Positions 1-64,000 of a stretch of 64,000 bases of DNA are shown here, in pieces; the stretch's first letter is position 1, and each line of letters begins with the position of its first letter. The DNA is from a virus (lineage: Duplodnaviria; Caudoviricetes). Made by a program: the position numbers and the translations under genes. The DNA lies in the IMG/VR virus record IMGVR_UViG_3300035498_000621, positions 97,413 through 161,412 of that record. One strand, 5' to 3'. The notes beneath the pieces are model-generated. The model ran no database searches, had not been told where the DNA came from, and was given only the letters and a program-made list of their open reading frames with translations.

Positions 1-318
1 TGCTTTTCTTAAAAAATACGAAGTTGCATAAGCATCAGCACCTTTTTTAATGTTACCTTTTTCATCAATATTATGCAACCCTGCTGTATTATCAAGACCT
101 TCATAACCATTGTCATCAATTACTGTTGTTAATCCACCAGTTCCATCAATAAGATGTCTCCTAAGAATATTTAAACGTCTCCAAGTTTCTTCACGTTCAG
201 AATTGGATATTTTTTTATTTTTATAATAATCATCAAATGCATCTCTATCTGATAATAATTTTGCCAATTCTGCTCTATCTACTTTAGTTCCAAAAACCTC
301 AAATGTTTTATCAGCCAT
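1..318 (-). CDS. 5' part of a probable large virion cargo protein; runs off the window
   Basis: ATG at 318, open frame (MADKTFEVFGTKVDRAEL...) to position 1; lies downstream of the muzzle/cargo genes, where crAss phages keep large cargo/vRNAP genes. Confidence 0.5.
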   Translation of the reverse strand, partial: MADKTFEVFGTKVDRAELAKLLSDRDAFDDYYKNKKISNSEREETWRRLNILRRHLIDGTGGLTTVIDDNGYEGLDNTAGLHNIDEKGNIKKGADAYATSYFLRKA

Positions 319-331
319 ATATATTTATAAT

Positions 332-368
332 AAAAAATGGGAGCATATAAATTAATATATACTCCCAT
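332..368 (-). terminator. intrinsic terminator
   Basis: ATGGGAG...CTCCCAT stem followed by a T-run on the minus strand. Confidence 0.7.
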
Positions 369-384
369 CTAGGTTTAAGATTAA

Positions 385-696
385 TTATTTCTTAATTCTT
401 CGGAGTAAAATTCCTCCTTTTTTAAATACAGGCTCTCCTTGTGGAGCTTCTTGCTCTTGAGTAGCTGCCTGTTGTACGATCTCTGCTAGTCCTTGACATA
501 CTTGCATTGCCATTTGGCAATCTCCTGATTGTAGTGCTTGCATAGCGCCTTGAGCAAGCATAATTAGAGGATTTTGTCCTTCAGCAGGTTGCTATTCTTC
601 ACCTGCTGGCATTTCCTCTTCAGGTGCTGGAGCTTCTTGTTCAATAGAACCTCCAGTTTGAAATTTTTTGATTGAATTTTTAGGTATAAATTTCAT
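385..696 (-). CDS. small acidic Gln/Ala-rich protein (103 aa, 1 in-frame TAG); probable internal virion protein
   Basis: MKFIPKNSIKKFQTGG...VFKKGGILLRRIKK; TAA stop; xxGG motifs at both ends. Confidence 0.75.
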
Positions 697-792
697 ATTA
701 AATTAATTTAATTTAGATGTTATTAATAATGGTAAATTTACAAATATTATATGATTTGTCAAAAAACTATTCAATATTAAAAATATTATAAT

Positions 793-1356
793 TTATGATG
801 GACTATCTACATATTCAGCAGGACGTTCATCCTAAATTTTTATACATTTAAACATATATTTACCAAGAGCTTTAAAATCTTTATCATCTTGTGATTCTTG
901 AGCTTTTTTAGCTTTTTTTATAAGAACTTTTGTATTTGCTCTACTAAAAATACGTTCTCCTCCCCATAATTGATACTATTCTGAACCATCTTGAAAAAGA
1001 ACTTTCATTATCGGACCTTCGTCTGAATCATCAATTTCAAGCTCATCTCCTTTAGATATTCCAGAGTTTGCATTTACTTCTAATACATATGCAACATCAT
1101 CACAATCTACTAAAGTTTCATCTTTAGCTTTTCTTGTAGCTACTTTCATTACTTCATAATCTTCATTAATAAATACTTGATCAAGATTTATTAAAGTATC
1201 TTTCATAGTCATAGCTACTGTTTTTGGAGGATCGAAAAAGAAAAGCATACCTTCATCTTTTGGAAGATTAGTTACTCCTTTTAACCCTTGAAATAATTCT
1301 TCTTCTGTTCTAGCTTCTTGAACAGTATATGTTTTTCCAGCTATTTTAATTATCAT
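793..1356 (-). CDS. DUF192-like protein with C-terminal GGERIFS domain (187 aa)
   Basis: GLKGVTNLPKDEGMLFFF...MKDT..LD.VF...YVLEVNA matches the DUF192 pattern; frame continues through TAG at 976 to TAA at 793. Confidence 0.75.
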
Positions 1357-2276
1357 GGTTGAGTGAAAACAAATTTAATTGGAACATTTTCTTCAATTAC
1401 AGCTGTATCAACTGGAACTTTTGGTTCATTTGATACAACATTCTATGGTGCATTTCCTTGTTCAATTGAAGCGTCTGTTTCTTTAAAATTAACTGGATAT
1501 CCTTGTCTAGTAAATGAATGATCTTTTACAAATCCAACTTTGCCATTATACCATAAATCTGTAGAATCATTAGCAACTATTGGAATATTAAATGGAGTTG
1601 CTCCAGCAAATATTTCACCAGCAGCATTACCAATAGCTGGCGCTGTGTAATTTAAAACTGGCCCAACAACATATTTCCTGCCTAAATTTGTAGCTCCTAA
1701 TGTTATACCAACAGTTGTTTTAGGGTATTTTTTTACTAATCCAACTGTTCTTTTTATTAATGATGGTTTTTTATTTTTTGTAGTATCATTATCATTTTTT
1801 GGAGGCTATGCACCAGCAGTAGTTGTTCCAGTAGTAGCTGTTGTAGTCGTAGCATCTGCAGCGGTTCCTGTAGCGGCCCCTGCAGCTGTTCCAGTCGTAG
1901 CACCAGTAGCTGTACCTGCGGCTGTACCAGTAGATGCACCTGCGGCTGTTTTCTTTTTTCCAGAAGCTTTTTTTGCAAATAATACTGGTGGCATTGATCT
2001 AGCTGGATAAGAAGTAACATCTGAAGACATAAACTGTCCTCTAGGCACTTCTTCAATTTCAGATTCTTGAAATCTTGGAGATACTGCATCTGATAAATAT
2101 CCTATTCCATTTGAAATTCCTTGTCTAACAAAATTTCCAGTATCTCTTAAACCATTTGCAATTGCATCTTTATTATTTATAATTCCTAAACTAGCTAATG
2201 TTGCTCCAGTAGCTAAAGCTCCATATGTTAATAATTCTCCAGTAATTGGATTAAATAAAAGCGCGGGAAAAGCCAT
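1353..2276 (-). CDS. putative cargo/ejection protein with hydrophobic segments and Thr/Ala/Gly-rich linker (307 aa)
   Basis: Read-through of TAG at 1806 gives a TGA that overlaps the next ATG (ATGA). Confidence 0.7.
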
Positions 2277-2279
2277 ATA

Positions 2280-4430
2280 TTATAGTAATTTATTTGTATT
2301 ATCAATTGTATTATTAAGAATCTCTTCTACTAAAAGTTTACCTGCTTCTATAGCAGCTTTATCTGAACCGTCTTTAGCTAATTCTTCTAATTTTTTAGTA
2401 ACTTCAAGTCTAAATATAATTTCTTCACGTTCTATTTCAGCTTGTTGTTCTAATTCTCCACCTTCTTTTTCAGCTACAACAGGTATCCCTTTTTTAGTTA
2501 AATTATCTGCATTCTCCATATGATGAAGTCTAGCATGAAGTGCTCCTTCAGGAATTACATTAAATGAACCACCCTCTTTAAATTCAGGTATTTCATCTTC
2601 TGGTTCCATTGCCATTATAATTGAATTAATATTTAATGTTCCTCCTTTTTTAAAACCTTCTGTTGCATCTTCTGGTTCTTCTGCTATTAATATAGAATTA
2701 TTAATATTTAATGAACCACCATCTTTAAATTTTTTAGCTTCATCAAGTTTATTTTTTCTTACATATTTCCAATAAGGATCACTTTTTATTAAATCCCATT
2801 CTTTTCTAAATTCTTTAGCGTTGTCAGAATAGTACCAATTTACTTCCATTTGATGATTTGGATGATTACTTGATTTCATATATTCAATTTCATCAGTATT
2901 AGGATTTTGAGCAACAGAATTAGCATGCCAACGATTATCATCCTAATTAAACGTAAACATACCTTTTACAATAGCTTCTGCAAAATTCTTTGGGCGACCA
3001 TTAAATTCCCAATAATCTCTTACTCTAAAATCTTTATCACTTTTCTAATAATCAGGAAGTGAATTTAAATATGATGTAAATTGAAAATCTTCTATAGTTC
3101 CACCTTTTTGATATTTTTCTTTTCTTTTAGATATATTATATTGATTTGCTATTTTTTTAGCTTGTAAAACCATACCATGTTTTCCTCTAGAAAGATATGG
3201 ATTTAATCCTCCTGATAATTTAAGACTTCTTCTAGTTCCATTTATATAAGACATTGAATTTCGTAATGCATTTTGCGTAGTAGCTAAATTATTTATTTGA
3301 CCTAATGTATACATCTAGTTACTTGCATCAGATATTTTATCCTATAAATCATCAGTTTGTCCAGTTAATCTACCAATTAATCCAACTTTTTTACCAGAAT
3401 ATTTAACAGCATCATCAATAGTTTTATTAGACGCAGTATATGAAGCTCCAATATTAGTAAATACATCTTCATCTTTAGTAATAGTATTTAATTTAGTACC
3501 TCCAAATCCATTAATTGCACCAATATTCCAATTAAAGAAATTACTTCCTAATACTGCATCAGTAGCAGTTACGCCATCAGTTCCGCCTCCTAATGCATTT
3601 AATCCTTTTCCAAGAAATTCCGCTAATTGCATAGAACCACCAACTACCATTCCAACTGGTCCAAATGCATAAGCGGCACTTTTAATAGCATCATATCCAG
3701 CATCCATAGTTTTGGTAGTATCTCCATACTAACCTTCATATTCAGTTTTTTCTGGTAAAAAATTTCCAGCAATATCAGCAACAGAACCAGCAATTGCAAA
3801 TGCATTTCCTGTTTTAGCTCGACCTAAACTTTTAAGTTTATCTGGATCTGTAATCTTTTTTTTAGCAGCATCAATTGCTTTAAGACTTTTAACAGAATTC
3901 GCAATTCTACCAGTATTTTCGCTTACTGAAGATACAGTCTATGCAGCTTTACCTCCAAGCTAAGAAGTTAATTGATTTCCTATTTTCGTTGCACTATCTA
4001 AAATTTGCTTTTGATAGTCTATATTTTCCCCAGTTAAACTTGAAATATCAATATCATCTTCTGTTTTTGTTTGATATGGTGTAAGAAAAGAAGTAGAAGG
4101 CATAGAATCATTCATCATATTCTATCCTAAATATTGTGCTCTTATATCATTACTATTCTATAATGCCATACCTGTTTTAAAATGCATATCACTCAAATCT
4201 GACTAAATACTATTTCCAAATTGTTGAGCAACATTATCATAATTAAACTACTATTGTATTGGCCATGAATCTAAATTTGGAATATCTAACTAAGACTAAA
4301 AATTATAAGAATTATTTAAATAATTGTTAAATAAATTATTCCAATAATCATATTTGCTGCCTGAGCTCTATTGATCGCTCAGGTCAGCAAATGAATAATT
4401 TTTAAAATTTATGTTACTGTCTAAACTCAT
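2280..4430 (-). CDS. putative virion cargo protein (716 aa) with Gly-rich hydrophobic segments and repeated (F/Y)xxGG motifs
   Basis: ORFs 3342-3707, 3045-3314 and 2280-2879 share one frame from ATG 4430; position just after the muzzle-like gene. Confidence 0.7.
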
Positions 4431-4432
4431 TT

Positions 4433-7400
4433 TTATGCATAGCTTGCAGAATATAATGTTTTAATAGCATTAATTATTGCTAAATCTTCACCACTATATC
4501 TGATTCTAATTTTAATAAATTTATCTTTTAATTTTACTTCTTTATTATTTTTATCAGAAATATTCCACTAAACAATATTTCTTTCCCAATCATCAGGAAG
4601 ATTAATAGTTTTTATATTTCCATCTTCATCATAAAGATCTTTAGGAGGGCTAAATAAATTACATTCAGACGGAACTAATTTCTTTTGTTTATTACCATAA
4701 TAATTAGTCCAATCTTCTTGTTTTTCATTTTTCTATACAAGATTAATTGGATTTATTTGTACATCCCATCTATCTTCTTTATAATGCATATTTCCTCTTA
4801 TTCGACCACCTTTTTTAAAATCTCTAATATCTACAGCTTTAGCGTGATTCCAAATTCTATATTCATTTAAATTTTTATATCGTACAATTTCTGCTCCTGC
4901 TAATGCTGAGAAATTTTTATCATTATTTCCATAATTATTCTATTCTCCATAAAGATGATAAGAATCTTCAACATCATTAATTTTATCTTGTCTAGCATAA
5001 TATAAAGGAAATATTGTAGATTTTGCATAATAAGTATTATTATTTTCAATTTCTATAGGTGTGTCTTTACATTCACTATAATCATCATTATAAACAATAT
5101 CACTTCCATTATATGCATATAATTCTTTGGTTGCTTCTTGACGAATATACATATTTTTTTTGTCATTTGCAAAATCATAACAATCTCCAACAATTTCATA
5201 ATGAAAAGATTCTGGAGAAGCATTATTGCTTATAATCTAAAGATTATCAAATATTTTATGAATTTGAGGATTTTCAGCAACAACAAATTCAAATTCAAAT
5301 GGATGTTGTTTTCCATACCAATATGTTGGAGCAATTTCATCAGCAATATCAATAATTCCTGCCTATCCATGCTTCCAAAAATCAGTAGTAAGAAATTGCT
5401 AATTTGATTTAGGAATTACAGCAATAACTGAATCATAATATCCACTATCAACATAAATTCTATTCGTATTACTTTTACCATATGCTTCAACTAATGATAA
5501 TGGAGTATCAGTATCATAAGATATTTGAATATTTACTCTTACATTTAAAAGAATAACTATTTTATCAGAATTTTTTTGTTCGTTTAATCTAATTTTACAA
5601 CCACGTTCATTAGTTTTTATTTTTCCAGTAGAATCATCAGTTTCATATATTTCAGCACAAATATCATCATATTCACCAGTAAATATTAAATATGGAGCAT
5701 CATATTTTTGTATTGTATTATTTCCCGATTCTTTATCATTAGTATCCACTTTATCGGAATCAATCAAATCAACATTTCCTAAATCAGTATCAATTGATGA
5801 ATCTATAGTAGGTATTTTTCTTAATGTAGAATTACTAATTGGATCTCCTTCATTTACAATTACAAAATTTTTATAATTTCCATAATTATCTCTTTTTAAA
5901 CTATATGTTTTTTTAATTTCAATACCATCACCTGTTGGTAAAGTTCTATTATCTAAATATAGTTTAGATTTCCAATTATTTCCAGTAATTACATTATCTT
6001 CAAGAGTAATTCCATCAGAAAAATTATTACCATGATGACTTACTCCAAGTTTAGCAATCCATTTAGAAGTATTTCTATCAAAACTAAAATACTAATTATA
6101 TATATTTTCAGAATAAGATGGAATCCAAGAATAAAAAGTTATCCATTTCGCTAATCTTTCATTATAACATAAATTCCAAACTTTTTCATTAAATCCATAT
6201 AAATTATCATAAAATGTAAACATCACATCATCTTTAAACCTATTATAATGCGCTTTTACATTTCTAATTCCAATTATTGGTGTAAGCTCTCTTTCAGTAA
6301 GAGATATATTATTATTTAAAAATTCCTATACTTTAAAATCAGATATAATTTCCATTGCAGTTCCATCTGTTCTCCAAATTTTCTTTCCAATTGTATCAAC
6401 ACCATATACAGCTTTTGGAGTTTTAATAATAGATTCTTTCCACTAACTTCCAAAAACATCAGAAAGCACCTTTGGATTTTCAGGAAGTACATTTGAAGTA
6501 TTAATATAAACATATCCTCCTGTACCTTGTCCAGCTACAGCTCTTTCATTTACATTAATTAATAATACTCCATGTTCGCATATACATAATAAATTACCTC
6601 GTAATTCTACTAATTTTGTAATAGATCCATATGTTTTAGGATAATCTCGATAATGCGTTCCCTAAAACACTCTAAATCCATTTTTAAATGCATCAGTTAC
6701 ATGAACATCTGAATATGCTATTCTATTTGTAAAATCATTTTTAATGGCAGGAACGTCTTGAACTTCAAAATTATATCTTTCAGAAACAGATTTTTCAAAT
6801 CCACTATTATGACATAATGCTTCAGGAACTTTATAAGCTCCATCTGGAGACATTGGTTGATATGGATAAAATCCTCTGTCATGCCCAGTTATTGCTGTTT
6901 CATCAGGAATTGAATCATCAATAGATCTAATATTTAAATTTTTAGTAGATCTAATTGTAATTGTTATCCACATTCCTAATTTAATAGCATTAACATCTCC
7001 AAGATTTATATCTTCAAATTTTTCTTTATTAACAACTTGATCATTAACTTCATAATTATCAGCCCAACAATCAGGATCTACAATTTTATCATTAGTTGGA
7101 GCAGATGGATCCTAGAAATTTCTATTTAATCTATGTGTAAATTGACAAATATAACAGTCTCCTCTATATAATATATTGTTAAGTTCTGTTTTATCATCTG
7201 TTGTTTCAAAATAATCATCATAAGATTTGCAAGGAATTCTTTCAGATATAGCATAAAATGAACTTTTATCATTATATCTAATTTTGAAATATGATTCTAA
7301 ATTAGATTCTGCGTATCCAGGAATTTTTATATCAATTAATTTACCACTATAAATATATCCCTTAGTACCTAAATATGGACCATATGAACCTCTTACAAGA

Positions 7401-10093
7401 TTTGTAGCATCTGTAATTTTATTTTCTTTTTCAAAATACTCAAATCTATAAGCTTCTTCTGCTTCTCCCGCTCTTGCAGAATATAATGATTCATTTATTG
7501 AAACAAGTTTTGTATTGTCTTCAAGACCTATAATTTTAGTAGCATATAAATTAGAATTAGAAGGAGGATCAAATGAATTTCCTGACATGTAGAAATTTCT
7601 TTCATCTTGAGTAAGATAATTCTAACTTGGCTAAAAATCAGATTCTTGTATTATAAAAGATTCTCCAGTAAATAATGAATTATAATACGGATAATTTACA
7701 TCATATTCTGGACAAATAGCACCTTCATTTCTAACTGAATTTGTATTATTAAATTTGTACAATCTGCTATCAAAATCATGTGTTAAAATTTTTGAATTGT
7801 CTAAAAAACTTTCAGATACAAATTCATCTTTTCCAGATGGTATTAAAGGCGTTTTACTTTCTTTATCAATACCTATAGTATAAGCCTAACAATAAATAGT
7901 TGGGATTCTTTTCTATCTTACAAAGAAAAATCCTTTAATATTTAATGTATTTTTAATATAATCAAGAACCTCATCAGTTGTTTCAATTTTAATTCCAAAT
8001 ACCTATTGTGCAGAAGATTTATTAGAATTATTCCAATTTAACTAAATAACTCCTTTGCTATTTTCAAATTGATGTGAAGATGACCTAAAGTCATTTTTTT
8101 CGCAATTTTTATATGAATCAACATCAGATATTATTTTATAAGTATCTTCTTCTGTCATAATATAATTTCTGGTTTTTCCATCTTGCTAATACATTGGAAT
8201 TTTTGAATATTCTGTATTATTAGTTACATTTTCAGTTCCACGTATATTAAATACTGGAGATAAAGTATTATCAGATAAAATATAAACTATTCCTAATCTA
8301 TATATTTCATGATTCCAATATCCTGTCTAATTATAAATATAATTAGAATCATAATATCCTTTAACCGTACTACTTATATTATAATCTTGATCAATTTGAA
8401 CTTCATAATCAACATTACTTAACTAAGGAAAAAATCTTAATGATAAATCAGTTAATTCTTTATATGGAATATCTGGTTTATGAATATGCCCAATAAATAA
8501 CATATTCTAACAACTAGCCTAAGTTTCAATTGAATCTGCTACTAAATAATATGGATTAATTTCTGTTAAAGGTATATCTGTTGTATTTTCATATCCAGTT
8601 ATAACAATATTACATTTAAAATTATTATTTACAAGAAATTTCTATTCAATTTTTTTAGCAGTAACAGTAGCATTTTCTAAAATATCACTAGTTGCTTTAG
8701 TATAATATACAGTTACATACTAATATGCACTGTCTATATTTGATAATAAAAACTAAACATTTTTATGTGAATTTTCATCTCTAAATCCAGTTCTACAAGA
8801 ACCAGGATCTCCACCGATAAATACAGATACTAATCCAGATTCACATACAAAATCTGTTTCATTACCATCTGCATCTGCATATTTAAAATAGAAATGATAA
8901 TTACCAACTGATAACTATCCTCCATAATTTACTCCATAAAATTTTAATTTTGGAATTTCTATAACTCTTTTATAAAGAGATGTATCAATATCAAATTGAG
9001 AACCCTAATCATATATATTAGTATCATTATCACCTTTTCTATCAACAATCTAATATTGATTTCTTTCAGTAGCACTAAATCTTGAATTAATTAATTTAGG
9101 CTAATTACTTCCATCATTTAAAATAAGATTTACAGAACCATCATAAGAATACTATGGTAAAATATCAACTGGATGATTAAGATCACATTTTAATTCATCG
9201 GTTTCAAAATCTGCTAATTCTCCAGCTTCCATTAATACAGGATCATCTTGATCTTTTGGAATATTTTGCCATGTATTACCATAATTATTTTTAATCCAAT
9301 TTAAAGCTTCTTCATTAGTTGTAACATTTTCTGCTTTAATATTTAATTCATCAAGTAATTCACATGGAGTAAATAATCTATTTTTATAATAATACATTGT
9401 TTGAGTTAATCTATAATTTCTAAAAGGATTATACTCATAAACTAAATTTCCTTTGCTTGGTAAAAGTTTAGCAATTACTCCAAAATTTATTTGTTCTTCT
9501 AAAGCAGAATTAAAACTTATATTTTTAGTTTTATAATCTGATGAACTATATATATATTCTTTATCATCACCATCAATTATAAATGAATTTCCAGCCTAAA
9601 CATAATCACCAAAATCAACAGATAAATCAGAATCTTCAAGTTCTTCATCTACAGAAGGAAGATTTGGATTTGAAGGCTAAGTATCTTTATCTGTATTATC
9701 AGTAGAATTATTAGATGAATTATCAGAAGAATCATCTTTACCTAAACTATCTTTTCCAGATGATGCTTCACTTGATTCTTCTGCTTTATTATCATTTTTA
9801 TCTACATTACTTAAATCAGTATTTTCTAAAGTTGTATCTTTATCTGTATTATCAGTAGAATTATTAGTATTTGATGAACCAGAAGATTTTTCATCAGTAT
9901 CTACAGCAAGATTATTATCTAATTTATCTACATTACTTAAATCAGTATCTGTAGAATTATCCGTTGATTCATTTTCATTTGATGATCCTGTATCATCTGT
10001 ATCTACTTTTAAACTTGAATCAATACGATCTATATCACTTAAATCAGTATTTTCAAGTTCACTTCCATCGATAGTATTCTAAATTTCTGACAT
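4433..10093 (-). CDS. large tail stabilization/muzzle-like protein (about 1886 aa) with acidic repetitive N-terminus
   Basis: Five ORF-track fragments are in frame with ATG 10093; YHFYFKYADADGNET motif and C-terminal KIRIRYSG; crAss gene order. Confidence 0.7.
9680..10060 (-). repeat. intragenic repeats encoding TDLS(N/D)(V/I)D(K/R) x3 and NSTDNTDKDT x2
   Basis: tatctacattacttaaatcagta at about 9800 and 9925; gtatctttatctgtattatcagtagaattattag at about 9681 and 9834. Confidence 0.85.
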
Positions 10094-10110
10094 AATTTTA
10101 TTTATAATTA

Positions 10111-13100
10111 TTAAACTCTAGTATTATATCCAGAACCACCATAACTATTATTTCCACTAACCAATTTAAGCGAACTATTACCATTATATAAACCATAATG
10201 TCCACTACCGTCACCAGCTTTATAAGTATAACTCCATTGCTAACTTAACAATTTAGCTTCATCAAAACATAATTCATTATTTTTTAGCATTAATGCATCA
10301 TATATAGGAAAAGTTACACCATCATTATTTTTATCACTAAAAGTTATAATAACTTTATCATCATCATTAATTTTTAAAGAAGATGTTTTATATAATTTTG
10401 AATTTGAATTTAATATTTCAAAATCTTTAGTATCACTATTATATATATATATTTTACCAGATGTTTTAACTTTTCCTGCTTTTTCTTCAGAATTATTAAT
10501 ATTAAATCGCCAATAAGAATTAATGCTATTCTTTTTAGCTTCAGTATATATATCATACAAATTACTAGTATCTAATTTAAATGTATGATTAAATACATAA
10601 TTTTGAGCAGAAAGAGATGTTTTCTTATGTAATAAATTATTATAATTAATATTTTTAAAATTATTATTAATTATATTACATAATCCATTTAAAGTACAAT
10701 TCTATTTAGATTCAAAATAATATGGTTTTAAATATAAAACAGTATCACATGTATTATTATTACTAGTAAATTTAGGCGTATAATGTATATTAAATGACCA
10801 TGTTTCTGTATATGGATCAACATAATTAATATTATCAACTATGTATTTATCAATATTAGCAGCACTAGTATTTACAGTATAAATCTAAGATAAAAATGTT
10901 AATATAAAATTAGATAATTTAGTTGGAGTATATATATTATCTCCATCACTATTTGTATTAGATGAACTAATACTTTCATTTTTAAATATTCCATCAGAAT
11001 GACAATTAATAGGAATATAATGATTTTCTGATGATTTTACCCAAATTTCAAATCTTTTTTGCATATTAGCATCTGTACTAGTTTCGGATTTTATATATAC
11101 ACCTTTAGGAGAAAATCCATCAGCATTACCTTCACTATGATAAAGTATTTGCATACATCCACTAGTTCCAAGCATCCATTGATTTAAATAATTTGTATAA
11201 GGAGGAGTATCATCCCAATAATTAGATCTAGAAAATTCATCAGATGGATTCCAATCATCTTTTGTTGAAATATATTTATTAATAGATGCTAATGTATTTT
11301 CTGTTTCTTTAGAACTACTTCCAGATATATGTTGATAAAAACCAAATCCGAATGGATCACCTGCACCTATATCTCTATGTCTTTCTGTAAAGAAATATTT
11401 TAAAAGTCCAGATTTACTATTAAATCCATTACTAACTAAATCAGAATCTGTATAAATTATAGGTCTAATTTCCTAACCAACATTTATAGATTTTAATACT
11501 AATCTATCAGCATTAATTTTTGAAATGATAGCTCCTTTAATTGCAAGCTATAATTTCTAATTAGATATATTAAGAGCACTTATATAAAATGAATCTTTAC
11601 AATTTTCATCATAACTTGAATTTCCATTTATTAAATTATTAATTTTTTTACCTAATGTTTTAATATCAATATTTTTATCAAAATATGGTTTAACTAATTC
11701 TATTGAGTCATTTGTATATTTAGATGATTTTTCATAAATTACTGAATCATCAGATAATGATATAGATTTAGAATTATTAAGAGTTTCTTCAATTTGTTCA
11801 TTTGCTGTTTTTATAAAATCTATATGATAATTAGTTAATCCAAATAATTTATTATATTTTGGAACAATATCAACATTAAATGTTACATTATTTATTGATG
11901 TAGTAATATCATTAAAATCATCTTGCCCATAATTTACAGTTGTTATATTAAATCCTAATGAATCCTAACATGAATTTAATTCAGAATCTACCATTAAATT
12001 AGGAGTATAAGTATCTAAAGTTGCAATAATATTATCATTACAATTATTAGTTATATCAAATCCTACATAATTATCTAATTTTAATGTATTAAAATCAAGT
12101 ATATTTCCTTTAATAAATTCATCGTTAAATTGTCCAGTTGTATATAACCAACCATATGTATGTAAATAATATGGTTTATTAGATTCATCTTTTTTACTAT
12201 AATGTATGCATAAATTAACTAAATATAAATAATTTTTTAATATTGGCTATCCAGTTATTCTTGAATCACTTACAGCTGAATTTTTTAATCTAATTATTTC
12301 TTGAAAATTTCCAGAATATGATTCTTTTCCAGAAATAGTATATTGTGATAATTGATAATCAAAAATTTCTCTACCTGAATAATAATCAGTATTTGAAGTT
12401 TTGATTACTCCTTTATTATAATTCTAAATAATACTATCGAATGGAATAAAAGTTAAAACAATTTTATCAATTTTTTCTTTCATTGCAGGATATACAGATA
12501 ATCCCCAATTAAAATAAAATGATGATTCTTGAATATAATATCTCCATTCAGTTATTTTTGTCGCACTAGAATTAATTCCAGATCCAATTTCTGCAAAATT
12601 AATCTAACCACTACTAGCTAAATATGGAATTTTACCAAATTTCATAGCTGGAATAAGAGTATAATCCCATATATAATTTTTTAATTCATCGTTATTAGAT
12701 GATGGATATGTAAATTTACCAACAATAGTTGAAATTGATTTATCAGTTCCATCATTTTTTCTATCTTCAATATTTTCCTAGGTTATAGTATATGCTGAAT
12801 TTTCAAGTACATCTGTAGTAATCCCTTCGGATATTTGTGAAGATGAAATAATTGAATATTTTGGATTAATTGATTTATGATTACTAGTCCAATTTAAATA
12901 AAATTTAATTTGAACATCATTTTTTTCTATATTATCAGTATCAATATAATTAGATTTTATAATATCAGCATCCCATGAAACAGAAAATGAATCAATTACT
13001 TTGAGTTCAAAAAGTAAAGCTAATTCTCCAGATACTTTACTTTTAAAAATATTATATGCAGATGATACCAATGATCTATAACTATCTACTTTATTAGATA

Positions 13101-13809
13101 TTGTTTCATCATCTGTTATATCATAATCAGATATATAATAATTTCCTTTATAATTATTACCTTTATCATCTGTTACATTTATTTCATAATCCCATTTTAA
13201 TGAATCATCAAGATATGTTATTTTACCATCATCTCCTAAACATACTACATGAATAGTTATATTTTTTGGATCATTATCAATTTTAGGTTCTTTAGAAGTA
13301 GAAGGTAAATCTGAAATACACTAAAATTTTACATTATTTTTAATACCATTATTAGTAGAATATATTTTATATTTATCTCCAGGATTTAATATAAAATCAT
13401 CATCGTATAGTTTTAATTTTACAATAACATTTTTTATTTCATTATTATTTTCATTAATAAAACTTGAATTAGAAATTATTGGATTAAGATCCGATACTTC
13501 TTCTGTAGAAATATTTCTTTCTGGAGATGGAAAACTACCAATCTATGTTTTATTTATTAATGGATTATATGAAACAATATAAATAATTCCTCCTAATTCT
13601 GCAGTTCCAATTGGTACATAACCTTCAGGAAGATATGCAGTTTCAACTCTACCATTACCCATATCATTCTATAATACATATTCATTACCATTATATGTAA
13701 TTATAGTACCATTTAAACAATTTGTTAATACATTATTTGGAGTTGATAATGGATTTAAATCCATTACTAATCCTTCAGCAAAAGTATTACTTGCTTCGCT
13801 TCTTTTCAT
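10111..13809 (-). CDS. tail stabilization/muzzle-family protein (1232 aa)
   Basis: N-terminus NTFAEGLVMDLNP...LTNCLNGT...NDMGN...G..P.G..E.GGIIYIVSYNP...IGSFPSP is the crAss Tstab N-terminal signature; three ORF fragments in frame. Confidence 0.75.
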
Positions 13810-14381
13810 AGAAAATCATATTTGTTTTCATATATTAATATATCTTTAAATTTTAGAGGTTCTCTTGTTATAATAAGTTCTGCTTTATCTGTAATTAATT
13901 TTGGGACATAAAATTTAAAATTTATTTTAGATATATATGGAATTCTAAAAATATATCGTTTACCAAATTCTTTTATTTTACATTCATCTAGTATCTAATA
14001 CATAAATACATTATTAAAAGTAAAATTCTTTTTAGGCCTTCCTTTTTTATTCTTTTGACTTATATAATTATTATATTGTTTATCAGTAAGAGCAAAATAA
14101 TAATATCCGTCCCATTTTATTTTATTTCTTTTATACAATACTCTTAATTTTATTGATAATTTTTTAATATAATATAAGAAATACTATATTGAATTCTTTT
14201 TAAGATGTCCTATATAACACCATAAATCTTTATCCTATATAAAAGTATCACCTCCATAACTATTATGTAAATATAATGATTTCCATCCATAATTTAAAAC
14301 ATACTAAATATCCTTTTTTGGAACATTAGGAAAACGCTCATATAATTGTTCATAATAATCTTTAATTGTTTTAATTTCCAT
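13806..14381 (-). CDS. basic protein, possibly IHF/HU-like (191 aa)
   Basis: Open under code 15 with ATGA overlap; basic; sits where crAss phages have IHF-like genes (function inferred from synteny). Confidence 0.55.
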
Positions 14382-14382
14382 A

Positions 14383-14829
14383 TTAACAATACTATTTTCC
14401 TTCGTTAGTATATTTAGTTATTTTATCCTTAAGATATTTATTAACATAAATAGTTTTTATTCTCGGATCTCGTTCTCCATACATATAAAGACCAAGTTCA
14501 TGTCCAGTAAAATTAGAAGCTGTTAAACCTACATCTTTCCATTTACCAGCTTTTTTAAGATTCTTAAAATCTTCACCTCTAACTTTTTTCATGTGTATAT
14601 CACATTTTCTTTTACCAGTAGGTAACTAAAAAGTTATGTTATTATCTATTACATCCTCTAAAACAATTTTAACACATTCCCTAAAAATTTTTTTTGCTAG
14701 TTTATCTCGATGTGGATTATTATTAATTTTCTAACATTCTTTACAAGATATTTCTAGTTTATTACTAGGGAAATTCATAAACATTTCATCCAAATTAAAC
14801 GCGGCTCCAGTAGCCTAAATCATTGCCAT
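14383..14829 (-). CDS. basic protein, possibly IHF/HU-like (148 aa)
   Basis: KLAKKIFRECVKIVL.DVIDNNITFQLP helix/strand pattern; synteny. Confidence 0.55.
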
Positions 14830-14851
14830 TATCGTATAAACTTTTTATATA

Positions 14852-15550
14852 TTATCGTATAAGTTTGTAAGATTTATTGTTCAGTTTTCTATCCCAACAT
14901 GTTTTAACATCAAGAACTTCATCATAATCATTTTGAGTCCATTCATGATCAATTCTAGCCTAATCACATTGTACATTCCATTGCTATTTAAGAGCAGTAG
15001 CCATCTAAACAATTTGTGCATTATTAGTAAGTAGTCCTTCTTTAAATTTACTAACCCATGCACAATAAGTAGCTAATGCTAATGCTTCTTTATCAGTTAT
15101 TTCAGGCAGTCCATTATCATCAAGAACTAATCCTCTATAAAGAATATTAATTTTTCCTCCTCCGTGATTTTCAGTAAAATGTAAAGTATTTCCAACCCTT
15201 TCGTAATTAATAAATTTACCACGAGCATACTAAGGTTGCTAAAAATGTTTTCTTTCTTCTATATACTATTCTGTAGTAAATGAACCATAACGTTCTGTTG
15301 GAGAATCATTATCAACATGTTGAAAATCTTCCCATTCAGAAGTTACTGCTTCTAATATATCACAATTACATGGAAGTTCTAATGATTTCTAGCATGGTTC
15401 TATACATGTACTATATCTATATAATTTACTTCTCTTATTTCCTATTAAATTCCATCCAACTAGGGCTATTTCTTCATAATCTTCTTCTTGTAAATTAATT
15501 CCATACATAGTTTCAAGAAGACTCAATCCGTAGTGAAAATCGTTTAACAT
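14852..15550 (-). CDS. tail tubular/ring protein (232 aa)
   Basis: LELPCNC..LEAV and YRGLVLDDNGLPEITDKEALALATY motifs typical of the crAss Ttub ring protein. Confidence 0.7.
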
Positions 15551-16242
15551 TATCCTTCAGTATATTCTTGATTATTAGGTTTAAGAGGAGCTGCAAGCTA
15601 CCTATAATATCTAAGTTTTTGTTCAGTAAGTCTTTTTTTAATTTCTTGATTTATAAATGATTTATTATCATCTTGTAAATCAGTACAACAACTATAATTT
15701 TCAAGCTATCTAACATCTTTAAATATTGCAGATATAGAAACTGTACTTAACATTGGAGCATTAAAAACAAAACAATCATACATTCCATTTTCATTAGGAG
15801 CTGTATCAATCCATACATATGGTTTATTTTTACCTCTTTTTCTATATTTATGATTTCTATAATTAGATAAAGAAGTATAATATACAAATGGAAGTTGTCT
15901 ATCTGCTGATCCAATGTAATCAATAGATAATGATCCAAAATCATTTACAAGCTAAGGAATTTCAAAATGTGCCGTAGGTGTAGAAAAACATTCATCAACA
16001 TTTTTGCATCTACATCTTTCTAAGTCTTTGCAATCAACAGAAATGCAATTGATTGATATATATAAATCTCTTGCTGGAAGTATTCCTTTAAGAGAGTATT
16101 CTTTCAAAATCTAAAGTCTCATATCTATTATGTCATCTTCTAATTGTTCTAAAGACATAGACATATTAGTATGATAACCACGTAGTCCACTGACTACATC
16201 ATTTCGTATGGCAGATGCCAATTTAGTTATTTGATTATACAT
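15550..16242 (-). CDS. tail ring/adaptor protein (230 aa)
   Basis: Open under code 15 with TAATG overlap; Cys-rich middle; synteny between auxiliary capsid protein and Ttub. Confidence 0.6.
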
Positions 16243-16253
16243 AACAATAAACT

Positions 16254-16285
16254 AAAAAAGGCAAGGCTTTGTGGGCCTCGCCTTT
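16254..16285 (-). terminator. intrinsic terminator after auxiliary capsid gene
   Basis: AAGGCGAGGC-loop-GCCTTGCCTT followed by a T-run. Confidence 0.8.
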
Positions 16286-16319
16286 ATTTAACTTAACAAT
16301 TATTTAAAGTTAGAGTGCC

Positions 16320-17282
16320 TCAATCTTTAGTAGGAATAACTTCCTCCCAAACATCAGCACCTGCTGCGTCTGCGAGTTTCTTAAGAGCAAGCTCTAAATT
16401 AACTTCAGTAGCAAAATCGCCATCTGTAGTAGTATCAAATCCTTCGGCACCATCAATACCAGTTTCAGTTAGAAGTGCATCATTTACATAGAATACACTA
16501 GTTGTAACAGATTTAACTTGATGTCCTACAGCATTTAGTCCAAGAGGACCACGATTTGTGCAATAGTGAATAGTGAATTGAGTATAATGAGCACCAGGAA
16601 CAGGCATTTCATCCTGTTTAGGAGCAAATGCTTGAGTATGAGCATCTGTAGGAAGTTTAATATTTCTAAGAACCCATCCATAAGTTCCAAAGCCTTCTTG
16701 TCCTTCTTCTACTACATCAACTACACCATCAATTTCTTCCCATGCATTAGCAAATGGTTCTGCACCATCTACATATTTTTCTAATTTAACAACATGGAAA
16801 CGCTGGAATTCAGAAACAGCAGTTAGAACTAATTTAGTTCCACTAACAGTAGCTTTTACTACTTCTTTTTCAAATACTAGCAAACCATACTTTTTAATAA
16901 CTTTAATAGCATTTTTCAAAGTATCGGTAGCATTTCCAAGCCAAGGAATTTCTACAGTAAATGGACGTCCTTTGAATTGAGTATCATTTGCATAATAAGA
17001 GCTTTGATCAGCTTGAGTAAGACGAATATAAATAGAAAGTCTTAGTGTATCTCCTTTAGTAAGACCTGTAATGGCATTAAAATCAATTTCTACTTGTGCC
17101 AATTTTGGTTCAGTATAAGGTGCTTTATAGATCTTAGTAACATTGGGGGCTTTAAAATTATTTACTCCTTTAATATGAAGAGTAACATTGCCATCTTTGT
17201 CTTTACCTAATGACCACAATGCTTTATCAGTACTGAAGTCAAAATTACTATTTACTACGTGAGTTGTTGTAAAATTAAACAT
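16320..17282 (-). CDS. auxiliary capsid protein (320 aa)
   Basis: TAG-free ORF with codon usage like the major capsid gene, followed by a terminator; size and position fit the crAss auxiliary capsid gene. Confidence 0.65.
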   Translation of the reverse strand: MFNFTTTHVVNSNFDFSTDKALWSLGKDKDGNVTLHIKGVNNFKAPNVTKIYKAPYTEPKLAQVEIDFNAITGLTKGDTLRLSIYIRLTQADQSSYYANDTQFKGRPFTVEIPWLGNATDTLKNAIKVIKKYGLLVFEKEVVKATVSGTKLVLTAVSEFQRFHVVKLEKYVDGAEPFANAWEEIDGVVDVVEEGQEGFGTYGWVLRNIKLPTDAHTQAFAPKQDEMPVPGAHYTQFTIHYCTNRGPLGLNAVGHQVKSVTTSVFYVNDALLTETGIDGAEGFDTTTDGDFATEVNLELALKKLADAAGADVWEEVIPTKD

Positions 17283-17294
17283 AATTAATTAAAT

Positions 17295-18362
17295 TTATTT
17301 ACTCGCCTTTGCGGTCGAGGTTGTTTGTGTCTATTGCTGAGTTGGATTTACAATAGACTGTGTAACTGGAATATGTGTCTGTAGTCGTGGATCAGCTGTG
17401 TTTTCCATAACCAAATGTACCAACTCATTTATAATCTCTTGACATACATAATCAGGAAATTCCATGATTTGTGATGTATCCTCTGTAAGGTCAACTTGTT
17501 CTTGTGTAAGTCTAATTGTCTAAGGAGCTTTAATATAATCAATAAATACTCTTTGTAATTCAAATACTGTATTATCTTTTCCGTAACGTATTTCACATCT
17601 AACTTTAGTTGGATTAGCATATCTCAATGCAGCAACTGTAGAATCTTGTAATGATACATCAAAATCATCACCATCACGATTCATAAGTGTAACTGTTCTC
17701 GGATATTCTGATTGACCAAGAACATCACCATCATTAGTATATGCCTAATCAGTACCAACATTATTAGTATATTTATTATCGGTATTATTTTTATTATCTA
17801 ATAAATAAGTAGTTTCTTGATATTCATTAGTTGGAAGATCAGACTACTAATTTATATTATGAATATAATAATAAGGACGTTCAGGAAGAGGTCTATTATA
17901 ATAATCATTAACTATTATAGACCATGTATCAGCAGTTAAACGTTTAGCAGCAAACTAAACATAATCATCTTTATTATAGCATTTATAATTCTTTTTTAAT
18001 TTATAAATACATATACAATTCAACATATGTAAATAATCATCAGGTAAATTAACTTCATATGTTGCTCCAAATAATTTAGCATTACCAGCGCCCCATTTAT
18101 CAATATTATTATTAGAAATTGCTGTATAATGATTTAAAATTGTGTCAACAGAAGTTTGTGTAACTGGCAATATAGTTGTTGCTTTTAATACCCTGAGATC
18201 ATCAGTAGTTTGCTGATTAATATCATAGATATTATAACGTTTATTTATATATTGATTAATAGCTTTATTGAAAAAATAATTAAAATCCTACAGAAGCATG
18301 CTAGGAGCATTAACTTTACTTAATTCAGTTAATAACCCTTCAAAAACTTGTCTAGCGGTCAC
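17295..18362 (-). CDS. tail ring protein (crAss gene 74-like, 355 aa)
   Basis: GTG start; MTARQVFEGLLTELSKV...FNYFFNKA...LPDDYLH...IDYIKAP...EFPDYVCQEIINELV. Confidence 0.7.
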
Positions 18363-18402
18363 GTTATAATAATTTTTCTTTTATAATTATATTATCTAGT
18401 CA

Positions 18403-19266
18403 TTATTCAACAGTTTCTGTAACCGAATAATCTGGATAAGTATCTTTTTCTATTTGTTCGACTAATTTTTTATTTTTTGGGTCTTTCATCCAAGCTACTA
18501 CTGCATCATCGGTTGAACCTAGAATAACATCTCCGAAATAATAAATTCCTTTTTTAAGAGTAATTACATATTTCTTTTTAGCATTAATAAATAGAATACG
18601 AGTAGTAGTATCTCCTCCAGTATATAGACTAATAATTTTGTCTGGATCCTTTTCTGCTGTTCTAATCAAAAAATCAATAACATCATTAATATTTTGATTA
18701 AACATATCTTTACCAAGAATCAAAGCCATATTTCTTTGTCCTTCTGCTCCACGTTCATCATCATAAATATAACTCATAGCTCTATGTTGCAATTGCTTTC
18801 TAGAAACTCTACGAGCGGCATCAAGACCAGGACGATCAATATAAAGTTCTGCAACGCCATTACGACCAGGATTATTACTTTTTGGTTTAATGCCATCAAT
18901 AATAAAATTACCTTTACTATCACGAGCATCACGACTTTTTGCAATTAACTTACAATTTTTAATACATTCCCATTCGGCTTTATCATATGGATTTGTTAAA
19001 TCATATTTTTTACCAGACATAACAACAAACATATGATCTTCTGGAAAAAATACAGCTCTACCTTCTGCATAGTCATTTCTTTCTCGTTCACTCATAATCA
19101 TTTCACCAGAAGGATTAACTTTTTTTACACAAGGTGGAAATAGTCCAGTTTTAGGATCTCTACATGGTTGTATATAATATTTCATAGTTGAAACTTTATC
19201 ATATACACTTCTTAAAATAATTACATCGTCTCTATAAACATTTTCAGATTTAGTTGTCTTTCCCAT
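18403..19266 (-). CDS. conserved capsid-module protein (crAss gene 75-like)
   Basis: 287-aa ORF directly after the major capsid gene; YDLTNPYDKAEW and C-terminal LGST..AVVAWMKDPKN motifs. Confidence 0.7.
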   Translation of the reverse strand: MGKTTKSENVYRDDVIILRSVYDKVSTMKYYIQPCRDPKTGLFPPCVKKVNPSGEMIMSERERNDYAEGRAVFFPEDHMFVVMSGKKYDLTNPYDKAEWECIKNCKLIAKSRDARDSKGNFIIDGIKPKSNNPGRNGVAELYIDRPGLDAARRVSRKQLQHRAMSYIYDDERGAEGQRNMALILGKDMFNQNINDVIDFLIRTAEKDPDKIISLYTGGDTTTRILFINAKKKYVITLKKGIYYFGDVILGSTDDAVVAWMKDPKNKKLVEQIEKDTYPDYSVTETVE

Positions 19267-19289
19267 ATTAGTTCATATTATCATAAAAA

Positions 19290-19324
19290 ATTTAATAAGG
19301 GGAGGGTTTTACGGCTCCCCTTAT
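19290..19324 (-). terminator. terminator-like hairpin after major capsid gene
   Basis: ATAAGGGGAG/CTCCCCTTAT inverted repeat. Confidence 0.65.
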
Positions 19325-19358
19325 CTAATCTGCATCAACTTATTATTTTTAATTTTTA

Positions 19359-20786
19359 TTAGGCTTCCATAATGATAAAGCTGCGGAATGGAGCAAATAC
19401 AGCTACACCAGCAGTTGACATCATTACCATCTTAGAACCTGCAACATTAGTAGAAACATTACCACTAGATTTACCGTCTTCTCCTTGAACACCGATAATC
19501 TTATTAGTAGTAAATTCTTTACCAGTTAAAGTAAATTTACCAATAGCAGGAACATTATTAGTTTTATCTCCAGTAAGATCAAGGCATAGAGCATAACCTT
19601 TATTGCCATATTCACGAGTCAAAGCTTTATCAGGAATAAAAGTAATAGTATTACCTCCCATTTCATAGCTATTGAAAGTAGCGCCAACTTTAATGTAGCC
19701 ACCTTCGCCTTTATTAGCACTCTTAGAATAGAAACAAGTATTATCAGTCTTAAGAGCCATTAGATACTGACCAAGAGTAGATTGAATATCATTCCAGAAT
19801 TTTTGTGTGCAAATAACAGTATAATGATTACCAGTAAGTTCTTGAGATTTTTCTGCCATTTCAGCAAATACTCTATTAAGAAGAGATACTGTAATTTTGT
19901 TATTATAAACATATTTAGAAGCAAATGCTTCAACTTGAGGAATAACACCATCGCCAATTACAATTTGACGACTAGTATCAGGATCGCTAATGGTAGCGCG
20001 CATGTTAACGTCTACATTACCTTTATTACACAACAAACCTGTGTTCATTCCATACATGAACGATTCCATCAATTCCTTTTCTTTCTTAAGCATCTTAAAG
20101 ACACCTTCTGATTTAGAAGCATCTTTATTATCAGAAATAGAAAGGAACATATTTTCTTGAGCAGCATATAAAGAAGACCAAGAAATATCAGCACGGAAAG
20201 TAGTCATAGCGTTTCTATGTTTTTCCCAGCTTGACATAAATTTACTATAACCTTCTTCAGACAATTCAGGCACTGCCATAGATTTCCAAGTAGTAGTCAT
20301 TCCAGGTTCACAAGCTTCATCATCAAGAATAGATGAATAATCATTATCAATAAGTCTAACTTGTACTTCCCAGTAATCATCACGCTTACGAATTGGATGA
20401 CTTAATACTTGACATTGCTGTCTGCTACCATCAATCATGAAAATATCATATTTTTGATAGTAATTTTCTTTAAATGCCATAGTAATTTCATTGCCATTTT
20501 CACCAAGTTCAGTTGGTTTTTCAGCAAATTCAATTTTCTTAACTTCACCATTATCAATTTCCCATTCATAGAATAGAGAATTAATTGTTTGATATTTACC
20601 AACGTTAGCATCATTATAAAAAATGTTTCTCAAACCATCAGTAATGAAGTTAATAGTATTTTGAGAGTAGAGACGAGCTACTACACCAAAACGATATGGT
20701 TTAGCACCAAGATAAGTAGACCAATCTTCATAGGTCTTAGTGTTTCCCATTGTAGGGATCTTAGATGTAAAATTCGCAACTAACAT
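19359..20786 (-). CDS. major capsid protein (475 aa)
   Basis: crAss capsid motifs (ELSEEGYSK...EKHRN.MT.FR; DPDT.R.I..GDGVIPQVE; GATFNSYE.GGN.ITF); no TAG; follows the scaffold gene. Confidence 0.9.
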   Translation of the reverse strand: MLVANFTSKIPTMGNTKTYEDWSTYLGAKPYRFGVVARLYSQNTINFITDGLRNIFYNDANVGKYQTINSLFYEWEIDNGEVKKIEFAEKPTELGENGNEITMAFKENYYQKYDIFMIDGSRQQCQVLSHPIRKRDDYWEVQVRLIDNDYSSILDDEACEPGMTTTWKSMAVPELSEEGYSKFMSSWEKHRNAMTTFRADISWSSLYAAQENMFLSISDNKDASKSEGVFKMLKKEKELMESFMYGMNTGLLCNKGNVDVNMRATISDPDTSRQIVIGDGVIPQVEAFASKYVYNNKITVSLLNRVFAEMAEKSQELTGNHYTVICTQKFWNDIQSTLGQYLMALKTDNTCFYSKSANKGEGGYIKVGATFNSYEMGGNTITFIPDKALTREYGNKGYALCLDLTGDKTNNVPAIGKFTLTGKEFTTNKIIGVQGEDGKSSGNVSTNVAGSKMVMMSTAGVAVFAPFRSFIIMEA

Positions 20787-20799
20787 ATTTATTCTTTAA

Positions 20800-21879
20800 T
20801 TAAATATCATCTAAATCATCAAACATTTGTGATGCTTTAGAATTATTAGGTTTTTGTATATTTTTGTGTACAACTTTTGGAGCATCTTTTGCTTTCGCAA
20901 TTCCTTTCTTATATCCTTCTTCTCTAGCTTTAGTAATCTCTTTATTGTAATAGTCTTCAATATCTCTTATAGTTTGCTCTCCATTCAATGCAAACCAAGC
21001 CATTCTAACTAATACGTCTGGATCATTTAAAGCTTTTCCGAAATAACTATTACCAGCAGCATCGAATCCAGTTATGAATTCATACAATTCTTGCATATCC
21101 TCTCCTGTCATGTCCAATTTTCCACCAGCCAATTCAGTAAAATTAGATACAGAATTTTCTATGGTATTAGCAAATCTTTGGAATTGTTCTTGAGCCTGTT
21201 GCTGTCTTTGAAATTGTTCTTGATATAAAATATCATTTTCTTTATTTTGATATTCAGTACGCATGGCCCCAATCTGCTTCTTAAATAAGGTTTCATTTTG
21301 TTTAGCCTTATCAAGAGCTTCAAAAGCTTCTTCCTCAGTTATATCTTGAGTCTTGCTAAGTAAATCCATTACAAACAATTCATCATCACTAATCTCATCA
21401 ACTCTATATGTTGGATTAGCATTTTGAGCTTGTTGCAGATAATTATTTAATGTGGACTATTGAATAGCCTACATATATTCATTAGGACTCAAATTACTAC
21501 GTCTAATCGCATTGATTAGTTCTATCTCAGAATCATCTAAATCAGTTTCTGGTGTTTTTGTCGATGAATTAAGAACATTAAGTTTGTCTTTATTTGACAA
21601 AGAATCCCAATCAACTTCTCCTATCTATCCATCCTCATCTTCGAATTTAATTTTTGACTTATCTTCTATCCCTCTAGCTTTTAGAAGCGATTGAATGATG
21701 TCATCATCTTCTTGTTCTTGATCAGAATGTGAATCCTAAGTATCATCTAGACCCTACTCCTCAAATTGATATTCTTCTTTTAGAGTAGAATCTGAGTTAT
21801 CTTGAGTTGTGGTGTCATTCACATTTGCGGAAGAATAATTATCTTCCATAAAGTCTAAATCATCATTTTCCATTTCCAT
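20800..21879 (-). CDS. acidic scaffolding-like protein (crAss gene 77-like, 359 aa)
   Basis: Highly acidic N-terminus, coiled C-terminus, directly upstream of the major capsid gene; in frame through several TAGs. Confidence 0.7.
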
Positions 21880-21904
21880 AAATACATTTTATTAAAGTTA
21901 TATG

Positions 21905-21936
21905 CAAATATAATATTAAATAATAATTAATTGAAA
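21905..21936 (-). promoter_or_regulatory. Bacteroidota primary-sigma promoter for the capsid operon
   Basis: TATATTTG (-7 TAnnTTTG) with TTTC 20 bp upstream (-33 TTTG, one mismatch). Confidence 0.55.
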
Positions 21937-22017
21937 TTATTATCATATTTATTTGTAATATCAATTTATATATTATTTTATTTATTTTTTAAATAATTAA
22001 CTATTTAAAATATATTA

Positions 22018-24216
22018 TTAAAATTCTTTAACTTCAAAATTTTTAGTAGAATCATCATAAGTTCCACTTACATAATAAGATTTATCAGAAGAATAGCTTA
22101 TATTTGTGTATTTCATTTTAAGTAATTTTATATTAATTTGAGGAATACAACGTGAAATTATTATATTATCCTAATCTATATTAGAATCAGGAGTATCCAT
22201 TAAATATTCATCATCTATTCCTTCAGGCTAATCAGTACGTACACAAGTTCCTACAGTAAACTATATATTTCCATTTGTAGAATAACTATTTGCTGAAGTT
22301 TGAAAATATAAGTCTACATTCACCTAATTAATATTATTAGATTTAGATATAGAAACATTTGCAGATCCATTAAATAAAACATTTCCCATATTTCTTATAT
22401 AAATAGGAAATGATGAAATATTCCAACCTACTTCATCTGAATAAAATGATTTTCTAATTTGAAGAGAATCATTATCAAATATTCCATTATAAATATAATC
22501 TCTCCAAAGCATTTCAAACCATAATTTACATTCCCATGGTTTTGTTTCCCATAATTTAGGAGATGACCAAAAATTAGCTGTAGAATATTTTGTTTTTTCT
22601 TCTTTATATTTAACACCTTCTAAATTTACATCAATACTACATGTTTTATCAGATGTATTATTTTTAAATCCCCAATATATATTATTATGCGATGCATTTA
22701 AACATGTATTTCTATCTTTATTAAAATCATTAATAGATGTTAATTCAATAGTACGATCATAGAATAAATCTATTACTCTATATCCAGTTCCATTTAATAA
22801 ACTTTCCCAATAACTAATTGTAGCATTAGATTTTAATTCAGTATCACAACGCCATATATAATAAAATCCATCAACATATGGAACATTATTTGTATCAATA
22901 TCTGATAATGTTAACATTTGTTCATATAAATCAGCGGGATATCTCTATTCTCCATTATTATTAGCAAGATAATTAATTGTAGGTTCTATATATCCAGATA
23001 AAATTAATTTATTTTTCTAATATCCGCAGACATAACCAGCAGGATAATAACAAGCTGATGTTCCATCTTCATATATAGTTCTGCTTATATCAGAAGATGC
23101 AAAATATTTATAATATTCTCCTTCATCAATTATATGAAATTCTTTAACTAAAGTCCAATTTCCAAGACCATCTGAATACCAAAGATAACCATCATCATTA
23201 CTAGTACAACTATCAATATCAGAACCAAGATATTGTGGAGAACTAGGCAATAAATTTCCATCATCGTCGGATTCATTAGTAGCTGAATAATAATATCCAA
23301 TTTTCTAATTACCAGATGATGCTGTTTCTACATTTAATCCATCTCTTACTACTAATTTATCAATTTCTAATATTGATTTATTATTTAATAAATATAATTT
23401 AAATCCAGATCTATCTGTAGCATTTGGAGATTTAAATGAATTAGATATAATATCAACATTTGATAACAATTCATGATCATCAATTGTAATTATATTATCA
23501 TCATTAACATTAAATTTAGTTCCATAAATAGTATCAATATTTAAATAATTATCTTCAGAATATAAATAGACTGAATCAAAAGTTAAAGAATTGCCAATTC
23601 CAGTACCTTGAATAAATAAAGAACCATCCACTGGATTAGAATTAGCAATTATAAATTTAGAAGTAAATGGATTAGGAAAATCAGTGGTAAATTCAGATAA
23701 TTCTCCATTATTTACTATATATAATTTTTTAGTTGATTCTATATATACAATTCCATACTAAATACTAGAATTAAAAGATTCAACATCATCATATATAAAT
23801 CCAATATTTTTTAATGCTGTTAATTTCTAATCACTAGTAGTATCTTGTATATCTAAAAAAGAAACATAAGTATTTCCAGATTCACCTATTATATTAATTA
23901 TATTTGATCCGGATTTAAGATAAATTGAACCATCATCAAGAACATAAATTCCGTCTTTAGATCCAATTTTATCATAAGTTTTTACTTTAAATAAAAATGA
24001 AGTATCTACATTTAAATCTCCATCTTTAATAATATCTATATATTTATTACCCCACTAAACTTTAACTTGACCTTTTGTTTTTAAAATTAAATCTGAATTA
24101 GAAGTTCCAAGCTAATTATATGATCTTCCAAATAATTGTATATTATTTTTACTTTCTAGCTATTCTATTCTAGATTTTAAAGATTCTATTTCTTTAAGTA
24201 AAGATGATTCTGACAT
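22018..24216 (-). CDS. putative tail fibre/spike protein (732 aa)
   Basis: ORFs 23305-23631, 23017-23250 and 22324-22917 are in frame with ATG 24216; beta-rich, aromatic-rich C-terminus. Confidence 0.55.
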
Positions 24217-24827
24217 TATTTAATATTAGCATATTCAGTTTTTGCATCAAATGATGGACAATCCTTATTAGCAAATTCTCTATGTCCATGAATAGTAGCT
24301 TTTGGATATTTAGATTTAAGCTATTTCAATAATTTAATTAAAGATTCTTTTTGTTTATCAGTTCTTGTGTCTTTAGCTTTTTTATTTGTACTATCCATGC
24401 CACCAATATAACATATTCCAATTGATTTACTATTATGTCCTGTACAATGAGCACCAATTACATTTTCCTATCTTCCAACATTAATTGAACCATCACGATA
24501 AATTACATAATGATATCCAATATCTTTAAAACCTCTAGCTAAATGCCATTCTCTAATTTGAGAAACTGTATAGTCTTTACCTTCTGGAGTAGCTGAACAA
24601 TGAATTATAATTTCAGTAATATTACGAGTATTAGAATTTGCATTTAAACCAAGTGCTTCCCAAGTTTTATCTCCTACTATTCCATCAGCAATTAATCCAT
24701 TGGTTTTCTAAAATTCTTTTACAGCTTCTTCAGTAACTTGTCCAAAAATGCCATCTGCTATACAATTTAATTTTTTCTAAAGAGTTTTTACATCCTCTCC
24801 TTTACTTCCAAGTTTAATAGTAGTCAT
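24216..24827 (-). CDS. endolysin: PG_binding_1 domain plus N-acetylmuramoyl-L-alanine amidase (T7 lysozyme-like), 203 aa, 4 TAGs
   Basis: GSKGEDVKTLQ...DGIFG..T..AVKEFQ..NGL.ADGIVG; IIIHCSAT, DIGYHYVI, GAHC.GHN, GHREF..KDCPSFD; absent from the ORF track. Confidence 0.92.
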
Positions 24828-24886
24828 TTTATATATTTTATTATTTTAATAATCAATTAACAAAAATTTATATTTTAAATATAAAT

Positions 24887-24927
24887 AAAAAGTGCTAGAA
24901 ATCAAAATTAACTTCTAGCACTAAAAA
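24887..24927. terminator. intrinsic terminator closing the accessory cassette
   Basis: AGTGCTAGAA/TTCTAGCACT stem with a T-run on the minus strand. Confidence 0.75.
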
Positions 24928-24934
24928 ATAATAA

Positions 24935-25312
24935 TTATATCATATCCTCCCATTCAATTGGAATTCCAAGTTTAGCAATATCTGAATACCATCTATTAAA
25001 AACTAAATTTGATTCTTTTTCAAATATATCTTTTATAAATAAAATAAAATGTTTTTCATCAATTATACTTGATCCATATAAAACAGATTTACACCAATTT
25101 GCAACATATACAGCGTCATACAATTTAGCATTTGGAATTTCTATTTTATGTGCTTGTAAAAGAATATCAAGTTTTTCTTTAGAATAATCTTGTTTTTCTA
25201 AATTACTACAAGCAAATTCACATAATTTTTTATTAAAATGTTCTCCGTAATATCTTAAGTAATTTATAAACCCTTCTGGTTTAATATCATATTTAGTAAA
25301 ATCATCAGTCAT
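24935..25312 (-). CDS. conserved Bacteroidota-phage hypothetical protein (125 aa)
   Basis: YLRYYGEHFNKKLCEFA...YDAVYVANWCK...FNRWYSD....GIPIEWEDMI; ATG at 25312 preferred over the upstream GTG. Confidence 0.75.
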   Translation of the reverse strand: MTDDFTKYDIKPEGFINYLRYYGEHFNKKLCEFACSNLEKQDYSKEKLDILLQAHKIEIPNAKLYDAVYVANWCKSVLYGSSIIDEKHFILFIKDIFEKESNLVFNRWYSDIAKLGIPIEWEDMI

Positions 25313-25323
25313 AATAATAAAAT

Positions 25324-25359
25324 AAAAAATAGGCGAAAGCTTATAAGAGCCTCCGCCTA
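25324..25359 (-). terminator. intrinsic terminator/attenuator inside the cassette
   Basis: TAGGCGGAGGC...GCTTTCGCCTA followed by a T-run. Confidence 0.7.
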
Positions 25360-25367
25360 CCACTTAA

Positions 25368-25556
25368 TTAATAAACATATCTGCCTTTTCGAGTTCTAAT
25401 TGTTTCAACTTCTTCGTCCTCTCCTTCATCTTCGTCGTACACTTCTGAATGTTCTGCTAACTTTTTTATAAGTTTGCAGGCTAATTTTTTAATTCTATAA
25501 AGATGCTCTATAGTATCTTCATATTGTTCTCCTTTAATTTCAATAAATCCTTTCAT
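25368..25556 (-). CDS. small hypothetical protein (62 aa)
   Basis: ORF track; acidic patch and RKGRY C-terminus. Confidence 0.7.
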   Translation of the reverse strand: MKGFIEIKGEQYEDTIEHLYRIKKLACKLIKKLAEHSEVYDEDEGEDEEVETIRTRKGRYVY

Positions 25557-25564
25557 AATAATAA

Positions 25565-26044
25565 TTAATTACTTTCGTCTTTAGATAGAATAGATATTAG
25601 TTTGTCCATTTTATTTTCTAGACCTCCAATTTTATTTTTTAAATTACTAATATCCTCATCTCTTTCTTTTTCTTTCGCAAATCTAGGATTAAGATTCTTT
25701 AAAATTTCTTCACAAGATTCAATCACTTTTTGATGATACGAAATACTATCTACAATATTCTTACTGTTTGATAACATATTATCAACTTCATTAGACATTA
25801 ATTCTTTAGTTTCAGTTATAGTTACATTGTTATAACTAGCAACTGATAAAGATCCAACAATATTCTAAAAGTCCATTGTCTAATCTCCTACTTTCACATT
25901 AATGTTAACAGTTGATCCATTTACTAAAAAATTATTATTATATGTAGGTTGAGAAACACTAGTTACCTATCCTATTTTAAGAGTCGGATTTTCTCCTTTT
26001 TCTAAAATATATAATATACTACCCTATCGTAAAGCAGAAAACAT
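25565..26044 (-). CDS. conserved hypothetical coiled-coil protein (159 aa)
   Basis: MFSALRQGSIIYIL.K...LNPRFAKEKERDE.I..L; start recovered only with TAG=Gln. Confidence 0.8.
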
Positions 26045-26057
26045 AATTTTAATTTAA

Positions 26058-26522
26058 TTAATTTGTAGCGGTATTAGTAGATTTAGTACTAGATGCAGAT
26101 GAAGTAAATTCCAAAAACCTCATAGTGCCAGTCCGCTTATTTAAATATGCAAATCTTTGAGTATTACTTTCTATATCACAACCTAATACATTATTATCCT
26201 AACTATCTACAATATTTATTGTATTATTACCAGAAGTATCGCTATTAACTGTTGTAGTAGCATTTCCTCTATATGGTATAGCTAAGGTAACTGGAAGATT
26301 TGAACAATCTGATGGAACAGCTTCGTGTACCTATAATAATACTAAACATTCACAAGGAAGTTCATTATATAAATTAGGATTTACTCCATAATCTATACTT
26401 TTATCATTTGTCTATACACTATTAGTATTTAAAACATAAATTCCACCAACATCAAGTCTTTGAATATTAGATCTTTGTGTAAGTATTTCAGGAAAAGTAA
26501 TTACAGGATTATAATTCCACAT
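26058..26522 (-). CDS. hypothetical protein (154 aa)
   Basis: Open under code 15, ATG to TAA, fills the gap in the cassette. Confidence 0.7.
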
Positions 26523-26536
26523 ATTTACCCCCTTTC

Positions 26537-27499
26537 TCAACAATTACAACCTCCACTTAAAGTAGAAATACCACTAGCAACATTTAATCCATAATTAACA
26601 GGAATAAATCCTCCCATTGCTGGAGTATAAGGAACTTTAGCAACTAAAGGTTGATTACATTCTATAGAAGCTAATCTAGAACTTAAATCACAAAGTGAAG
26701 TATTAATTGGCGTAACAGCTTGACTAATCATTTGTCCAAATGTGGCAGTTTGTACCTATTGAGAAAGTTGAGACTGCAATTGACTCTTAGATTCTCTTAA
26801 TGCATCAATTTTATCATACAATGCTTGAGTTTGCATTGCATCAAGTTTTCCAATTATAGCATTAGTATTTGCAGATGCTCCATCTCTTAAAGAAATAGCA
26901 TTGCTATTAATACTATTAGTTATACTATTAGTTTGCTGACAATTAGCAAGCTGATTCTAGTATCCTTGTTCGGTAATTGCTTGTCTTATATTGCAACACG
27001 ATTGTGATAATTGATTAGCAATAGCACAATCTCCTGATTGAACAGCATTAATTACTTGTTGCGATGACATACCAACTTGATTACCAACACTTTGAATCTA
27101 CGACATAACTCCGTTAATGGCCTGTTGAATGTTACCAGCAGAGCAATTAAGGGTTGAAGCAAGCTAACTAATAGCACTACCATTTCCATTTATTGCCTAC
27201 ATTAAAAGTTCTCGACCAGCATCATTATTTATCTAACTTGATAAATAATCGACTCCTTGAGTAGTAGCTCGGTTTCCGCCGAAACCTCCCCAACCACCGC
27301 CTCCCCATCCCATGAGGAAGAATAGGAAAATAACCCACATGAACCAGCCGCCTTCACCTCCGAAACCATTATTATTTTTCATAAGTGCAAGAACACCTGG
27401 ATCAATACCTCTCTAAGATAGCATTGGTCCTAAAAGGGACATCAAACCACTGTTTCCAGTACTTTGTTCTGGAAACATAAAAACTTTACTGTCTGACAT
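26537..27499 (-). CDS. Gly-rich membrane-anchored coiled-coil protein (320 aa)
   Basis: NNNGFGGEGGWFMWVIFLFFLMGWGGGGWGG transmembrane motif, GRELLMQAINGNG, SCC.IRQAI, C-terminal GCNC. Confidence 0.8.
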
Positions 27500-27605
27500 A
27501 AATATAAATTTAATTTTTGGTTATGAGTAATCGAATCTGATCTTTTAATAATTATATCTATTTAACTATGGTACCATGTAAAATCTTCGTCAAAATTTTG
27601 ACACA

Positions 27606-27636
27606 CAAAATTAGTAATGAAAATTCAATATTCAAA
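27606..27636 (-). promoter_or_regulatory. Bacteroidota primary-sigma promoter
   Basis: Exact TTTG-N19-TAATTTTG. Confidence 0.75.
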
Positions 27637-27675
27637 TATAATAATGTTAAAAAATGTTAAAATTAATATAAAATA

Positions 27676-27751
27676 ATATCCGAACCTTAAACTATAAAAT
27701 TTAAGATTCGGATATACATAAAAAGGAAAATCCGACTTTTTAAGCCGGATT
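27676..27751. terminator. two tandem hairpins ending the tail-fibre operon
   Basis: ATATCCGAA/TTCGGATAT and AATCCG/CGGATT inverted repeats. Confidence 0.6.
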
Positions 27752-28224
27752 TATCCAAAAATTATTGATATGTAAATATTTAAAAATGCTATATTTTCTA
27801 CCCAAAATAATTTATTTTTTGCTTTTAATATTAATATTATTATTAATATAATTCCTAATATAATAGGAATAATATATATTCCACATACTATATTCCAAAT
27901 TAAAGATATAATAGATGCTAAAATAGCAAAACTCATGTGTATAAATCTATTTTCTCCTAAATATTTAGGAGCTAAACCAACAATACTTAACGATATTACT
28001 GATAAAAAAGATAAAAACTAAAAATTAATTGGACTAATTTCGACCCAAGCTGGAAAAATTAAAAATGACACCAATAACATCCAAATAGTAAATAATTCTT
28101 TCTTTTTTATATAATAATAAGTTTCAGATATACAACTTGGTTTATATTTTATATAAGTAATAGATGTATATGTAAAATATAAAATTATTGATAATAATAA
28201 ACATATTAAAGCAAATATACTCAT
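27751..28224 (-). CDS. multi-pass membrane protein (157 aa)
   Basis: ORFs 28018-28224 and 27751-27936 join through TAG; about 5 hydrophobic segments. Confidence 0.75.
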
Positions 28225-28949
28225 ATATTAAATGTTAATTTATCAGGGTATCCCTATTTATAATCATAATTCTAAACATCTTCTACAGAAGTTAAATTAC
28301 TTACATTTACTTTATGTTCAGCTGTTTTATTATAACATTCTAATGCATATAATTCTAGTGCGCTGAGCATTTGAATAGCAGCATCGGTATTTATAGTTAA
28401 TTTAATATTTCCAAACCATAAAGTAGATTCTTCTTTTCCTGATTCTTTTTCAATATTAAGAGAATTCATTAATCCTACTCTAGTTGATTTATCAAGCCAT
28501 ACTTGAAGATCATTTAAAATAAATGAATTTACTTCTGAAGATGTATCATATGTATCTATTTCTTTAATTACTTTATTAATAGCAGATTCTAATTCAGTAG
28601 GTTTTTCTTTAATACCTAAATCAATCTATACCATCTCATATATATCTTCAACAAGAGAATTTACTTCATCACTAATATTTGGACTATTTAAAGTATTATA
28701 TAAAGAAGTTCCTGATTCATCAATATAAGCTTTTAAAACAGCTTCATAACATTTATTCAGTGTAGGAGTACCAGAAATTCTAACTTGTCCATAATTATAT
28801 CTAGTTTCTTCTTTAAAATCATCACTTCCAAATTCTTTAATTGATATTATATTTGATTCAATATCAAAATTATAATACCAAATTCCATTATTTAATGATT
28901 CAAAATTTTTAGGTTTAATTGAACAATTTACTTTATTAATTTTAAACAT
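28221..28949 (-). CDS. DUF4376-like protein, probable tail-fibre assembly factor (242 aa)
   Basis: YDTSSEVNSF...WLDKSTRVGLMNS...LELYALECYN.TAEH...YDY..GYPDKL.F; directly downstream of the fibre; ATGA overlap. Confidence 0.7.
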
Positions 28950-29043
28950 AATTACAATTTAATAATATTAAATAGTATAGTTAAAAATTAAAAATATTTT
29001 ATATCTATTAAGAGATTAACTTTATTAATCTCCTTATTTATAT

Positions 29044-32000
29044 TTATTCACTATCAGGAAAAGATACAGAAGAAGATACAGTTCTAAATCCAGCTGTAAT
29101 GCTTGATACAGTCACAGCAGTAGCACTAAAACTCTATCTACAAAGACCTGAATCAGTGGCAAGATTTGAATATCCACCTACCATAACTGTACAGAATGGA
29201 ATTTGGTTAATAATATCATAATAATTACATTTATATGTTGTACTAGTAGCTCCATACGACTTTGGTATAATATTAGCATTATTTTCTAGACCAAATTCTT
29301 TTATATATCCATTTGTATATGGTATTATTGTAGAAATTCGTTCATAACTATCATTTAAAATATCAGCAAATTTACTTGAATCCTAACAAGTATATACATA
29401 AACTCCATCATGAGCATTCTAATCTGAATCAATAAGTACGCCATCAAGATTAGTCCAAATATCTCCAAATGGATTATCAAATCCACGCCAACGAGGAACA
29501 GATATAAAATAATTATAAGTACTTGTCTAATAAGTATTACGAGTACAATCTATAGTAATATTACAATTATCTTGAATTTCAGTAAAATATATAAATTTAT
29601 TATAACTGCTACCGTATGATTCCCAATCTACATTATAAGTGCCATCTTCAGACACTTCTAATATTGTATTCATATCATTACTAGTACCTTCTTTGAATAT
29701 TATTTTCTATTCATCAGTTAACCCAGAAATTGTATATGAAATAGTTCCCCAAACATTATCAGATGATTGATAAAAAGCATAATTATCAATATTTTTCACA
29801 GCAGTAATATTCCATGAATTATTTTTAGTAGAACCACTTATTACAGTTGTATCATATCTCCAACTAGAAAAATAAACAGAATATATATAGTCAGGAACTT
29901 GAATTAACATATCTTTTATTCCTGTACCATTACCCAATTCATTTAAATATCCACAAGGAGTTAATGGGCCTTCATTATTATAATTTGGAGAAGTTGGGCC
30001 TAAAATTGTAACTCCTTTTCCAAGACCTCCTTGATGATATCCATTTTCAGTTAATTCAGAATTATAATCTTCTTTAACATTAAAATTAGCATATTCTATT
30101 ACATATAACCAATAAAAAATATTTTTATACTAATCATATGATAGCATCTATGAACCAGCTTTACGAGAACATGACCTCATAAAAGGTCTTGACAAATTAG
30201 TTCTAGGTTTTCCTAAATCACTTCTAAATATATCAATGTCTGTATCATCTGCTCCAGTTAAATATTTATCATAGTCACTTCGATTATCACCACCTCTGAC
30301 TTCTTTTCCGGTATTAACTACAGATATAGCGCTCTATACTGGTAGAGTTGATAAATATCCCATATCAACAGGTAATGAATTTAATATTGTACTTCTATAT
30401 GCATCAATTAATATTTCTGGCTAACAAGTCCAAGTGTCATCAATTTTATAAGTTGAAATCCAAACTCTTCTTATATCATCAATACTTTCAGATTTAATAT
30501 AAAAAGTAGGACAATAAATTCTCACTGTACCATCATATCCATCAAGTCTTGATCCTACCTCTAGAAACATTCCTTCGTCTTCTAGGCCATTATAATATAC
30601 TGTATTATCCCATTCAATTTCTAAAATATTATTAGAATAATCAATTGCAATTATTTTACCAATATTACCATCATATTTAATATATTGGTTGACAGCAAGA
30701 GGCCCTATATTTCCATCAGTTATTTCAATTTTTATATACTACTAATTAATAATATAATTTCCTGTTGGAACTCCTATTAATCTAGTAGCATTTTCTTTTT
30801 TAAATCTCCAATCATTTTCATCAAGCCAATAAATTATTTTATCTCCTTGAGCAATGCATCCTTTTAACTATGACTATATTGGAAGTGTTTTATGCAAAGA
30901 CATATTACCAATACGAGTAAGATGAGGATCTGCAACATTTGTATCCCATTCTACACCATAAGCATAAATTTCTTCAAGATTTAATACATCAGAAAGATCT
31001 TTCCATTTAGCTTTTCCTTCACTATCCCAAAGTAAAATCTATCCATTATAACCATCAGCGGGTATGTGATTTAAACCATTTGTATTATTTTCTAAATGAT
31101 TATTTAAAGAATCATTTGTATTATTTGCAGTTTTCTATGCTTCTGATGATACAGTTATAGCATTATTTATAGATTCATCAAATCCATTAACTGTAGTTTT
31201 TAAAGTACTAATATCTGATGTATTATTATTTAACTAAGTAAGCATTGCTGCACCAGTATCATAAGGAAATATACCAGTAGAAGATCCAGATTTTGCAACA
31301 GAATAGACTCCAGCATCTGTAATTTTAATAATAATACTTTTTATAGTAACCTAAGCATTAGCAGCAGTTCTACTTAATTCTACAAAATTAAAATAAGCAC
31401 CATCATAATTTACATTAAGATTTGTTTTAGTATCTGCATCATATAAAAAATATCCATTTTTAGATATATTTATAAGATCATCTTTAGTTAAAGCACTACC
31501 ATCACCAATATTAGTTCCAGTACTCTAACTTATAACGCCAGTAGACCAATCTACATCTGTAACTCTATAAGAAGTAAGTGCTTCAATAACATCAGAAGAA
31601 CTTGCACTAGTTGTTAATGCAAATAATTTAGAACCTCTAATAGATTTCTATTTATAAACAGGAAGATTCTATAATTTACTATAAAATTCTTGTAATAATG
31701 TAAGTTTAGATATTTTTCTAACTGCAAATTTTACAGTTGCTGGTGCTCCATTATTTACTGAAATTGTATCAGCATCAGCTGTTAATTGTACTCTTGTTGT
31801 ACCAATAGAAAATGCAGACCATAAATAAAAAGAATCTGCTGTTTGAGTGCCATCTTTACTAAATTGAATTTGTACATTAGATGCCCATCCATTAGTATTT
31901 CCTAAATAGTCTTTAAGTTCAAATTCAACAACATCTCCTGCTTTTAAACTAACATCAGTACATAAATTAGTAGTAGTATCCGAATTACAACTAACTGTAT

Positions 32001-32475
32001 ATTGCCAAATATAACTATCAGTTAAATCAGCGTTTAATTCAGTTGTAAAATTAGCATCGGTATGTACATAATTATCATCAGCAATTGCTGGAGATATAGC
32101 ATGATACATTTGTCCAATACCATTTTTTACAGCTGTATATTTCATATAAAGTCCAGCTTTATTTGCATAATCTGAAGTTCCATTAACAGCATCTCCAGAT
32201 ACATATTTAAACATAGAAGGTAACTATCTAGAAAAATATGTATTAGAATCAGAACCAATATAATATCTTAAATAATTAATATTATTATTGGTAATAAATT
32301 CCATAGATTTTACTTTATTATTTAATTCACTTGATACGTTATCAAACTAATTTGAAACATTATCAAGCTAAGCTTCTATGTTTGTATCATTATATTTAAT
32401 TTGATTAGAATCTGCTAATATGCCATCAGTAGTAGCAGATGTTAACTTTCCTAAAATTTTAATTTCGTCCGACAT
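29044..32475 (-). CDS. tail fibre/receptor-binding protein with C-type-lectin-fold, DGR-target-like C-terminus (1143 aa)
   Basis: YGVEWDT.VADPHLTRIGNMSLHKTLPIQS; PRWRGFDNPFGDIWTNLDG; terminal VGG....SGL....GFR. Confidence 0.75.
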
Positions 32476-32476
32476 A

Positions 32477-34054
32477 TTAACTTATTATTAATGTATAATC
32501 ACCATTTACTAATTTATTAGTAGTTCTATATATATTATAATTTGTATCTATACTATCAACAGTAGTCATAGGCACTGAAAATCCATTACATTTTACTCCA
32601 TTAACATTAAATGTAACATTAGTAGGTATTTCAAAATAAATATATTCTCCATCTTCTGATTCATTATCTATTGTAAATGTATATGTACCATTTGCATTTA
32701 GTGTTAATTTATTTTGAATATTATTTAAATTTTCAATTGTATCAGGAGTATCTGCATCAGAAGTACCATAATAAGTATAACGTCTTACATAAAGAATACC
32801 ATCTACTGTTTTAGTTATATTTTTATATGTTACTTTTACTGTATAACTCTAATCACTACTTGTAAAATAAAAATAAGTTAAATCACTTCCATTTATTAAT
32901 GTACTATCTGGATTAATTGTTTTATTTAAAACTGAAGCATCAACTGATAAAACACATGCTCTTAATTTATTACTTGTATCATATGGCGCAATTCCGCTTG
33001 GAAATGATGTATTAGTTACTGAAACAGTAAGATTATTATATATAATATCTTTTATATCTTCAATATCTGAGGAAATATTAGATGCTAATGAAGATAAATC
33101 AACAGAAGCAACTGTATTATTATCATAATCAGTTAATACTAATGTAGTTCCATTTAATTTAGCTTTTTGTATATGTGTTCTTTCTAAAGGATATGCATTA
33201 GTTGATGCTCCAGCAATTCCTGTGACTCCAGTAATTTCTCTAATCCAAGTACTACAATTGTATACAAAAACTTGCTATACTTTTCCAGCAACTCCTCTAT
33301 ACTAAAATATTAAACCAGATGCAGATGAACCATCATTTGCTGGATAAATAAATTTAATAATACTAATATCTTTACTTCCAGCTATTTCTGATTTAGCTGC
33401 AAATTCTATTATTTCATCTACATTTGCAACTTCTTTAACAATTATATTTTTATCTAATGAAGAACTAACTTGAATATATTCAGAACCAGACCATCTATAA
33501 ACATAATTAGTATCAAGAGAAAGATAAATTTTTCCAGTTTCTCCAGTTTCAGGAAAAGATGTTAATGAACCAAATTCTAATACATCATCTACATAAGAAG
33601 GAAGCTATGAAGAAGGAACTAATCCACTTCCATCTAAAGTAGCAACGCCATTAATAGCCCCCATTTCTGATCTTTTTACTTGTGCATCATTAGTAACTTC
33701 ATTTAAACCAACTTGTTCTTTAGTTACTTGATGTGGATTTGATTTATCATTAATATGAGATTCTAAATTAGTATTAATACTAGTTATAGAATCTAATTTA
33801 ACTTTATCTTCTGCAGATAATAATCCTTTTTCAGTATCAGATGCCTCTGGAATAGTAATATCTATACTTTCTCCAGAATTAAATGTTAAAGTAAGAATTC
33901 CATTCTATATAGTATATTCTTTAATTTTTATTCCTAATGACTAATTACCTATTAATAATTCATTAGTGTCTGTTGTGATAAAGAAACCAATATGGACATT
34001 AGGATCAAATTTTGATTTTAGTCCTCTATAGATTCCTATGTCTGTTTTTGTCAT
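32477..34054 (-). CDS. tail fibre-like structural protein (525 aa)
   Basis: HINDKSNPHQVTKEQVGL; GVATLDGSGLVPSSQLPSYVDDVLE; FPETGETGKIY...YRWSGS fibre motifs. Confidence 0.75.
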
Positions 34055-35853
34055 ACATCAATTAATTTTAACGAAGCGTATAAATATCCATTTTCATCTT
34101 TTTCCAATATATTTCCTTCTTTAGAAGATAATGTTATATTATTAATTATTGGAGATAATGAAACATAATCATTATATCTAAAATCTAATGAAGAATCTCC
34201 AGACTCATTACCAAAACATTCAATTAAATATGCTTCTCCAATATTTAATGGATTTGTAAGTCTATCATATTCTATTCCATCAACATTTCTAGGAGGATAT
34301 TCTTTAAATGTATCATCGGTTGCTGATAATACAATAGTTGTTTTTATTTTTGGATCAGATAAATCAAATTCTCCAAGTTTATCATCTTCAGTTCTAGTTT
34401 TACCATAAAAAACTATTTTTCCTGGTTCCCTTATAAATTGTATATGTGAAGCAACACCATCATTATAAATATACAGCATTTTATCTGTATTACTTATATT
34501 AAGGTCTGCACTAATTTCATTATCTGAACTAATCTAAATATTAATAGATTTAGAATTTTTAGCTGTATATGTATCAACTAAATCTTTAACACTAACATAT
34601 ATTTTACTTCCAGATGTAAGTGTTAATATAATAATTTGTTCGCCTTCAGAAATTAATATATCTGATTTTGCGGCTTCAACAACATCATCAACTGTAGCTT
34701 TTCTACTTTCAGCAAAATCTAAAAAATTCTCTCTATCTAATTCTATTGTAGAAATAACATCTCCAAAACCATTTTTAAGATTAAGTTCTTTAGTTTTAGC
34801 TTTTATATTTCCGTATTCTAAAGAAATACCTACAGTATTTACTTGTTGCTATATATAGTCTTTAACATTAATTATGCCATCAAGAGCAGCTTTAAGAGTA
34901 AGTAATTCTATATACTACTCTTTTGTCATCATTCCATTCTAAGTATTACTTACTGTATTTAATGATATATATTGTACATCACTAGAATCTGATTTTTTAT
35001 AAGCTAATGTTAAAGTATCAGGATTATATTCTAAAGAAATAATTGGAGAATCACCAGATTCAAGATTAACTCCATATCTTCTAGTTCCTAAATAAATATA
35101 TGGTTTATCAGTAATAAAATAGACTGTTCCAGGATCTTTTTTGGAAATATTTAAATATTCAGCTAATGTTAAATTTTCAACTTTTAAATTATAACCGGTT
35201 GTGCCAATAGGTATAAATGCTTTTAATTTACCTAAATCTGAAGAAAGTTGCACTCCAGTATCTTCGTTATCTAATTCTAAATTAGTATATATTCCAGAAT
35301 TAGTATATTTTAATTTAACAGCTGAAATTTTATTATTTCCTTTATCTATTTTAATATTTGATTTTATAACACCATCTATTACTTCAGTAGAAATAGTATT
35401 AGTTTCTCCACCTGTAATTATTAAATTTAATTCATCTAAATTTACAAGATATTTATTTCCATTGCTTAATGTAATAGCTAATACATTAGAATTTATAGGA
35501 TAATCAAAACCATTATCTATATCAACCTATGTAATTTTTCTACCTACAAAACTTGTTATATGAACTTCTTCTGGTATTCTAATTACAGTAACTATTGATC
35601 CATCAATAGCCTGTGCTGTTAATCTCATCATTCCAGGATTATCTGGATCTTTATCATAAAGTAGACTAGTAATTCCATTTTTAGTTTGCAATTGTGTTAC
35701 TAATGCAGCAACAGCTTTTTCAGATAATATTACATTATCCTATGGACTAGAAGATGGTTCATTAGCTACATTTATATCTCCAAAGTTGAGCCAGAGATAA
35801 TCTAACTGGCTCATACCTTGAAGTTTCTGTAAAGAGTTCCGTTTTATTGTCAT
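34051..35853 (-). CDS. tail-associated structural protein (600 aa)
   Basis: ORFs 34939-35253 and 34051-34479 are in frame with ATG 35853; ATGA overlaps at both ends. Confidence 0.65.
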
Positions 35854-38027
35854 TCTATTTCAGAAATATATAAATTAGGTAATTGACTTTCTGGAACTAT
35901 ACCATTAACAAGATCTGCTTTATTTAATAAAGTATTATTAATAGCTTCTAATAAATCATCAATTTCCTTTTTAGTATAAAATTCCCCATTAGGTATCCCA
36001 TTAACTGCTTCTGAAATTCTATTCTATACCCAACTTGTAGAAGGAATACGCTAAGAAGAATCATCAGCATCTGGAGATGTTTCAATTTGTGGAGTACCAG
36101 TAAAAGTAGGTGAATCTATTGAAGCTTTATAAGTTTCTAAATTAATAACTCTTTGAGATAAATCTGATAATATATTAGATAAATTAATAGTAGTTACACT
36201 ATCATCATAAAATGTAAATATTAAATCAGAATTGTTAAGTTCAACATTCTTTAAATATTTATCCGTTGGAATTTCAATCTATCCTATATTAACATTGTCT
36301 ACTAATAATGCATAAGTTAAATCATCAATTTTATTTAACTATACATTTTCTATTTTAGTATCTATTGCTTCAGATAAACTTTTTTCAGATTCACTTGCTC
36401 TTGAAATTTCAGAATTTAATTTTTCTTTTAAATCAGAAATCTAATCATTAATAGATGTATCTGAATTTCCAATTAAATTTTTAATTTCAGAAATCTATTT
36501 ATTTAATTCATTATCAGTATTATTAATATTATCAATAACAACACTAAGTGTCTAATCATTATGAGTAATAGAATCAGTAGTTCCATCAACACTTAATGCA
36601 TTTCCTACTTTTTTAAGAATATTATGTTTATCAATATATATTCTAACATCAGCTGATAACTAATCTTGACCATCTAATACTACATTACGTTCTAATTCAA
36701 CAACTTTATCTGGTTGAGAATTATCAACATCCCATTCTCTTATTAAAGTACCAACAGGAATAGTAATAGGTTGACTAGTTCCATCAATTAATTTAAATAC
36801 CATATTAATTGATTCTGATTCAGGAACATATTCTGCAGATTCAACAACAGAAGAAAGACCAAGAATATGCTAATTAATTAATTTATTATTAGCATATAAA
36901 GATAATATTCCATTACTATAAGTAGATTTAATATTAAAATAAAGTCCGTCATCTTTCTTTAAAAGATCATTACCTAATGCATTTGATAACTAAAGCTTAG
37001 CTCCAATTATATAACTATCTAATTCTTTTCGTATATTTAAATTAACTACGTCATTATTATCTGGAGTAATAGTAATTCCTGAAATAGCTTGATATACTAA
37101 TGAATCAAGTATTTTTAAAGAATTCATTACTGACGTAGCATCTTGTAAATAATGAGTAGTTTTATCAGAATTGTAAGAACCATCGCCACTAAGTCCAACT
37201 CCTATTTCTATTTGATTAAGTTCAGATTGTAAATTAAAATCTGTATTTATAGAGTCAGCTTTTAAAATTCTTATAAAATCTTCAATTCCTCTAAGTGTTC
37301 TAAAATCTTCAGAAGGAGTTGGATTACCAAGGATTTCTGACTAAAAATCAATTAATACATTTTTAAGTTTATCAGAATCAGTATATCCTTCTAAAAAAGA
37401 TTTAAGTTCTTGAAGTGTATTTATTTGATTACTATTACTATCAACAGTATTTAAAAAATTATTAAGTGCATTAGATACTTCTGTTAAAGAATTATAAGGA
37501 AGTGTTTTTAAATATTCTATAACGTCAGAATCTTGTGTTCCAGCTAATGCTTGAATTTCTTTTGATGAATTATTAATTTTATCATCTATATTTGTAAATT
37601 CACTTTTTAACTAAATTATTGCATTAGCTAAATCAAGTAAACTATTTAAATCATCAGGAACATTAGTTGGATCATTAGTTCCCCAAATTACTGTTTCATA
37701 ATCTGTTATTTCTTTAATTTTATCATCTAATTTAGTTTCAAAATTATTAAGTTGTTCAAGTATTGAATTTATATCAGACCCAGAGATGAGTTTAGTAAAT
37801 TCAAATTCATCATCATTAGTCTATTTCTTTGTAACCCAATATAGACCTTGGTTTCCTGTCCCATCATTTTCAACTATTCTTAATAAACCTTTATGAAGAG
37901 TAGTAGCATTAATTGGATCTGAATAAAATTCTTTAAGAGCTTCTGGAGTAGGAAATATGTAATTAGCCTCCATTGGATAATTACCAGTCCTAATGAAGCT
38001 TCCCATCATTTGACTATATTGGCTCAT
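35850..38027 (-). CDS. tail fibre-like coiled-coil structural protein (725 aa)
   Basis: Open under code 15; ASIDSPTFTGTP and ADLVNGIVPESQLP fibre motifs. Confidence 0.65.
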
Positions 38028-39823
38028 TATTCTTTCGATTTAAAATTAAATGTTACGTCTTGATTAATTGAAGATAGAGCTTGTTTATAAATATACATTT
38101 TGTATATTACATCCTTTTCTACACCAGGAATTTGCATTGGAATAGCATCAATTACATCAAATGATTCTATTCCAAAATTCTAAGATTTAGTAACCATTTC
38201 ATTTAGATCAGGATAACTTTCTGGCAATACAATAAATGGATGTTTAAGTTCTGCACCTGTATAATCATATGTAAAAGTAAATGTAGTTAATTCTTTATAA
38301 TAAGATTGAAGATTATCATCTTGATTTAAAAAACGATTATTTTCATCTTCTTTACAAAGTTCTATTAAATAATCCATTGTAACTACATTTCCAAATTTCC
38401 ATTTAGGAAGTAATCCTACAAATACAGGCATATAACATTTTACTACTTCAGTTTCTTCATGAACTGCACCATTACGATAATATACTTTAAACGTAAATTC
38501 TGTATCTCCGTTTAAAGCTTCACTATCAATAGTTATACAACCATCTTCAAAATCTTCACCATGTAATGTTGCAATTACTACTCCATTTTGCAATAATTCA
38601 GCATAATCAATATTAGCTGTAGATCCATGTATGCATAAAGTAATAGGACATTTTTCAGTAATAATGATATATTCTGGAACAATAAGATCTATTCCGTTTC
38701 CATAGAAAATTGCATCACATACTTGCTAAAGAGTCATAACACTTGGCACTTCTGAATTATCTTCAATATGCCCAACTGTTGATTGAACAGGACCAGAAGT
38801 TTTCCAAACAGATTCAGGTAATGATTGAATAGTATTAGAAACTTCTTTAATTTTTTCTGTTACCTAACGTAAAGTAACTAAATCAGAAGGATTAACTGCA
38901 TCCTATCCAGCTTGTGGTGCTTTAAATGAAGTAGTTCCATCTTGAAGAACATATCCAAGTTCTTTTACTTTATCTATAATCTTATGAGGATCTTCTGTAA
39001 TAAGATGCATACTTAATGCTTCTTCAACAGAAGTTGCAACTAATTTATCAATTATATAATCAATTTGTCCTCTAGAATAAGTTTGAGTTTTATCATAAAC
39101 TTGTTCAGCTAAAGCATATTTCTTTAACTTATTAGTAAGTTTTTCAATAAAACCATGAGGATCAATATCTTGTTTATGAGTTTCAAGTAAGTCGTCAACA
39201 TATTTTTTAGTAGTTAAATGACTACTAATACTAGGAGTACGTCCAGATACAGGTCTAGTAAATGGAGTAGTTCCATCTGACTTCATAAATTGGGAATTTT
39301 TATCATCTATTTCCCCTTTAGTATATACATCTTCTTTAGTATATACATCATTTTCTTTTACATAATCCTTTAATAGATTTTCAACCTATTCTATAATTTT
39401 AGATTTATCCGTTTGTTTAAGGCAATTCTAAACAAGCTAATCTACATATAGTTTAGTTGTAAGATCGTGATTGGATTTTGGTTCTACTCCAGTCTAAGTT
39501 GACGTAAATGGAGTAGTTCCGTCTAATCTGACAAAATTCTCAAGAAGAGTTTCAACAGCCACTCTTGTAATAAAATCAGAAGAATCTAAAGATTCTGCAA
39601 TTTTCTTTTTTATTCTATCAATTATGACTGGTTCAACCTCTTCTTTAGTATATACATCCTCAGCAGCTGGAACTCCTAAATTATATCTTGCAACGGACTT
39701 CTCTGATTCTGTTTCAAATTCAGAGAGCATATTGTCCTTAATTAAATAATTAGAATTATTAACTACTTGAGTTTGCTCTTCTTGAGAATCCTCCTGTCCT
39801 GGAGTTAATATTGTTTCTGCCAT
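38027..39823 (-). CDS. tail fibre-proximal structural protein with three DGTTPF..Q.G..P....L.T..(Y)V repeats (598 aa)
   Basis: Three ORF fragments in one frame; TAATG overlap. Confidence 0.65.
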
Positions 39824-40005
39824 TTATTATTAGTATAATACTATAAAGCAATTAATGATAATCTTTCATCTAATTCATTGTGCTATATTAAATCTATAAA
39901 AGAAATTTCTTCTAGTATAAACTCATAGTCTGGTTTGTATCCTTTTTGTACTTCACATAAAAAATTTACAAACTCTTCTGCTACTTTCTTTTTAAGAACA
40001 TCCAC
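39805..40005 (-). CDS. small protein, possible tail hub B (66 aa)
   Basis: GTG start overlapping the upstream stop; open with 2 TAGs; function from synteny only. Confidence 0.5.
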
Positions 40006-40717
40006 ATCCGCTGACATTATTTCTTGTTTTTTTATCACCACATACTCCATTACAAGAATGCATCAATTCAATGATACGCTCAGCTTCGTAGAGTTGGTTA
40101 CATTCAACCATATACTTGATAACATTCAATGCCATCCAGACTAAATCTCTTTTATAAATCAATTCACTATCTATATTGTTTTTATTCCAACATTGAGAAA
40201 ATCCTCTTTCGTCGAATATCTACTTGCACAAATTTACATAACATTTTTGTAGTAAACAAACAGATGTTAATTCTTTACTTATTTTAGATATTGTTGTAGA
40301 AATTGGATTAACTTCTAAAATTTCTTGTAAATCTGTAACTAATACTGTCTATTTAGTTTTTGGATTATATTTAAATACTTGTTCGTTATCTAAATAATAT
40401 ACCTATTCGTATACTCCAAGAAAATCTGCCTAAGAAGAAGAACTAATCATTTGATTAACCCATTCTTTTGTAGGTAATACAATATAATTTACAGTAAACC
40501 AACCGTCAAATTCAATAGGAACTTCAGTATTAAAATGTGTTGATTTAATTTCAGGATTATCTATACTATTTAAGTATAATATAGTCATTGAAGCAGTATC
40601 AGACTTTCTAAAAAATCCTTTCTTAAATGCAGTATCGTCTTCAGATAAATACGTAGAAAGATCTTCTATTGTAATCTTACATTGGTTTTGAGTATTAATA
40701 TTTATATTAAGTTCCAT
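39992..40717 (-). CDS. probable tail hub protein (241 aa)
   Basis: RDLVWMALNVIKY...C...EA.RIIE....CNG.C...GCGCS C-terminus. Confidence 0.55.
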
Positions 40718-42900
40718 TATTTTTATATTTGTCTTACTTTATCATTGTAAGGATTATTATCATATAACTGCATTCTTTCTATTTCTGTTCTAATTTTATC
40801 CTATTGAGCAGTAGCTTCTTTATAATCACGTTCAGTCTAAGCTTTAAACCAATTAACTTTATTCTCCATTTGAAGTTTTTGTTGTTCTAATTTAATTTTA
40901 GACTCATTGAGTGATTCAATTTTTTTCTATGCTTTTTGTAATTCTTCTGATACTTGTTTTAATTGCTATTCTAATTCTTGTGCTTTCTAAACAGCTTGTG
41001 ATAATTGATTCTATTCTTCTTTTTGCTGTTTCATTGCAAGTTTAACTTTACGTTTAAGATCAGGAAGACTTTTACTTGTTAAAGCTTCTAAAATAATATC
41101 AGGAGGAAGACCACCAGATTTAACAAATTCTGGAATAATAGATTTAACTGTTTCAATATCTTTAATAACTTCACTACTAGTTATAATTCTAATGTCATGA
41201 TCAGTTAAAGTAAAATATTCTGGTAATGCAGTAAATATTTTCTAATATTTATCACCTAATACTATAACTCCTGTTAAACCCTTTTTCCAAACAACTTTAG
41301 CTAAATTAAGACAATCCAAAAGTATTTCATTTACAATCAAATCCATTTGATGATAATATTGTTTAGTTATAATAAAAGAGTTATTTTGTCCAATTTTAAC
41401 ATTAGTTACAGCATCTTTAGCTTCAATTCCATTAAGTCTTTCTCTAAATACTCCAGTAATTGAAGAAGTAGTTTGTTCAATTGAATCAATAGCTAACTAA
41501 ATTGCTTGAATAGCTTGCGCTTTAACAGTATCATCATATCCATTAAAAATAGTATTTAAAGGAGCAGATCCAGATGATACTCTTCCTTCTTCTGATGAAT
41601 TAAGTAATCCAATACCTTGTTTTTTTAATGCAATCCATCTAGATAATCTTTCTGGCATAGACACACCAAGATGCGAAGGAATTAAAGTTTCATCAATCCA
41701 ATCTCCGACTGTTCCGCTATTGGCAATTAAATTATCTCTATAAAAGCACAAAAGATCGTAGCGATCTTGCAAGTGGGTACAAGCTAACACTAAAGAATAT
41801 GGTTCAGAATTTCTATTTAAAAAGTAAACTCCATTTATGGATAATGTACAATAGCTAGGATTAGATTTACTTCTTATTACTTTTTCATTTTTACCTTTTA
41901 AAATATAAATTTCTTCACCAATGCGAATGGTTTCATATCGTTGCATTACAAAATCATCATCAACTTCTAACCATTCAGTTTCATAAACTGGAATTAATTC
42001 TTGTTCTCCAGTTTGATTCTAAGGATATCCAGGAGTTACTTCAACTCCAGCCATAATTCCATCAGTTGCTGGCTAACCTTTAGAATTAGTTCTCATTCTA
42101 ACATAATACATAGAATTGTCATAAATAGATTGCCATTTTTCTTCTAAGATTTTTCTATCTTCTTTTGACATTTCTTTTCCATACTTATTAAGTATTTCTA
42201 TTTTAGACATCCATGTGCGAACTACAGCTCTATAAGAATTCTTTACATATGGAGATTCAATATTTCTATCTATAAAAGTATTTAAAGGATTTGATACTCT
42301 AATTTTTATATTATTTCCTTCAACAGTTGGTTCTACTTTATAAAAAGCATATCCTGTTATAAGTAAATCTAATATAAGACTTCGTAAAGAAGTAATTAAA
42401 TCTGTATCTCTAGATTGCATAATATAATCTACAACATTCTATGCTGCAATTTCATATTCAGAAGTAAAATTAGAATTAATATCCTCTATAATTTTATTTA
42501 ACTATTCTTCAATAAGAGGGTCTTTTGTATCTTTTCCATCAATAAAACTAAGAATAGAATTTTGCAAAGATTTATTTAAATAACTATGCATTTCTGATGC
42601 AATTTTTAACTACTATTCTCGATATATATTATTAATAGTATCGCTATCTTTACATGAAATTTTTGGAATAATAGGCATACTTAAATACTCCCCTACTAAG
42701 GCATCTACATGCTTTCTAACTAGAGGAGTAAAATTAATAGCTGTTGGCGTACTTGTTCCAAAAGCTTCTTCTAAATATTTGAATTGGTCTTTATCTCTTA
42801 TTCCATTATAGTAATTATATGCTTTCTATAATTTATATTTTGGATATACCAATTCAGATATTGCCTTGTCTGTTTTTTCAATTAATTCATCATTTGTCAT
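40717..42900 (-). CDS. portal protein (727 aa)
   Basis: KAYNYYNG.RD; FTPLVRKHVDALVGE; DLLITG.AFY; SITGVFRERL.GIE..DAVTNV; follows the terminase. Confidence 0.88.
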
Positions 42901-43195
42901 GACAATTACATGATTTATTTATTGGATAGCACAAATCAGGTTCTCTTTTATTTAACTACCCATACCATTGTAGATGATATTTTTTATTTCTTATTTCTTC
43001 TCTAAGATATTTAATAAATTTATCATCATTTAATTCTGCATAAATAACTGTAGGAACGTAATATCCTTGAGGATATAAAGTTACACTATATCCTTCTGGA
43101 TCTAATTTCTAGACTTCAATTCTACCAATATATTCTTTTTTATAAAAATCCTTGATAAATTCTAGTGTCGCTTGTTCTATATCCTGTATTGACAT
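42890..43195 (-). CDS. hypothetical protein (101 aa)
   Basis: Open under code 15; overlaps both terminase and portal ends. Confidence 0.65.
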
Positions 43196-45449
43196 ACTGT
43201 CCAAAATCGTTATTATAGTTTATTGTAATCTCATCTCTTTTAGGAATAACTCCCCATCTTGTGTTGCCATATTCATCTTTATAATAACCAATATCTTGCC
43301 AAGTATTATTTTGTACTTCTACTTGTTTTGGTATTACTCCAGTTAATTCTTCATCTGCTAATTCTGCCATAGCGACAGCAGCTACAATATCAAATTTTCT
43401 TTTATTTTCATCAGTGTATCTACTGAATTCATCTAACATTTCATCAAACCATAATGTATGAGAATAATCATTAATAAAATCAGCAATTAAATCAGTTTGA
43501 TGAGCAATAATTTGAGAAGTAGCAGGAGTTCCATATTGTTTATTTGTATTTTTTATAGAATCTCCTAGAGTTGCTCTAGGTCGTTTCATAAAATACTTCA
43601 TAAACTTTTTTTCTCTAGCCCAAGGTATAATACTTTGTCTAGTTGCTTCTATATTTATTGAAGCATTATAATATTGAGCTAATTTAATAGCTATTTTATA
43701 TGCTTCTCGTATATCATTAGGACGGTCTTTATATATTGCTACATACTAAGGTTCTTCAAGACCATATACTCTTTTTTTAACCACTAAACAAAAATCAGAT
43801 GGATTTTTTGTATTATCTGATGTTTGTCCAGAACCAATATCAATACCGTCGATACCTATTACATATAAATTTTTAATTTTTTCTTGAGGAGGCGCCCATA
43901 TTATATTTCCATTTTCATCTTTCTTTACTGGAAGATTCCATAATGGATGTTCTAATATTTTAATCGGACCATTAGCATTAGGAATCCATTTGAAACCATT
44001 TATATTTTCTTCAGCATGTTTTCCATCTTTAAATGCATATTCTAAAAATCCTTTTTCTATTGGAGGGCATTGTTTTAATGCTCTAATTTTAGTAAGCTAT
44101 TCCATAATTAGAACTTTATTAAATTTATTATCACCTTCCAAAGAAAATGCTTCTTCTGCGTTATAACAGAATTCTGCACAATACTAAACTAATTCTTGAG
44201 GATCTTCTGCTTTTAAAGCACGAGTAGCATCAAAATATTTTCTGCCTTCTTCTTCAGAAATATATCCTCTATGATCTAATAATTTAGTATCTTTAATTGT
44301 TTTAAAAGCGGGAAGAAAGAAAGCACTAATAGTTTCATCTCCTGTAGCTGTATATTTATGTTTAAATGGTAATACTCCAAAGATATGAGGTTTATAATAT
44401 ACTTTTCTAAGTCCTTCCATCTAAGGGCCTTCTTCACCACCAGTACCACCTAATAATCGAATTCCCCATTGTCTTCCAATTTGTCCAACAAGGGCATCTG
44501 CTTGTGTATAAGCTTTAGTAAAGCCAGGCCATAATCCTACCTCTTCAAACATTAATACATCAGTACGATCACCTCTAAGTTTACCAGGTTTATCAACTAC
44601 AATTCCTTGTATTTGTGATAACCAACCTACTGGTGTTTTAGCACCATTAATCATTTGATATTGTCCAGAACGTTTTAGTATAGCACTATCAATTATACGA
44701 CCATGCCTAAATCCTGGAGCATATCTATCTAAAAATGCTATATTAGCAAATACTTTTTCAAGAAGTTTATCAAGCTAAACCTATGCAAATGAACAAGCTA
44801 CGTTAACTGATCCTCTAATAACAGTATAACTATTAGAAATAATAGCAGCTTCAATTTCTGAGTATCCAGCTTCTCTAGCTTTCATCATACAAGCGTTCAT
44901 TTTTAATTTTTTAGCCATTTTTAAATAATGAAACCACTCATACTATCCTTCTAGAAAATTAGGAAATATATTTTCACGACCAGCTCCTGCTTCTTCTAGA
45001 CTGAACAAATCTTTTAATTGATAAAAGTTTAAAAAGAAATAATGGTCTCCAGTAATAGTATATCCATTTACTGTTAAACCATATTTACATCTTTTATATT
45101 GTTCTTTCCAAAAATCAGAATAAGCTTTAGAACCTTTTCTAAATTGACAATATTGTCCAGTTCTTTTAAAAGCATCTCTAGTTTCAGTAAACCAAGAAGG
45201 ATCAAAATCTAAACTTTTTGTATCATTTATAGGTTTATATCCTGTAATTTCATAAGATAAATCTTTATCAAAATATTCAATTTTCTATCCTATTGGAACA
45301 TCCCACTCAGAAATATTTTTTATTAAAGGTTCTTCATTTTCAATTATTTCTATTTGCTTAGATTCAACCTCTTCTATTAACTAAGTTATTTCTTCTGGAA
45401 GAGGATTTTTTCGAGGACGACCTCGTTTTTTCTTTTTAACTTCTTCCAT
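43140..45449 (-). CDS. terL: terminase large subunit (769 aa)
   Basis: ITGDHYFFLNF; Walker A KAREAGYSE; Walker B RGDRTDVLMFEEVG; GGTGG; nuclease YVIGIDGID and KFDIVAA; three ORF fragments in one frame. Confidence 0.92.
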
Positions 45450-45451
45450 AA

Positions 45452-46042
45452 TTAAAATTCTCCAGGATCAAAGTCTTCTTCAACATTACCACGATAAGAT
45501 GTTTTAGCTTCTAATTGTTTCTTTACCATACTTTCTAGTGTGACTAATTCATCATGCACTTTAGATAAAGAAGATATTTCAGCCATAAGATCTTTAACTT
45601 TAAAAATAGGTTTACCAGTTAAAGGATCACGCTCCTCTGGGTCAACATTATTGAAGTAATCTATAAATTTATCTACAGTATTTTGAGCAGCTTTTAATAG
45701 TTTAATAGACCTATTTGATTCCTATAGGTTTCTATATTTTCTACAAGCTGCTCTAAATTCTGGGTTATTAAATTCTTCTTCAGTAAGTCCTGAATCAGAT
45801 AATGCTTCTCTATGACGCTCTTGTTCAGTAAAATCCGAGTATGGACTTTTCCAATCTAAAGCAAGCCATATATAAGTAAATTCTCTAAAAGCTCTTAATC
45901 CATAAACGCCTTTAGGATCTTCTTTACATATATTCCTTTCACATTTCATCAATTCAGAAAATTCTTTTATAAGAAGAATTTCTGCTACATTTAGTTCAAC
46001 CCTATTTCTTACATTATCATATTGGAATATATTTTGAATCAT
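45452..46042 (-). CDS. conserved protein upstream of terL, possible terminase small subunit (196 aa)
   Basis: AFREFTYIW...DWKSPY...FRAACRKY...GKPIFKVKD; function inferred from position. Confidence 0.55.
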
Positions 46043-46058
46043 TTATTAAAATTTAAAA

Positions 46059-46877
46059 TTATTTTTTCTTTGGTAATTCCCATAGCATATTACGATTATT
46101 TATCTATCTAAGACTATCAATATTTTGATTTTTTATATATGTATTATATAAATTTTCATATTCTTCTTGAGTCATAGGATTAGAAAACTCATAATCATCA
46201 TAACCACTTTTTTGTTTATAATATCCTGATATAGGAAGCGACTACCAATATTTAACAAATTCTTCTGTTGGAACATCTGCATTACCAATATATTTATTTA
46301 AATCTTTATTATTAAATAATTCGTCATTAGCAAAATAACTAAAATTACTCTATCCGTTTCCAGAGAATAATGGCCTTTCAGATGTATATTCATATATTTG
46401 TCCATTACCAAAATCTAATACATCTGAAAAAGTTGGTGTATTAATATCATTATCTCTAGTACCAATTGGATATGTAACTTTATAACGAGTTACTTTATTG
46501 TTTAGTGTAAGTGGTCCTGCTGGATTTTTATCTTTAATTATTTTTTTTTTGATAATATTTAAATTATTAATACTTTTATTATTAAGTTCTAATGACCGTA
46601 TTAAATCAGTAACATCTCTAGTTTGTTGCAGTATAGATTCTATATTTATATTAGATGTATTATTAAGATTTATTTTATTTTTTTTAATTTCATCTAATTG
46701 CGCATTATTATATTCATTAGTTTCATTACGATAATTATTTAATCGTTTTGCTATTTCATAAGAATTTGTACTATCTAATAAATGACTAGGATATTCATGA
46801 TTAATAACATCAGAAGTATTTAAACCATCTTGTCCTTTATTGATTAATTCTTTTTTTTTTTTGAAATGGATAACCAT
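46059..46877 (-). CDS. Asn-rich hypothetical protein; possibly the frameshifted C-terminus of 46837-47265
   Basis: Open under code 15 to TAA at 46059; begins within an A12 tract. Confidence 0.55.
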
Positions 46878-47265
46878 TTTCGGCTTTTCTCATTTTACGA
46901 CCACATTTAAATGCATCAACGACATTAGTAGGAGCTTCTCCACCACCTTGCATTTTTTGTTTTTTCATGCATTTTTTACATAGTCTGCCACCAACTTTAA
47001 AGTATTTAGGTTCTTGACCTTCTGGGCAAAGACCTTTAAGATTACGAATATAATTTAGTTTAGCACCAAATCTAGCAGCTTGCACTTGCTGTTGTTGCAT
47101 TTGTTGAGCAACAGCTTGAATCATTTGAGCTAACTATGCTGCTTGTTGGTCTCCTTGCTAAGCAGCTTGCATAATTTGCTAAATTTGTTGAGTAGCCTGT
47201 TGATCGCCTTGCATAGCTGCTTGTACTAATTGAATAATTTGTTGTTGTAATTGTTGTTCGTCCAT
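46837..47265 (-). CDS. Gln-rich protein with QAAxQGDQQA repeats and a Cys-containing basic C-terminus (142 aa)
   Basis: MDEQQLQQQIIQLVQAAMQGDQQA...; 3 TAGs lie in poly-Gln context. Confidence 0.8.
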
Positions 47266-47266
47266 A

Positions 47267-47503
47267 TTATTTATCAATTAAAATAAGATCCTTTGTTGAA
47301 AAAATAGCTTCTTGTAAAGCTCCTTCTGTAGTAAACCATCTACATTTAATTCCAATAAGAACTGATTTTTTATCATTTCTTTTAGAATCATGCTTAAATA
47401 TCGAAGTTTCTTTACGTACAACTATCATAACAGGTTTATTAGGTATATCCTACCTAAGTTGTACTAAATCTCCCGGATTAAAATAAGTATTATTGTCTTC
47501 CAT
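47267..47503 (-). CDS. small YodC/DUF2158-like protein (78 aa)
   Basis: F.PGDLVQL....P.M.V....C.WF..G.LQEA.F...DL. Confidence 0.65.
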
Positions 47504-48092
47504 TTTCTTTTATATTATTAAAACGTTGTTCAAGTTCTTCATTAATTACTGCAATAACCTAAGTTTCAGCAATGCACATAAGTCCTTGCTTGTAAAATGG
47601 AACAGGCATAGCAGTTTCTTTTCTATACATAATTACATCACCTGGAACAATATATTTAACTTCTGGGCCGACTTCCTAAACAGCACCAGTAATAATCATT
47701 TGTTCCATTTGTTCAATTTTCCCGTTATCCATATTTTTAAATTCTGGAGCCATACCACCTGTATCAATAATAAGACCAGATTCATTATAACGGATTCGCT
47801 GAAAAGGATTTTGTTTAAAAGGCTTAATTAGAATACGATTAAACATAGGTTTAATTTCAATTAAATCCATGTTAGCTCCCAAACTTTCAGAAGCTTCTTG
47901 CAAATCATTTACATGTTTTTCTAGTTTATCAGCATACTCATCTACTTGAGCATTAAATTTTCTAGCTCGTTCTTTTTCAAACATATCTTCAATTTTATTT
48001 TCACTCATATTCATCATAGTTCCTTCAAAACCAACCATATTTTGTGCGAGTTTTTCCTCTTCAGTCAATAACATTCTTTGATTATTCGCCAT
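47490..48092 (-). CDS. GroES/Cpn10-like co-chaperonin with N-terminal helical extension (200 aa)
   Basis: IKPMFNRILIK...ESGLII...G.V.EVGP....PGD.I.Y...IAE.QVIAVI. Confidence 0.75.
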
Positions 48093-48122
48093 AATTCATT
48101 TACATTTTAATTTTTTTTAATT

Positions 48123-48389
48123 TTACCATTTTCCTAAAGGACATGCTGCATTAATTAGTGATGTTTTCGCATTCAATCTACATCCACATCCTCGTCTATA
48201 CCCTTTTTTAGCGGTTGTGCTAATATCTCCAGTTTCTACATTTAACCATAATCTATTATTACACATTCCTCCTAGTTTAGAAGAATATAAAGGACATTGA
48301 TGACAGATTCTTAATCTCCCAACACTAATATCCTTATTTAATCCTAATATTTCATTAAGATGTCCTTGAACAATATTGCCTATTTCCAT
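48123..48389 (-). CDS. small Cys-rich putative Zn-binding protein
   Basis: RL.IC..CP...C...GCGCRL.AKT.....CPLGKW. Confidence 0.8.
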   Translation of the reverse strand: MEIGNIVQGHLNEILGLNKDISVGRLRICHQCPLYSSKLGGMCNNRLWLNVETGDISTTAKKGYRRGCGCRLNAKTSLINAACPLGKW

Positions 48390-48480
48390 ATAAATCTATA
48401 TTTATAAAAATAAAAGAATAGAATTTACAAGATGAGTGGTGACATAAACCATAAAGGTTTGAAAATGTCCTGTAAAATAA

Positions 48481-49383
48481 TTAATATTCTATTCTTTTTC
48501 TTTCTGCTTTACGTTTTTCTGATATTAATTCTTTTTTATAAAAACATAACATTCTTTCTACTTCATCTTTTAAATAATCACAATGATATAATGTATTATT
48601 GCCATTATGATCATAATGATTAAGAATTAAATCCTTAATTACAAAATTAGGATTAATCTTTTGTAACATCCAAGCATATGTAGAAAGTTGCATAGCATAA
48701 TGCCAATAATTACAATCATCTAATGTATTTAAAGGATACTTCATTTTAGAAGTAGATCTTGTGGAAGTATTAAATCCAGATTTTTGATCAATTTTCTTGT
48801 TCGATTTATGGTCAACTAAAACAATATCATTACCAGACTTAATGATTAAATCAATTTGTCCAGCGATTCGTAAAATACCATCTTCTGATTCTCTATATAT
48901 AAGATATTCTGGATATACTCCATATTCTAAATCTAATTCAGGGTATCCTTTTTTACATTCAAATTTACCACCAATTCCAAATTTTTGTAATGAAATATTA
49001 GTAGATTTCTTATAAAAAGAATTTTCTATTTCTTCATGTATCTTAGTACCTCTTTCACAAGATTTTCTATTTTCTTCATCCCAATCATCTAGAATAGCTT
49101 GCTGAACTTTATTGAAATCATTTTCAGATATATCATAATTGTTCAAAATAGATCTATCAAATTTTTTAGTATTTAATAGACTTTTCTTTTCTATAGTCCA
49201 ACTATCCTTAGGAAGTAATTTCTCTAAAGCTTTATAAGCACTCCAGAATTCTTTGTCAAAAGGTTGGGTAAATCTGTGAATTAAAGTTGTAACAGAGATA
49301 TATTTCTCATTGTCATTAATATTCCAATAACAATGGTTATCATTATTGAAACATACATTACCATTTTGTTTATCAATTTGCAT
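48481..49383 (-). CDS. PD-(D/E)XK (RecB/Cas4-like) nuclease
   Basis: SVTTLI, RGTKIHE, AGQIDL, VDHKSN, QLSTYA motifs. Confidence 0.88.
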   Translation of the reverse strand: MQIDKQNGNVCFNNDNHCYWNINDNEKYISVTTLIHRFTQPFDKEFWSAYKALEKLLPKDSWTIEKKSLLNTKKFDRSILNNYDISENDFNKVQQAILDDWDEENRKSCERGTKIHEEIENSFYKKSTNISLQKFGIGGKFECKKGYPELDLEYGVYPEYLIYRESEDGILRIAGQIDLIIKSGNDIVLVDHKSNKKIDQKSGFNTSTRSTSKMKYPLNTLDDCNYWHYAMQLSTYAWMLQKINPNFVIKDLILNHYDHNGNNTLYHCDYLKDEVERMLCFYKKELISEKRKAERKRIEY

Positions 49384-49424
49384 ATTTACACTATTTATAT
49401 ATGTTACGTTTCTTATTCAAAGTT

Positions 49425-49655
49425 TTAAGAACGATCAGAATTCTTATCAACGTTTTTCATCTTAAACTTGTAGGTATAATCTATTCCAAATAACGCCCCT
49501 CCAAAAGTACATGATTCTCCAAAGGCAGTAAGAACGCTTCCGTGAATTATACCTAATGGACTCACAATGAATCCGGCTATTAAAAGACCACATCCAACTA
49601 CTATTAAGAAAAGGGCCGATGCCAATTGTAAATTTAGTTTTGTATTTGTAGTCAT
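49425..49655 (-). CDS. two-TM membrane protein, putative holin
   Basis: Two hydrophobic helices, PLGIIHGSVL.AFGE...F.GALFGIDY, basic tail. Confidence 0.55.
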   Translation of the reverse strand: MTTNTKLNLQLASALFLIVVGCGLLIAGFIVSPLGIIHGSVLTAFGESCTFGGALFGIDYTYKFKMKNVDKNSDRS

Positions 49656-49748
49656 TGATTAAATAATTAACGTGTGCCTGTAATTTTATTACCTATTACG
49701 ATTATATTACTATGTTGACCTTAGGGACTATATCTATGATATATCTGT

Positions 49749-49789
49749 TATGATATTACAAATATAATTATTAAATTTGAATGTTCAAA
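49749..49789. promoter_or_regulatory. overlapping divergent Bacteroidota sigma promoters
   Basis: Minus: TTTG(49789-86)-N19-TATATTTG(49766-59), exact. Plus: TATG(49749-52)-N19-TAAATTTG(49772-79), one mismatch at -33. Confidence 0.65.
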
Positions 49790-49812
49790 ACAAAAATATA
49801 TTTTAACATTAC

Positions 49813-50175
49813 ATGAATAAACATAATTTCAATTTAAGTGACTTTTCCAATATAGTTAATTAGCGTTCGGAAAAGAAAATTTAGCTTATTCCAAAATTTA
49901 CTTTAAATTTTAATGAAACACAGCCTATTTATAAAAAAGGTGGAGAAATTAAAATTAAAAAGAAAAATATTGGATCTTTTACTAAATATTGTGGAGGAAA
50001 TGTAACTTCAGAATGTATTAGAAGAGGTAAAAATAGCCCAGATCCTAAAATAAGAAAAAAAGCTACTTTTGCAGCTAATGTTAGAACATGGAAACATAAG
50101 AACGGAGGAGTTTTTAAAAATTATAATATAGATAAACTTAATTATCTAATTAATAGTTTGAAAAATTATGTATGA
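49813..50175 (+). CDS. small basic conserved crAss protein (120 aa)
   Basis: YKKGGEIKIKKKN.G.FTKYCGG.VTSECI..GKNSPDP.IRK.ATFAAN.R.WKHKNGG; missing from the ORF track. Confidence 0.8.
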
Positions 50176-51322
50176 TAATTTTTTTACAATTTACGAAGCA
50201 ACAGAACCGCCTCCAATAAAAAGAAGAACTGATTCTAAAGATAAAAATGATTCTGAAGAAAAATTAATAAATGATTTAATTGATTATTCAATATTATCAA
50301 CTTCAGATGATTTAGATAAAAATGATTTAGATGAACCAAATATTTTTTCTGATTCCGATGATTAGAATTTATTTACATTTCAAACAGATGAATTACCAGA
50401 AATAACTCAATAGCCAAATAATTCTTTAGCTAATAGAGTTGTAAATTTAGCTAGAAGTTTTGTTGGTGGAAAATATATATATGGAGGTAGTTCTCCTAAA
50501 CAAGGATTTGATTGTTCTGGTTTAATAAGTTGGGCGTATAAATAGAATAATATAAATTTAGGAAGATCTACATATGAAATATTTAAAGCTGGAAAAGAAG
50601 TAAAATTGTCTGATGCAAAAATTGGAGATATTATATGTACTCCTGGTTCTGGAAAAAGCGGAAGACATGTTAAAATGATTAGTAAAATTGATGATGAAGG
50701 AATTCATGTTATTGAAGCAAGAGGAAAAGATGATGGTATTGTAGAAGACTTATTAACAAATACAAGTAATATTATAACTATTAGAAGAATTATTGATGAT
50801 AATTAGTAGGTAGCTCCTACTAAAATAAATGGTAAATTTTCTAATAAATAGAGTTTTATTTAGTCATTAACTTCTTCTTATAGACGAGCTTTATTAAATA
50901 ATGACATGGATCCTGATTGGGCACCAATGTTAGTAACATCAGCTTCTATTGAATCCGATTGGGGTGCTAGTCCTAGTGGTTCATATAATTATGGCGGAGT
51001 AAAAGTAACAGATGCTCAAATTAAAAATGGAGTATCATATACAACAAGAAGCACAGTAGATTATATTCCAGGACAAGGAAATAAACGTAGAGATTAGCCA
51101 TTTAGAAATTTTAAATCAGTTGATGATTATTGTAATTATATGGTTAAATGGTTAAAATCTAGTGGAAGATATGGAAATATTTTTAATAAATATTCTGCAA
51201 ATTAGCCTATGCAAGCATGGGAAAATATATTAAGAGCAGGATATGGTGGCGGAAGTGATTCAAACATAAAAAAATATATGGAATGGATGAAATCTCGTTA
51301 CAATTCAATAAAGCAAGCATGA
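50168..51322 (+). CDS. NlpC/P60 peptidase fused to GH73 glucosaminidase-like domain (384 aa)
   Basis: Y.YGG..P..GFDCSGL..WAY...GDII...HV; then IESDWG....YNYGGVK...FRNF.SVDDY...AGY. Confidence 0.85.
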
Positions 51323-51546
51323 GTTGGTTAAAAGAAAGTAATAGGCAAAAACATTTATTGTGCGCAATTCCTATTGGTTTAATATTTACAATTTTAGCAG
51401 TATTAGGGTGTGCATTTGGTATGGAATTCAAAGATACACAATACGGCAATGAATTCGATTGGTTAGATATTGCAGCAACTATGATAGGAGGATTAATAGG
51501 TCAAATTTTATAGATAATTATAATATTATTAATTATATGGCTGTAA
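51319..51546 (+). CDS. small membrane protein (75 aa)
   Basis: MSWLKESNR.KH...MEFKD...FDWLD.AAT.IGG; ATGA overlap. Confidence 0.75.
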
Positions 51547-53495
51547 AAGTTTACGGAAAAGATATAACCTCAATTAAAACTCCTTTAAAAATTCATTTAC
51601 CTGACGGTACAATAATGAATTTTAAAAATTCTGAAGAAGCATAGAATTGGTTTAATGCTAGCAATTATGCCGATACTTCTAGTTTTTAGGATTATGAAAC
51701 TAATAATTTAGTTACACCTGAAGCTAAAGAAATTGTTGTAATACCAACTTCTCAAAATAAAGGAATTGATACTTATATTGGAGCTAATTATAATCCAGAA
51801 TTTAATAAAGTATATAATAAAATGGGAATGAATCCAGTCAATTGGACTGATTTTATTCCTAAATCTTATTGGGATTCTGATGTTCATAAAAATATAAAAG
51901 AAGGATTTGATATAGCTTCTGTAGTTCCTGGATCAATGATTTTTTCTGCTGCATATACTGTTCCAGAATTAGCTGGAGCATTAAATTTAAAATTTGCATA
52001 TGATGGTGCTAAAAAATTAATAAGTCCAGAAGGAGTATAGAAAACATATAATAAATTTAAAGAAGGAGATTATAAAGGAGGAGCTATAAGTGGTGCTGGA
52101 GATTTATTTGATGTAGCTATGACATTGCCAGTTTTAAATACAGTTACACGAGCATCGTATAATGCAGCTAAACCTACTATAATAGGATTTAAAATGAATA
52201 ATGAACTTAATAAAACTCCTATTATAGAAAATGAAACTCTTCCATTAAATATAGGATGGGGGCCTAAATAGACAATTGCTGTTACTCATAAATCTAATCA
52301 TGCTGCACCACCACCTTTATATAATGAAAAACGTTGGGATGTTGTTAACGAAGGAGCTAATCCATTTGGAATATGGTGGTAGGGTAAATGGGGAATTCCA
52401 CGTACTATTGAAACAGGTAATACTGTTAAGCAAGCACAAAAAGCACTTAATGCTAGAAATCTTTTTGCTAAACGACCATATACTCATTCTGGTGAATTAA
52501 CATTAGAAAAACCAATAGTTACTGTTGGTGATGTTCCAAATCGTTCTACTTTATCTTATTAGGCAGAATAGTTAGGAGCTGATGGAATTATTTATAATAA
52601 TGTATATGATAATGGATTTAATAATAATTAGGTAATATTAAGTTTTAAACGTCCTGATAATAATAGTATTAATTCTGAAGTTAAAAATTCATTTTCTATT
52701 AATTCAGATAATAATTCTTATTATTGGAATGGTCCAATGACTACCTGGGATAATTTTAATATTCCTCAATATAAACAAGATTTATTAACCGGTAAATAGG
52801 AATTTATTGATTGGATGAATAATCCAGAATATATTAAGGCAATGTATGCTAATAAAGCAGAAGCAGAAAATATGGGATTATTTTATACGCCAATAATCGA
52901 AAAACCTGAATATTAGCAAGCTGTAACTAATTTTAAACCTACTTTACATACTAGTTTAAATGGAGCAAATGGACAAATAGATTTACAAAATGATATTCCA
53001 GGAGTTATACATTTATCTAGTAAAATGAATATGTCTGCTACTCCAGTAACAAGACATGAACTTGCACATAGTGCTCGTTTAGCATATCCTACTACTGGAG
53101 ATATAAATACTAGAAAAAAAGAACTTGAATATTTACGATTTAAAAATTCACAAGTATTTAATGATTCGAAAGCTGATTTAACTAATGTTGCTGGAAATAA
53201 TTTTTATGATTTTAGTTCAACAGGTTACCCACATGAGGCTGTAACAAATGCTAGAGATTTAGGAGCAAAATATGGAATTAAAGTTGGACAAGAATATCCT
53301 GGCGACTAGTAGGTATTAGATTTATTAGAAACAATGTATAATAATCAATAGCTAGGAAGTTTTGGTAGTAAATTTATTGAAGCTTTGAGAACAGATAAAG
53401 AACATCTTAAATATGTATGGAAAGCATTGAATGGAACTTAGTGGAGCCTTCTTCCTTTTATAATAGGTGGTACAATAATAAATAATAATAAATAA
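51537..53495 (+). CDS. modular effector-like protein: shared N-domain, ART-PolyVal-like domain, zincin metallopeptidase (652 aa)
   Basis: THKS...GIWW...LTLEKP...LGADGIIYNNVYD; HELAH plus downstream HEAVTNAR. Confidence 0.75.
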
Positions 53496-53504
53496 TAATA
53501 AATA

Positions 53505-54497
53505 ATGAATACTATTGAACGATTTAAAGAAGGAAAAAAAGTAAAAACTAAATATGGCGAATATTCTGTCGGCTCTTTTATAAAAGTAAAAGGAGAAAAT
53601 TATTGGAGAAGAATAAATTCTGATGGAAAAGCTACTATAGTTGAAAAAGGAAAATAGAATGATAACGAATTGCCTTCAAAAATAAGAAATGAGCTTATAA
53701 AATCTTCAGGAGGAGTTCATGGTAAAGATGGAAATCATTGGACTAATAAATTAGTAAATACTTATTCTTTTATAACTAATATTTCTGGAGGGTGGATTTT
53801 AAATAAAATATTAGATGCTACAGGAATTAATAGTAAAAAATAGAATCTTATTTTAAGAAATACAGAAGGAGAAGGAAATGGCTGGGATTTATTATCAATA
53901 GCTACTGGTGCTTTTAGAAATAATTATTATGATGGAAAATTACATGATAATAAAGATAAAAAAAATAATGGAAGAATAAATGCACAAAATATATATTCTA
54001 ATAATTTCTATGAAGATAATAGAAATTTAATTAATTTATATACTCAGCAAAATGATGCTGGATTTGAGTCAAGCAAATTAGGATTAGGATTATATAAAAA
54101 TCATCCAGAATATTCTAAATATCCTGCTTATGAAGGTAATTTTTATGGAATAGATACTCTTTATTTACCATCTAGTTCAAAACAATATTTTAAAAATAAT
54201 TTAAATTCTAATTTTAATCAAGATCATGATGTTTTAATAAAAGGGATGAAAAGTTTTGAAGGATTAGATGATGTAAGAAATTATAATATGACACCTAAAT
54301 ATATAGATGGTAAATATTATGTTGATATGGAAGATGTATGGAATTTAGATAAAGCTGGATTTGATTCTAGAAATTATCCATTTATTCTTAATTAGAGAAT
54401 TCCTGTAATATTTACAAATGATTAGGAAAAATTAAATATTGTTCCTGAATTAAGTAATTGGTTTGATATTCCAAGTTCATGGAGTATAAAAAAATAA
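53505..54497 (+). CDS. hypothetical protein (330 aa) with N-terminal RFKEG motif
   Basis: Continuous frame under code 15; C-terminal DDVRNY...EDVWNL. Confidence 0.75.
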
Positions 54498-54504
54498 ATA
54501 AATA

Positions 54505-54750
54505 ATGGTTTCTTTAGAAATAAGAAAAGCTAATAGAAATCTTCTTCGATCTAGAAAAAATAAATGTATTTTATGTGGAGAAGATACTTATTGTTGTTTA
54601 GAAATGCATCATATTAAAAATAAAGAATATAATATTTCTAAAGCTGTATAGAATTTATCAACAGAAAAATTTGAAAAAGAATTAGATAAGTGTATATGTA
54701 TATGTAGTAATTGTCATCATAAAATACATAATAATATAATTTAGTTATGA
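54505..54750 (+). CDS. small HNH endonuclease (81 aa)
   Basis: CILCG...CLEMHH...KC.CICSNCHHKIH. Confidence 0.85.
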
Positions 54751-55229
54751 ATTTAATTTCAAAAATTAATCGTAAAATAAATAAATTTCAAAATGGCGGA
54801 ACTCCTAATTATTTTAAAATATATGGAATGAATCCAAACAAATTTACTTCTATGTTTTAGGCATTAATAAATAGGGGTTTATCTAATCAAGTTGCTTTTG
54901 AAATAACTTGGCAAAGTAATAAAGAAGTTCCAAAAGGATTTTATAGTTTTGGATCTAGATTTAATAATGTTGATGATTGGGCTGATAATGTTGTAAATCA
55001 TTAGCTAAATAGAAATATTTATAAAAATGCAAAAAATGCTACTAACTTTCACGAATATCGTAAAGCTACATTACCATATAATAAAGAACCAGGATATACT
55101 GAATGGCTTCAAACTGGAAGAGATTCTGGTAAAGGATTTATAAATTCATATATAGAATAGAATAATCTTGGTGAACCAGTAGCAATGAATTCTAATAATG
55201 AAAATTTAGATGATATATTTAATGGATAA
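54747..55229 (+). CDS. hypothetical protein, possibly divergent lysozyme-like fold (160 aa)
   Basis: N-terminal KFQNGG; AL.NRGLS.QVA..I..QS.KE helix and YN...Y; fold call is weak. Confidence 0.6.
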
Positions 55230-55243
55230 ATTTAATAATTATT

Positions 55244-56119
55244 ATGGCTTTTACATATAACGCATAGAAAAAACGATGGATTGATGAAGATGGAAAAATA
55301 ATTCCATTAGGTAAAGGTTTCTGGAATCAAGCTGAAAAAAGATATTATATGTATGGTTCTGATGGTACAGTTACAAAATATTCAGTACGTGAATGGATGA
55401 CCAAATAGCGTGACGATTTACAAAGAAAAAAATTAGAACTTGAAGCTAAGCATGCAATACCAATGGGAGGAAGTAGTATGATAAGAATAACTCAAAATAA
55501 TCCTGGCGGTACAGATCATAATAAAGACAGAGGAGCATATATTAATCAAGCTCTTGTTGATTCATTACTTAAATATGGTAAAATAGAAAATTTACCAAAA
55601 GCTGAAGCGTTAGGTATAGGTGCTTAGGAATCCACATCAGCTAATCATGAAGGACGTATCACCGATGTTTCAAAAAATAAACAAGTTTTACCATTTTAGC
55701 CGGACCCAAATAGCAGCCCATTAGCAAATATTGTTAAATCATATACTTATAATAGATATGGAAATATGGATATTTTAGAAGATCCATTAACTGAAAGAAT
55801 GCAATCACCTGTAGAGTTATTGAGTAATTGGCATTATTTTAGAGAAACTCCTTATAATTCATTCTTAAATGAATTAGAAAAATATGATTCAGAAGAAGAA
55901 AAAGATGAAGCTGCTTTAAGAGGAAGAGTTTATACAGAAAATCAAGCTGCAAAATATCAAATGTTAAATCCAATATAGGATGCATTTAGATACTATAAAA
56001 CTGGTGGTTATAATTCAGGAGATCCAGATTATATGCAATTAGTAAGACAAAGAGGAAAAGAATTATTGAATAGTCCAGAAGTAAGAATGCTTGTAAATAA
56101 TTCTAAATATAATTATTAA
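55244..56119 (+). CDS. lytic-transglycosylase/lysozyme-like protein (291 aa)
   Basis: ALGIGAQES (catalytic Glu position) and YNSGDPDYMQLV motifs. Confidence 0.65.
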
Positions 56120-56120
56120 T

Positions 56121-59100
56121 ATGAGTACTTTAAAGAACATAACTAATATACCAGGCAAAATTAGAATTAATTTACCAGATGGAACTGTTAAAGAATTTGC
56201 AAACGCATAGTTGGCTCAAGAATTTTTTAATAAAAATTATGGTGATAATTATTCATTACAAATTAATTCTGCAGAAGATAATGATGGAAATGTAAGTGTT
56301 AATGGTGGAGAAAAAAAGGAATTAGAAGTAATTTATAATTCTGATAATACTAATAGTGAATATAATGATCCAGTTAGAAGTGAAATTTTTAATGGAAAAT
56401 ATAATGGCAGATCATTTTCACCAACGCCTCAAAATATACAATATTATTTAAATCTATACGATAGTGATAAGAAAATAAATAAAGAGTATAGTGATACACA
56501 ATGGGCTAAATTATTTGGTGGACATGCATTAGCTGGTATAGGTATTGCTGGAGCTGCTACTGCTCCAATGTGGGCTCCTGCTGTTGGATCGTGGATTGCT
56601 AATACTGGAACTCCTTTATTAATGCAACATATAATAGCTCCAACTGCTGCTGGTATGCTTTGGGATGAAGGACAAAAGGCTTTGACTGGAACTACTACGA
56701 CAGAACAAATAAGTAATTATTTACAAAATAAAGGATGGAATCCTATAGTAGCTGATGCTGTAGGAAGTACTTCAAATCCTGGATATTGGATAAATTTTGG
56801 AGGAGTTGGAAAATATACTAAACCATTTTTTAATAAAATTGGAATAGGTCTTTAGCCATTTTTAGGCAATATTGAACTATCTCCAACTATGTAGGCAAAT
56901 ATAAATGCTTTGATACCTAAATCTAAATTTTAGACTAATGTTGTTGAACCAGTTAATTCATATATTGATAAAAATTTACCTAATGCTGTTCGATATTGGA
57001 CTAATCCTAATTATAGATTAAAAGTAATTAATGCTAGAAAATTTAAAGACGGAATAAGTAGTGATAAGTTTTTGGATCCAATTAGAATAGAAAGAGATAA
57101 TAAGTTAAAAATAATAGGTAATAAAACAAAGTTAGTAGAGGATCAATAGGCATCTACAAATCGTACTTTAGATCAAATGCAATATAAATTTAATAGTTAG
57201 TTTTATCGTAAATATGATCCAACCACTAGAATGTTAAAATATTGGGATGGGCCAACAACATTTACTAGTTTTACTCATTTTGAAAAACCTGATTATATAA
57301 CATATACAGATGAATTAGGTAATATATTTAATTCTGATATAACTTCTGTATCTCCTTCAACAAAAAAAATATCATTTAATATACCTAAAGGTAGATATAA
57401 CCATTTTGATAACACCCCACTAATATCGTATAGTGAAAACGGTTCATATGAATCATATTTTTTACAATAGCCAGAAGAATTAATTAGCGCAATATCACAA
57501 AGAAATAATAGACTTAGAAGTATAATAGGGGATGATGGAGTTATAGGCGGCAGTGGTTCAGTAATGGAAAATGGAACAATAGCAGGATCTCCAGATGATG
57601 ATGATATTATTACTACTGTTACTAGACTTCCTTCTTTAATGCAAAAATTAAATGCTAGAAAAATTGTTGATTTACCTGGAAATACAGGTATTAGAATAGA
57701 ATCTAATAATTTAAAATTAAATAAAGATAATTAGCATATAGGAGATGTAGATATAATATATGAATAGAATGGACATGCTATTGGTAAATTAGCTCATGAA
57801 TTATATGAAATATTTTATCCAACTGAATATAAACAAATAAGAGAATCATTTAGAAATAATACAGCATATCAAGAATATTTAAATGGCGGTTATTATGATA
57901 TAAATTCAATATCAAATACAGAACTTCCAGTATCATCAGAATAGTTATATTCATTAGTTAAATAGAATCCTGAAGTTAAAAGCTTAATGGATCTTTTATT
58001 TAGTCATAAAGAAAAACATAATAAAAGAGCATTTACTGCAATAATTTAGCCTAAAAATACAGAATTAGTTAAAAGAATGATTGATGCTAAATCAACATCT
58101 TTATATGGAGAATCTATAAAATTACCACAAGGATTTGATTTATCTAATATTGAAGCAAATAAAGAATTACTTAATAGATATGGTCTTCCTGTAGAACTAG
58201 CTTCTAATAAAGAAGTGATGGAAAATATTTCTAGATATTTATATTTATCATAGGGTTCTATAACCAGAGGTGTTAAAATAAGACATCTTAAAAATAATAA
58301 TGGAGAATATATTGATCAATATAAACTTCCAGTAGATGAATTTGCAAATATTTTATCTGGAGCGCATAATATAACATATTCTTTACAAGCTGGATCTGCA
58401 TCTGGTATTGGTGGCAACTTTACTTTAGGAAGTAGAGGAGGAGGAACATTTGGCGATGATTTATCAATTGGATTATTAAATATCCCTGAAGAAATAAATA
58501 ATCCTATAAAATTATATAATTATCTATCTCAAGAAGAATCAAAAATTACTAAAGAATAGGCTAATTAGATTAATACTTTTATGCGTGATAATAATTTAAA
58601 ACTTTATGGTATTAGAGATCAATTAAAAGAAGGTGATCAATATAGATATGTTTTAAGCGCAATTAGCGATGCAGATAGTAAAGAGAATAATCAAAAAATA
58701 TCAGAAATATTACAAGTTCCATTTTTAAAAGGAGATCCATATTATAATTCATTTGATAATATGCCTGGTAAAATAATTCCTAATTATGTTGGGGTAATTA
58801 GTGATAATGCTTTTAAATCAAGAGGATTTACTTATTCAAAACCTACTGATTTAAATTTAGAACATGGATCTTTTAAACCATTCTATAATTCTGGTATGCT
58901 TATTACTGGTAATACTCGAATATCAATCGACGATACTATAAATATGATATCATCTTTTTCAAATTTTGAAGGAAAAGATAGATTAATATCATTTTTAAAT
59001 AAAGTTAAAACTCAAGTAGATAGTGATGCTAAACTCACATAGAATTATTCAAATAAAATAGGATATTTAACTAAAGTAAGAAATATATTATAGAGTAAAC

Positions 59101-59450
59101 ATACTAATTTAAATACTGAATATAATTTTACTTTGAATTCATATAATAATAAAATTAATAAAATATATGCCAAATTAAAAAATGCAAATGATTCTTATTA
59201 TCATCATTATACTCAAGAAAGAGAAATTGCTCGCGATATACAACAGAAAGCTAAAAAACTTGCTAATATTTCTGTAGGAACTATTATTGCTGCGGCATTA
59301 GCTGTACCAGCTGGTATGAAAATTAATTCTTCAATTGAGGAAGATAAAAAAATAGAACAATGGTATAGAGAGCATAATTATTCTTTAGATACAGATTTTG
59401 GCGAATTGTCTAAAGAGGATTAGGAAAGTTTTTTAAAATTATTTGATTAA
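56121..59450 (+). CDS. modular effector-like protein: shared N-domain, hydrophobic segments, pol-beta-family nucleotidyltransferase-like domain (1109 aa)
   Basis: VIGGS...G...G.PDDDDII and a later GDVDII; four ORF fragments in one frame. Confidence 0.75.
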
Positions 59451-59451
59451 T

Positions 59452-60174
59452 ATGCCTGATTATACTAAACCAATTATTAATTATACACCTCCTAAAAGCG
59501 ATAGTCCAGAAACTATTGCGTGGCTAGCTAATTGGCTAAATAATAGACGAGAATAGCTTTATAATAATTTAGGAGGAATATTTTCATGGAGTGGTTACCA
59601 TCCAAATACATATAATATTTAGCAAAGACAAATGGCAAGACCTGGATTCAATAAAAGAGTTTATGTAAATAAAAATTTTTATAGCCAAATAGAAAATGCT
59701 GCTTCTGCTAAACTTTATAATCATGAAATAAATGATTGGGATAAGGGATTTGCTAGTGGATATTATAGTCTTAATGATCATACTATTCATATATTGCCTT
59801 ATTTAGCTAATAGAGAATCCCATGGTAATACAATACTTCATGAATATACTCATGCTATGGGAGCTGAGCCATAGAAATATACTATTAGAAAAATAATGCA
59901 AACATCTAAAGTAAATAAAGATTGGAATAAAGATGGATTGTATAGCGATTCTAGTATTAATTATTTATTAAATCCTAGTGAAATATATTCTAGAATGATG
60001 GAATTTAGATATGAAAATAATATTAAACCATAGCAAATAATAGATTAGAAATTTTTAGATTCTCATAGAGAATCAATAAAAAATAATGAATTAGATATGT
60101 TCAATGATGAAGATTTAATAAAATTATTTAATGAAGTTGCATATCAACCTAAAGAGACAAATAATATGGTATAA
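59452..60174 (+). CDS. zincin-like metallopeptidase (240 aa)
   Basis: GYY...HTIHI...ILHEYTH...YLLNPSEIYSRMMEFR. Confidence 0.85.
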
Positions 60175-60185
60175 ATATTTTATTT

Positions 60186-62168
60186 ATGGCTAAAACTAAA
60201 TATACAAATATAACTCATATTCCTGGTTAGATAAAAATAAATCTTCCAAATGGTTCAGTAAAGACATTTGCAAATTCTAATGACGCTTAGAAATTCTTTG
60301 ATGAAAACTATGGAGAAGGATATTCAATAGAAGTAACTTCTTAGACAGATAATAACGGAGAAGTTACTATAAATGGAGGAGAACTTCCAGAGCTTATTGT
60401 AAGTAATAAAGCTACTAATAAATCAGTGGATCCTATTAGAGAAGGTATTTTCGAAGGTAGATATAATGGTAGAAAATTTACCCCAACTGATGCTAATATT
60501 AAACATTATCTTGATTTATATGAATCAGACAAACATATTGGAAAAGAATATGGAGATAAAGCTTGGGGTAAGGTATTTGGAACTCACGCACTTGCTGGAG
60601 CTGGAATTGCGGCAGGAGCATATGCTTTTCCATGGATAACTGCTAATATATTTCCTTATCTTACTGCTAATGGTTGGCTAGCTTCTACAACAGCAACAGG
60701 TACTACTCCAGCGTGGTTAACTCCTACTACTGCAACAGCTATTGATGCTACTATGGCAGGATTAGGAACTGGAGCATCTGTTAATGATTTAGTATAGAAT
60801 GGACCATCAGTTGGCAATGTAACTGGTACTGCATTAGGAGGATTAGGATTAGCATATGAGGCATTACCTGTAATTAAAGAAGGAACATAGCTCTTAACAA
60901 ATTGGAGACCTTATTTACCATTAAATCCAAATAGATACTATAGAATTGTAGGAGCTGCAAATAACCCTAATGGAGATGCTATTCTTGACGCTAATTTAAC
61001 AGGAGTAATTAGGAGTAATGCTACTGGTAAAAGTATGACATTTATAGATAGTGAAGGTAATGCTCATTCATTTGGTAAATCTTTTGATTACCCTATGTTT
61101 TCTAAAGGTTTTCCGTGGAGAGGAAGTACTAATGGTGCTGATTCTAAAGGATTTAGAGTAATTAGGAGTAAAGCTGATACTGGGCCTATTAAATGGGAAG
61201 AATCTAATATTGATTTTAGACATAAAGGACATAAAGGAATCTTTAGACCTAGATATAATGGAGATTTACAAGCATCTCCTACTGAATATTTTGAATATTG
61301 GGAACCTGCTAAATGGTTTGGTTGGAATAGAAAGAACTTTACGAAAGTAAATAATTCTGTAAATAATTCTGTTAATTATGGATTAGAAAATTTTAAACAT
61401 ATTATAGATAGTGAAAAAGATCCTGATTTAAAATCAAAATTAATTTAGATGTATAAAGATAAATATCCTGAAAATGAAGGGTATTTACGCTATGAAGATG
61501 AATTAAATAAGTATCTTGATCTTTGGTATAAATAGGTTACTCGTCCTCAACTTTAGTAGTAGGGAATTACTAATGTTCCTGATAATCTATTTTTTTAATC
61601 CAAAATGGTCATATGGATTTTCAAATCAACCTGTAGTAATAGTTAGTCATTCTGATGGCCTTCCAGAGAATTCATTTGGAGTACATTATACTATGTCAGG
61701 ACATAATTATGTTATTGATGACCTAAATTAGGAACGTTTAAATAGTCACGGAATACATGAAGCAGTTTCTCATGGAACAGATATGTTTGTTGTTAATATA
61801 AAAACAAATATTAGACATTTTTAGATGAAATTGCTAATAATAGCGGACTAAGTTTTAAAACTAGAGGAGAAAATTGGCAAGAATTACGTGCTACTTTAAA
61901 TCAAGTAAAACATAGTTTAAGAAAATATTTCCCATTAAAAGATGGAAAACTTGTAATAAATGAAGAGAGTGTTTCAAAAATTCCAGAAGACGAATTATTA
62001 AATGCTTTAGAATATTCTAATGGTTACGCAGAAGATGATTATGTCCCGATGATTAATTCATTAGATGAAAAAACTAGATCTGAAACTATAAATAAATTAC
62101 GTAAGCTGTTATTACTTCCTTCTATGACAGGAATTACATATAAAACATTAAAAAATAATAATGAATAA
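60186..62168 (+). CDS. modular effector-like protein (shared N-domain, possible ART-like domain, HExxxH zincin-like domain) interrupted by two compensating homopolymer indels
   Basis: Paralogous N-terminus to 56121; TAA at 61596-98 after a T7 run; HEAVSH in the +1 frame; original frame resumes near an A5 run at 61800 with WQELRA. Confidence 0.7.
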
Positions 62169-62170
62169 CA

Positions 62171-63121
62171 ATGAAATATTATGGCGATGAATAGCATCCA
62201 ATAGAATTAAATTCAGTAACAATAACTTATAATAAAAAAGGATACTTAGATAAAATTTTAGATTTTATAAATGATGAAATCTTTTTAAATAGGGATAATA
62301 TAAGAACTAATAATATTAATAATAATCCTAACGCTCTTGATAATTTTGATATTGCAAAAAATGTTACAGAATTTACAAATATATCATCATTGGGCCTTAT
62401 TAATAGATTTTCTCCTACACAAAATATTAGATTAATGCTTGATGCATTTAAAGGGAATAATATAATTGATAGTTGGTTTGGAAATAATGGTATTGTTTCT
62501 GACAATTTTGCAGACTCATATCCAAAATTATCGTTTGCTATAAATGGAATTGCTGATTTAGGAACAACTTCTTTTTCATTAAAACCGTTTGATTATGGTC
62601 AATAGTATAAAAATTTATCAGGGAAATGGAATAATTTTGGATCAGAATCTTATGTACGATTATCAGATAATGTTGTTCATAAAATACCTCAAAAGCCACT
62701 AAAGTATAAATTTCAAATACCTTTTGCAGTTAGATCGAAATTAAATGCAAATAGATATAATAGTCAAGTTCCATACACATATAAAGGTTATTTAAAAAAT
62801 AAATCTGGATATTACCCAATTTACGAACAATCTAAAGTAGAAATCCCTCCTAGGGGATCAATTTTAGAAACCAAAGCATATAATGACGTAATATCTTCAA
62901 ATGCTAAAGAACCTTTAAGAACTAAATTACAATATAATATATTTGATATAGATATAGGACATAATATAGGAATATTAAACGGAAAAGGAGTAATGTATGA
63001 TCCTATACTAAGTTAGGGTATAGTACCTCCTATAGGTAGTTGGGTTAATAGAAATTTTATATTCAATTATAATATGCTTCCTATATTATCAGGATTAAAT
63101 GGGTAGATAGTAGATAAATAA
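62171..63121 (+). CDS. Ser/Thr kinase-like protein (Kinase-PolyVal-like, 316 aa)
   Basis: FGSESYV...VVHK, YPIYEQ, FDIDIGHNIG...VMYDP. Confidence 0.7.
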
Positions 63122-63133
63122 TTGGATTAAAGA

Positions 63134-63167
63134 AAAGGCGGCTCGGATTCACATCCAAGTCGCCTTT
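63134..63167. terminator. bidirectional terminator between convergent operons
   Basis: AAAGGCGGCT...AGTCGCCTTT stem with A/T runs on both sides. Confidence 0.75.
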
Positions 63168-63171
63168 ATAA

Positions 63172-63327
63172 TTAATATTTTACACTCAATTCATTAATCT
63201 TATCCAATATATTTAATAATGTTTGACTATTAGTTAATTCTTTTTCTTCTGCAAATAAAATAACTTTTTCTAAAAGTCTTATTGCAATTTGTCCAATTTC
63301 ATAAAGTTGTTGTTGATTAGTTTCCAT
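63172..63327 (-). CDS. small hypothetical protein (51 aa)
   Basis: METNQQQLYEIGQIAIRLLEKV...; ATG to TAA, AT-rich leader. Confidence 0.6.
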   Translation of the reverse strand: METNQQQLYEIGQIAIRLLEKVILFAEEKELTNSQTLLNILDKINELSVKY

Positions 63328-63343
63328 ATAATTTTATTATTAG

Positions 63344-63430
63344 TTGCCTCTCTAGGATTCGAACCTAGACTAACGCCTTCAAAGGGCTACAGATTTAGAG
63401 TCTGCCGTGCTGCCATTACACCAAGAGGCA
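63344..63430 (-). tRNA. amber suppressor tRNA (anticodon CTA) on a tRNA-Gln-like body
   Basis: Acceptor TGCCTCT/AGAGGCA (U1-A72); D arm GGTGTAATGGCAGCAC; anticodon arm GCAGA-CTCTAAA-TCTGT; T arm CTAGG-TTCGAAT-CCTAG; no encoded CCA. Confidence 0.93.
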
Positions 63431-63458
63431 ATATTTAGCTGGAAATCCAGCTAATATT

Positions 63459-63848
63459 TTAAAGATTTGCTAAAAACTCTTTTATTTCTTTTATTTTATT
63501 TGTAAAATATTTATGAATTTCGAGTTTTGTAAAATTAATCATAAATTCTATAAGATCAGCATCTTCTTCTGAATAAGAATCTTGATTAAGAAGATTATCA
63601 AAAGTTTTTAAATCCATCTCTTTTCCGACTTCTTCAATAATTTTCACAAAATCATCATCATCAATTGATTCAATACTTTCTTTATATCTATCTACTGTTT
63701 CTTTAATCTGAGAATCATCAAAAGGTTCATCTGTAGTTATTTCCTCGCCATTAACTACTAATTTCTCTTTTCCGTTAATATTCTAATATTGAATATTTAT
63801 AGTTTCTGGATTTGAGAATACGGTTTCAAATAATTTTTCTAGATTCAT
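63459..63848 (-). CDS. acidic hypothetical protein (129 aa, 1 TAG)
   Basis: MNLEKLFETVFSNPETINIQYQNINGKEKL...; extends the ORF-track fragment. Confidence 0.75.
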
Positions 63849-63869
63849 ATGTCATTTATTTTTTATAAG

Positions 63870-63900
63870 CAAATATAATATTATATATGTTAATTAAAAA
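63870..63900 (-). promoter_or_regulatory. probable Bacteroidota sigma promoter for the suppressor-tRNA operon
   Basis: TATATTTG -7 box at 63877-63870; weak -33 (TTTT at N19). Confidence 0.5.
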
Positions 63901-64000
63901 TATATAAATGTTAATTATTATTAAATTACTTTTTACGGAATAAAAATTAACTATACATTATATTTTATCCCCCCCCCTATCTAGCAAATCCCGATTTTTT

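What the first reader, a model, noticed from the sequence alone, without database searches (positions are those of the whole stretch)
385..55229. Shared K/R-(F/Y/M/H)-x-x-G-G tag on many unrelated non-shell proteins: candidate capsid-loading or maturation-cleavage signal
Seen: KKFQTGG and VFKKGG (385-696); KYQKGG, KKFKDGG, GFKKGG, EFKEGG (2280-4430); KYFKVGG, KMQGGG plus weaker AARFG, FKCG, KAENG (46837-47265) and KGQDG (46059-46877); IYKKGG and KHKNGG (49813); RFKEG (53505); KFQNGG (54747). The motif is often near termini or domain borders, and I did not notice it in the portal, ring or fibre proteins. Inference: a recognition signal for head packaging or for a maturation protease (analogous to adenovirus (M/L/I)xGG cleavage sites), linking minus-strand cargo genes with the plus-strand island.
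Basis: partly seen in the sequence, partly recalled or inferred. Interest (0 to 1): 0.8.

Follow-up and report, generated by a model that had tools for sequence, protein, structure and literature searches.

The report
Gly-Gly address tag on crassvirus cargo
A short peptide ending in Gly-Gly marks the starts, joints and ends of the proteins this crAss-like gut phage most likely packs in its head and injects. It is real, kept across crassviruses and apparently undescribed, but whether it is a docking handle or a cutting site is still untested.

Summary
All 16 strings exist. The tight core [FY][KQ]xGG occurs 11 times in the window against 0.8 in shuffles. Genome-wide, all 12 copies lie in the cargo/late region and none in the first 94 kb.

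The stronger support is comparative. In 80 crassvirus loci the core is about 24-fold denser in genes downstream of the muzzle gene than upstream of it (9-fold after dereplication). An extended box, [IV][KR]K[FYW]QxGG, is almost exclusively N-terminal: 23 of 25 matches fall in the first 28 residues, in five families with no other detectable similarity.

The tag links the minus-strand cargo block to the plus-strand island. Gene 49813-50175 is homologous to crAss001 cargo protein gp45 (E 1e-19), and gene 54747-55229 carries a full N-terminal box.

Loading signal versus cleavage site is unresolved. Against cleavage:
- one copy opens the cryo-EM-ordered, continuous portal-bound segment of gp45;
- one copy lies inside a zinc ribbon;
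- Pro sometimes follows GG;
- none of the three protease families searched (C39, C48, S78) matches.

My best reading is an uncut docking handle and module seam. I found no paper describing it, although this scan has noted the same tag in at least 8 other crassvirus genomes.

The parts
649..672 (-). N-terminal box IKKFQTGG (residues 9-16) of the 103-aa protein 385-696
   Evidence: Translation checked. F12, Q13, G15 and G16 are invariant or nearly so in the 12-member family alignment A4. Matrix score 22.3 bits.
388..426 (-). C-terminal box (FKKGG followed by a hydrophobic-basic tail) of the 103-aa protein
   Evidence: 10 of 11 matches to the C-box pattern lie in the last 25 residues of a protein. 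AF2 models it as a small beta-hairpin with GG as the turn, at low confidence.
2568..2582 (-). FKEGG opening the conserved C-terminal domain of the 716-aa protein 2280-4430 (C1-position cargo protein)
   Evidence: G16 and G17 are invariant in alignment A3 of 15 phages. Homology with G003 and L003 orthologs begins about 3 residues before this copy.
2640..2654 (-). FKKGG, tandem repeat copy in the 716-aa protein
   Evidence: About 25-aa repeat unit: motif, beta-strand-like stretch, acidic/Pro linker.
2715..2729 (-). FKDGG, tandem repeat copy in the 716-aa protein
3099..3113 (-). YQKGG, internal copy at a module start in the 716-aa protein
   Evidence: Similar copies in L015 and L017 orthologs.
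46969..47028 (-). Four-Cys zinc ribbon (CPxG...CxxC) with FKVGG (46987-47001) as its hairpin, in the 146-aa protein 46837-47277, a paralog of the 103-aa protein
   Evidence: Translation. The same element is conserved in G002 (226 aa) and G003 (590 aa). It aligns by eye with the C-box of the 103-aa family minus the cysteines.
46821..46844 (-). Variant N-terminal box INKGQDGL (residues 12-19) of the 272-aa protein 46059-46877
   Evidence: The variant [IVL]xK[GA]QxG is N-terminal in 8 of 17 matches. Five of its 9 internal matches come directly after a GG.
49930..49944 (+). YKKGG, first bracket of the module that the 120-aa island protein 49813-50175 shares with crAss001 gp45
   Evidence: BLASTP against gp45 residues 342-439: 45% identity, E 1.4e-19. 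Aligns with gp45 residues 370-374.
50095..50109 (+). HKNGG, second bracket of the same module
   Evidence: Aligns with gp45 residues 424-428, where the cryo-EM-ordered portal-bound segment starts.
54777..54800 (+). N-terminal box INKFQNGG (residues 11-18) of the 160-aa island protein 54747-55229
   Evidence: Best matrix score in the whole genome, 23.1 bits. The protein has no homolog in the relatives examined.
4805..4819 (-). FKKGG in the 1886-aa protein 4433-10093; doubtful copy
   Evidence: Present but not found at that place in the L002 and L003 orthologs.
55994..56008 (+). YKTGG in the 291-aa island protein 55244-56119; doubtful copy
   Evidence: Present. No relatives to test it against.
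793..1356 (-). DUF192 protein lying between the C1-position gene and the 103-aa gene; a clade-specific neighbour, not a universal partner of the tag
   Evidence: Pfam PF02643, E 5.7e-20. Matched in all five relatives searched from this clade (G001-G005). Absent from crAss001, p-crAssphage, cr3_1 and IAS virus.
1..318 (-). First 106 residues of the 990-aa cargo-block protein. Its FKEGG copy (residue 431) and C-box-like end lie just outside the window.

Best explanation
The motif is a family of short peptide handles peculiar to the proteins that crassviruses carry inside the particle.

Three forms exist:
- An N-terminus-specific box, [IV][KR]K[FYW]QxGG, followed by a Pro/Ala/Glu-rich flexible linker.
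- Internal copies, aromatic-[KQ]-x-G-G followed by a beta-strand-like stretch, which sit at module joints.
- A C-terminal box, aromatic-[KR]-x-GG followed by a hydrophobic-basic tail.

I infer that they are uncut docking hairpins, with GG forming the turn. They would tether cargo modules to a common receptor inside the procapsid, most likely the portal wing or a neighbouring inner surface. That would load otherwise unrelated proteins into the head and keep them in position for ejection. The same peptide doubles as the seam at which modules are swapped between phages.

Shown: the motif's existence, its conservation, its restriction to cargo-block and island proteins, its N-terminal specificity, and its position at the start of the ordered portal-bound segment of crAss001 gp45.

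Inferred: binding, the partner, and that the tag is sufficient for loading.
For: - Enrichment and restriction to cargo-side genes.
- The extended box matches 25 times in 268,870 aa. Of these, 23 lie in the first 28 residues, in 5 families with no other similarity.
- A matrix trained only on relatives recovers the two N-terminal boxes of this genome.
- Conservation extends on both sides of GG for internal and C-terminal copies. That fits a folded hairpin or recognition element better than a one-sided protease site.
- In crAss001 the cryo-EM-ordered, portal-bound gp45 segment 425-552 begins at A425-F-G-G428 and contains two further GG copies. Another copy (559-563) follows its end (PMC10172136; numbering).
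- The N-terminal linker after the box is predicted disordered, and the C-box is modelled as a GG-turn hairpin (low confidence).
- One copy is the hairpin of a zinc ribbon.
- Gly codons vary, and the invariant Gln is once encoded by the recoded TAG, so selection acts on the peptide.
- Internal homology breakpoints between cargo proteins fall near the motif about 2.5 times more often than at random positions.
Against: - No partner has been identified, and no complex could be modelled here.
- AF2 confidence around the motif is low.
- The C-terminal domain of the 716-aa protein could not be linked to the gp45 portal-bound domain, either by profile or by fold. The portal argument therefore rests on crAss001 only.
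- The strict N-terminal position and the better-conserved upstream side of the N-box are also what a removable leader would show.
- HEXXH (zincin-like) sites exist in one cargo-block protein and two island proteins.
- The loci compared are related to each other, so the counts are not independent events.
Confidence: 0.45

Rival explanations
1. Maturation cleavage signal. A protease, either a phage zincin-like domain carried as cargo or a host enzyme, cuts after GG. This removes the N-terminal leader and the C-terminal tail and releases modules, as in T4 internal proteins or adenovirus precursors. The leader may first serve as the loading signal.
For: - The N-box is strictly N-terminal, short, and conserved mainly on its upstream side.
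- Modules are bracketed by the motif in gp45 and in the 120-aa protein.
- Five of 9 internal matches of the variant box come directly after a GG, as if it were meant to become a new N-terminus.
- HEXXH sites occur in the 816-aa cargo-block protein and in 51459-53495 and 59443-60174.
- The p-crAssphage cargo protein annotated as fused to a zincin protease itself starts with a box.
Against: - crAss001 gp45 is modelled as continuous across three GG copies (PMC10172136).
- Pro follows GG in several orthologs.
- One copy lies inside a zinc ribbon.
- No C39, C48 or S78 peptidase family matches.
- The register differs from the adenovirus and double-glycine consensus.
- The crAss001 giant cargo proteins run at full size on gels (PMC6235969).
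Confidence: 0.25
2. Passive joint. The motif is only a flexible hinge or beta-turn inherited with small mobile modules, partly a relic of a zinc-ribbon hairpin. It lets beads-on-a-string cargo unfold and thread through portal and tail, and it marks where modules recombine. There is no common binding partner and no cutting.
For: - Homology breakpoints cluster at the motif.
- Tandem repeat units occur in 2280-4430.
- The C-box of the 103-aa family aligns with the zinc-ribbon hairpin of its paralog.
- The motif region has low predicted order.
Against: A mere hinge would not need an invariant aromatic, Gln and basic residues. It also would not be confined to the first 28 residues in five unrelated families.
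Confidence: 0.2
3. Basic DNA-contacting arms. The Lys/Arg-flanked hairpins bind the packaged genome and hold cargo against DNA.
For: Basic residues flank the motif on the N side in N-boxes and on the C side in C-boxes. Cargo lies next to DNA in crAss001 (PMC10172136).
Against: Internal copies are often preceded by acidic/Pro linkers and lack basic flanks. Nothing tested here bears directly on DNA binding.
Confidence: 0.05
4. Chance, or a composition effect of a Lys-rich, AT-rich genome.
For: The single-genome unbiased scan is not significant after correction.
Against: Shuffles, positional restriction, orthologous conservation, replication in G002, G003 and other families, and codon variation all argue against it.
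Confidence: 0.02

Closest known systems
Cargo protein 1 (gp45) of Bacteroides phage crAss001 (Bayfield et al. 2023, PMC10172136; PDB 7QOG, 7QOI, 7QOJ, 7QOL, 8CKB; Pfam PF25725)
   Same: - It sits at the same genome position, after the muzzle gene.
- It is a string of small modules, each started by a bulky-x-x-GG copy (residues 17, 260, 370, 424, 444, 559).
- The 120-aa island protein here is significantly homologous to gp45 residues 342-439.
   Different: - The paper does not mention the motif.
- PF25725 finds nothing in this genome.
- The 716-aa protein has no significant similarity to gp45.
- In this clade the tag is sharper and also sits on several other proteins.
Capsid targeting sequence of phage T4 internal proteins IPI-IPIII (from my own knowledge)
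   Same: A short N-terminal peptide shared by unrelated proteins that are packed in the head and injected.
   Different: - The T4 signal is cut off by the prohead protease after Glu.
- Here there is no prohead protease match, cutting is unproven, and copies also occur internally and at C-termini.
Adenovirus protease sites (M/I/L)XGG-X and African swine fever virus GG-X polyprotein sites (from my own knowledge)
   Same: A Gly-Gly pair preceded by a bulky residue, on several proteins of the virion interior.
   Different: - The register differs: the bulky residue is five positions before the putative cut, not four.
- No C48-type protease match; adenain (C5) was not searched.
- There is structural and sequence-context evidence against cutting at several copies.
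Double-glycine leaders of bacteriocins cut by C39 peptidase domains (from my own knowledge)
   Same: A short N-terminal leader ending in GG.
   Different: No C39 domain in the genome. The leader's pattern of hydrophobic positions differs. These proteins are not exported peptides.
Prp-cleaved N-terminal leader of capsid and scaffold proteins of Staphylococcus phage 80alpha, which mimics ribosomal protein L27 (from my own knowledge)
   Same: A conserved N-terminal leader of about 14 residues shared by different head proteins and recognised by one factor.
   Different: Different sequence and different host phylum. Cleavage is proven there and untested here.

Membership tests
crAss_CARG1 (Pfam PF25725, portal-bound domain of crAss001 gp45) | Match to the family model above its cut-off | tested here: not met
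   No match at E <= 1 anywhere in the 161-kb genome. A profile of the C-terminal domain (A3) against gp45 gives E 0.34.
crAss001 gp45 (cargo protein 1) homologs | Significant sequence similarity to gp45 | tested here: met
   Met only for the 120-aa protein 49813-50175 against gp45 residues 342-439: 45% identity, E 1.4e-19. The 716-aa protein is not similar.
crAss001 gp45 (cargo protein 1) homologs | Gene position directly after the muzzle / tail-stabilisation gene and before the RNA-polymerase-associated giant genes | tested here: met
   Gene order: muzzle 10111-13809, the 1886-aa protein, then 2280-4430, followed by the giant genes upstream of the window.
Adenovirus-type (M/I/L)XGG-X cleavage sites | Aliphatic residue four positions before the cut; an adenain or Ulp-like cysteine protease is encoded | tested here: not met
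   The fourth position is K or Q, and the bulky residue is at the fifth. No Peptidase_C48 match. Adenain (C5) itself was not searched.
Double-glycine leader / C39 system | A C39 peptidase domain is present | tested here: not met
   No PF03412 match at E <= 1.
T4-type capsid targeting sequence | The same short N-terminal peptide on unrelated head-internal proteins | tested here: met
   23 of 25 box matches lie within the first 28 residues, in 5 families without other similarity.
T4-type capsid targeting sequence | Removal by a prohead protease during maturation | not testable with these tools
   No Peptidase_S78 match. S77 was not searched. Needs virion mass spectrometry.
DUF192 (PF02643), for gene 793-1356 | Match above the Pfam cut-off | tested here: met
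   71.7 bits against a cut-off of 27, E 5.7e-20.
Zinc ribbon, for 46969-47028 | Two Cys pairs (CPxG and CxxC) flanking a beta-hairpin, conserved in orthologs | tested here: met
   The sequence shows four Cys. The same arrangement is present in G002 and G003. Metal binding was not tested.

The most novel reading that the evidence does not exclude
The boxes form an address code that defines the whole injected proteome of Crassvirales. N-boxes and C-boxes of successive cargo proteins pair with each other or with the portal, so that cargo is daisy-chained and leaves the particle in a fixed order. The hypervariable plus-strand island is a cassette of swappable, tag-addressed injected effectors.
Probability: 0.15. 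Interest if true: 0.85.

Novelty: new variant of a known kind. Interest (0 to 1): 0.62.

Why it matters
Crassviruses are the most abundant phages of the human gut, and how they choose which proteins to pack and inject is unknown. A sequence tag that marks cargo would allow three things:
- predicting the injected proteome from sequence alone, including hypervariable effector-like genes such as this plus-strand island;
- testing loading directly with tagged reporters in cultured phages such as crAss001;
- explaining how cargo modules are exchanged between phages.

If the tag is cut instead, it would reveal a maturation protease system in a group where none is known.

Tried and rejected
**Searches that gave nothing**
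- PHROGs and Pfam on all motif carriers found nothing except DUF192.
- Sequence and profile searches of the 716-aa protein and its C-terminal domain against the PDB and gp45 found no significant link.
- AF2 of the C-terminal domain (pLDDT 63) and of the 103-aa family (pLDDT 61) gave low confidence at the motif. Foldseek against the PDB found nothing.
- A single-protein search for muzzle relatives found none; an alignment was needed.
- Accession NC_024711 is not held; BK010471 was used instead.
- No band assignment for gp45 is recoverable from the held text of PMC6235969. The supplement of PMC10172136 has no peptide lists.

**Ideas rejected**
- DUF192 as the processing enzyme or partner. It is absent from four complete crassvirus genomes that still carry the motif.
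- A nucleotide-level signal, such as a translation start region or a recombination site. Codons vary, and copies are also internal and C-terminal.
- A simple excess of GG.
Full report
**What the window is.** Long ORFs open only when TAG is read as Gln. The window is the last 64 kb of a 161,412-bp virus record.

PHROGs identifies several structural and lysis genes on the minus strand:
- large terminase, 43140-45449
- portal, 40723-42900
- major capsid protein, 19359-20786
- tail proteins
- an amidase endolysin, 24216-24827

The 1232-aa protein 10111-13809 aligns with the crAss001 muzzle protein gp44. Downstream in the direction of transcription lie a 1886-aa protein, a 716-aa protein (2280-4430), a 307-aa protein, a DUF192 protein (793-1356) and a 103-aa protein (385-696). 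A 990-aa protein that runs out of the window, a 634-aa protein and the giant RNA-polymerase-associated proteins follow. This is the position of the cargo genes gp45-gp50 of crAss001 (PMC10172136). From 49813 a plus-strand island begins.

**Check of the observation.** All 16 strings exist. Because the pattern was chosen after looking, I scanned all four-residue gapped patterns. FKxGG ranks 8th of about 640,000, which alone does not survive correction.

The case therefore rests on other facts:
- All 12 tight copies in the genome lie at genome positions 94758-153531; the first 94 kb has none.
- The copies are conserved in relatives.
- Some loose matches are unrelated family motifs: NlpC/P60 in 50168-51322 (Pfam), the capsid protein's YEMGG, and the tail protein's YHQGG, each conserved within its own family.

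**Comparative evidence.** A muzzle alignment (A2) fetched 80 crassvirus loci. I chose the code for each locus by coding density.
- [FY][KQ]xGG occurs 5 times in 218,459 aa upstream of the muzzle gene (capsid and ring genes) and 111 times in 202,242 aa downstream.
- An N-terminal [FYM]xxGG occurs in 1 of 801 upstream proteins and 50 of 265 downstream proteins.
- After dereplication the figures are 3 in 51,171 aa vs 35 in 66,430 aa, and 0 of 197 vs 19 of 90.
- The loci are related to each other, so these are not independent events, but the effect holds in several clades and under both genetic codes.
- Whole-genome scans of G002 (complete) and G003 repeat the picture. Copies lie in the C1-position protein, the roughly 100-aa protein, the roughly 1000- to 1600-aa protein that follows it, a zinc-ribbon protein near the terminase, and plus-strand island proteins.
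- Other families carry it too. The giant p-crAssphage cargo protein annotated as fused to a zincin protease starts with a box. Its gp48 and cr3_1 gp20 carry aromatic-[RK]-C-G-G-basic repeats, including at the very C-terminus. IAS virus and crAss001 C1 proteins have bulky-x-x-GG at module starts.

**Anatomy.** Three forms emerge.
- The N-terminal form is [IV][KR]K[FYW]QxGG, followed by a Pro/Ala/Glu-rich stretch.
- Internal copies are followed by a strand-like x-hydrophobic-N-hydrophobic-I-P.
- The C-terminal form is PQGEPV-[FY][RK]xGG plus a hydrophobic-basic tail.

The extended N-box pattern matches 25 times in 268,870 aa. Of these, 23 are within the first 28 residues. Their carriers fall into five groups that share no similarity once the first 30 residues are removed: the roughly 100-aa family, the roughly 1500-aa family, the C1-position family, the C2-position family, and the 160-aa island protein 54747-55229.

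A matrix trained only on relatives scores 54747-55229 at 23.1 bits and 385-696 at 22.3 bits. Shuffled proteomes give 0.4 hits of 12 bits or more.

A variant, [IVL]xK[GA]QxG, is N-terminal in 8 of 17 matches, including 46059-46877. Five of its 9 internal matches come directly after a GG.

Gly codons vary among orthologs, and the invariant Gln is once encoded by TAG, so the selection is on the peptide.

The roughly 100-aa family is little more than an N-box, a linker, a two-helix core with an invariant Cys, a linker and a C-box. Its paralog 46837-47277 carries the same hairpin inside a four-Cys zinc ribbon.

**Link to known cargo and to the island.** The island's first gene (49813-50175) matches crAss001 gp45 residues 342-439 at 45% identity, E 1.4e-19. 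Both bracketing GG copies are conserved. Its orthologs, followed by the NlpC/P60 lysin, open the island in G002 and G003, whereas the rest of the island has no homologs there.

The 716-aa protein is a positional analog only. PF25725 and the profile and fold searches give no link to gp45.

**Cut or uncut.** The crAss001 atlas reports density for gp45 residues 425-552 on the portal wing, interdigitating with its SH3-like loops. By my numbering:
- that segment starts at A425-F-G-G428;
- it contains further GG copies at 431-435 and 444-448;
- it is followed by another copy at 559-563.

So one copy is part of an ordered, continuous, portal-bound structure. Together with the zinc-ribbon copy, Pro after GG in some orthologs and the absence of C39, C48 and S78 matches, this speaks against general cleavage.

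On the other side, the strict N-terminal position, the one-sided conservation of the N-box, the variant box directly after GG, and HEXXH sites in one cargo-block and two island proteins keep a removable leader possible.

DUF192 is not the common factor. It is absent from four complete genomes that still carry the motif.

Homology breakpoints between cargo proteins fall near the motif about 2.5 times more often than random positions do. This fits a module seam, although HSPs can extend into any conserved motif.

**Literature and earlier notes.** The crAss001 papers and a Crassvirales review do not describe the motif or any processing. Earlier notes of this scan report the same tag in at least 8 other crassvirus genomes and reach similar open conclusions. 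I used two of their leads, PF25725 and seam exchange, and tested both here.

**Verdict.** My best reading is an uncut docking handle and module seam (0.45). The rivals are a cleaved leader (0.25), a passive joint (0.2), DNA-contacting arms (0.05) and chance (0.02). The mechanism needs virion mass spectrometry and reporter loading tests.

Noticed in passing
L001:13830-14144 (IMG/VR relative): The invariant Gln of the N-terminal box is encoded by TAG in this relative. This gives direct support for TAG=Gln at a conserved position.
   Followed up: partly
window 793-1356: A DUF192 (PF02643) gene sits inside the cargo block. It was matched in all five relatives searched from this clade and is absent from crAss001, p-crAssphage, cr3_1 and IAS virus. 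Its role is unknown.
   Followed up: partly
window 51459-63121: Most plus-strand island proteins (678, 330, 160, 291, 1109, 243, 470 and 316 aa) have no homolog in the close relatives G002 and G003 and no Pfam hit. Two of them carry HEXXH. This is a hypervariable cassette behind a conserved pair of genes (gp45-fragment homolog plus NlpC/P60-glucosaminidase lysin).
   Followed up: partly
genome 68765-71215 (outside the window, 816-aa cargo-block protein): The HEXXH-bearing cargo-block protein itself begins with a weak bulky-x-x-GG copy at residue 9. The p-crAssphage protein annotated as fused to a zincin protease likewise begins with a clear box.
   Followed up: no
window 54505-54750: An 81-aa Cys/His-rich protein, HNH-like by eye, is similar to a 138-aa crAss001 ORF (5238-5654 of NC_049977; E 1e-11).
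   Followed up: no
window 47490-48092: A 200-aa protein with a weak GroES/Cpn10-like C-terminal half (PHROG 3188, E 3e-5; Pfam Cpn10 below its cut-off), conserved in G002 and G003.
   Followed up: no
window 26537-27499: A 320-aa protein with a Gly/Trp-rich stretch (MGWGGGGWGGFGG) near its N-terminus. It matches PHROG 16490, of unknown function.
   Followed up: no
crAss001 gp45 residues 254-343 (L004:31747-32016): The most widely conserved piece of C1 across crassvirus families starts right after the FAEGG copy. It is 61-74% identical in crAss002, cr8_1 and cr3_1.
   Followed up: no

Follow-up and report, generated by a model that had tools for sequence, protein, structure and literature searches.

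A hypervariable island of modular genes in a TAG-recoded crAss-like phage: candidate virion cargo or ejection proteins sharing an N-terminal module

The gp16 protein of phage T7 contains a wall-cleaving lytic transglycosylase domain, while polymorphic toxin systems, including phage toxins fused to MuF, are reportedly the subject of work by Zhang et al. in 2012 and Jamet et al. in 2017. The ejection proteins of T7 and P22, as well as Alt and the internal proteins of T4, are loaded into the capsid and expelled before or with the DNA, and the T4 set includes an ADP-ribosyltransferase, Alt (PMC5512222, PMC10172136). The phage-type polyvalent proteins described by Iyer, Burroughs, Anand, de Souza and Aravind in 2017 combine domain types that are predicted to be packaged with the DNA, and small neighbouring ORFs resembling exchange cassettes were noted in the same study (PMC5512222). 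In crAss001, gp45 has been verified as a cargo protein by mass spectrometry and cryo-EM; it possesses an N-terminal TM helix and its ejection is described as running from N to C (Bayfield et al. 2023, PMC10172136). Here we analyse a locus of a crAss-like phage that resembles several of these systems, but bears no sequence relation to the T4, T7 or P22 proteins and, unlike them, is multigenic, recombining and clade-specific.

The window (the whole stretch of DNA that was analysed, 64,000 nt) is crAss-like gut phage DNA, in whose code TAG stands for Gln. When TAG is read as Q, positions 49813-63121 form an island of ~13 kb comprising 12 genes on the + strand, abutting or overlapping in one tightly packed array, with ORFs of 120, 384, 87 (probably 75), 652, 330, 81, 160, 291, 1109, 240, 470 and 316 aa in this order. 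With table 11, the + strand between 49.8 and 63.1 kb yields fragments only, the longest of 214 aa, so that the claim of an earlier note on this DNA, according to which 12 co-oriented genes are visible only under code 15, is borne out. The homologues of island genes in related phages are translatable with TAG=Q only, and where TAG sites could be aligned with standard-code homologues, Q is the commonest partner residue (6 of the 17 aligned sites). In-frame TAG accounts for 1.84% of codons in the island, 1.36% in the minus-strand virion module and 0.20% in the early genes; this recoding, similar to that of the virion genes, supports the view that the island genes are late, as the note had supposed. 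A tRNA with the anticodon CUA, identified by ARAGORN on the - strand (63343..63430), is the predicted suppressor permitting translation of the island and the virion genes.

A conserved promoter-like block of 23 nt, AAATATAATTATTAAATTTGAAT, is located on the + strand at 49760..49782, 31 nt upstream of the first ORF. It is nearly invariant across six related phages while its flanks diverge, it has no second copy in the window at ≤3 mismatches, and it contains a -7 box TAnnTTTG, which we take to be the Bacteroides-type -7 promoter consensus. The sole hairpin-plus-T site lies at 63435-63454, past a convergent ORF and the CUA tRNA; of the single promoter and single terminator that had been thought to bound the island, the former is supported by the conserved block, and the latter is putative. 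Neighbouring island genes overlap or are separated by 0-14 nt, which leaves no room for immunity genes; indeed, no cognate immunity gene was found at the island junctions, nor does a small ORF come after the payloads, in agreement with the lack of obvious immunity genes remarked upon earlier. TerL, portal, MCP and muzzle are encoded in the same window, with the island divergent from the TerL block. The muzzle gene (4433-10093) is ~40 kb away on the opposite strand, and the structural operon does not include the island. Nor is the island self-contained: a fifth member of the protein family introduced below lies apart from it, ~15 kb from the start of the contig, and the zincin-like gene is found elsewhere in relatives.

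The first gene of the island, ORF1 (120 aa; 49813..50175, + strand), encodes a homologue of only part of crAss001 cargo protein 1 (gp45), namely residues 342-439, here standing as a protein of its own (BLASTP, 45% identity over 101 aa, E=2e-22); this homology links the island to the virion. Matches to ORF1 occur in 40 Crassvirales records (tblastn), with matches inside gp45-type proteins, and its counterpart in a close relative, L008, is 74% identical. In the cargo protein 1 homologue of Bajarodcaudo virus 1 the ORF1-like segment is followed by Phage_lysozyme2 (tail-lysozyme) and then by crAss_CARG1, an order paralleled in the island, where ORF1 precedes the hydrolase(s). Nothing in the 161-kb record matches the portal-binding domain crAss_CARG1 at E≤1, an absence that is not absolute, because the record is 89% complete.

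ORF2 (384 aa; 50168..51322, + strand) overlaps ORF1 by 8 nt and comprises an acidic leader, an NlpC/P60 endopeptidase domain (aa 100-172; Pfam, 4.3e-14) and a GH73 glucosaminidase domain (aa 254-376; Pfam, 3.2e-7), which confirms the two-domain hydrolase proposed from the sequence. In PHROG it is related to tail or virion proteins, and its tblastn matches are structural-region hydrolases of Gram-positive phages. Since a separate amidase endolysin is encoded at 24216-24827 (phrog_822, 2.8e-62), ORF2 is an extra hydrolase. It has no signal peptide and adjoins a small protein with two hydrophobic segments (two-TM protein; 87 aa as listed, 51283..51546, + strand), which probably begins with an ATG at 51319, giving 75 aa and overlapping the ORF2 stop. 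The two-TM protein matches phrog_38535 (1.4e-10) and no holin PHROG; it is 70-82% identical in relatives, where the adjoining hydrolase is only ~42% identical. The triad of ORF1, hydrolase and two-TM protein is kept in all relatives. An additional Phage_lysozyme2 ('tail lysozyme') gene occurs here in relatives. ORF2 and the two-TM protein also resemble an endolysin-holin pair.

The 652-aa, 1109-aa and 470-aa proteins encoded behind this triad are paralogues that share an N-terminal module (N-module), built of a small β-rich head followed by Gly/Ala-rich hydrophobic helices; the N-modules of the latter two are 44% identical. The N-module defines a previously undescribed family, comprising 82 protein clusters in which it is always N-terminal and is joined to at least 20 unrelated and unlinked classes of tails, in support of the modularity suggested for the island. 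None of the 50,697 deposited phage genomes that were searched contains the family. Every relative retains at least one N-module gene. ART-PolyVal (1.2e-12) and Kinase-PolyVal (1e-5, narrowly missing the cut-off) are found in members outside the window, and some members combine a conserved domain of undefined type with Kinase-PolyVal. Thus, the polyvalent-type domains that had been expected do occur in the family, but no PolyVal Pfam model matches the window proteins; likewise, MuF (Phage_Mu_F) and ArdC-N have no Pfam match in the window proteins or in 67 family members. By hhalign, the N-module could not be related to gp45 (probability 0.3%). Copies lacking the N-domain are encoded in the window (316 aa) and elsewhere in the genome (738 aa), and some family copies may be decaying, as one member is frameshifted and one is devoid of the N-domain.

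The individual proteins, all encoded on the + strand, are as follows. The 652-aa protein (51537..53495) comprises the N-module (aa 1-174), a conserved domain (~190-420), a zincin-like C-terminal domain with HELAH at 507 and a downstream Glu, and a hydrophobic LLP...NNNK tail; its AF2 model is poor apart from aa 1-70. The domain at ~190-420 is the one previously called 'ART-like', but ART-like domains in the window proteins fail profile tests. The 330-aa protein (53505..54497), whose N-terminus MNTIERFKEG resembles the joint/tail motif of family members, has no Pfam, PHROG or PADLOC match and is missing from L008. The anticipated HNH endonuclease (81 aa; 54505..54750) was confirmed by matches to phrog_2255 (6.5e-16) and seven more HNH PHROGs, and is probably a remnant of a homing endonuclease. 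The 160-aa protein (54747..55229), with a KFQNGG motif at its N-terminus, had been regarded as a possible lysozyme, which is unsupported, as it has no Pfam or PHROG family match and no similarity to the Phage_lysozyme2 proteins of relatives. The 291-aa protein (55244..56119) has only two homologues among 5.8 billion proteins; the homologue P0091 adjoins an N-module-family gene in a standard-code phage. Its SLT-like character is suggested by the pattern ES...YNSG and by invariant ALG..EST and YN(S/T) motifs (alignment A6), but no PDB profile matches it.

The 1109-aa protein (56121..59450) comprises the N-module (aa 1-290), a nucleotidyltransferase (NTase) domain (~450-665), a long helix (~950-1040) and a hydrophobic segment (1044-1068). 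Its AF2 model exhibits pLDDT of 80-96 over aa 445-710, and the top Foldseek matches are nearly all pol-β NTases, albeit with a best E of only 0.017. The top four VIA matches, ANT(2''), LnuA, MenT1 and TM1012 (Z 8.0-6.8), are all NTases, with ANT(2'') at Z 8.0 (145 aligned, rmsd 4.3). The motif GS...DxD...D is conserved in 12 sequences, and the domain displays the features of the pol-β superfamily, namely the minimal fold, G[GS]...[DE]x[DE] and the third carboxylate. The predicted fold and the conserved catalytic motif together support a pol-β-fold nucleotidyltransferase domain and uphold the original assignment. The 240-aa zincin-like protein (59452..60174) has HEYTH at 130-134 and an invariant E177 (alignment A7); its homologue is located in the island in L014, downstream and on the other strand in L005, and inside the structural operon in L013, where it adjoins a homing endonuclease. 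The third N-module gene (60186..62170) starts with the 470-aa ORF (60186-61598) and proceeds through frameshifts, at a run of seven T near 61590 and back near 61815, to a zincin-like HExxxH domain and an LLLLP...NNNE tail; its frameshifted fragment matches P0027 and P0047 at 1e-8, and HEAVSHGTD and WQELRAT are found in its alignment. The 316-aa family member (62171..63121) lacks the first ~50-aa N-domain and matches P0087, P0067, P0069 and P0073 from their residue ~55 on (best 7.6e-49); the 'kinase-like' label given to it was not confirmed, and it has no relation to Kinase-PolyVal (hhalign probability 0.3%). As for the three zincin-like domains that had been claimed, the sites HELAH, HEYTH and HEAVSH are conserved with a downstream Glu in family alignments, but have no Pfam or PDB profile match. 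Overall, AF2 models of the payloads are poor and most have no Pfam, PDB or PADLOC match.

The locus is hypervariable, because in the close relative L008 the flanking proteins are 83-93% identical (structural ones ~90%), yet the island is different and much shorter. In the L008 orthologue of the 652-aa protein Kinase-PolyVal replaces the zincin, in L014 a 67% identical payload of this protein is attached to a different N-terminus, and in L014 and L013 payload and gene relocation is observed. Domain swapping across relatives, set beforehand as a check, is therefore seen, and at the level of sequence these cases demonstrate that the set diversifies by swapping of payloads and whole genes between phages. 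Another shared feature is a short motif, [FYH][KQ]xGG, with 13 occurrences in late proteins versus 1.5 expected and 0 in early proteins; it is carried by proteins encoded downstream of the muzzle gene, by island proteins (ORF1 bears two copies) and by the C-termini of 13 family members.

Like the polyvalent proteins, the island and its family feature zincin-like HExxH/HExxxH sites, a pol-β NTase, ART, a truncated kinase and wall hydrolases in a portal-terminase phage, and DNA-coupled delivery is predicted in both. However, the domains are distributed among four to five genes of medium size, every one with an N-module of its own, instead of being strung together in one giant polypeptide (the 652-aa protein carries an unassigned conserved domain plus the zincin-like one, the 1109-aa protein one NTase plus unassigned regions), and Pfam MuF, ArdC-N and PolyVal matches are lacking in the window. 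The hydrophobic Gly-rich N-terminal segment of gp45 and its proposed N-to-C ejection parallel the N-module, whereas the island is divergent and does not follow the muzzle gene, crAss_CARG1 was not detected in the genome, and the N-module is unrelated by sequence. With polymorphic toxins the island shares a conserved N-terminal trafficking part with variable C-terminal enzymes, as well as N-domain-less copies (316 aa, 738 aa) resembling orphan cassettes; it differs in that immunity genes are lacking, as are MuF, Rhs and any other known trafficking domain, and in that its products would presumably target the host that the phage is entering rather than a competitor.

Taken together, these comparisons suggest that the island probably encodes split, diversifying virion cargo or ejection proteins, a variant of the polyvalent and cargo effectors that would be packed and injected. 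That it is specifically an accessory module of this kind in a TAG-recoded crAss-like phage we give an even chance. The island would be transcribed from the single conserved promoter-like element and, because its translation would require an active phage amber suppressor, its products would be made alongside the virion proteins. The conserved head, i.e. the gp45-like segment, the two-domain peptidoglycan hydrolase and the small two-TM protein, appears to correspond to pieces fused in one packaged protein in other crassviruses, and most likely would aid the ejected material across the wall and membrane. The exchangeable enzymes behind it (nucleotidyltransferase, zincin-like peptidases and further domains, with ADP-ribosyltransferase and kinase domains in relatives), each fused to the common N-module, would be steered by it into the particle and then out via the tail, N-terminus first, as with crAss001 gp45, to engage host targets as infection begins, while the set would diversify by the swaps described above. 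It is possible, though doubtful, that a further reading holds in all its parts: that the N-module (220-290 residues) is a new leader of this crassvirus clade for loading into the virion and for ejection, that any enzyme fused to it is injected, making the island an immunity-less phage counterpart of polymorphic toxin loci, that cassette exchange is partly driven by homing endonucleases, and that [FY][KQ]xGG is a docking or processing signal common to muzzle-adjacent cargo proteins.

We consider it unlikely that the island is instead a lysis cassette with unpackaged late genes, in which ORF2 would be the endolysin, the two-TM protein the holin, and the modular enzymes would act late in the infected cell (host shut-down, superinfection exclusion or progeny modification). 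A hydrolase without a signal peptide beside a small two-TM protein, the triad kept in all relatives, and the position outside the virion operon behind an own conserved promoter-like block would fit this, but a canonical amidase endolysin is encoded elsewhere, the homologue of ORF1 is part of a proven cargo protein, the TM protein has no match among holin PHROGs and is more conserved than the hydrolase, and relatives add a Phage_lysozyme2 gene here. The N-module proteins could also be ejectosome or structural parts only, forming a trans-envelope channel, with enzymes serving entry or maturation (wall cleavage, zincin self-processing). The Gly/Ala-rich hydrophobic helices and the presence of at least one N-module gene in every relative are compatible with a channel, polyvalent-protein zincins have been proposed as self-processing peptidases (PMC5512222), and crAss001 gp45 and gp46 as channel formers (PMC10172136); we nevertheless find it quite unlikely, as an intact-motif pol-β NTase, ART-PolyVal and Kinase-PolyVal have no obvious structural role, and conflict proteins, rather than channel parts, typically show so extreme a tail turnover. 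Very improbable, finally, are bacteriocin-like toxins released at lysis, with the N-module serving in receptor binding or translocation and payloads killing neighbours: the joining of variable C-terminal enzymes to a conserved N-terminal part does recall colicins and polymorphic toxins, and late expression would permit such release, but there are neither immunity genes nor a colicin-type lysis-release gene, the cargo homology of ORF1 and the polyvalent-type domains point to the virion, and killing possible hosts would bring no clear gain to a lytic phage. Several observations count against the cargo reading: the position of the island outside the structural operon, the failure of hhalign to relate the N-module to gp45 and of Pfam to place the module-bearing proteins in any known family, MuF included, the missing crAss_CARG1 match, the resemblance of ORF2 and the two-TM protein to an endolysin-holin pair, the poor models and few matches of the payloads, and the copies that may be decaying.

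Among the phages of the human gut the crassviruses, which inject an RNA polymerase along with their DNA, are the most abundant, and standard-code annotation conceals this entire gene class. New here are the N-module family, the hypervariability of the island, the homology of ORF1 to gp45 and, in another crassvirus, a tail-lysozyme domain placed after the ORF1-like segment. If the cargo reading is true, the N-module would be a leader, recognisable from sequence, that flags the injected proteins of a recoded clade not yet in culture, a list of over 20 kinds of payload could be mined for host take-over or anti-defence enzymes, and the island would provide a concrete case of a cargo set changing between phages that are otherwise ~90% identical.

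The window forms the final 64 kb of a 161,412-bp IMG/VR viral record, is AT-rich (~27% G+C) and carries crAss-type terminase, portal, major capsid and tail genes on its minus strand, the muzzle protein being encoded at 4433-10093 (Pfam crAss_MUZ, 1.2e-22). The large terminase is only ~27% identical to those of named crassviruses, and shows 57% and 43% identity to those of two unannotated human-gut phage contigs. The genome comprises early plus-strand genes, in which in-frame TAG is almost nil, an 83-kb TAG-rich late module on the minus strand, and a plus-strand island at the far end of this late module. Under the standard code the plus strand at 49.8-63.1 kb yields only fragments of up to 214 aa, which become a continuous array of genes if TAG is read as glutamine, in agreement with the earlier note, which described the array as visible only under code 15. 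The island is recoded like the virion genes (in-frame TAG accounts for 1.84% of its codons, compared with 1.36% for the virion module and 0.20% for the early genes), which implies late translation, and its homologues on other contigs also translate only with TAG as glutamine. Since its genes either overlap or stand 0-14 nt apart, the island reads as one operon. Just downstream there is a minus-strand tRNA with the anticodon CUA (63343-63430), typed 'Pyl' by ARAGORN; glutamine is weakly favoured as the amino acid it decodes, being the residue that standard-code homologues most often align with TAG codons of the window (6 of 17 sites).

The -7 promoter consensus of Bacteroides is TAnnTTTG. Thirty-one nucleotides upstream of ORF1, the first gene of the island (49813-50175, 120 aa), a 23-nt block has stayed nearly invariant across six related phages amid diverged flanks and includes TAAATTTG, which we take to fit this consensus; a scan for sigma-70 promoters returned 116 sites with 109 expected, no better than chance. 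At the other end, where the earlier note placed a terminator, the sole hairpin followed by a T run lies at 63435-63454, beyond the tRNA and a small convergent ORF.

Comparison with related phages revealed that the locus is hypervariable. In one of them (contig L008), the flanking proteins are 83-93% identical to those of the window (93% in the case of TerL), but the content of the island is different, so the locus is not invariant; invariance among relatives had been named in the earlier note as refuting its proposal, which thus passes this test. ORF1, the hydrolase encoded by ORF2 (384 aa, 50168-51322) and a small protein with two transmembrane (TM) segments are retained in L008 with 74%, 68% and 81% identity, respectively. 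L008 additionally carries a Phage_lysozyme2 gene that the window island lacks, and a single modular gene, whose match to the 652-aa protein of the window is limited to the first 441 residues and in which a Kinase-PolyVal end replaces the zincin; the next eight genes of the window island are missing. The more distant L002, L003 and L005 possess ORF1, the hydrolase and the TM protein, with a tail lysozyme as an optional addition, and each has one modular gene (1059-1193 aa) with a make-up of its own. In L014, the payload of the window composed of an unknown domain and a zincin is found at 67% identity behind a different N-terminus, and its gene is preceded by the counterpart of the window's 240-aa zincin-like gene. 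In L013, a 175-kb phage, the 240-aa zincin-like gene is located within a structural operon, between the ring-1 gene and a gene 88% identical to the one at 15550-16242 of the window; there (L013:10001-11607) it adjoins a NUMOD-type homing endonuclease, which suggests endonuclease-assisted movement of island genes. The window island likewise contains an HNH gene. In two standard-code phages, genes of the modular family adjoin a gene of the 291-aa protein family or stand upstream of virion genes. Across all these relatives, the head of the island is conserved and its body is exchanged rapidly. The two-TM protein (51319-51543) exhibits 70-82% identity in relatives, compared with ~42% for the adjoining hydrolase, and its sole match is an uncharacterised PHROG.

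The earlier note had also described the genes of the island as modular, which is borne out by an N-terminal module common to several of them. Over their first ~216 residues the 1109-aa and 470-aa proteins are 44% identical (E 1e-42 to 1e-50), and the 652-aa protein has the first ~75 in common with both. The module opens with a small β-rich domain, predicted confidently (pLDDT 70-85), followed by conserved Gly/Ala-rich hydrophobic helices. A search of 1.84 billion representative proteins with its profile retrieved 82 clusters, 52 of them at E<=1e-10, in all of which the module is N-terminal (in proteins of up to 1353 aa), and the sequences that follow it, in the 69 proteins whose tails reach 120 aa or more, make up at least 20 classes with no relation to one another. 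Pfam detects ART-PolyVal in three members of the family and Kinase-PolyVal in two. The family has no Pfam or PHROG model; neither it nor the 1109-aa protein matches anything in INPHARED (50,697 deposited phage genomes), and a pattern scan of IMG/VR with the 470-aa protein gave no confirmed relatives. The window encodes four members, the fourth being the 316-aa protein, which lacks the first N-domain, because its matches to other members begin at their residue ~55. The 470-aa ORF continues through two compensating frameshifts (61580-62170; the first at a T7 run near 61590, the second restoring the frame near 61815) to position 62170, and so continued resembles the 671-aa family member P0027. 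Read through both frameshifts, it would specify a P0027-like protein of ~660 aa that carries an HExxxH domain as well as a hydrophobic tail; the frameshifts could be due to true decay, to programmed slippage or to an assembly error at a homopolymer. A fifth gene of the family (738 aa, 12 in-frame TAGs, a HEFGH zincin-like site and the same C-terminal tail) is located outside the window, near the start of the contig (plus strand, 14940-17156 of the record). It and three further TAG-bearing plus-strand genes (5425-5673, 6253-7602 and 8061-8705 of the record) sit among early genes otherwise free of TAG; if the genome is circular, these genes lie ~5-17 kb beyond the island.

The enzymatic domains attributed to the island on the basis of sequence fared unequally. 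Profile searches confirmed the NlpC/P60 plus GH73 hydrolase in ORF2 and the HNH domain in an 81-aa ORF. The proposed nucleotidyltransferase corresponds to residues 445-710 of the 1109-aa protein, whose fold is predicted with pLDDT 80-96; the Foldseek list for this fold consists almost entirely of pol-β-fold nucleotidyltransferases, with a best E of only 0.017, and the top four matches of an independent all-against-all structure aligner are all small nucleotidyltransferases (ANT(2'') with Z of 8.0, LnuA 7.0, MenT1 6.8 and TM1012 6.8). The GS...DxD...D signature is conserved in 12 of 12 aligned relatives. The three zincin-like domains stand at the level of motifs and have no match among Pfam or PDB profiles: in the 240-aa protein H130-E-x-x-H134 and E177 are invariant among seven homologues, and in the 652-aa protein, in the frameshifted third paralogue and in relatives, the C-terminal domains can be aligned on HE(xx or xxx)H, a downstream Glu and a hydrophobic tail that ends in NN[NE][KR]. 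Both HExxH and HExxxH zincins have been described in polyvalent proteins (Iyer et al., PMC5512222). The SLT-like 291-aa protein likewise stands at the level of motifs: ES-T and YN are retained, but its homologues number only two and no profile matches it. PDB searches (phmmer or hmmsearch) with the 1109-aa and 652-aa proteins, and with profiles of the 291-aa and 240-aa families, gave no usable match. The ART-like domains of the window and the kinase-like domain of the 316-aa protein did not find corroboration: the former have no Pfam match, and hhalign against the ART-PolyVal segment of family member P0031 and the Kinase-PolyVal segments of members P0023 and P0036, respectively, gave probabilities of 0.3-1.8%, in comparisons of low power with templates of one or two sequences. 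The AF2 model of the 652-aa protein (mean pLDDT 40) is confident over the first 70 residues only, short of its ART-like domain, and a VIA search with this model returned only generic helical hairpins. The possible lysozyme (160 aa) has no Pfam or PHROG match, and neither it nor the 291-aa protein is similar to the Phage_lysozyme2 protein of L008. PADLOC gave zero matches, and a BFVD fold search no significant viral analogue.

A link to the virion is provided by ORF1, which is homologous to residues 342-439 of gp45 of crAss001 (45% identity, E=2e-22); an ORF1-like segment was found inside gp45-type proteins in 40 Crassvirales genomes. Gp45, known as 'cargo protein 1', was detected by mass spectrometry in virions and partly resolved both in the tail barrel and in the capsid; its N-terminus includes a TM helix and was proposed to exit the particle first, and cargo sets differ between crassvirus groups (PMC10172136). 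The gene that follows the muzzle gene in Bajarodcaudo virus 1 encodes an ORF1-like segment, then Phage_lysozyme2, then the portal-binding domain crAss_CARG1, the order of the first two being that of ORF1 and the hydrolases in the island. The crAss_CARG1 domain is not detectable in the present genome, and a 716-aa protein encoded next to the muzzle gene gave only a weak TM-like match to gp45. The profile of the N-terminal module shows no relation to crAss001 gp45. Among the muzzle-adjacent genes in the position of cargo, the one at 793-1356 (minus strand) encodes a DUF192 protein (5.7e-20).

Late proteins also share a short motif, [FYH][KQ]xGG, with 13 copies where shuffling predicts 1.5 ± 1.2 (maximum 6 in 300 shuffles), a ~9-fold enrichment, and none in early proteins. 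It occurs in the products of 385-696, 2280-4430, 4433-10093, 46837-47265, 49813-50175 and 54747-55229 of the window and of 94758-97730 of the genome. Just downstream of the muzzle gene, the 716-aa protein has four copies and a 103-aa protein one at each end; in ORF1 the motif lies inside the gp45-homologous stretch, and it is found at the N-terminus of the 160-aa island protein, at the N-termini of the relatives' tail-lysozyme and amidase proteins, and at the C-termini of 13 proteins with the N-terminal module. The motif may serve as a signal for docking or processing.

On the most economical reading of these sequences, the island would encode accessory cargo or ejection proteins, packaged and delivered with the particle. 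Its conserved head would derive from parts that are fused into cargo protein 1 in other crassviruses, and the variable set of enzymes would be addressed by the common N-terminal module and may act against defences or other targets in the host. Such a reading is in line with the concept of polyvalent proteins, which typically contain zincins, ARTs, truncated kinases, pol-β nucleotidyltransferases and wall hydrolases, and whose genes were already noted to neighbour cassette-like ORFs (PMC5512222). We consider the main rival, a lysis cassette accompanied by late enzymes that are left unpackaged, unlikely, and ORF2 is not needed as a lysin, because a separate canonical amidase endolysin is encoded within the virion module (24216-24827, minus strand; Pfam Amidase_2 7e-18, phrog_822 2.8e-62; 69% identical to the amidase of the standard-code phage L012). 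A purely structural role in the ejectosome seems slightly less probable still, and a bacteriocin-like role is very improbable.

Injected multi-enzyme proteins and the cargo of crassviruses were already known, and a paper of 2025 that deals with zeta crAss-like phages (PMC12386605) makes no mention of such an island. Compared with them, several elements are new here: the family defined by the N-terminal module, absent from the deposited phage genomes and the Pfam and PHROG libraries searched; a stand-alone segment of gp45, in the form of ORF1; the turnover of the island that was demonstrated between near-identical phages; and the split, multigene form of the candidate injected enzyme set.

Follow-up and report, generated by a model that had tools for sequence, protein, structure and literature searches.

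The window analysed here is a stretch of DNA of 64,000 nt, the right-hand 64 kb of a viral record of 161,412 bp with 27% GC and a CheckV completeness estimate of about 89%. ARAGORN identified one tRNA across the window, at 63343-63430 on the minus strand with anticodon CTA, and the Rfam tRNA family RF00005 matched 63344-63430 on the same strand over its full model (59.8 bits, with the gathering score at 29; E 2e-10). The record as a whole holds 14 tRNAs, of which only this one carries CUA. The tRNA gene, its internal elements and its neighbours are as follows.

63344-63430, minus strand: amber suppressor tRNA(CUA) with a Gln-type body, 87 nt, CCA not encoded (ARAGORN, Rfam, fold, alignment)
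63396-63398, minus strand: decoding anticodon CUA, in the loop CUCUAAA on a 5-bp stem GCAGA/UCUGU (sequence, ARAGORN drawing)
63375-63387, minus strand: inserted hairpin GCC-CUUUGAA-GGC, a putative 'second anticodon arm' of 13 nt, directly 3' of the anticodon stem (folds; same position in 24/24 long-arm Gln-type tRNA(CUA))
63380-63382, minus strand: putative spare Gln anticodon UUG, loop positions 3-5, flanked by U and A like positions 33 and 37 (sequence; motif in 24/24 versus 0/55 class II tRNAs)
63369-63374, minus strand: 3' tail GUUAGU, ending in UAGU, which is similar to CUGU, the 4-nt variable loop of the phage tRNA-Gln(UUG) (sequence comparison)
63435-63454, no strand assigned: hairpin of 8 bp with a 4-nt loop, ending 4 nt before the tRNA 5' end, terminator-like on the plus strand (-11.4 kcal/mol, z -3.9)
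63459-63848, minus strand: ORF of 129 aa upstream of the tRNA, containing a single in-frame TAG, without a family match, ending just before the hairpin (RNA contigs at 63569-63838)
63172-63327, minus strand: small putative ORF of 51 aa directly downstream of the tRNA (ORF list)
63134-63167, no strand assigned: strong imperfect hairpin, then a U-run on the minus strand (-21.3 kcal/mol, z -5.4)

The acceptor stem of the tRNA is UGCCUCU/AGAGGCA, which gives U1-A72, G2-C71, C3-G70 and A73, and is followed by U8 and G9. The D arm, GUGU-AAUGGCA-GCAC and then G, has a 4-bp stem and a 7-nt loop. The anticodon arm is GCAGA-CUCUAAA-UCUGU, both in the sequence and in the ARAGORN drawing, and the T arm is CUAGG-UUCGAAU-CCUAG. 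Between these two arms lies a variable region of 20 nt, exactly AGCCCUUUGAAGGCGUUAGU. The minimum-energy fold is a cloverleaf with an additional GCC/GGC hairpin in the variable region, closed by a 7-nt loop.

An earlier note on this DNA had described an amber suppressor of 87 nt with U1-A72, a Gln-type D arm, CUA, A73 and a variable region of about 20 nt forming a short stem. All of these features are present in the sequence and consistent with ARAGORN, Rfam and the fold, and the ARAGORN check that the note proposed did return the tRNA with anticodon CTA. CUA stands in a 7-nt loop on a 5-bp stem, in a phage with in-frame TAG in essential genes, as expected of an amber suppressor. ARAGORN labels the gene 'Pyl', a label that merely follows the anticodon. 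We rejected this assignment: tRNA-Pyl has a 3-nt variable loop, a small D loop without G18G19 and a 6-bp anticodon stem, and comes with pyl genes, whereas the window tRNA has G18G19, a 7-nt D loop, a 5-bp anticodon stem and the 20-nt variable region.

With respect to the surroundings of the gene, the hairpin that the earlier note had placed just before the tRNA 5' end is real. There is no room for a promoter between it and the tRNA, so that transcription of the tRNA probably runs through the hairpin, a possible leaky terminator or processing or stability element. The note had also assigned the tRNA its own host-type promoter, which our counts do not bear out: 62900-64000 contains 11 sigma-70-like sites, not above the 8.1 +/- 3.0 found in shuffles. 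The Bacteroidota -7 promoter motif is TAnnTTTG, and no match to this consensus was seen by eye. Downstream, the hairpin at 63134-63167 is likely a two-way terminator that closes the tRNA unit after the 51-codon ORF. No theta/HDV-like ribozyme or other Rfam family was detected beside the tRNA at E-values up to 1.

Contigs from three gut metatranscriptome libraries, from three studies, match 63569-63838 only, and the tRNA lies outside them. Since they are 100% identical to the window, the phage or a very close relative was present in those three samples, with DNA carry-over possible. The DNA of 62000-64000 has no near-identical match among named phage records. A run of nine C lies at window positions 63969-63977, near the end of the record, in this genome of 27% GC. 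GC-rich hairpins of unrelated sequence also stand 4-10 nt upstream of suppressor tRNAs in three other phages, some of them followed by a U-run and all so near the tRNA that a promoter would not fit in the gap:

L045, 355-443: suppressor tRNA with upstream hairpin
L080, 965-1053: suppressor tRNA with upstream hairpin
L014, 1387-1476: suppressor tRNA with upstream hairpin

TAG behaves as a sense codon in much of this genome. Reading through TAG takes the residues in ORFs of at least 100 aa from 11.5k to 24.3k and lengthens the longest ORF from 478 to 1896 aa; open-frame content gains little when TGA is treated as a sense codon. The whole record contains 504 in-frame TAG versus 1291 CAA, and CAG is almost absent from real genes. 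PHROGs profiles recognised a large terminase, a portal and a tail protein, whose genes carry 9-23 in-frame TAG each:

43140-45449 of the window, minus strand: large terminase (TerL), nine in-frame TAG (PHROGs)

TerL is about 27% identical to that of named crAss-like phages and 57% identical to that of an unannotated human-gut phage record, and we therefore regard this virus as a distant crAss-related gut phage. The placement of the suppressor in a crAss-related phage by the earlier note thus agrees with our data, in that TAG is a sense codon throughout the late genes and the phage is distantly crAss-like. A plus-strand gene block at about 9.5-64 kb of the record lacks in-frame TAG save one at 34.0-34.6 kb; compatible with the standard code, it presumably holds the early genes. 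Beyond 64 kb, as far as the end of the record, genes contain as many as 39 TAG apiece. The suppressor stands at the extreme right of the record, on the strand opposite to that of the main tRNA cluster at 3-21 kb.

For the meaning of TAG, TerL was aligned with 13 relatives fetched as DNA, so that the code chosen by a gene caller cannot bias the answer. In the TerL columns with TAG, the other sequences have Q 134 times, E 116 times and K 74 times, and the commonest codon is CAA (101). Several of these columns are all or almost all Q, for example 11/11, 11/12 and 5/5. Because the TAG columns match Gln and CAA, and because CAG is nearly absent, the alignment supports Gln as the amino acid at TAG. 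A study of crAss-like phages gives agreeing proteomic evidence that TAG is Gln there (PMC9523058).

The body of the suppressor resembles a tRNA-Gln. With 14 nt removed, namely the hairpin and the preceding A, it is 74 nt long (counting, as ARAGORN does, one base past A73), and this form aligns best to the phage tRNA-Gln(UUG) at record positions 7871-7942, with 70% identity and a score of 26; the other twelve tRNAs score at most 13. The two tRNAs have in common U1-A72, G2-C71, A73 and the same D stem. They differ by one base in the D loop (AAUGGUA in tRNA-Gln(UUG) versus AAUGGCA) and in the first pair of the anticodon stem (ACAGA/UCUGU versus GCAGA/UCUGU). The Gln identity features claimed in the earlier note are to this extent borne out.

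When compared with the identity set of E. coli tRNA-Gln (PMC9976931), the suppressor has the weak U1-A72 pair, G2-C71, G10-C25 and U35, but A36, C3-G70 and A73 in place of G36, G3-C70 and G73. Host identity rules may differ from those of E. coli, because the phage tRNA-Gln(UUG) likewise has A73. A G matching position 36 stands only in the loop of the inserted hairpin.

That loop, C-U-UUG-A-A, reads as an anticodon loop: a pyrimidine, U, UUG, A and A. UUG is a Gln anticodon and also that of the phage tRNA-Gln, whose own loop is UUUUGAU. The suppressor thus has the look of a class I tRNA-Gln into which a further small anticodon arm has been inserted, between the anticodon stem and the normal short variable loop. 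The earlier note had taken the long arm as class II-like and, as the comparison suggests, had overlooked that the 7-nt loop of the extra hairpin copies the Gln anticodon loop. Its reading fits one feature, a variable region of more than 10 nt that forms a stem, here 20 nt, but not the core and arm geometry. A 4-bp D stem and a body closest to tRNA-Gln speak against a class II tRNA, as does the 6-nt tail behind the hairpin, which ends in four bases resembling the tRNA-Gln variable loop. This 3' linker has a median of 6 nt in the long-arm CUA class versus 2 nt in 50 class II tRNAs of the same loci, and the arm loop is 7 nt in the window tRNA versus a median of 4 in the same 50. Among the long-arm CUA tRNAs the loop measures 4 to 8 nt and YUG has no fixed place in it, so that not every one of them carries a faithful copy of an anticodon loop.

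Two other readings of the loop were dropped: pairing with the anticodon stem, for which complementarity is inconsistent between subfamilies, and a K-turn or box C/D motif formed by CUGA, for which the partner motif is missing. The phage has a further long-arm tRNA, a tRNA-Thr(UGU) at record positions 13444-13528, outside the window, which is 85 nt long with a 15-nt variable region UCU-GAAA-AGA. This isotype is normally short-armed, and the locus L117 holds a similar tRNA-Thr(UGU) of 86 nt. As its loop is a GNRA tetraloop, GAAA, and no anticodon copy, the long arms of this phage are not all of one kind.

To place the hairpin among other suppressors, we ran two scans of IMG/VR with patterns that fix the anticodon loop, one or two flanking stem pairs and the T loop and leave the variable region free. 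In the first scan, open to any arm length, 25 of 123 tRNA(CUA) were at least 82 nt long and about 80% were short. After duplicate removal, 27 long-arm tRNA(CUA) remained with the window's included, 24 of them Gln-type and three others. All 24 distinct Gln-type tRNAs carry CUGA or UUGA (YUGA) in the apical loop of the hairpin, a count that overstates independence because the 24 share ancestry within subfamilies. The stems beneath the loop comprise at least six unrelated sequences, namely GCC/GGC, GCGG/CCGC, GUGGGG/CCCCGC, CUGG/CCAG, AGCCCC/GGAGCU, ACUCUC/AGGGU and GC(U)/(G)GC. The alignment with other tRNA(CUA) that the earlier note had called for therefore shows the arm conserved in its YUGA loop, on differing stems. 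In the MAFFT alignment, U, G and A of the motif are nearly invariant columns, none of which was fixed by the search patterns. The first pair is weak in this set (U-A in 14, A·C in six, others in four), and 23 of 24 have G2-C71 or G·U. The cloverleaf shows compensatory changes at 15 of 19 pairs across the 24 homologues, which makes this a diverse set.

Controls were as follows. Among class II tRNAs of the same loci, YUGA occurs anywhere in the arm in 3/55 and in the loop in 0/55; a long arm is found in 0/16 ordinary tRNA-Gln; and in arms shuffled with composition kept, the motif has a chance of 0.14 per sequence. The three tRNA(CUA) outside the Gln-type set (L060, L102 and L079, with duplicates L087 and L100) start with G or C, have arms of 13-16 nt and lack the Gln motif; they look Ser-, Leu- or Tyr-derived and are candidate amber suppressors of a non-Gln type.

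Three carriers have a TerL 48-49% identical to that of this phage, with 12-14 in-frame TAG. In seven other carriers, mostly complete genomes of 139-188 kb, no TerL homologue was detectable, and the long-arm carriers span more than one phage lineage. The closest TerL relatives, at 73% identity, have short-arm Gln-type suppressors of 72-73 nt. Since these use no arm, the arm is dispensable, and helpful at most. A search by DNA for the tRNA locus in five TerL relatives gave weak partial matches to other tRNAs and one short-arm suppressor, so the locus as such is not conserved.

At three loci two tRNA(CUA) genes lie close together, a short-loop gene of 73-75 nt and a gene of 89-94 nt that has the spare-anticodon hairpin:

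L124, 8021-8095 and 8521-8614: paired tRNA(CUA) genes
L125, 5863-5935 and 6364-6457: paired tRNA(CUA) genes
L126, 192-280 and 286-358: paired tRNA(CUA) genes

Three other long-arm phage tRNAs have Asn, Trp or His anticodons. The D arms of the Asn and Trp cases look Ser-type by eye, and these tRNAs may represent another kind of mismatch between identity and anticodon:

L298 (G001), 1232-1319: long-arm tRNA-Asn(GUU), 88 nt
L008, 11175-11265: long-arm tRNA-Trp(CCA), 91 nt
L132, 1713-1796: long-arm tRNA-His(GUG), 84 nt

An independent parallel was found in UGA suppressors. A scan for long-arm tRNA(UCA) yielded nine distinct tRNAs of 93-100 nt, all nine with UCCAA in the hairpin loop, which corresponds to U33-CCA-A37 of tRNA-Trp. 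The hairpin is often a 5-bp stem with a 7-nt loop, and in four of the nine RNAfold places UCCAA in the 7-nt loop GUCCAAA. These tRNAs came from a looser pattern; a stricter UCA scan with a fixed A31-U39 pair gave six matches and no convincing tRNA. YUGA occurs in 0/9 of the UCA tRNAs and UCCAA in 0/24 of the CUA tRNAs. Because YUGA goes with CUA (24 versus 0) and UCCAA with UCA (0 versus 9), the loop sequence appears to track the amino acid given to the reassigned stop codon. With respect to TGA as a sense codon in the UCA carriers, ORF lengths on these short loci are clear in L153 only, where the largest ORF grows from 273 to 1096 aa, and ambiguous in the rest.

The charging of phage suppressors is an open question in the recoding literature (10.1101/2021.08.26.457843). 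Across the 161-kb record, about 89% complete, PF00749, PF03950 and PF02637 had no match, and neither GlnRS/GluRS catalytic or C-terminal domains, nor GatB-YqeY or release-factor domains, nor a CCA-adding enzyme were found in the record; as a control, the Bacteroides thetaiotaomicron genome matched the GlnRS-type C-terminal domain. Lacking a synthetase, GatB, a release factor and a CCA-adding enzyme of its own, the phage must therefore rely on host enzymes. The dedicated phage synthetase suggested in the earlier note accordingly has no counterpart in the record, and the note's other two proposals, that the arm competes with RF1 or evades host tRNA nucleases, explain neither the conserved YUGA nor UCCAA in UGA suppressors.

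We lean, if only slightly, towards the hairpin acting as a surrogate anticodon for host GlnRS, the putative function with the best support. The suppressor would serve as the UAG decoder of the phage, inserting Gln at the roughly 500 in-frame TAG of middle and late genes. As a putative tRNA-Gln derivative, it would carry a second, reduced anticodon arm, with a 3-bp stem and a 7-nt loop, right after the real one. GlnRS of E. coli uses U35 and G36 as determinants, and changes to the anticodon lower activity by as much as 10^5-fold, largely through kcat (PMC9976931). We propose the spare loop as a remedy because G36, which GlnRS relies on together with U35, is lost from the suppressor, although C34 and U35 are retained. 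The spare loop would supply the missing anticodon signal to host GlnRS, or to whichever host enzyme reads the Gln anticodon, so that charging with Gln could be efficient while the CUA arm decodes. TrpRS, like GlnRS, is strongly anticodon-dependent. Whether the tRNAs as a group represent an undescribed way to keep tRNA identity, with a second, non-decoding arm read by the host synthetase (GlnRS for CUA, TrpRS for UCA), is in our judgement evenly balanced.

We infer both the synthetase as the partner of the hairpin and the way in which the hairpin reaches the enzyme. In the CUA class the hairpin begins where the anticodon stem ends, and the flexible linker behind it (median 6 nt) could let it lie along that stem and bring its loop close to the anticodon. 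The two arms could instead trade places in stacking on the D stem. This geometry is the weak point of the surrogate anticodon. In the GlnRS complex the variable region faces solvent, away from the enzyme, and the hairpin would be out of reach of the anticodon-binding domain unless it folded along the anticodon stem or the arms swapped stacking. The 3-bp stem of the window hairpin and the loop range of 4 to 8 nt also count against a strict mimic, and amber suppressors with a plain Gln body (supE type), which GlnRS charges without an arm, count against the need for one.

We weighed four other explanations of the hairpin. It is unlikely, though worth keeping in view, that the hairpin is bound by some other partner, such as a protein of the phage, an enzyme that modifies tRNAs and recognises the Gln or Trp loop, EF-Tu or a ribosome contact acting against RF1, or that it makes an intramolecular contact. 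The anticodon-like sequence would in that case be a requirement of this partner. A loop kept while its stems vary speaks of selection on the loop without naming what binds it, many phage ORFs lack a family match, and loops of 4 to 8 nt suit a short motif better than a strict anticodon-loop shape. Because the motif switches with the reassigned amino acid, in a perfect association of YUGA with CUA and UCCAA with UCA (24/0 versus 0/9), the data point instead to a reader of amino-acid identity; competition with release factors or a generic structural role would not predict such a switch, and the absence of a synthetase, GatB or release-factor gene from the record also tells against a partner of this kind. 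An evolutionary leftover, in which the anticodon arm of a tRNA-Gln was duplicated in tandem, one copy mutated to CUA and the other decayed without function, seems to us distinctly improbable. It would account for the position of the hairpin, which adjoins the anticodon arm and is followed by what appears to be the original short variable loop, for the 3-bp stem of the window copy and for close relatives that have no arm. Yet a neutral relic should lose its loop first, and here the loop triplet and the A are kept in 24/24 while stems are replaced; moreover, the design is found in phages without a detectable shared TerL, and the same design exists for Trp.

Very improbable, in our view, is a two-headed tRNA in which either arm decodes, so that UAG and CAA/CAG are both read as Gln. 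Several UGA suppressors do have a full 5-bp stem and 7-nt loop in the second arm, and the likeness of the 3' tail to a normal variable loop would suit a second arm that had been the original anticodon arm. The second stem in the window has only 3 bp, though, and many members have loops of 4-6 nt; the phage has a separate tRNA-Gln(UUG), and the ribosome requires a fixed distance between acceptor and anticodon, which a hairpin inserted between positions 26 and 27 would probably disturb. That the tRNA is an ordinary class II suppressor of Ser, Leu or Tyr descent, charged via its long arm so that TAG is not Gln, is scarcely credible. The 20-nt variable region would allow it, and the G/C-starting, motif-less tRNA(CUA) of L060, L102 and L079 may be such tRNAs, but the 4-bp D stem, 7-nt D loop and U1-A72, a body closest to tRNA-Gln, a 3' linker of 6 nt versus 1-2 nt in class II tRNAs and the alignment of TAG with Gln all oppose it here.

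The surrogate anticodon can be set against several known systems. Code 15 (TAG-to-Gln) gut phages, including crAss-like, Lak and phAss-1 phages and others (10.1101/2021.08.26.457843, PMC9523058, PMC12386605), likewise have a phage CUA tRNA and read late-gene TAG as Gln. They have no phage synthetase, and host charging is presumed, as here. Their tRNA-Sup(CUA) mostly has a short variable loop, as do those of the closest relatives of this phage, whereas the window tRNA has the extra anticodon-like hairpin. The E. coli supE-type (tRNA-Gln CUA) and su7 (tRNA-Trp CUA, charged with Gln) suppressors also combine a weak 1-72 pair, a Gln- or Trp-like body and CUA, and GlnRS takes both since C34 and U35 remain (PMC9976931). 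Unlike the window tRNA, they are single-base anticodon mutants with a 4-5-nt variable loop and without a second cognate anticodon.

Class II tRNAs (Leu, Ser, bacterial Tyr and Sec) and allo-tRNAs (PMC5389517) likewise have an extra stem-loop between the anticodon and T arms, and in Ser and Sec tRNAs that arm is an identity element. The window tRNA differs from them in its class I core, with a 4-bp D stem and 7/5 acceptor/T stems, in the position of its hairpin 5' of a 4-6-nt tail rather than 1-2 nt, and in its 7-nt anticodon-like loop in place of one of 3-4 nt. Copies of an anticodon loop outside the decoding arm also occur in mRNA, in the E. coli thrS operator and the yeast AspRS mRNA. Hairpins of the thrS operator type bind synthetases by identity rules, and a changed 'anticodon' switches the enzyme (PMC9976931). 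Those mimics sit in leaders and regulate translation, whereas here the copy lies inside a tRNA and has a putative role in aminoacylation.

A description of a variable-region hairpin or anticodon-like loop in such tRNAs was not found in the openly available literature that can be searched in full text. The recoding literature covered comprised 10.1101/2021.08.26.457843, the zeta-crAss paper, the Egyptian amber-reassigned Crassvirales preprint (10.64898/2026.08.21.746148), the theta-ribozyme paper, the 213-tRNA screen preprint and a tRNA identity review.

A hairpin that switches from Gln-type to Trp-type with the reassigned codon provides a concrete, testable hypothesis for the question of charging. 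Should the surrogate reading fail, gut phages of a widespread group would still share a strongly conserved RNA motif. If it is true, the hairpin would be a new kind of tRNA identity element, in which an 'identity anticodon' is split from the 'decoding anticodon'. It would also offer a simple design principle for efficient suppressor tRNAs that hijack host synthetases, and would bear on the timing of the code switch during infection.
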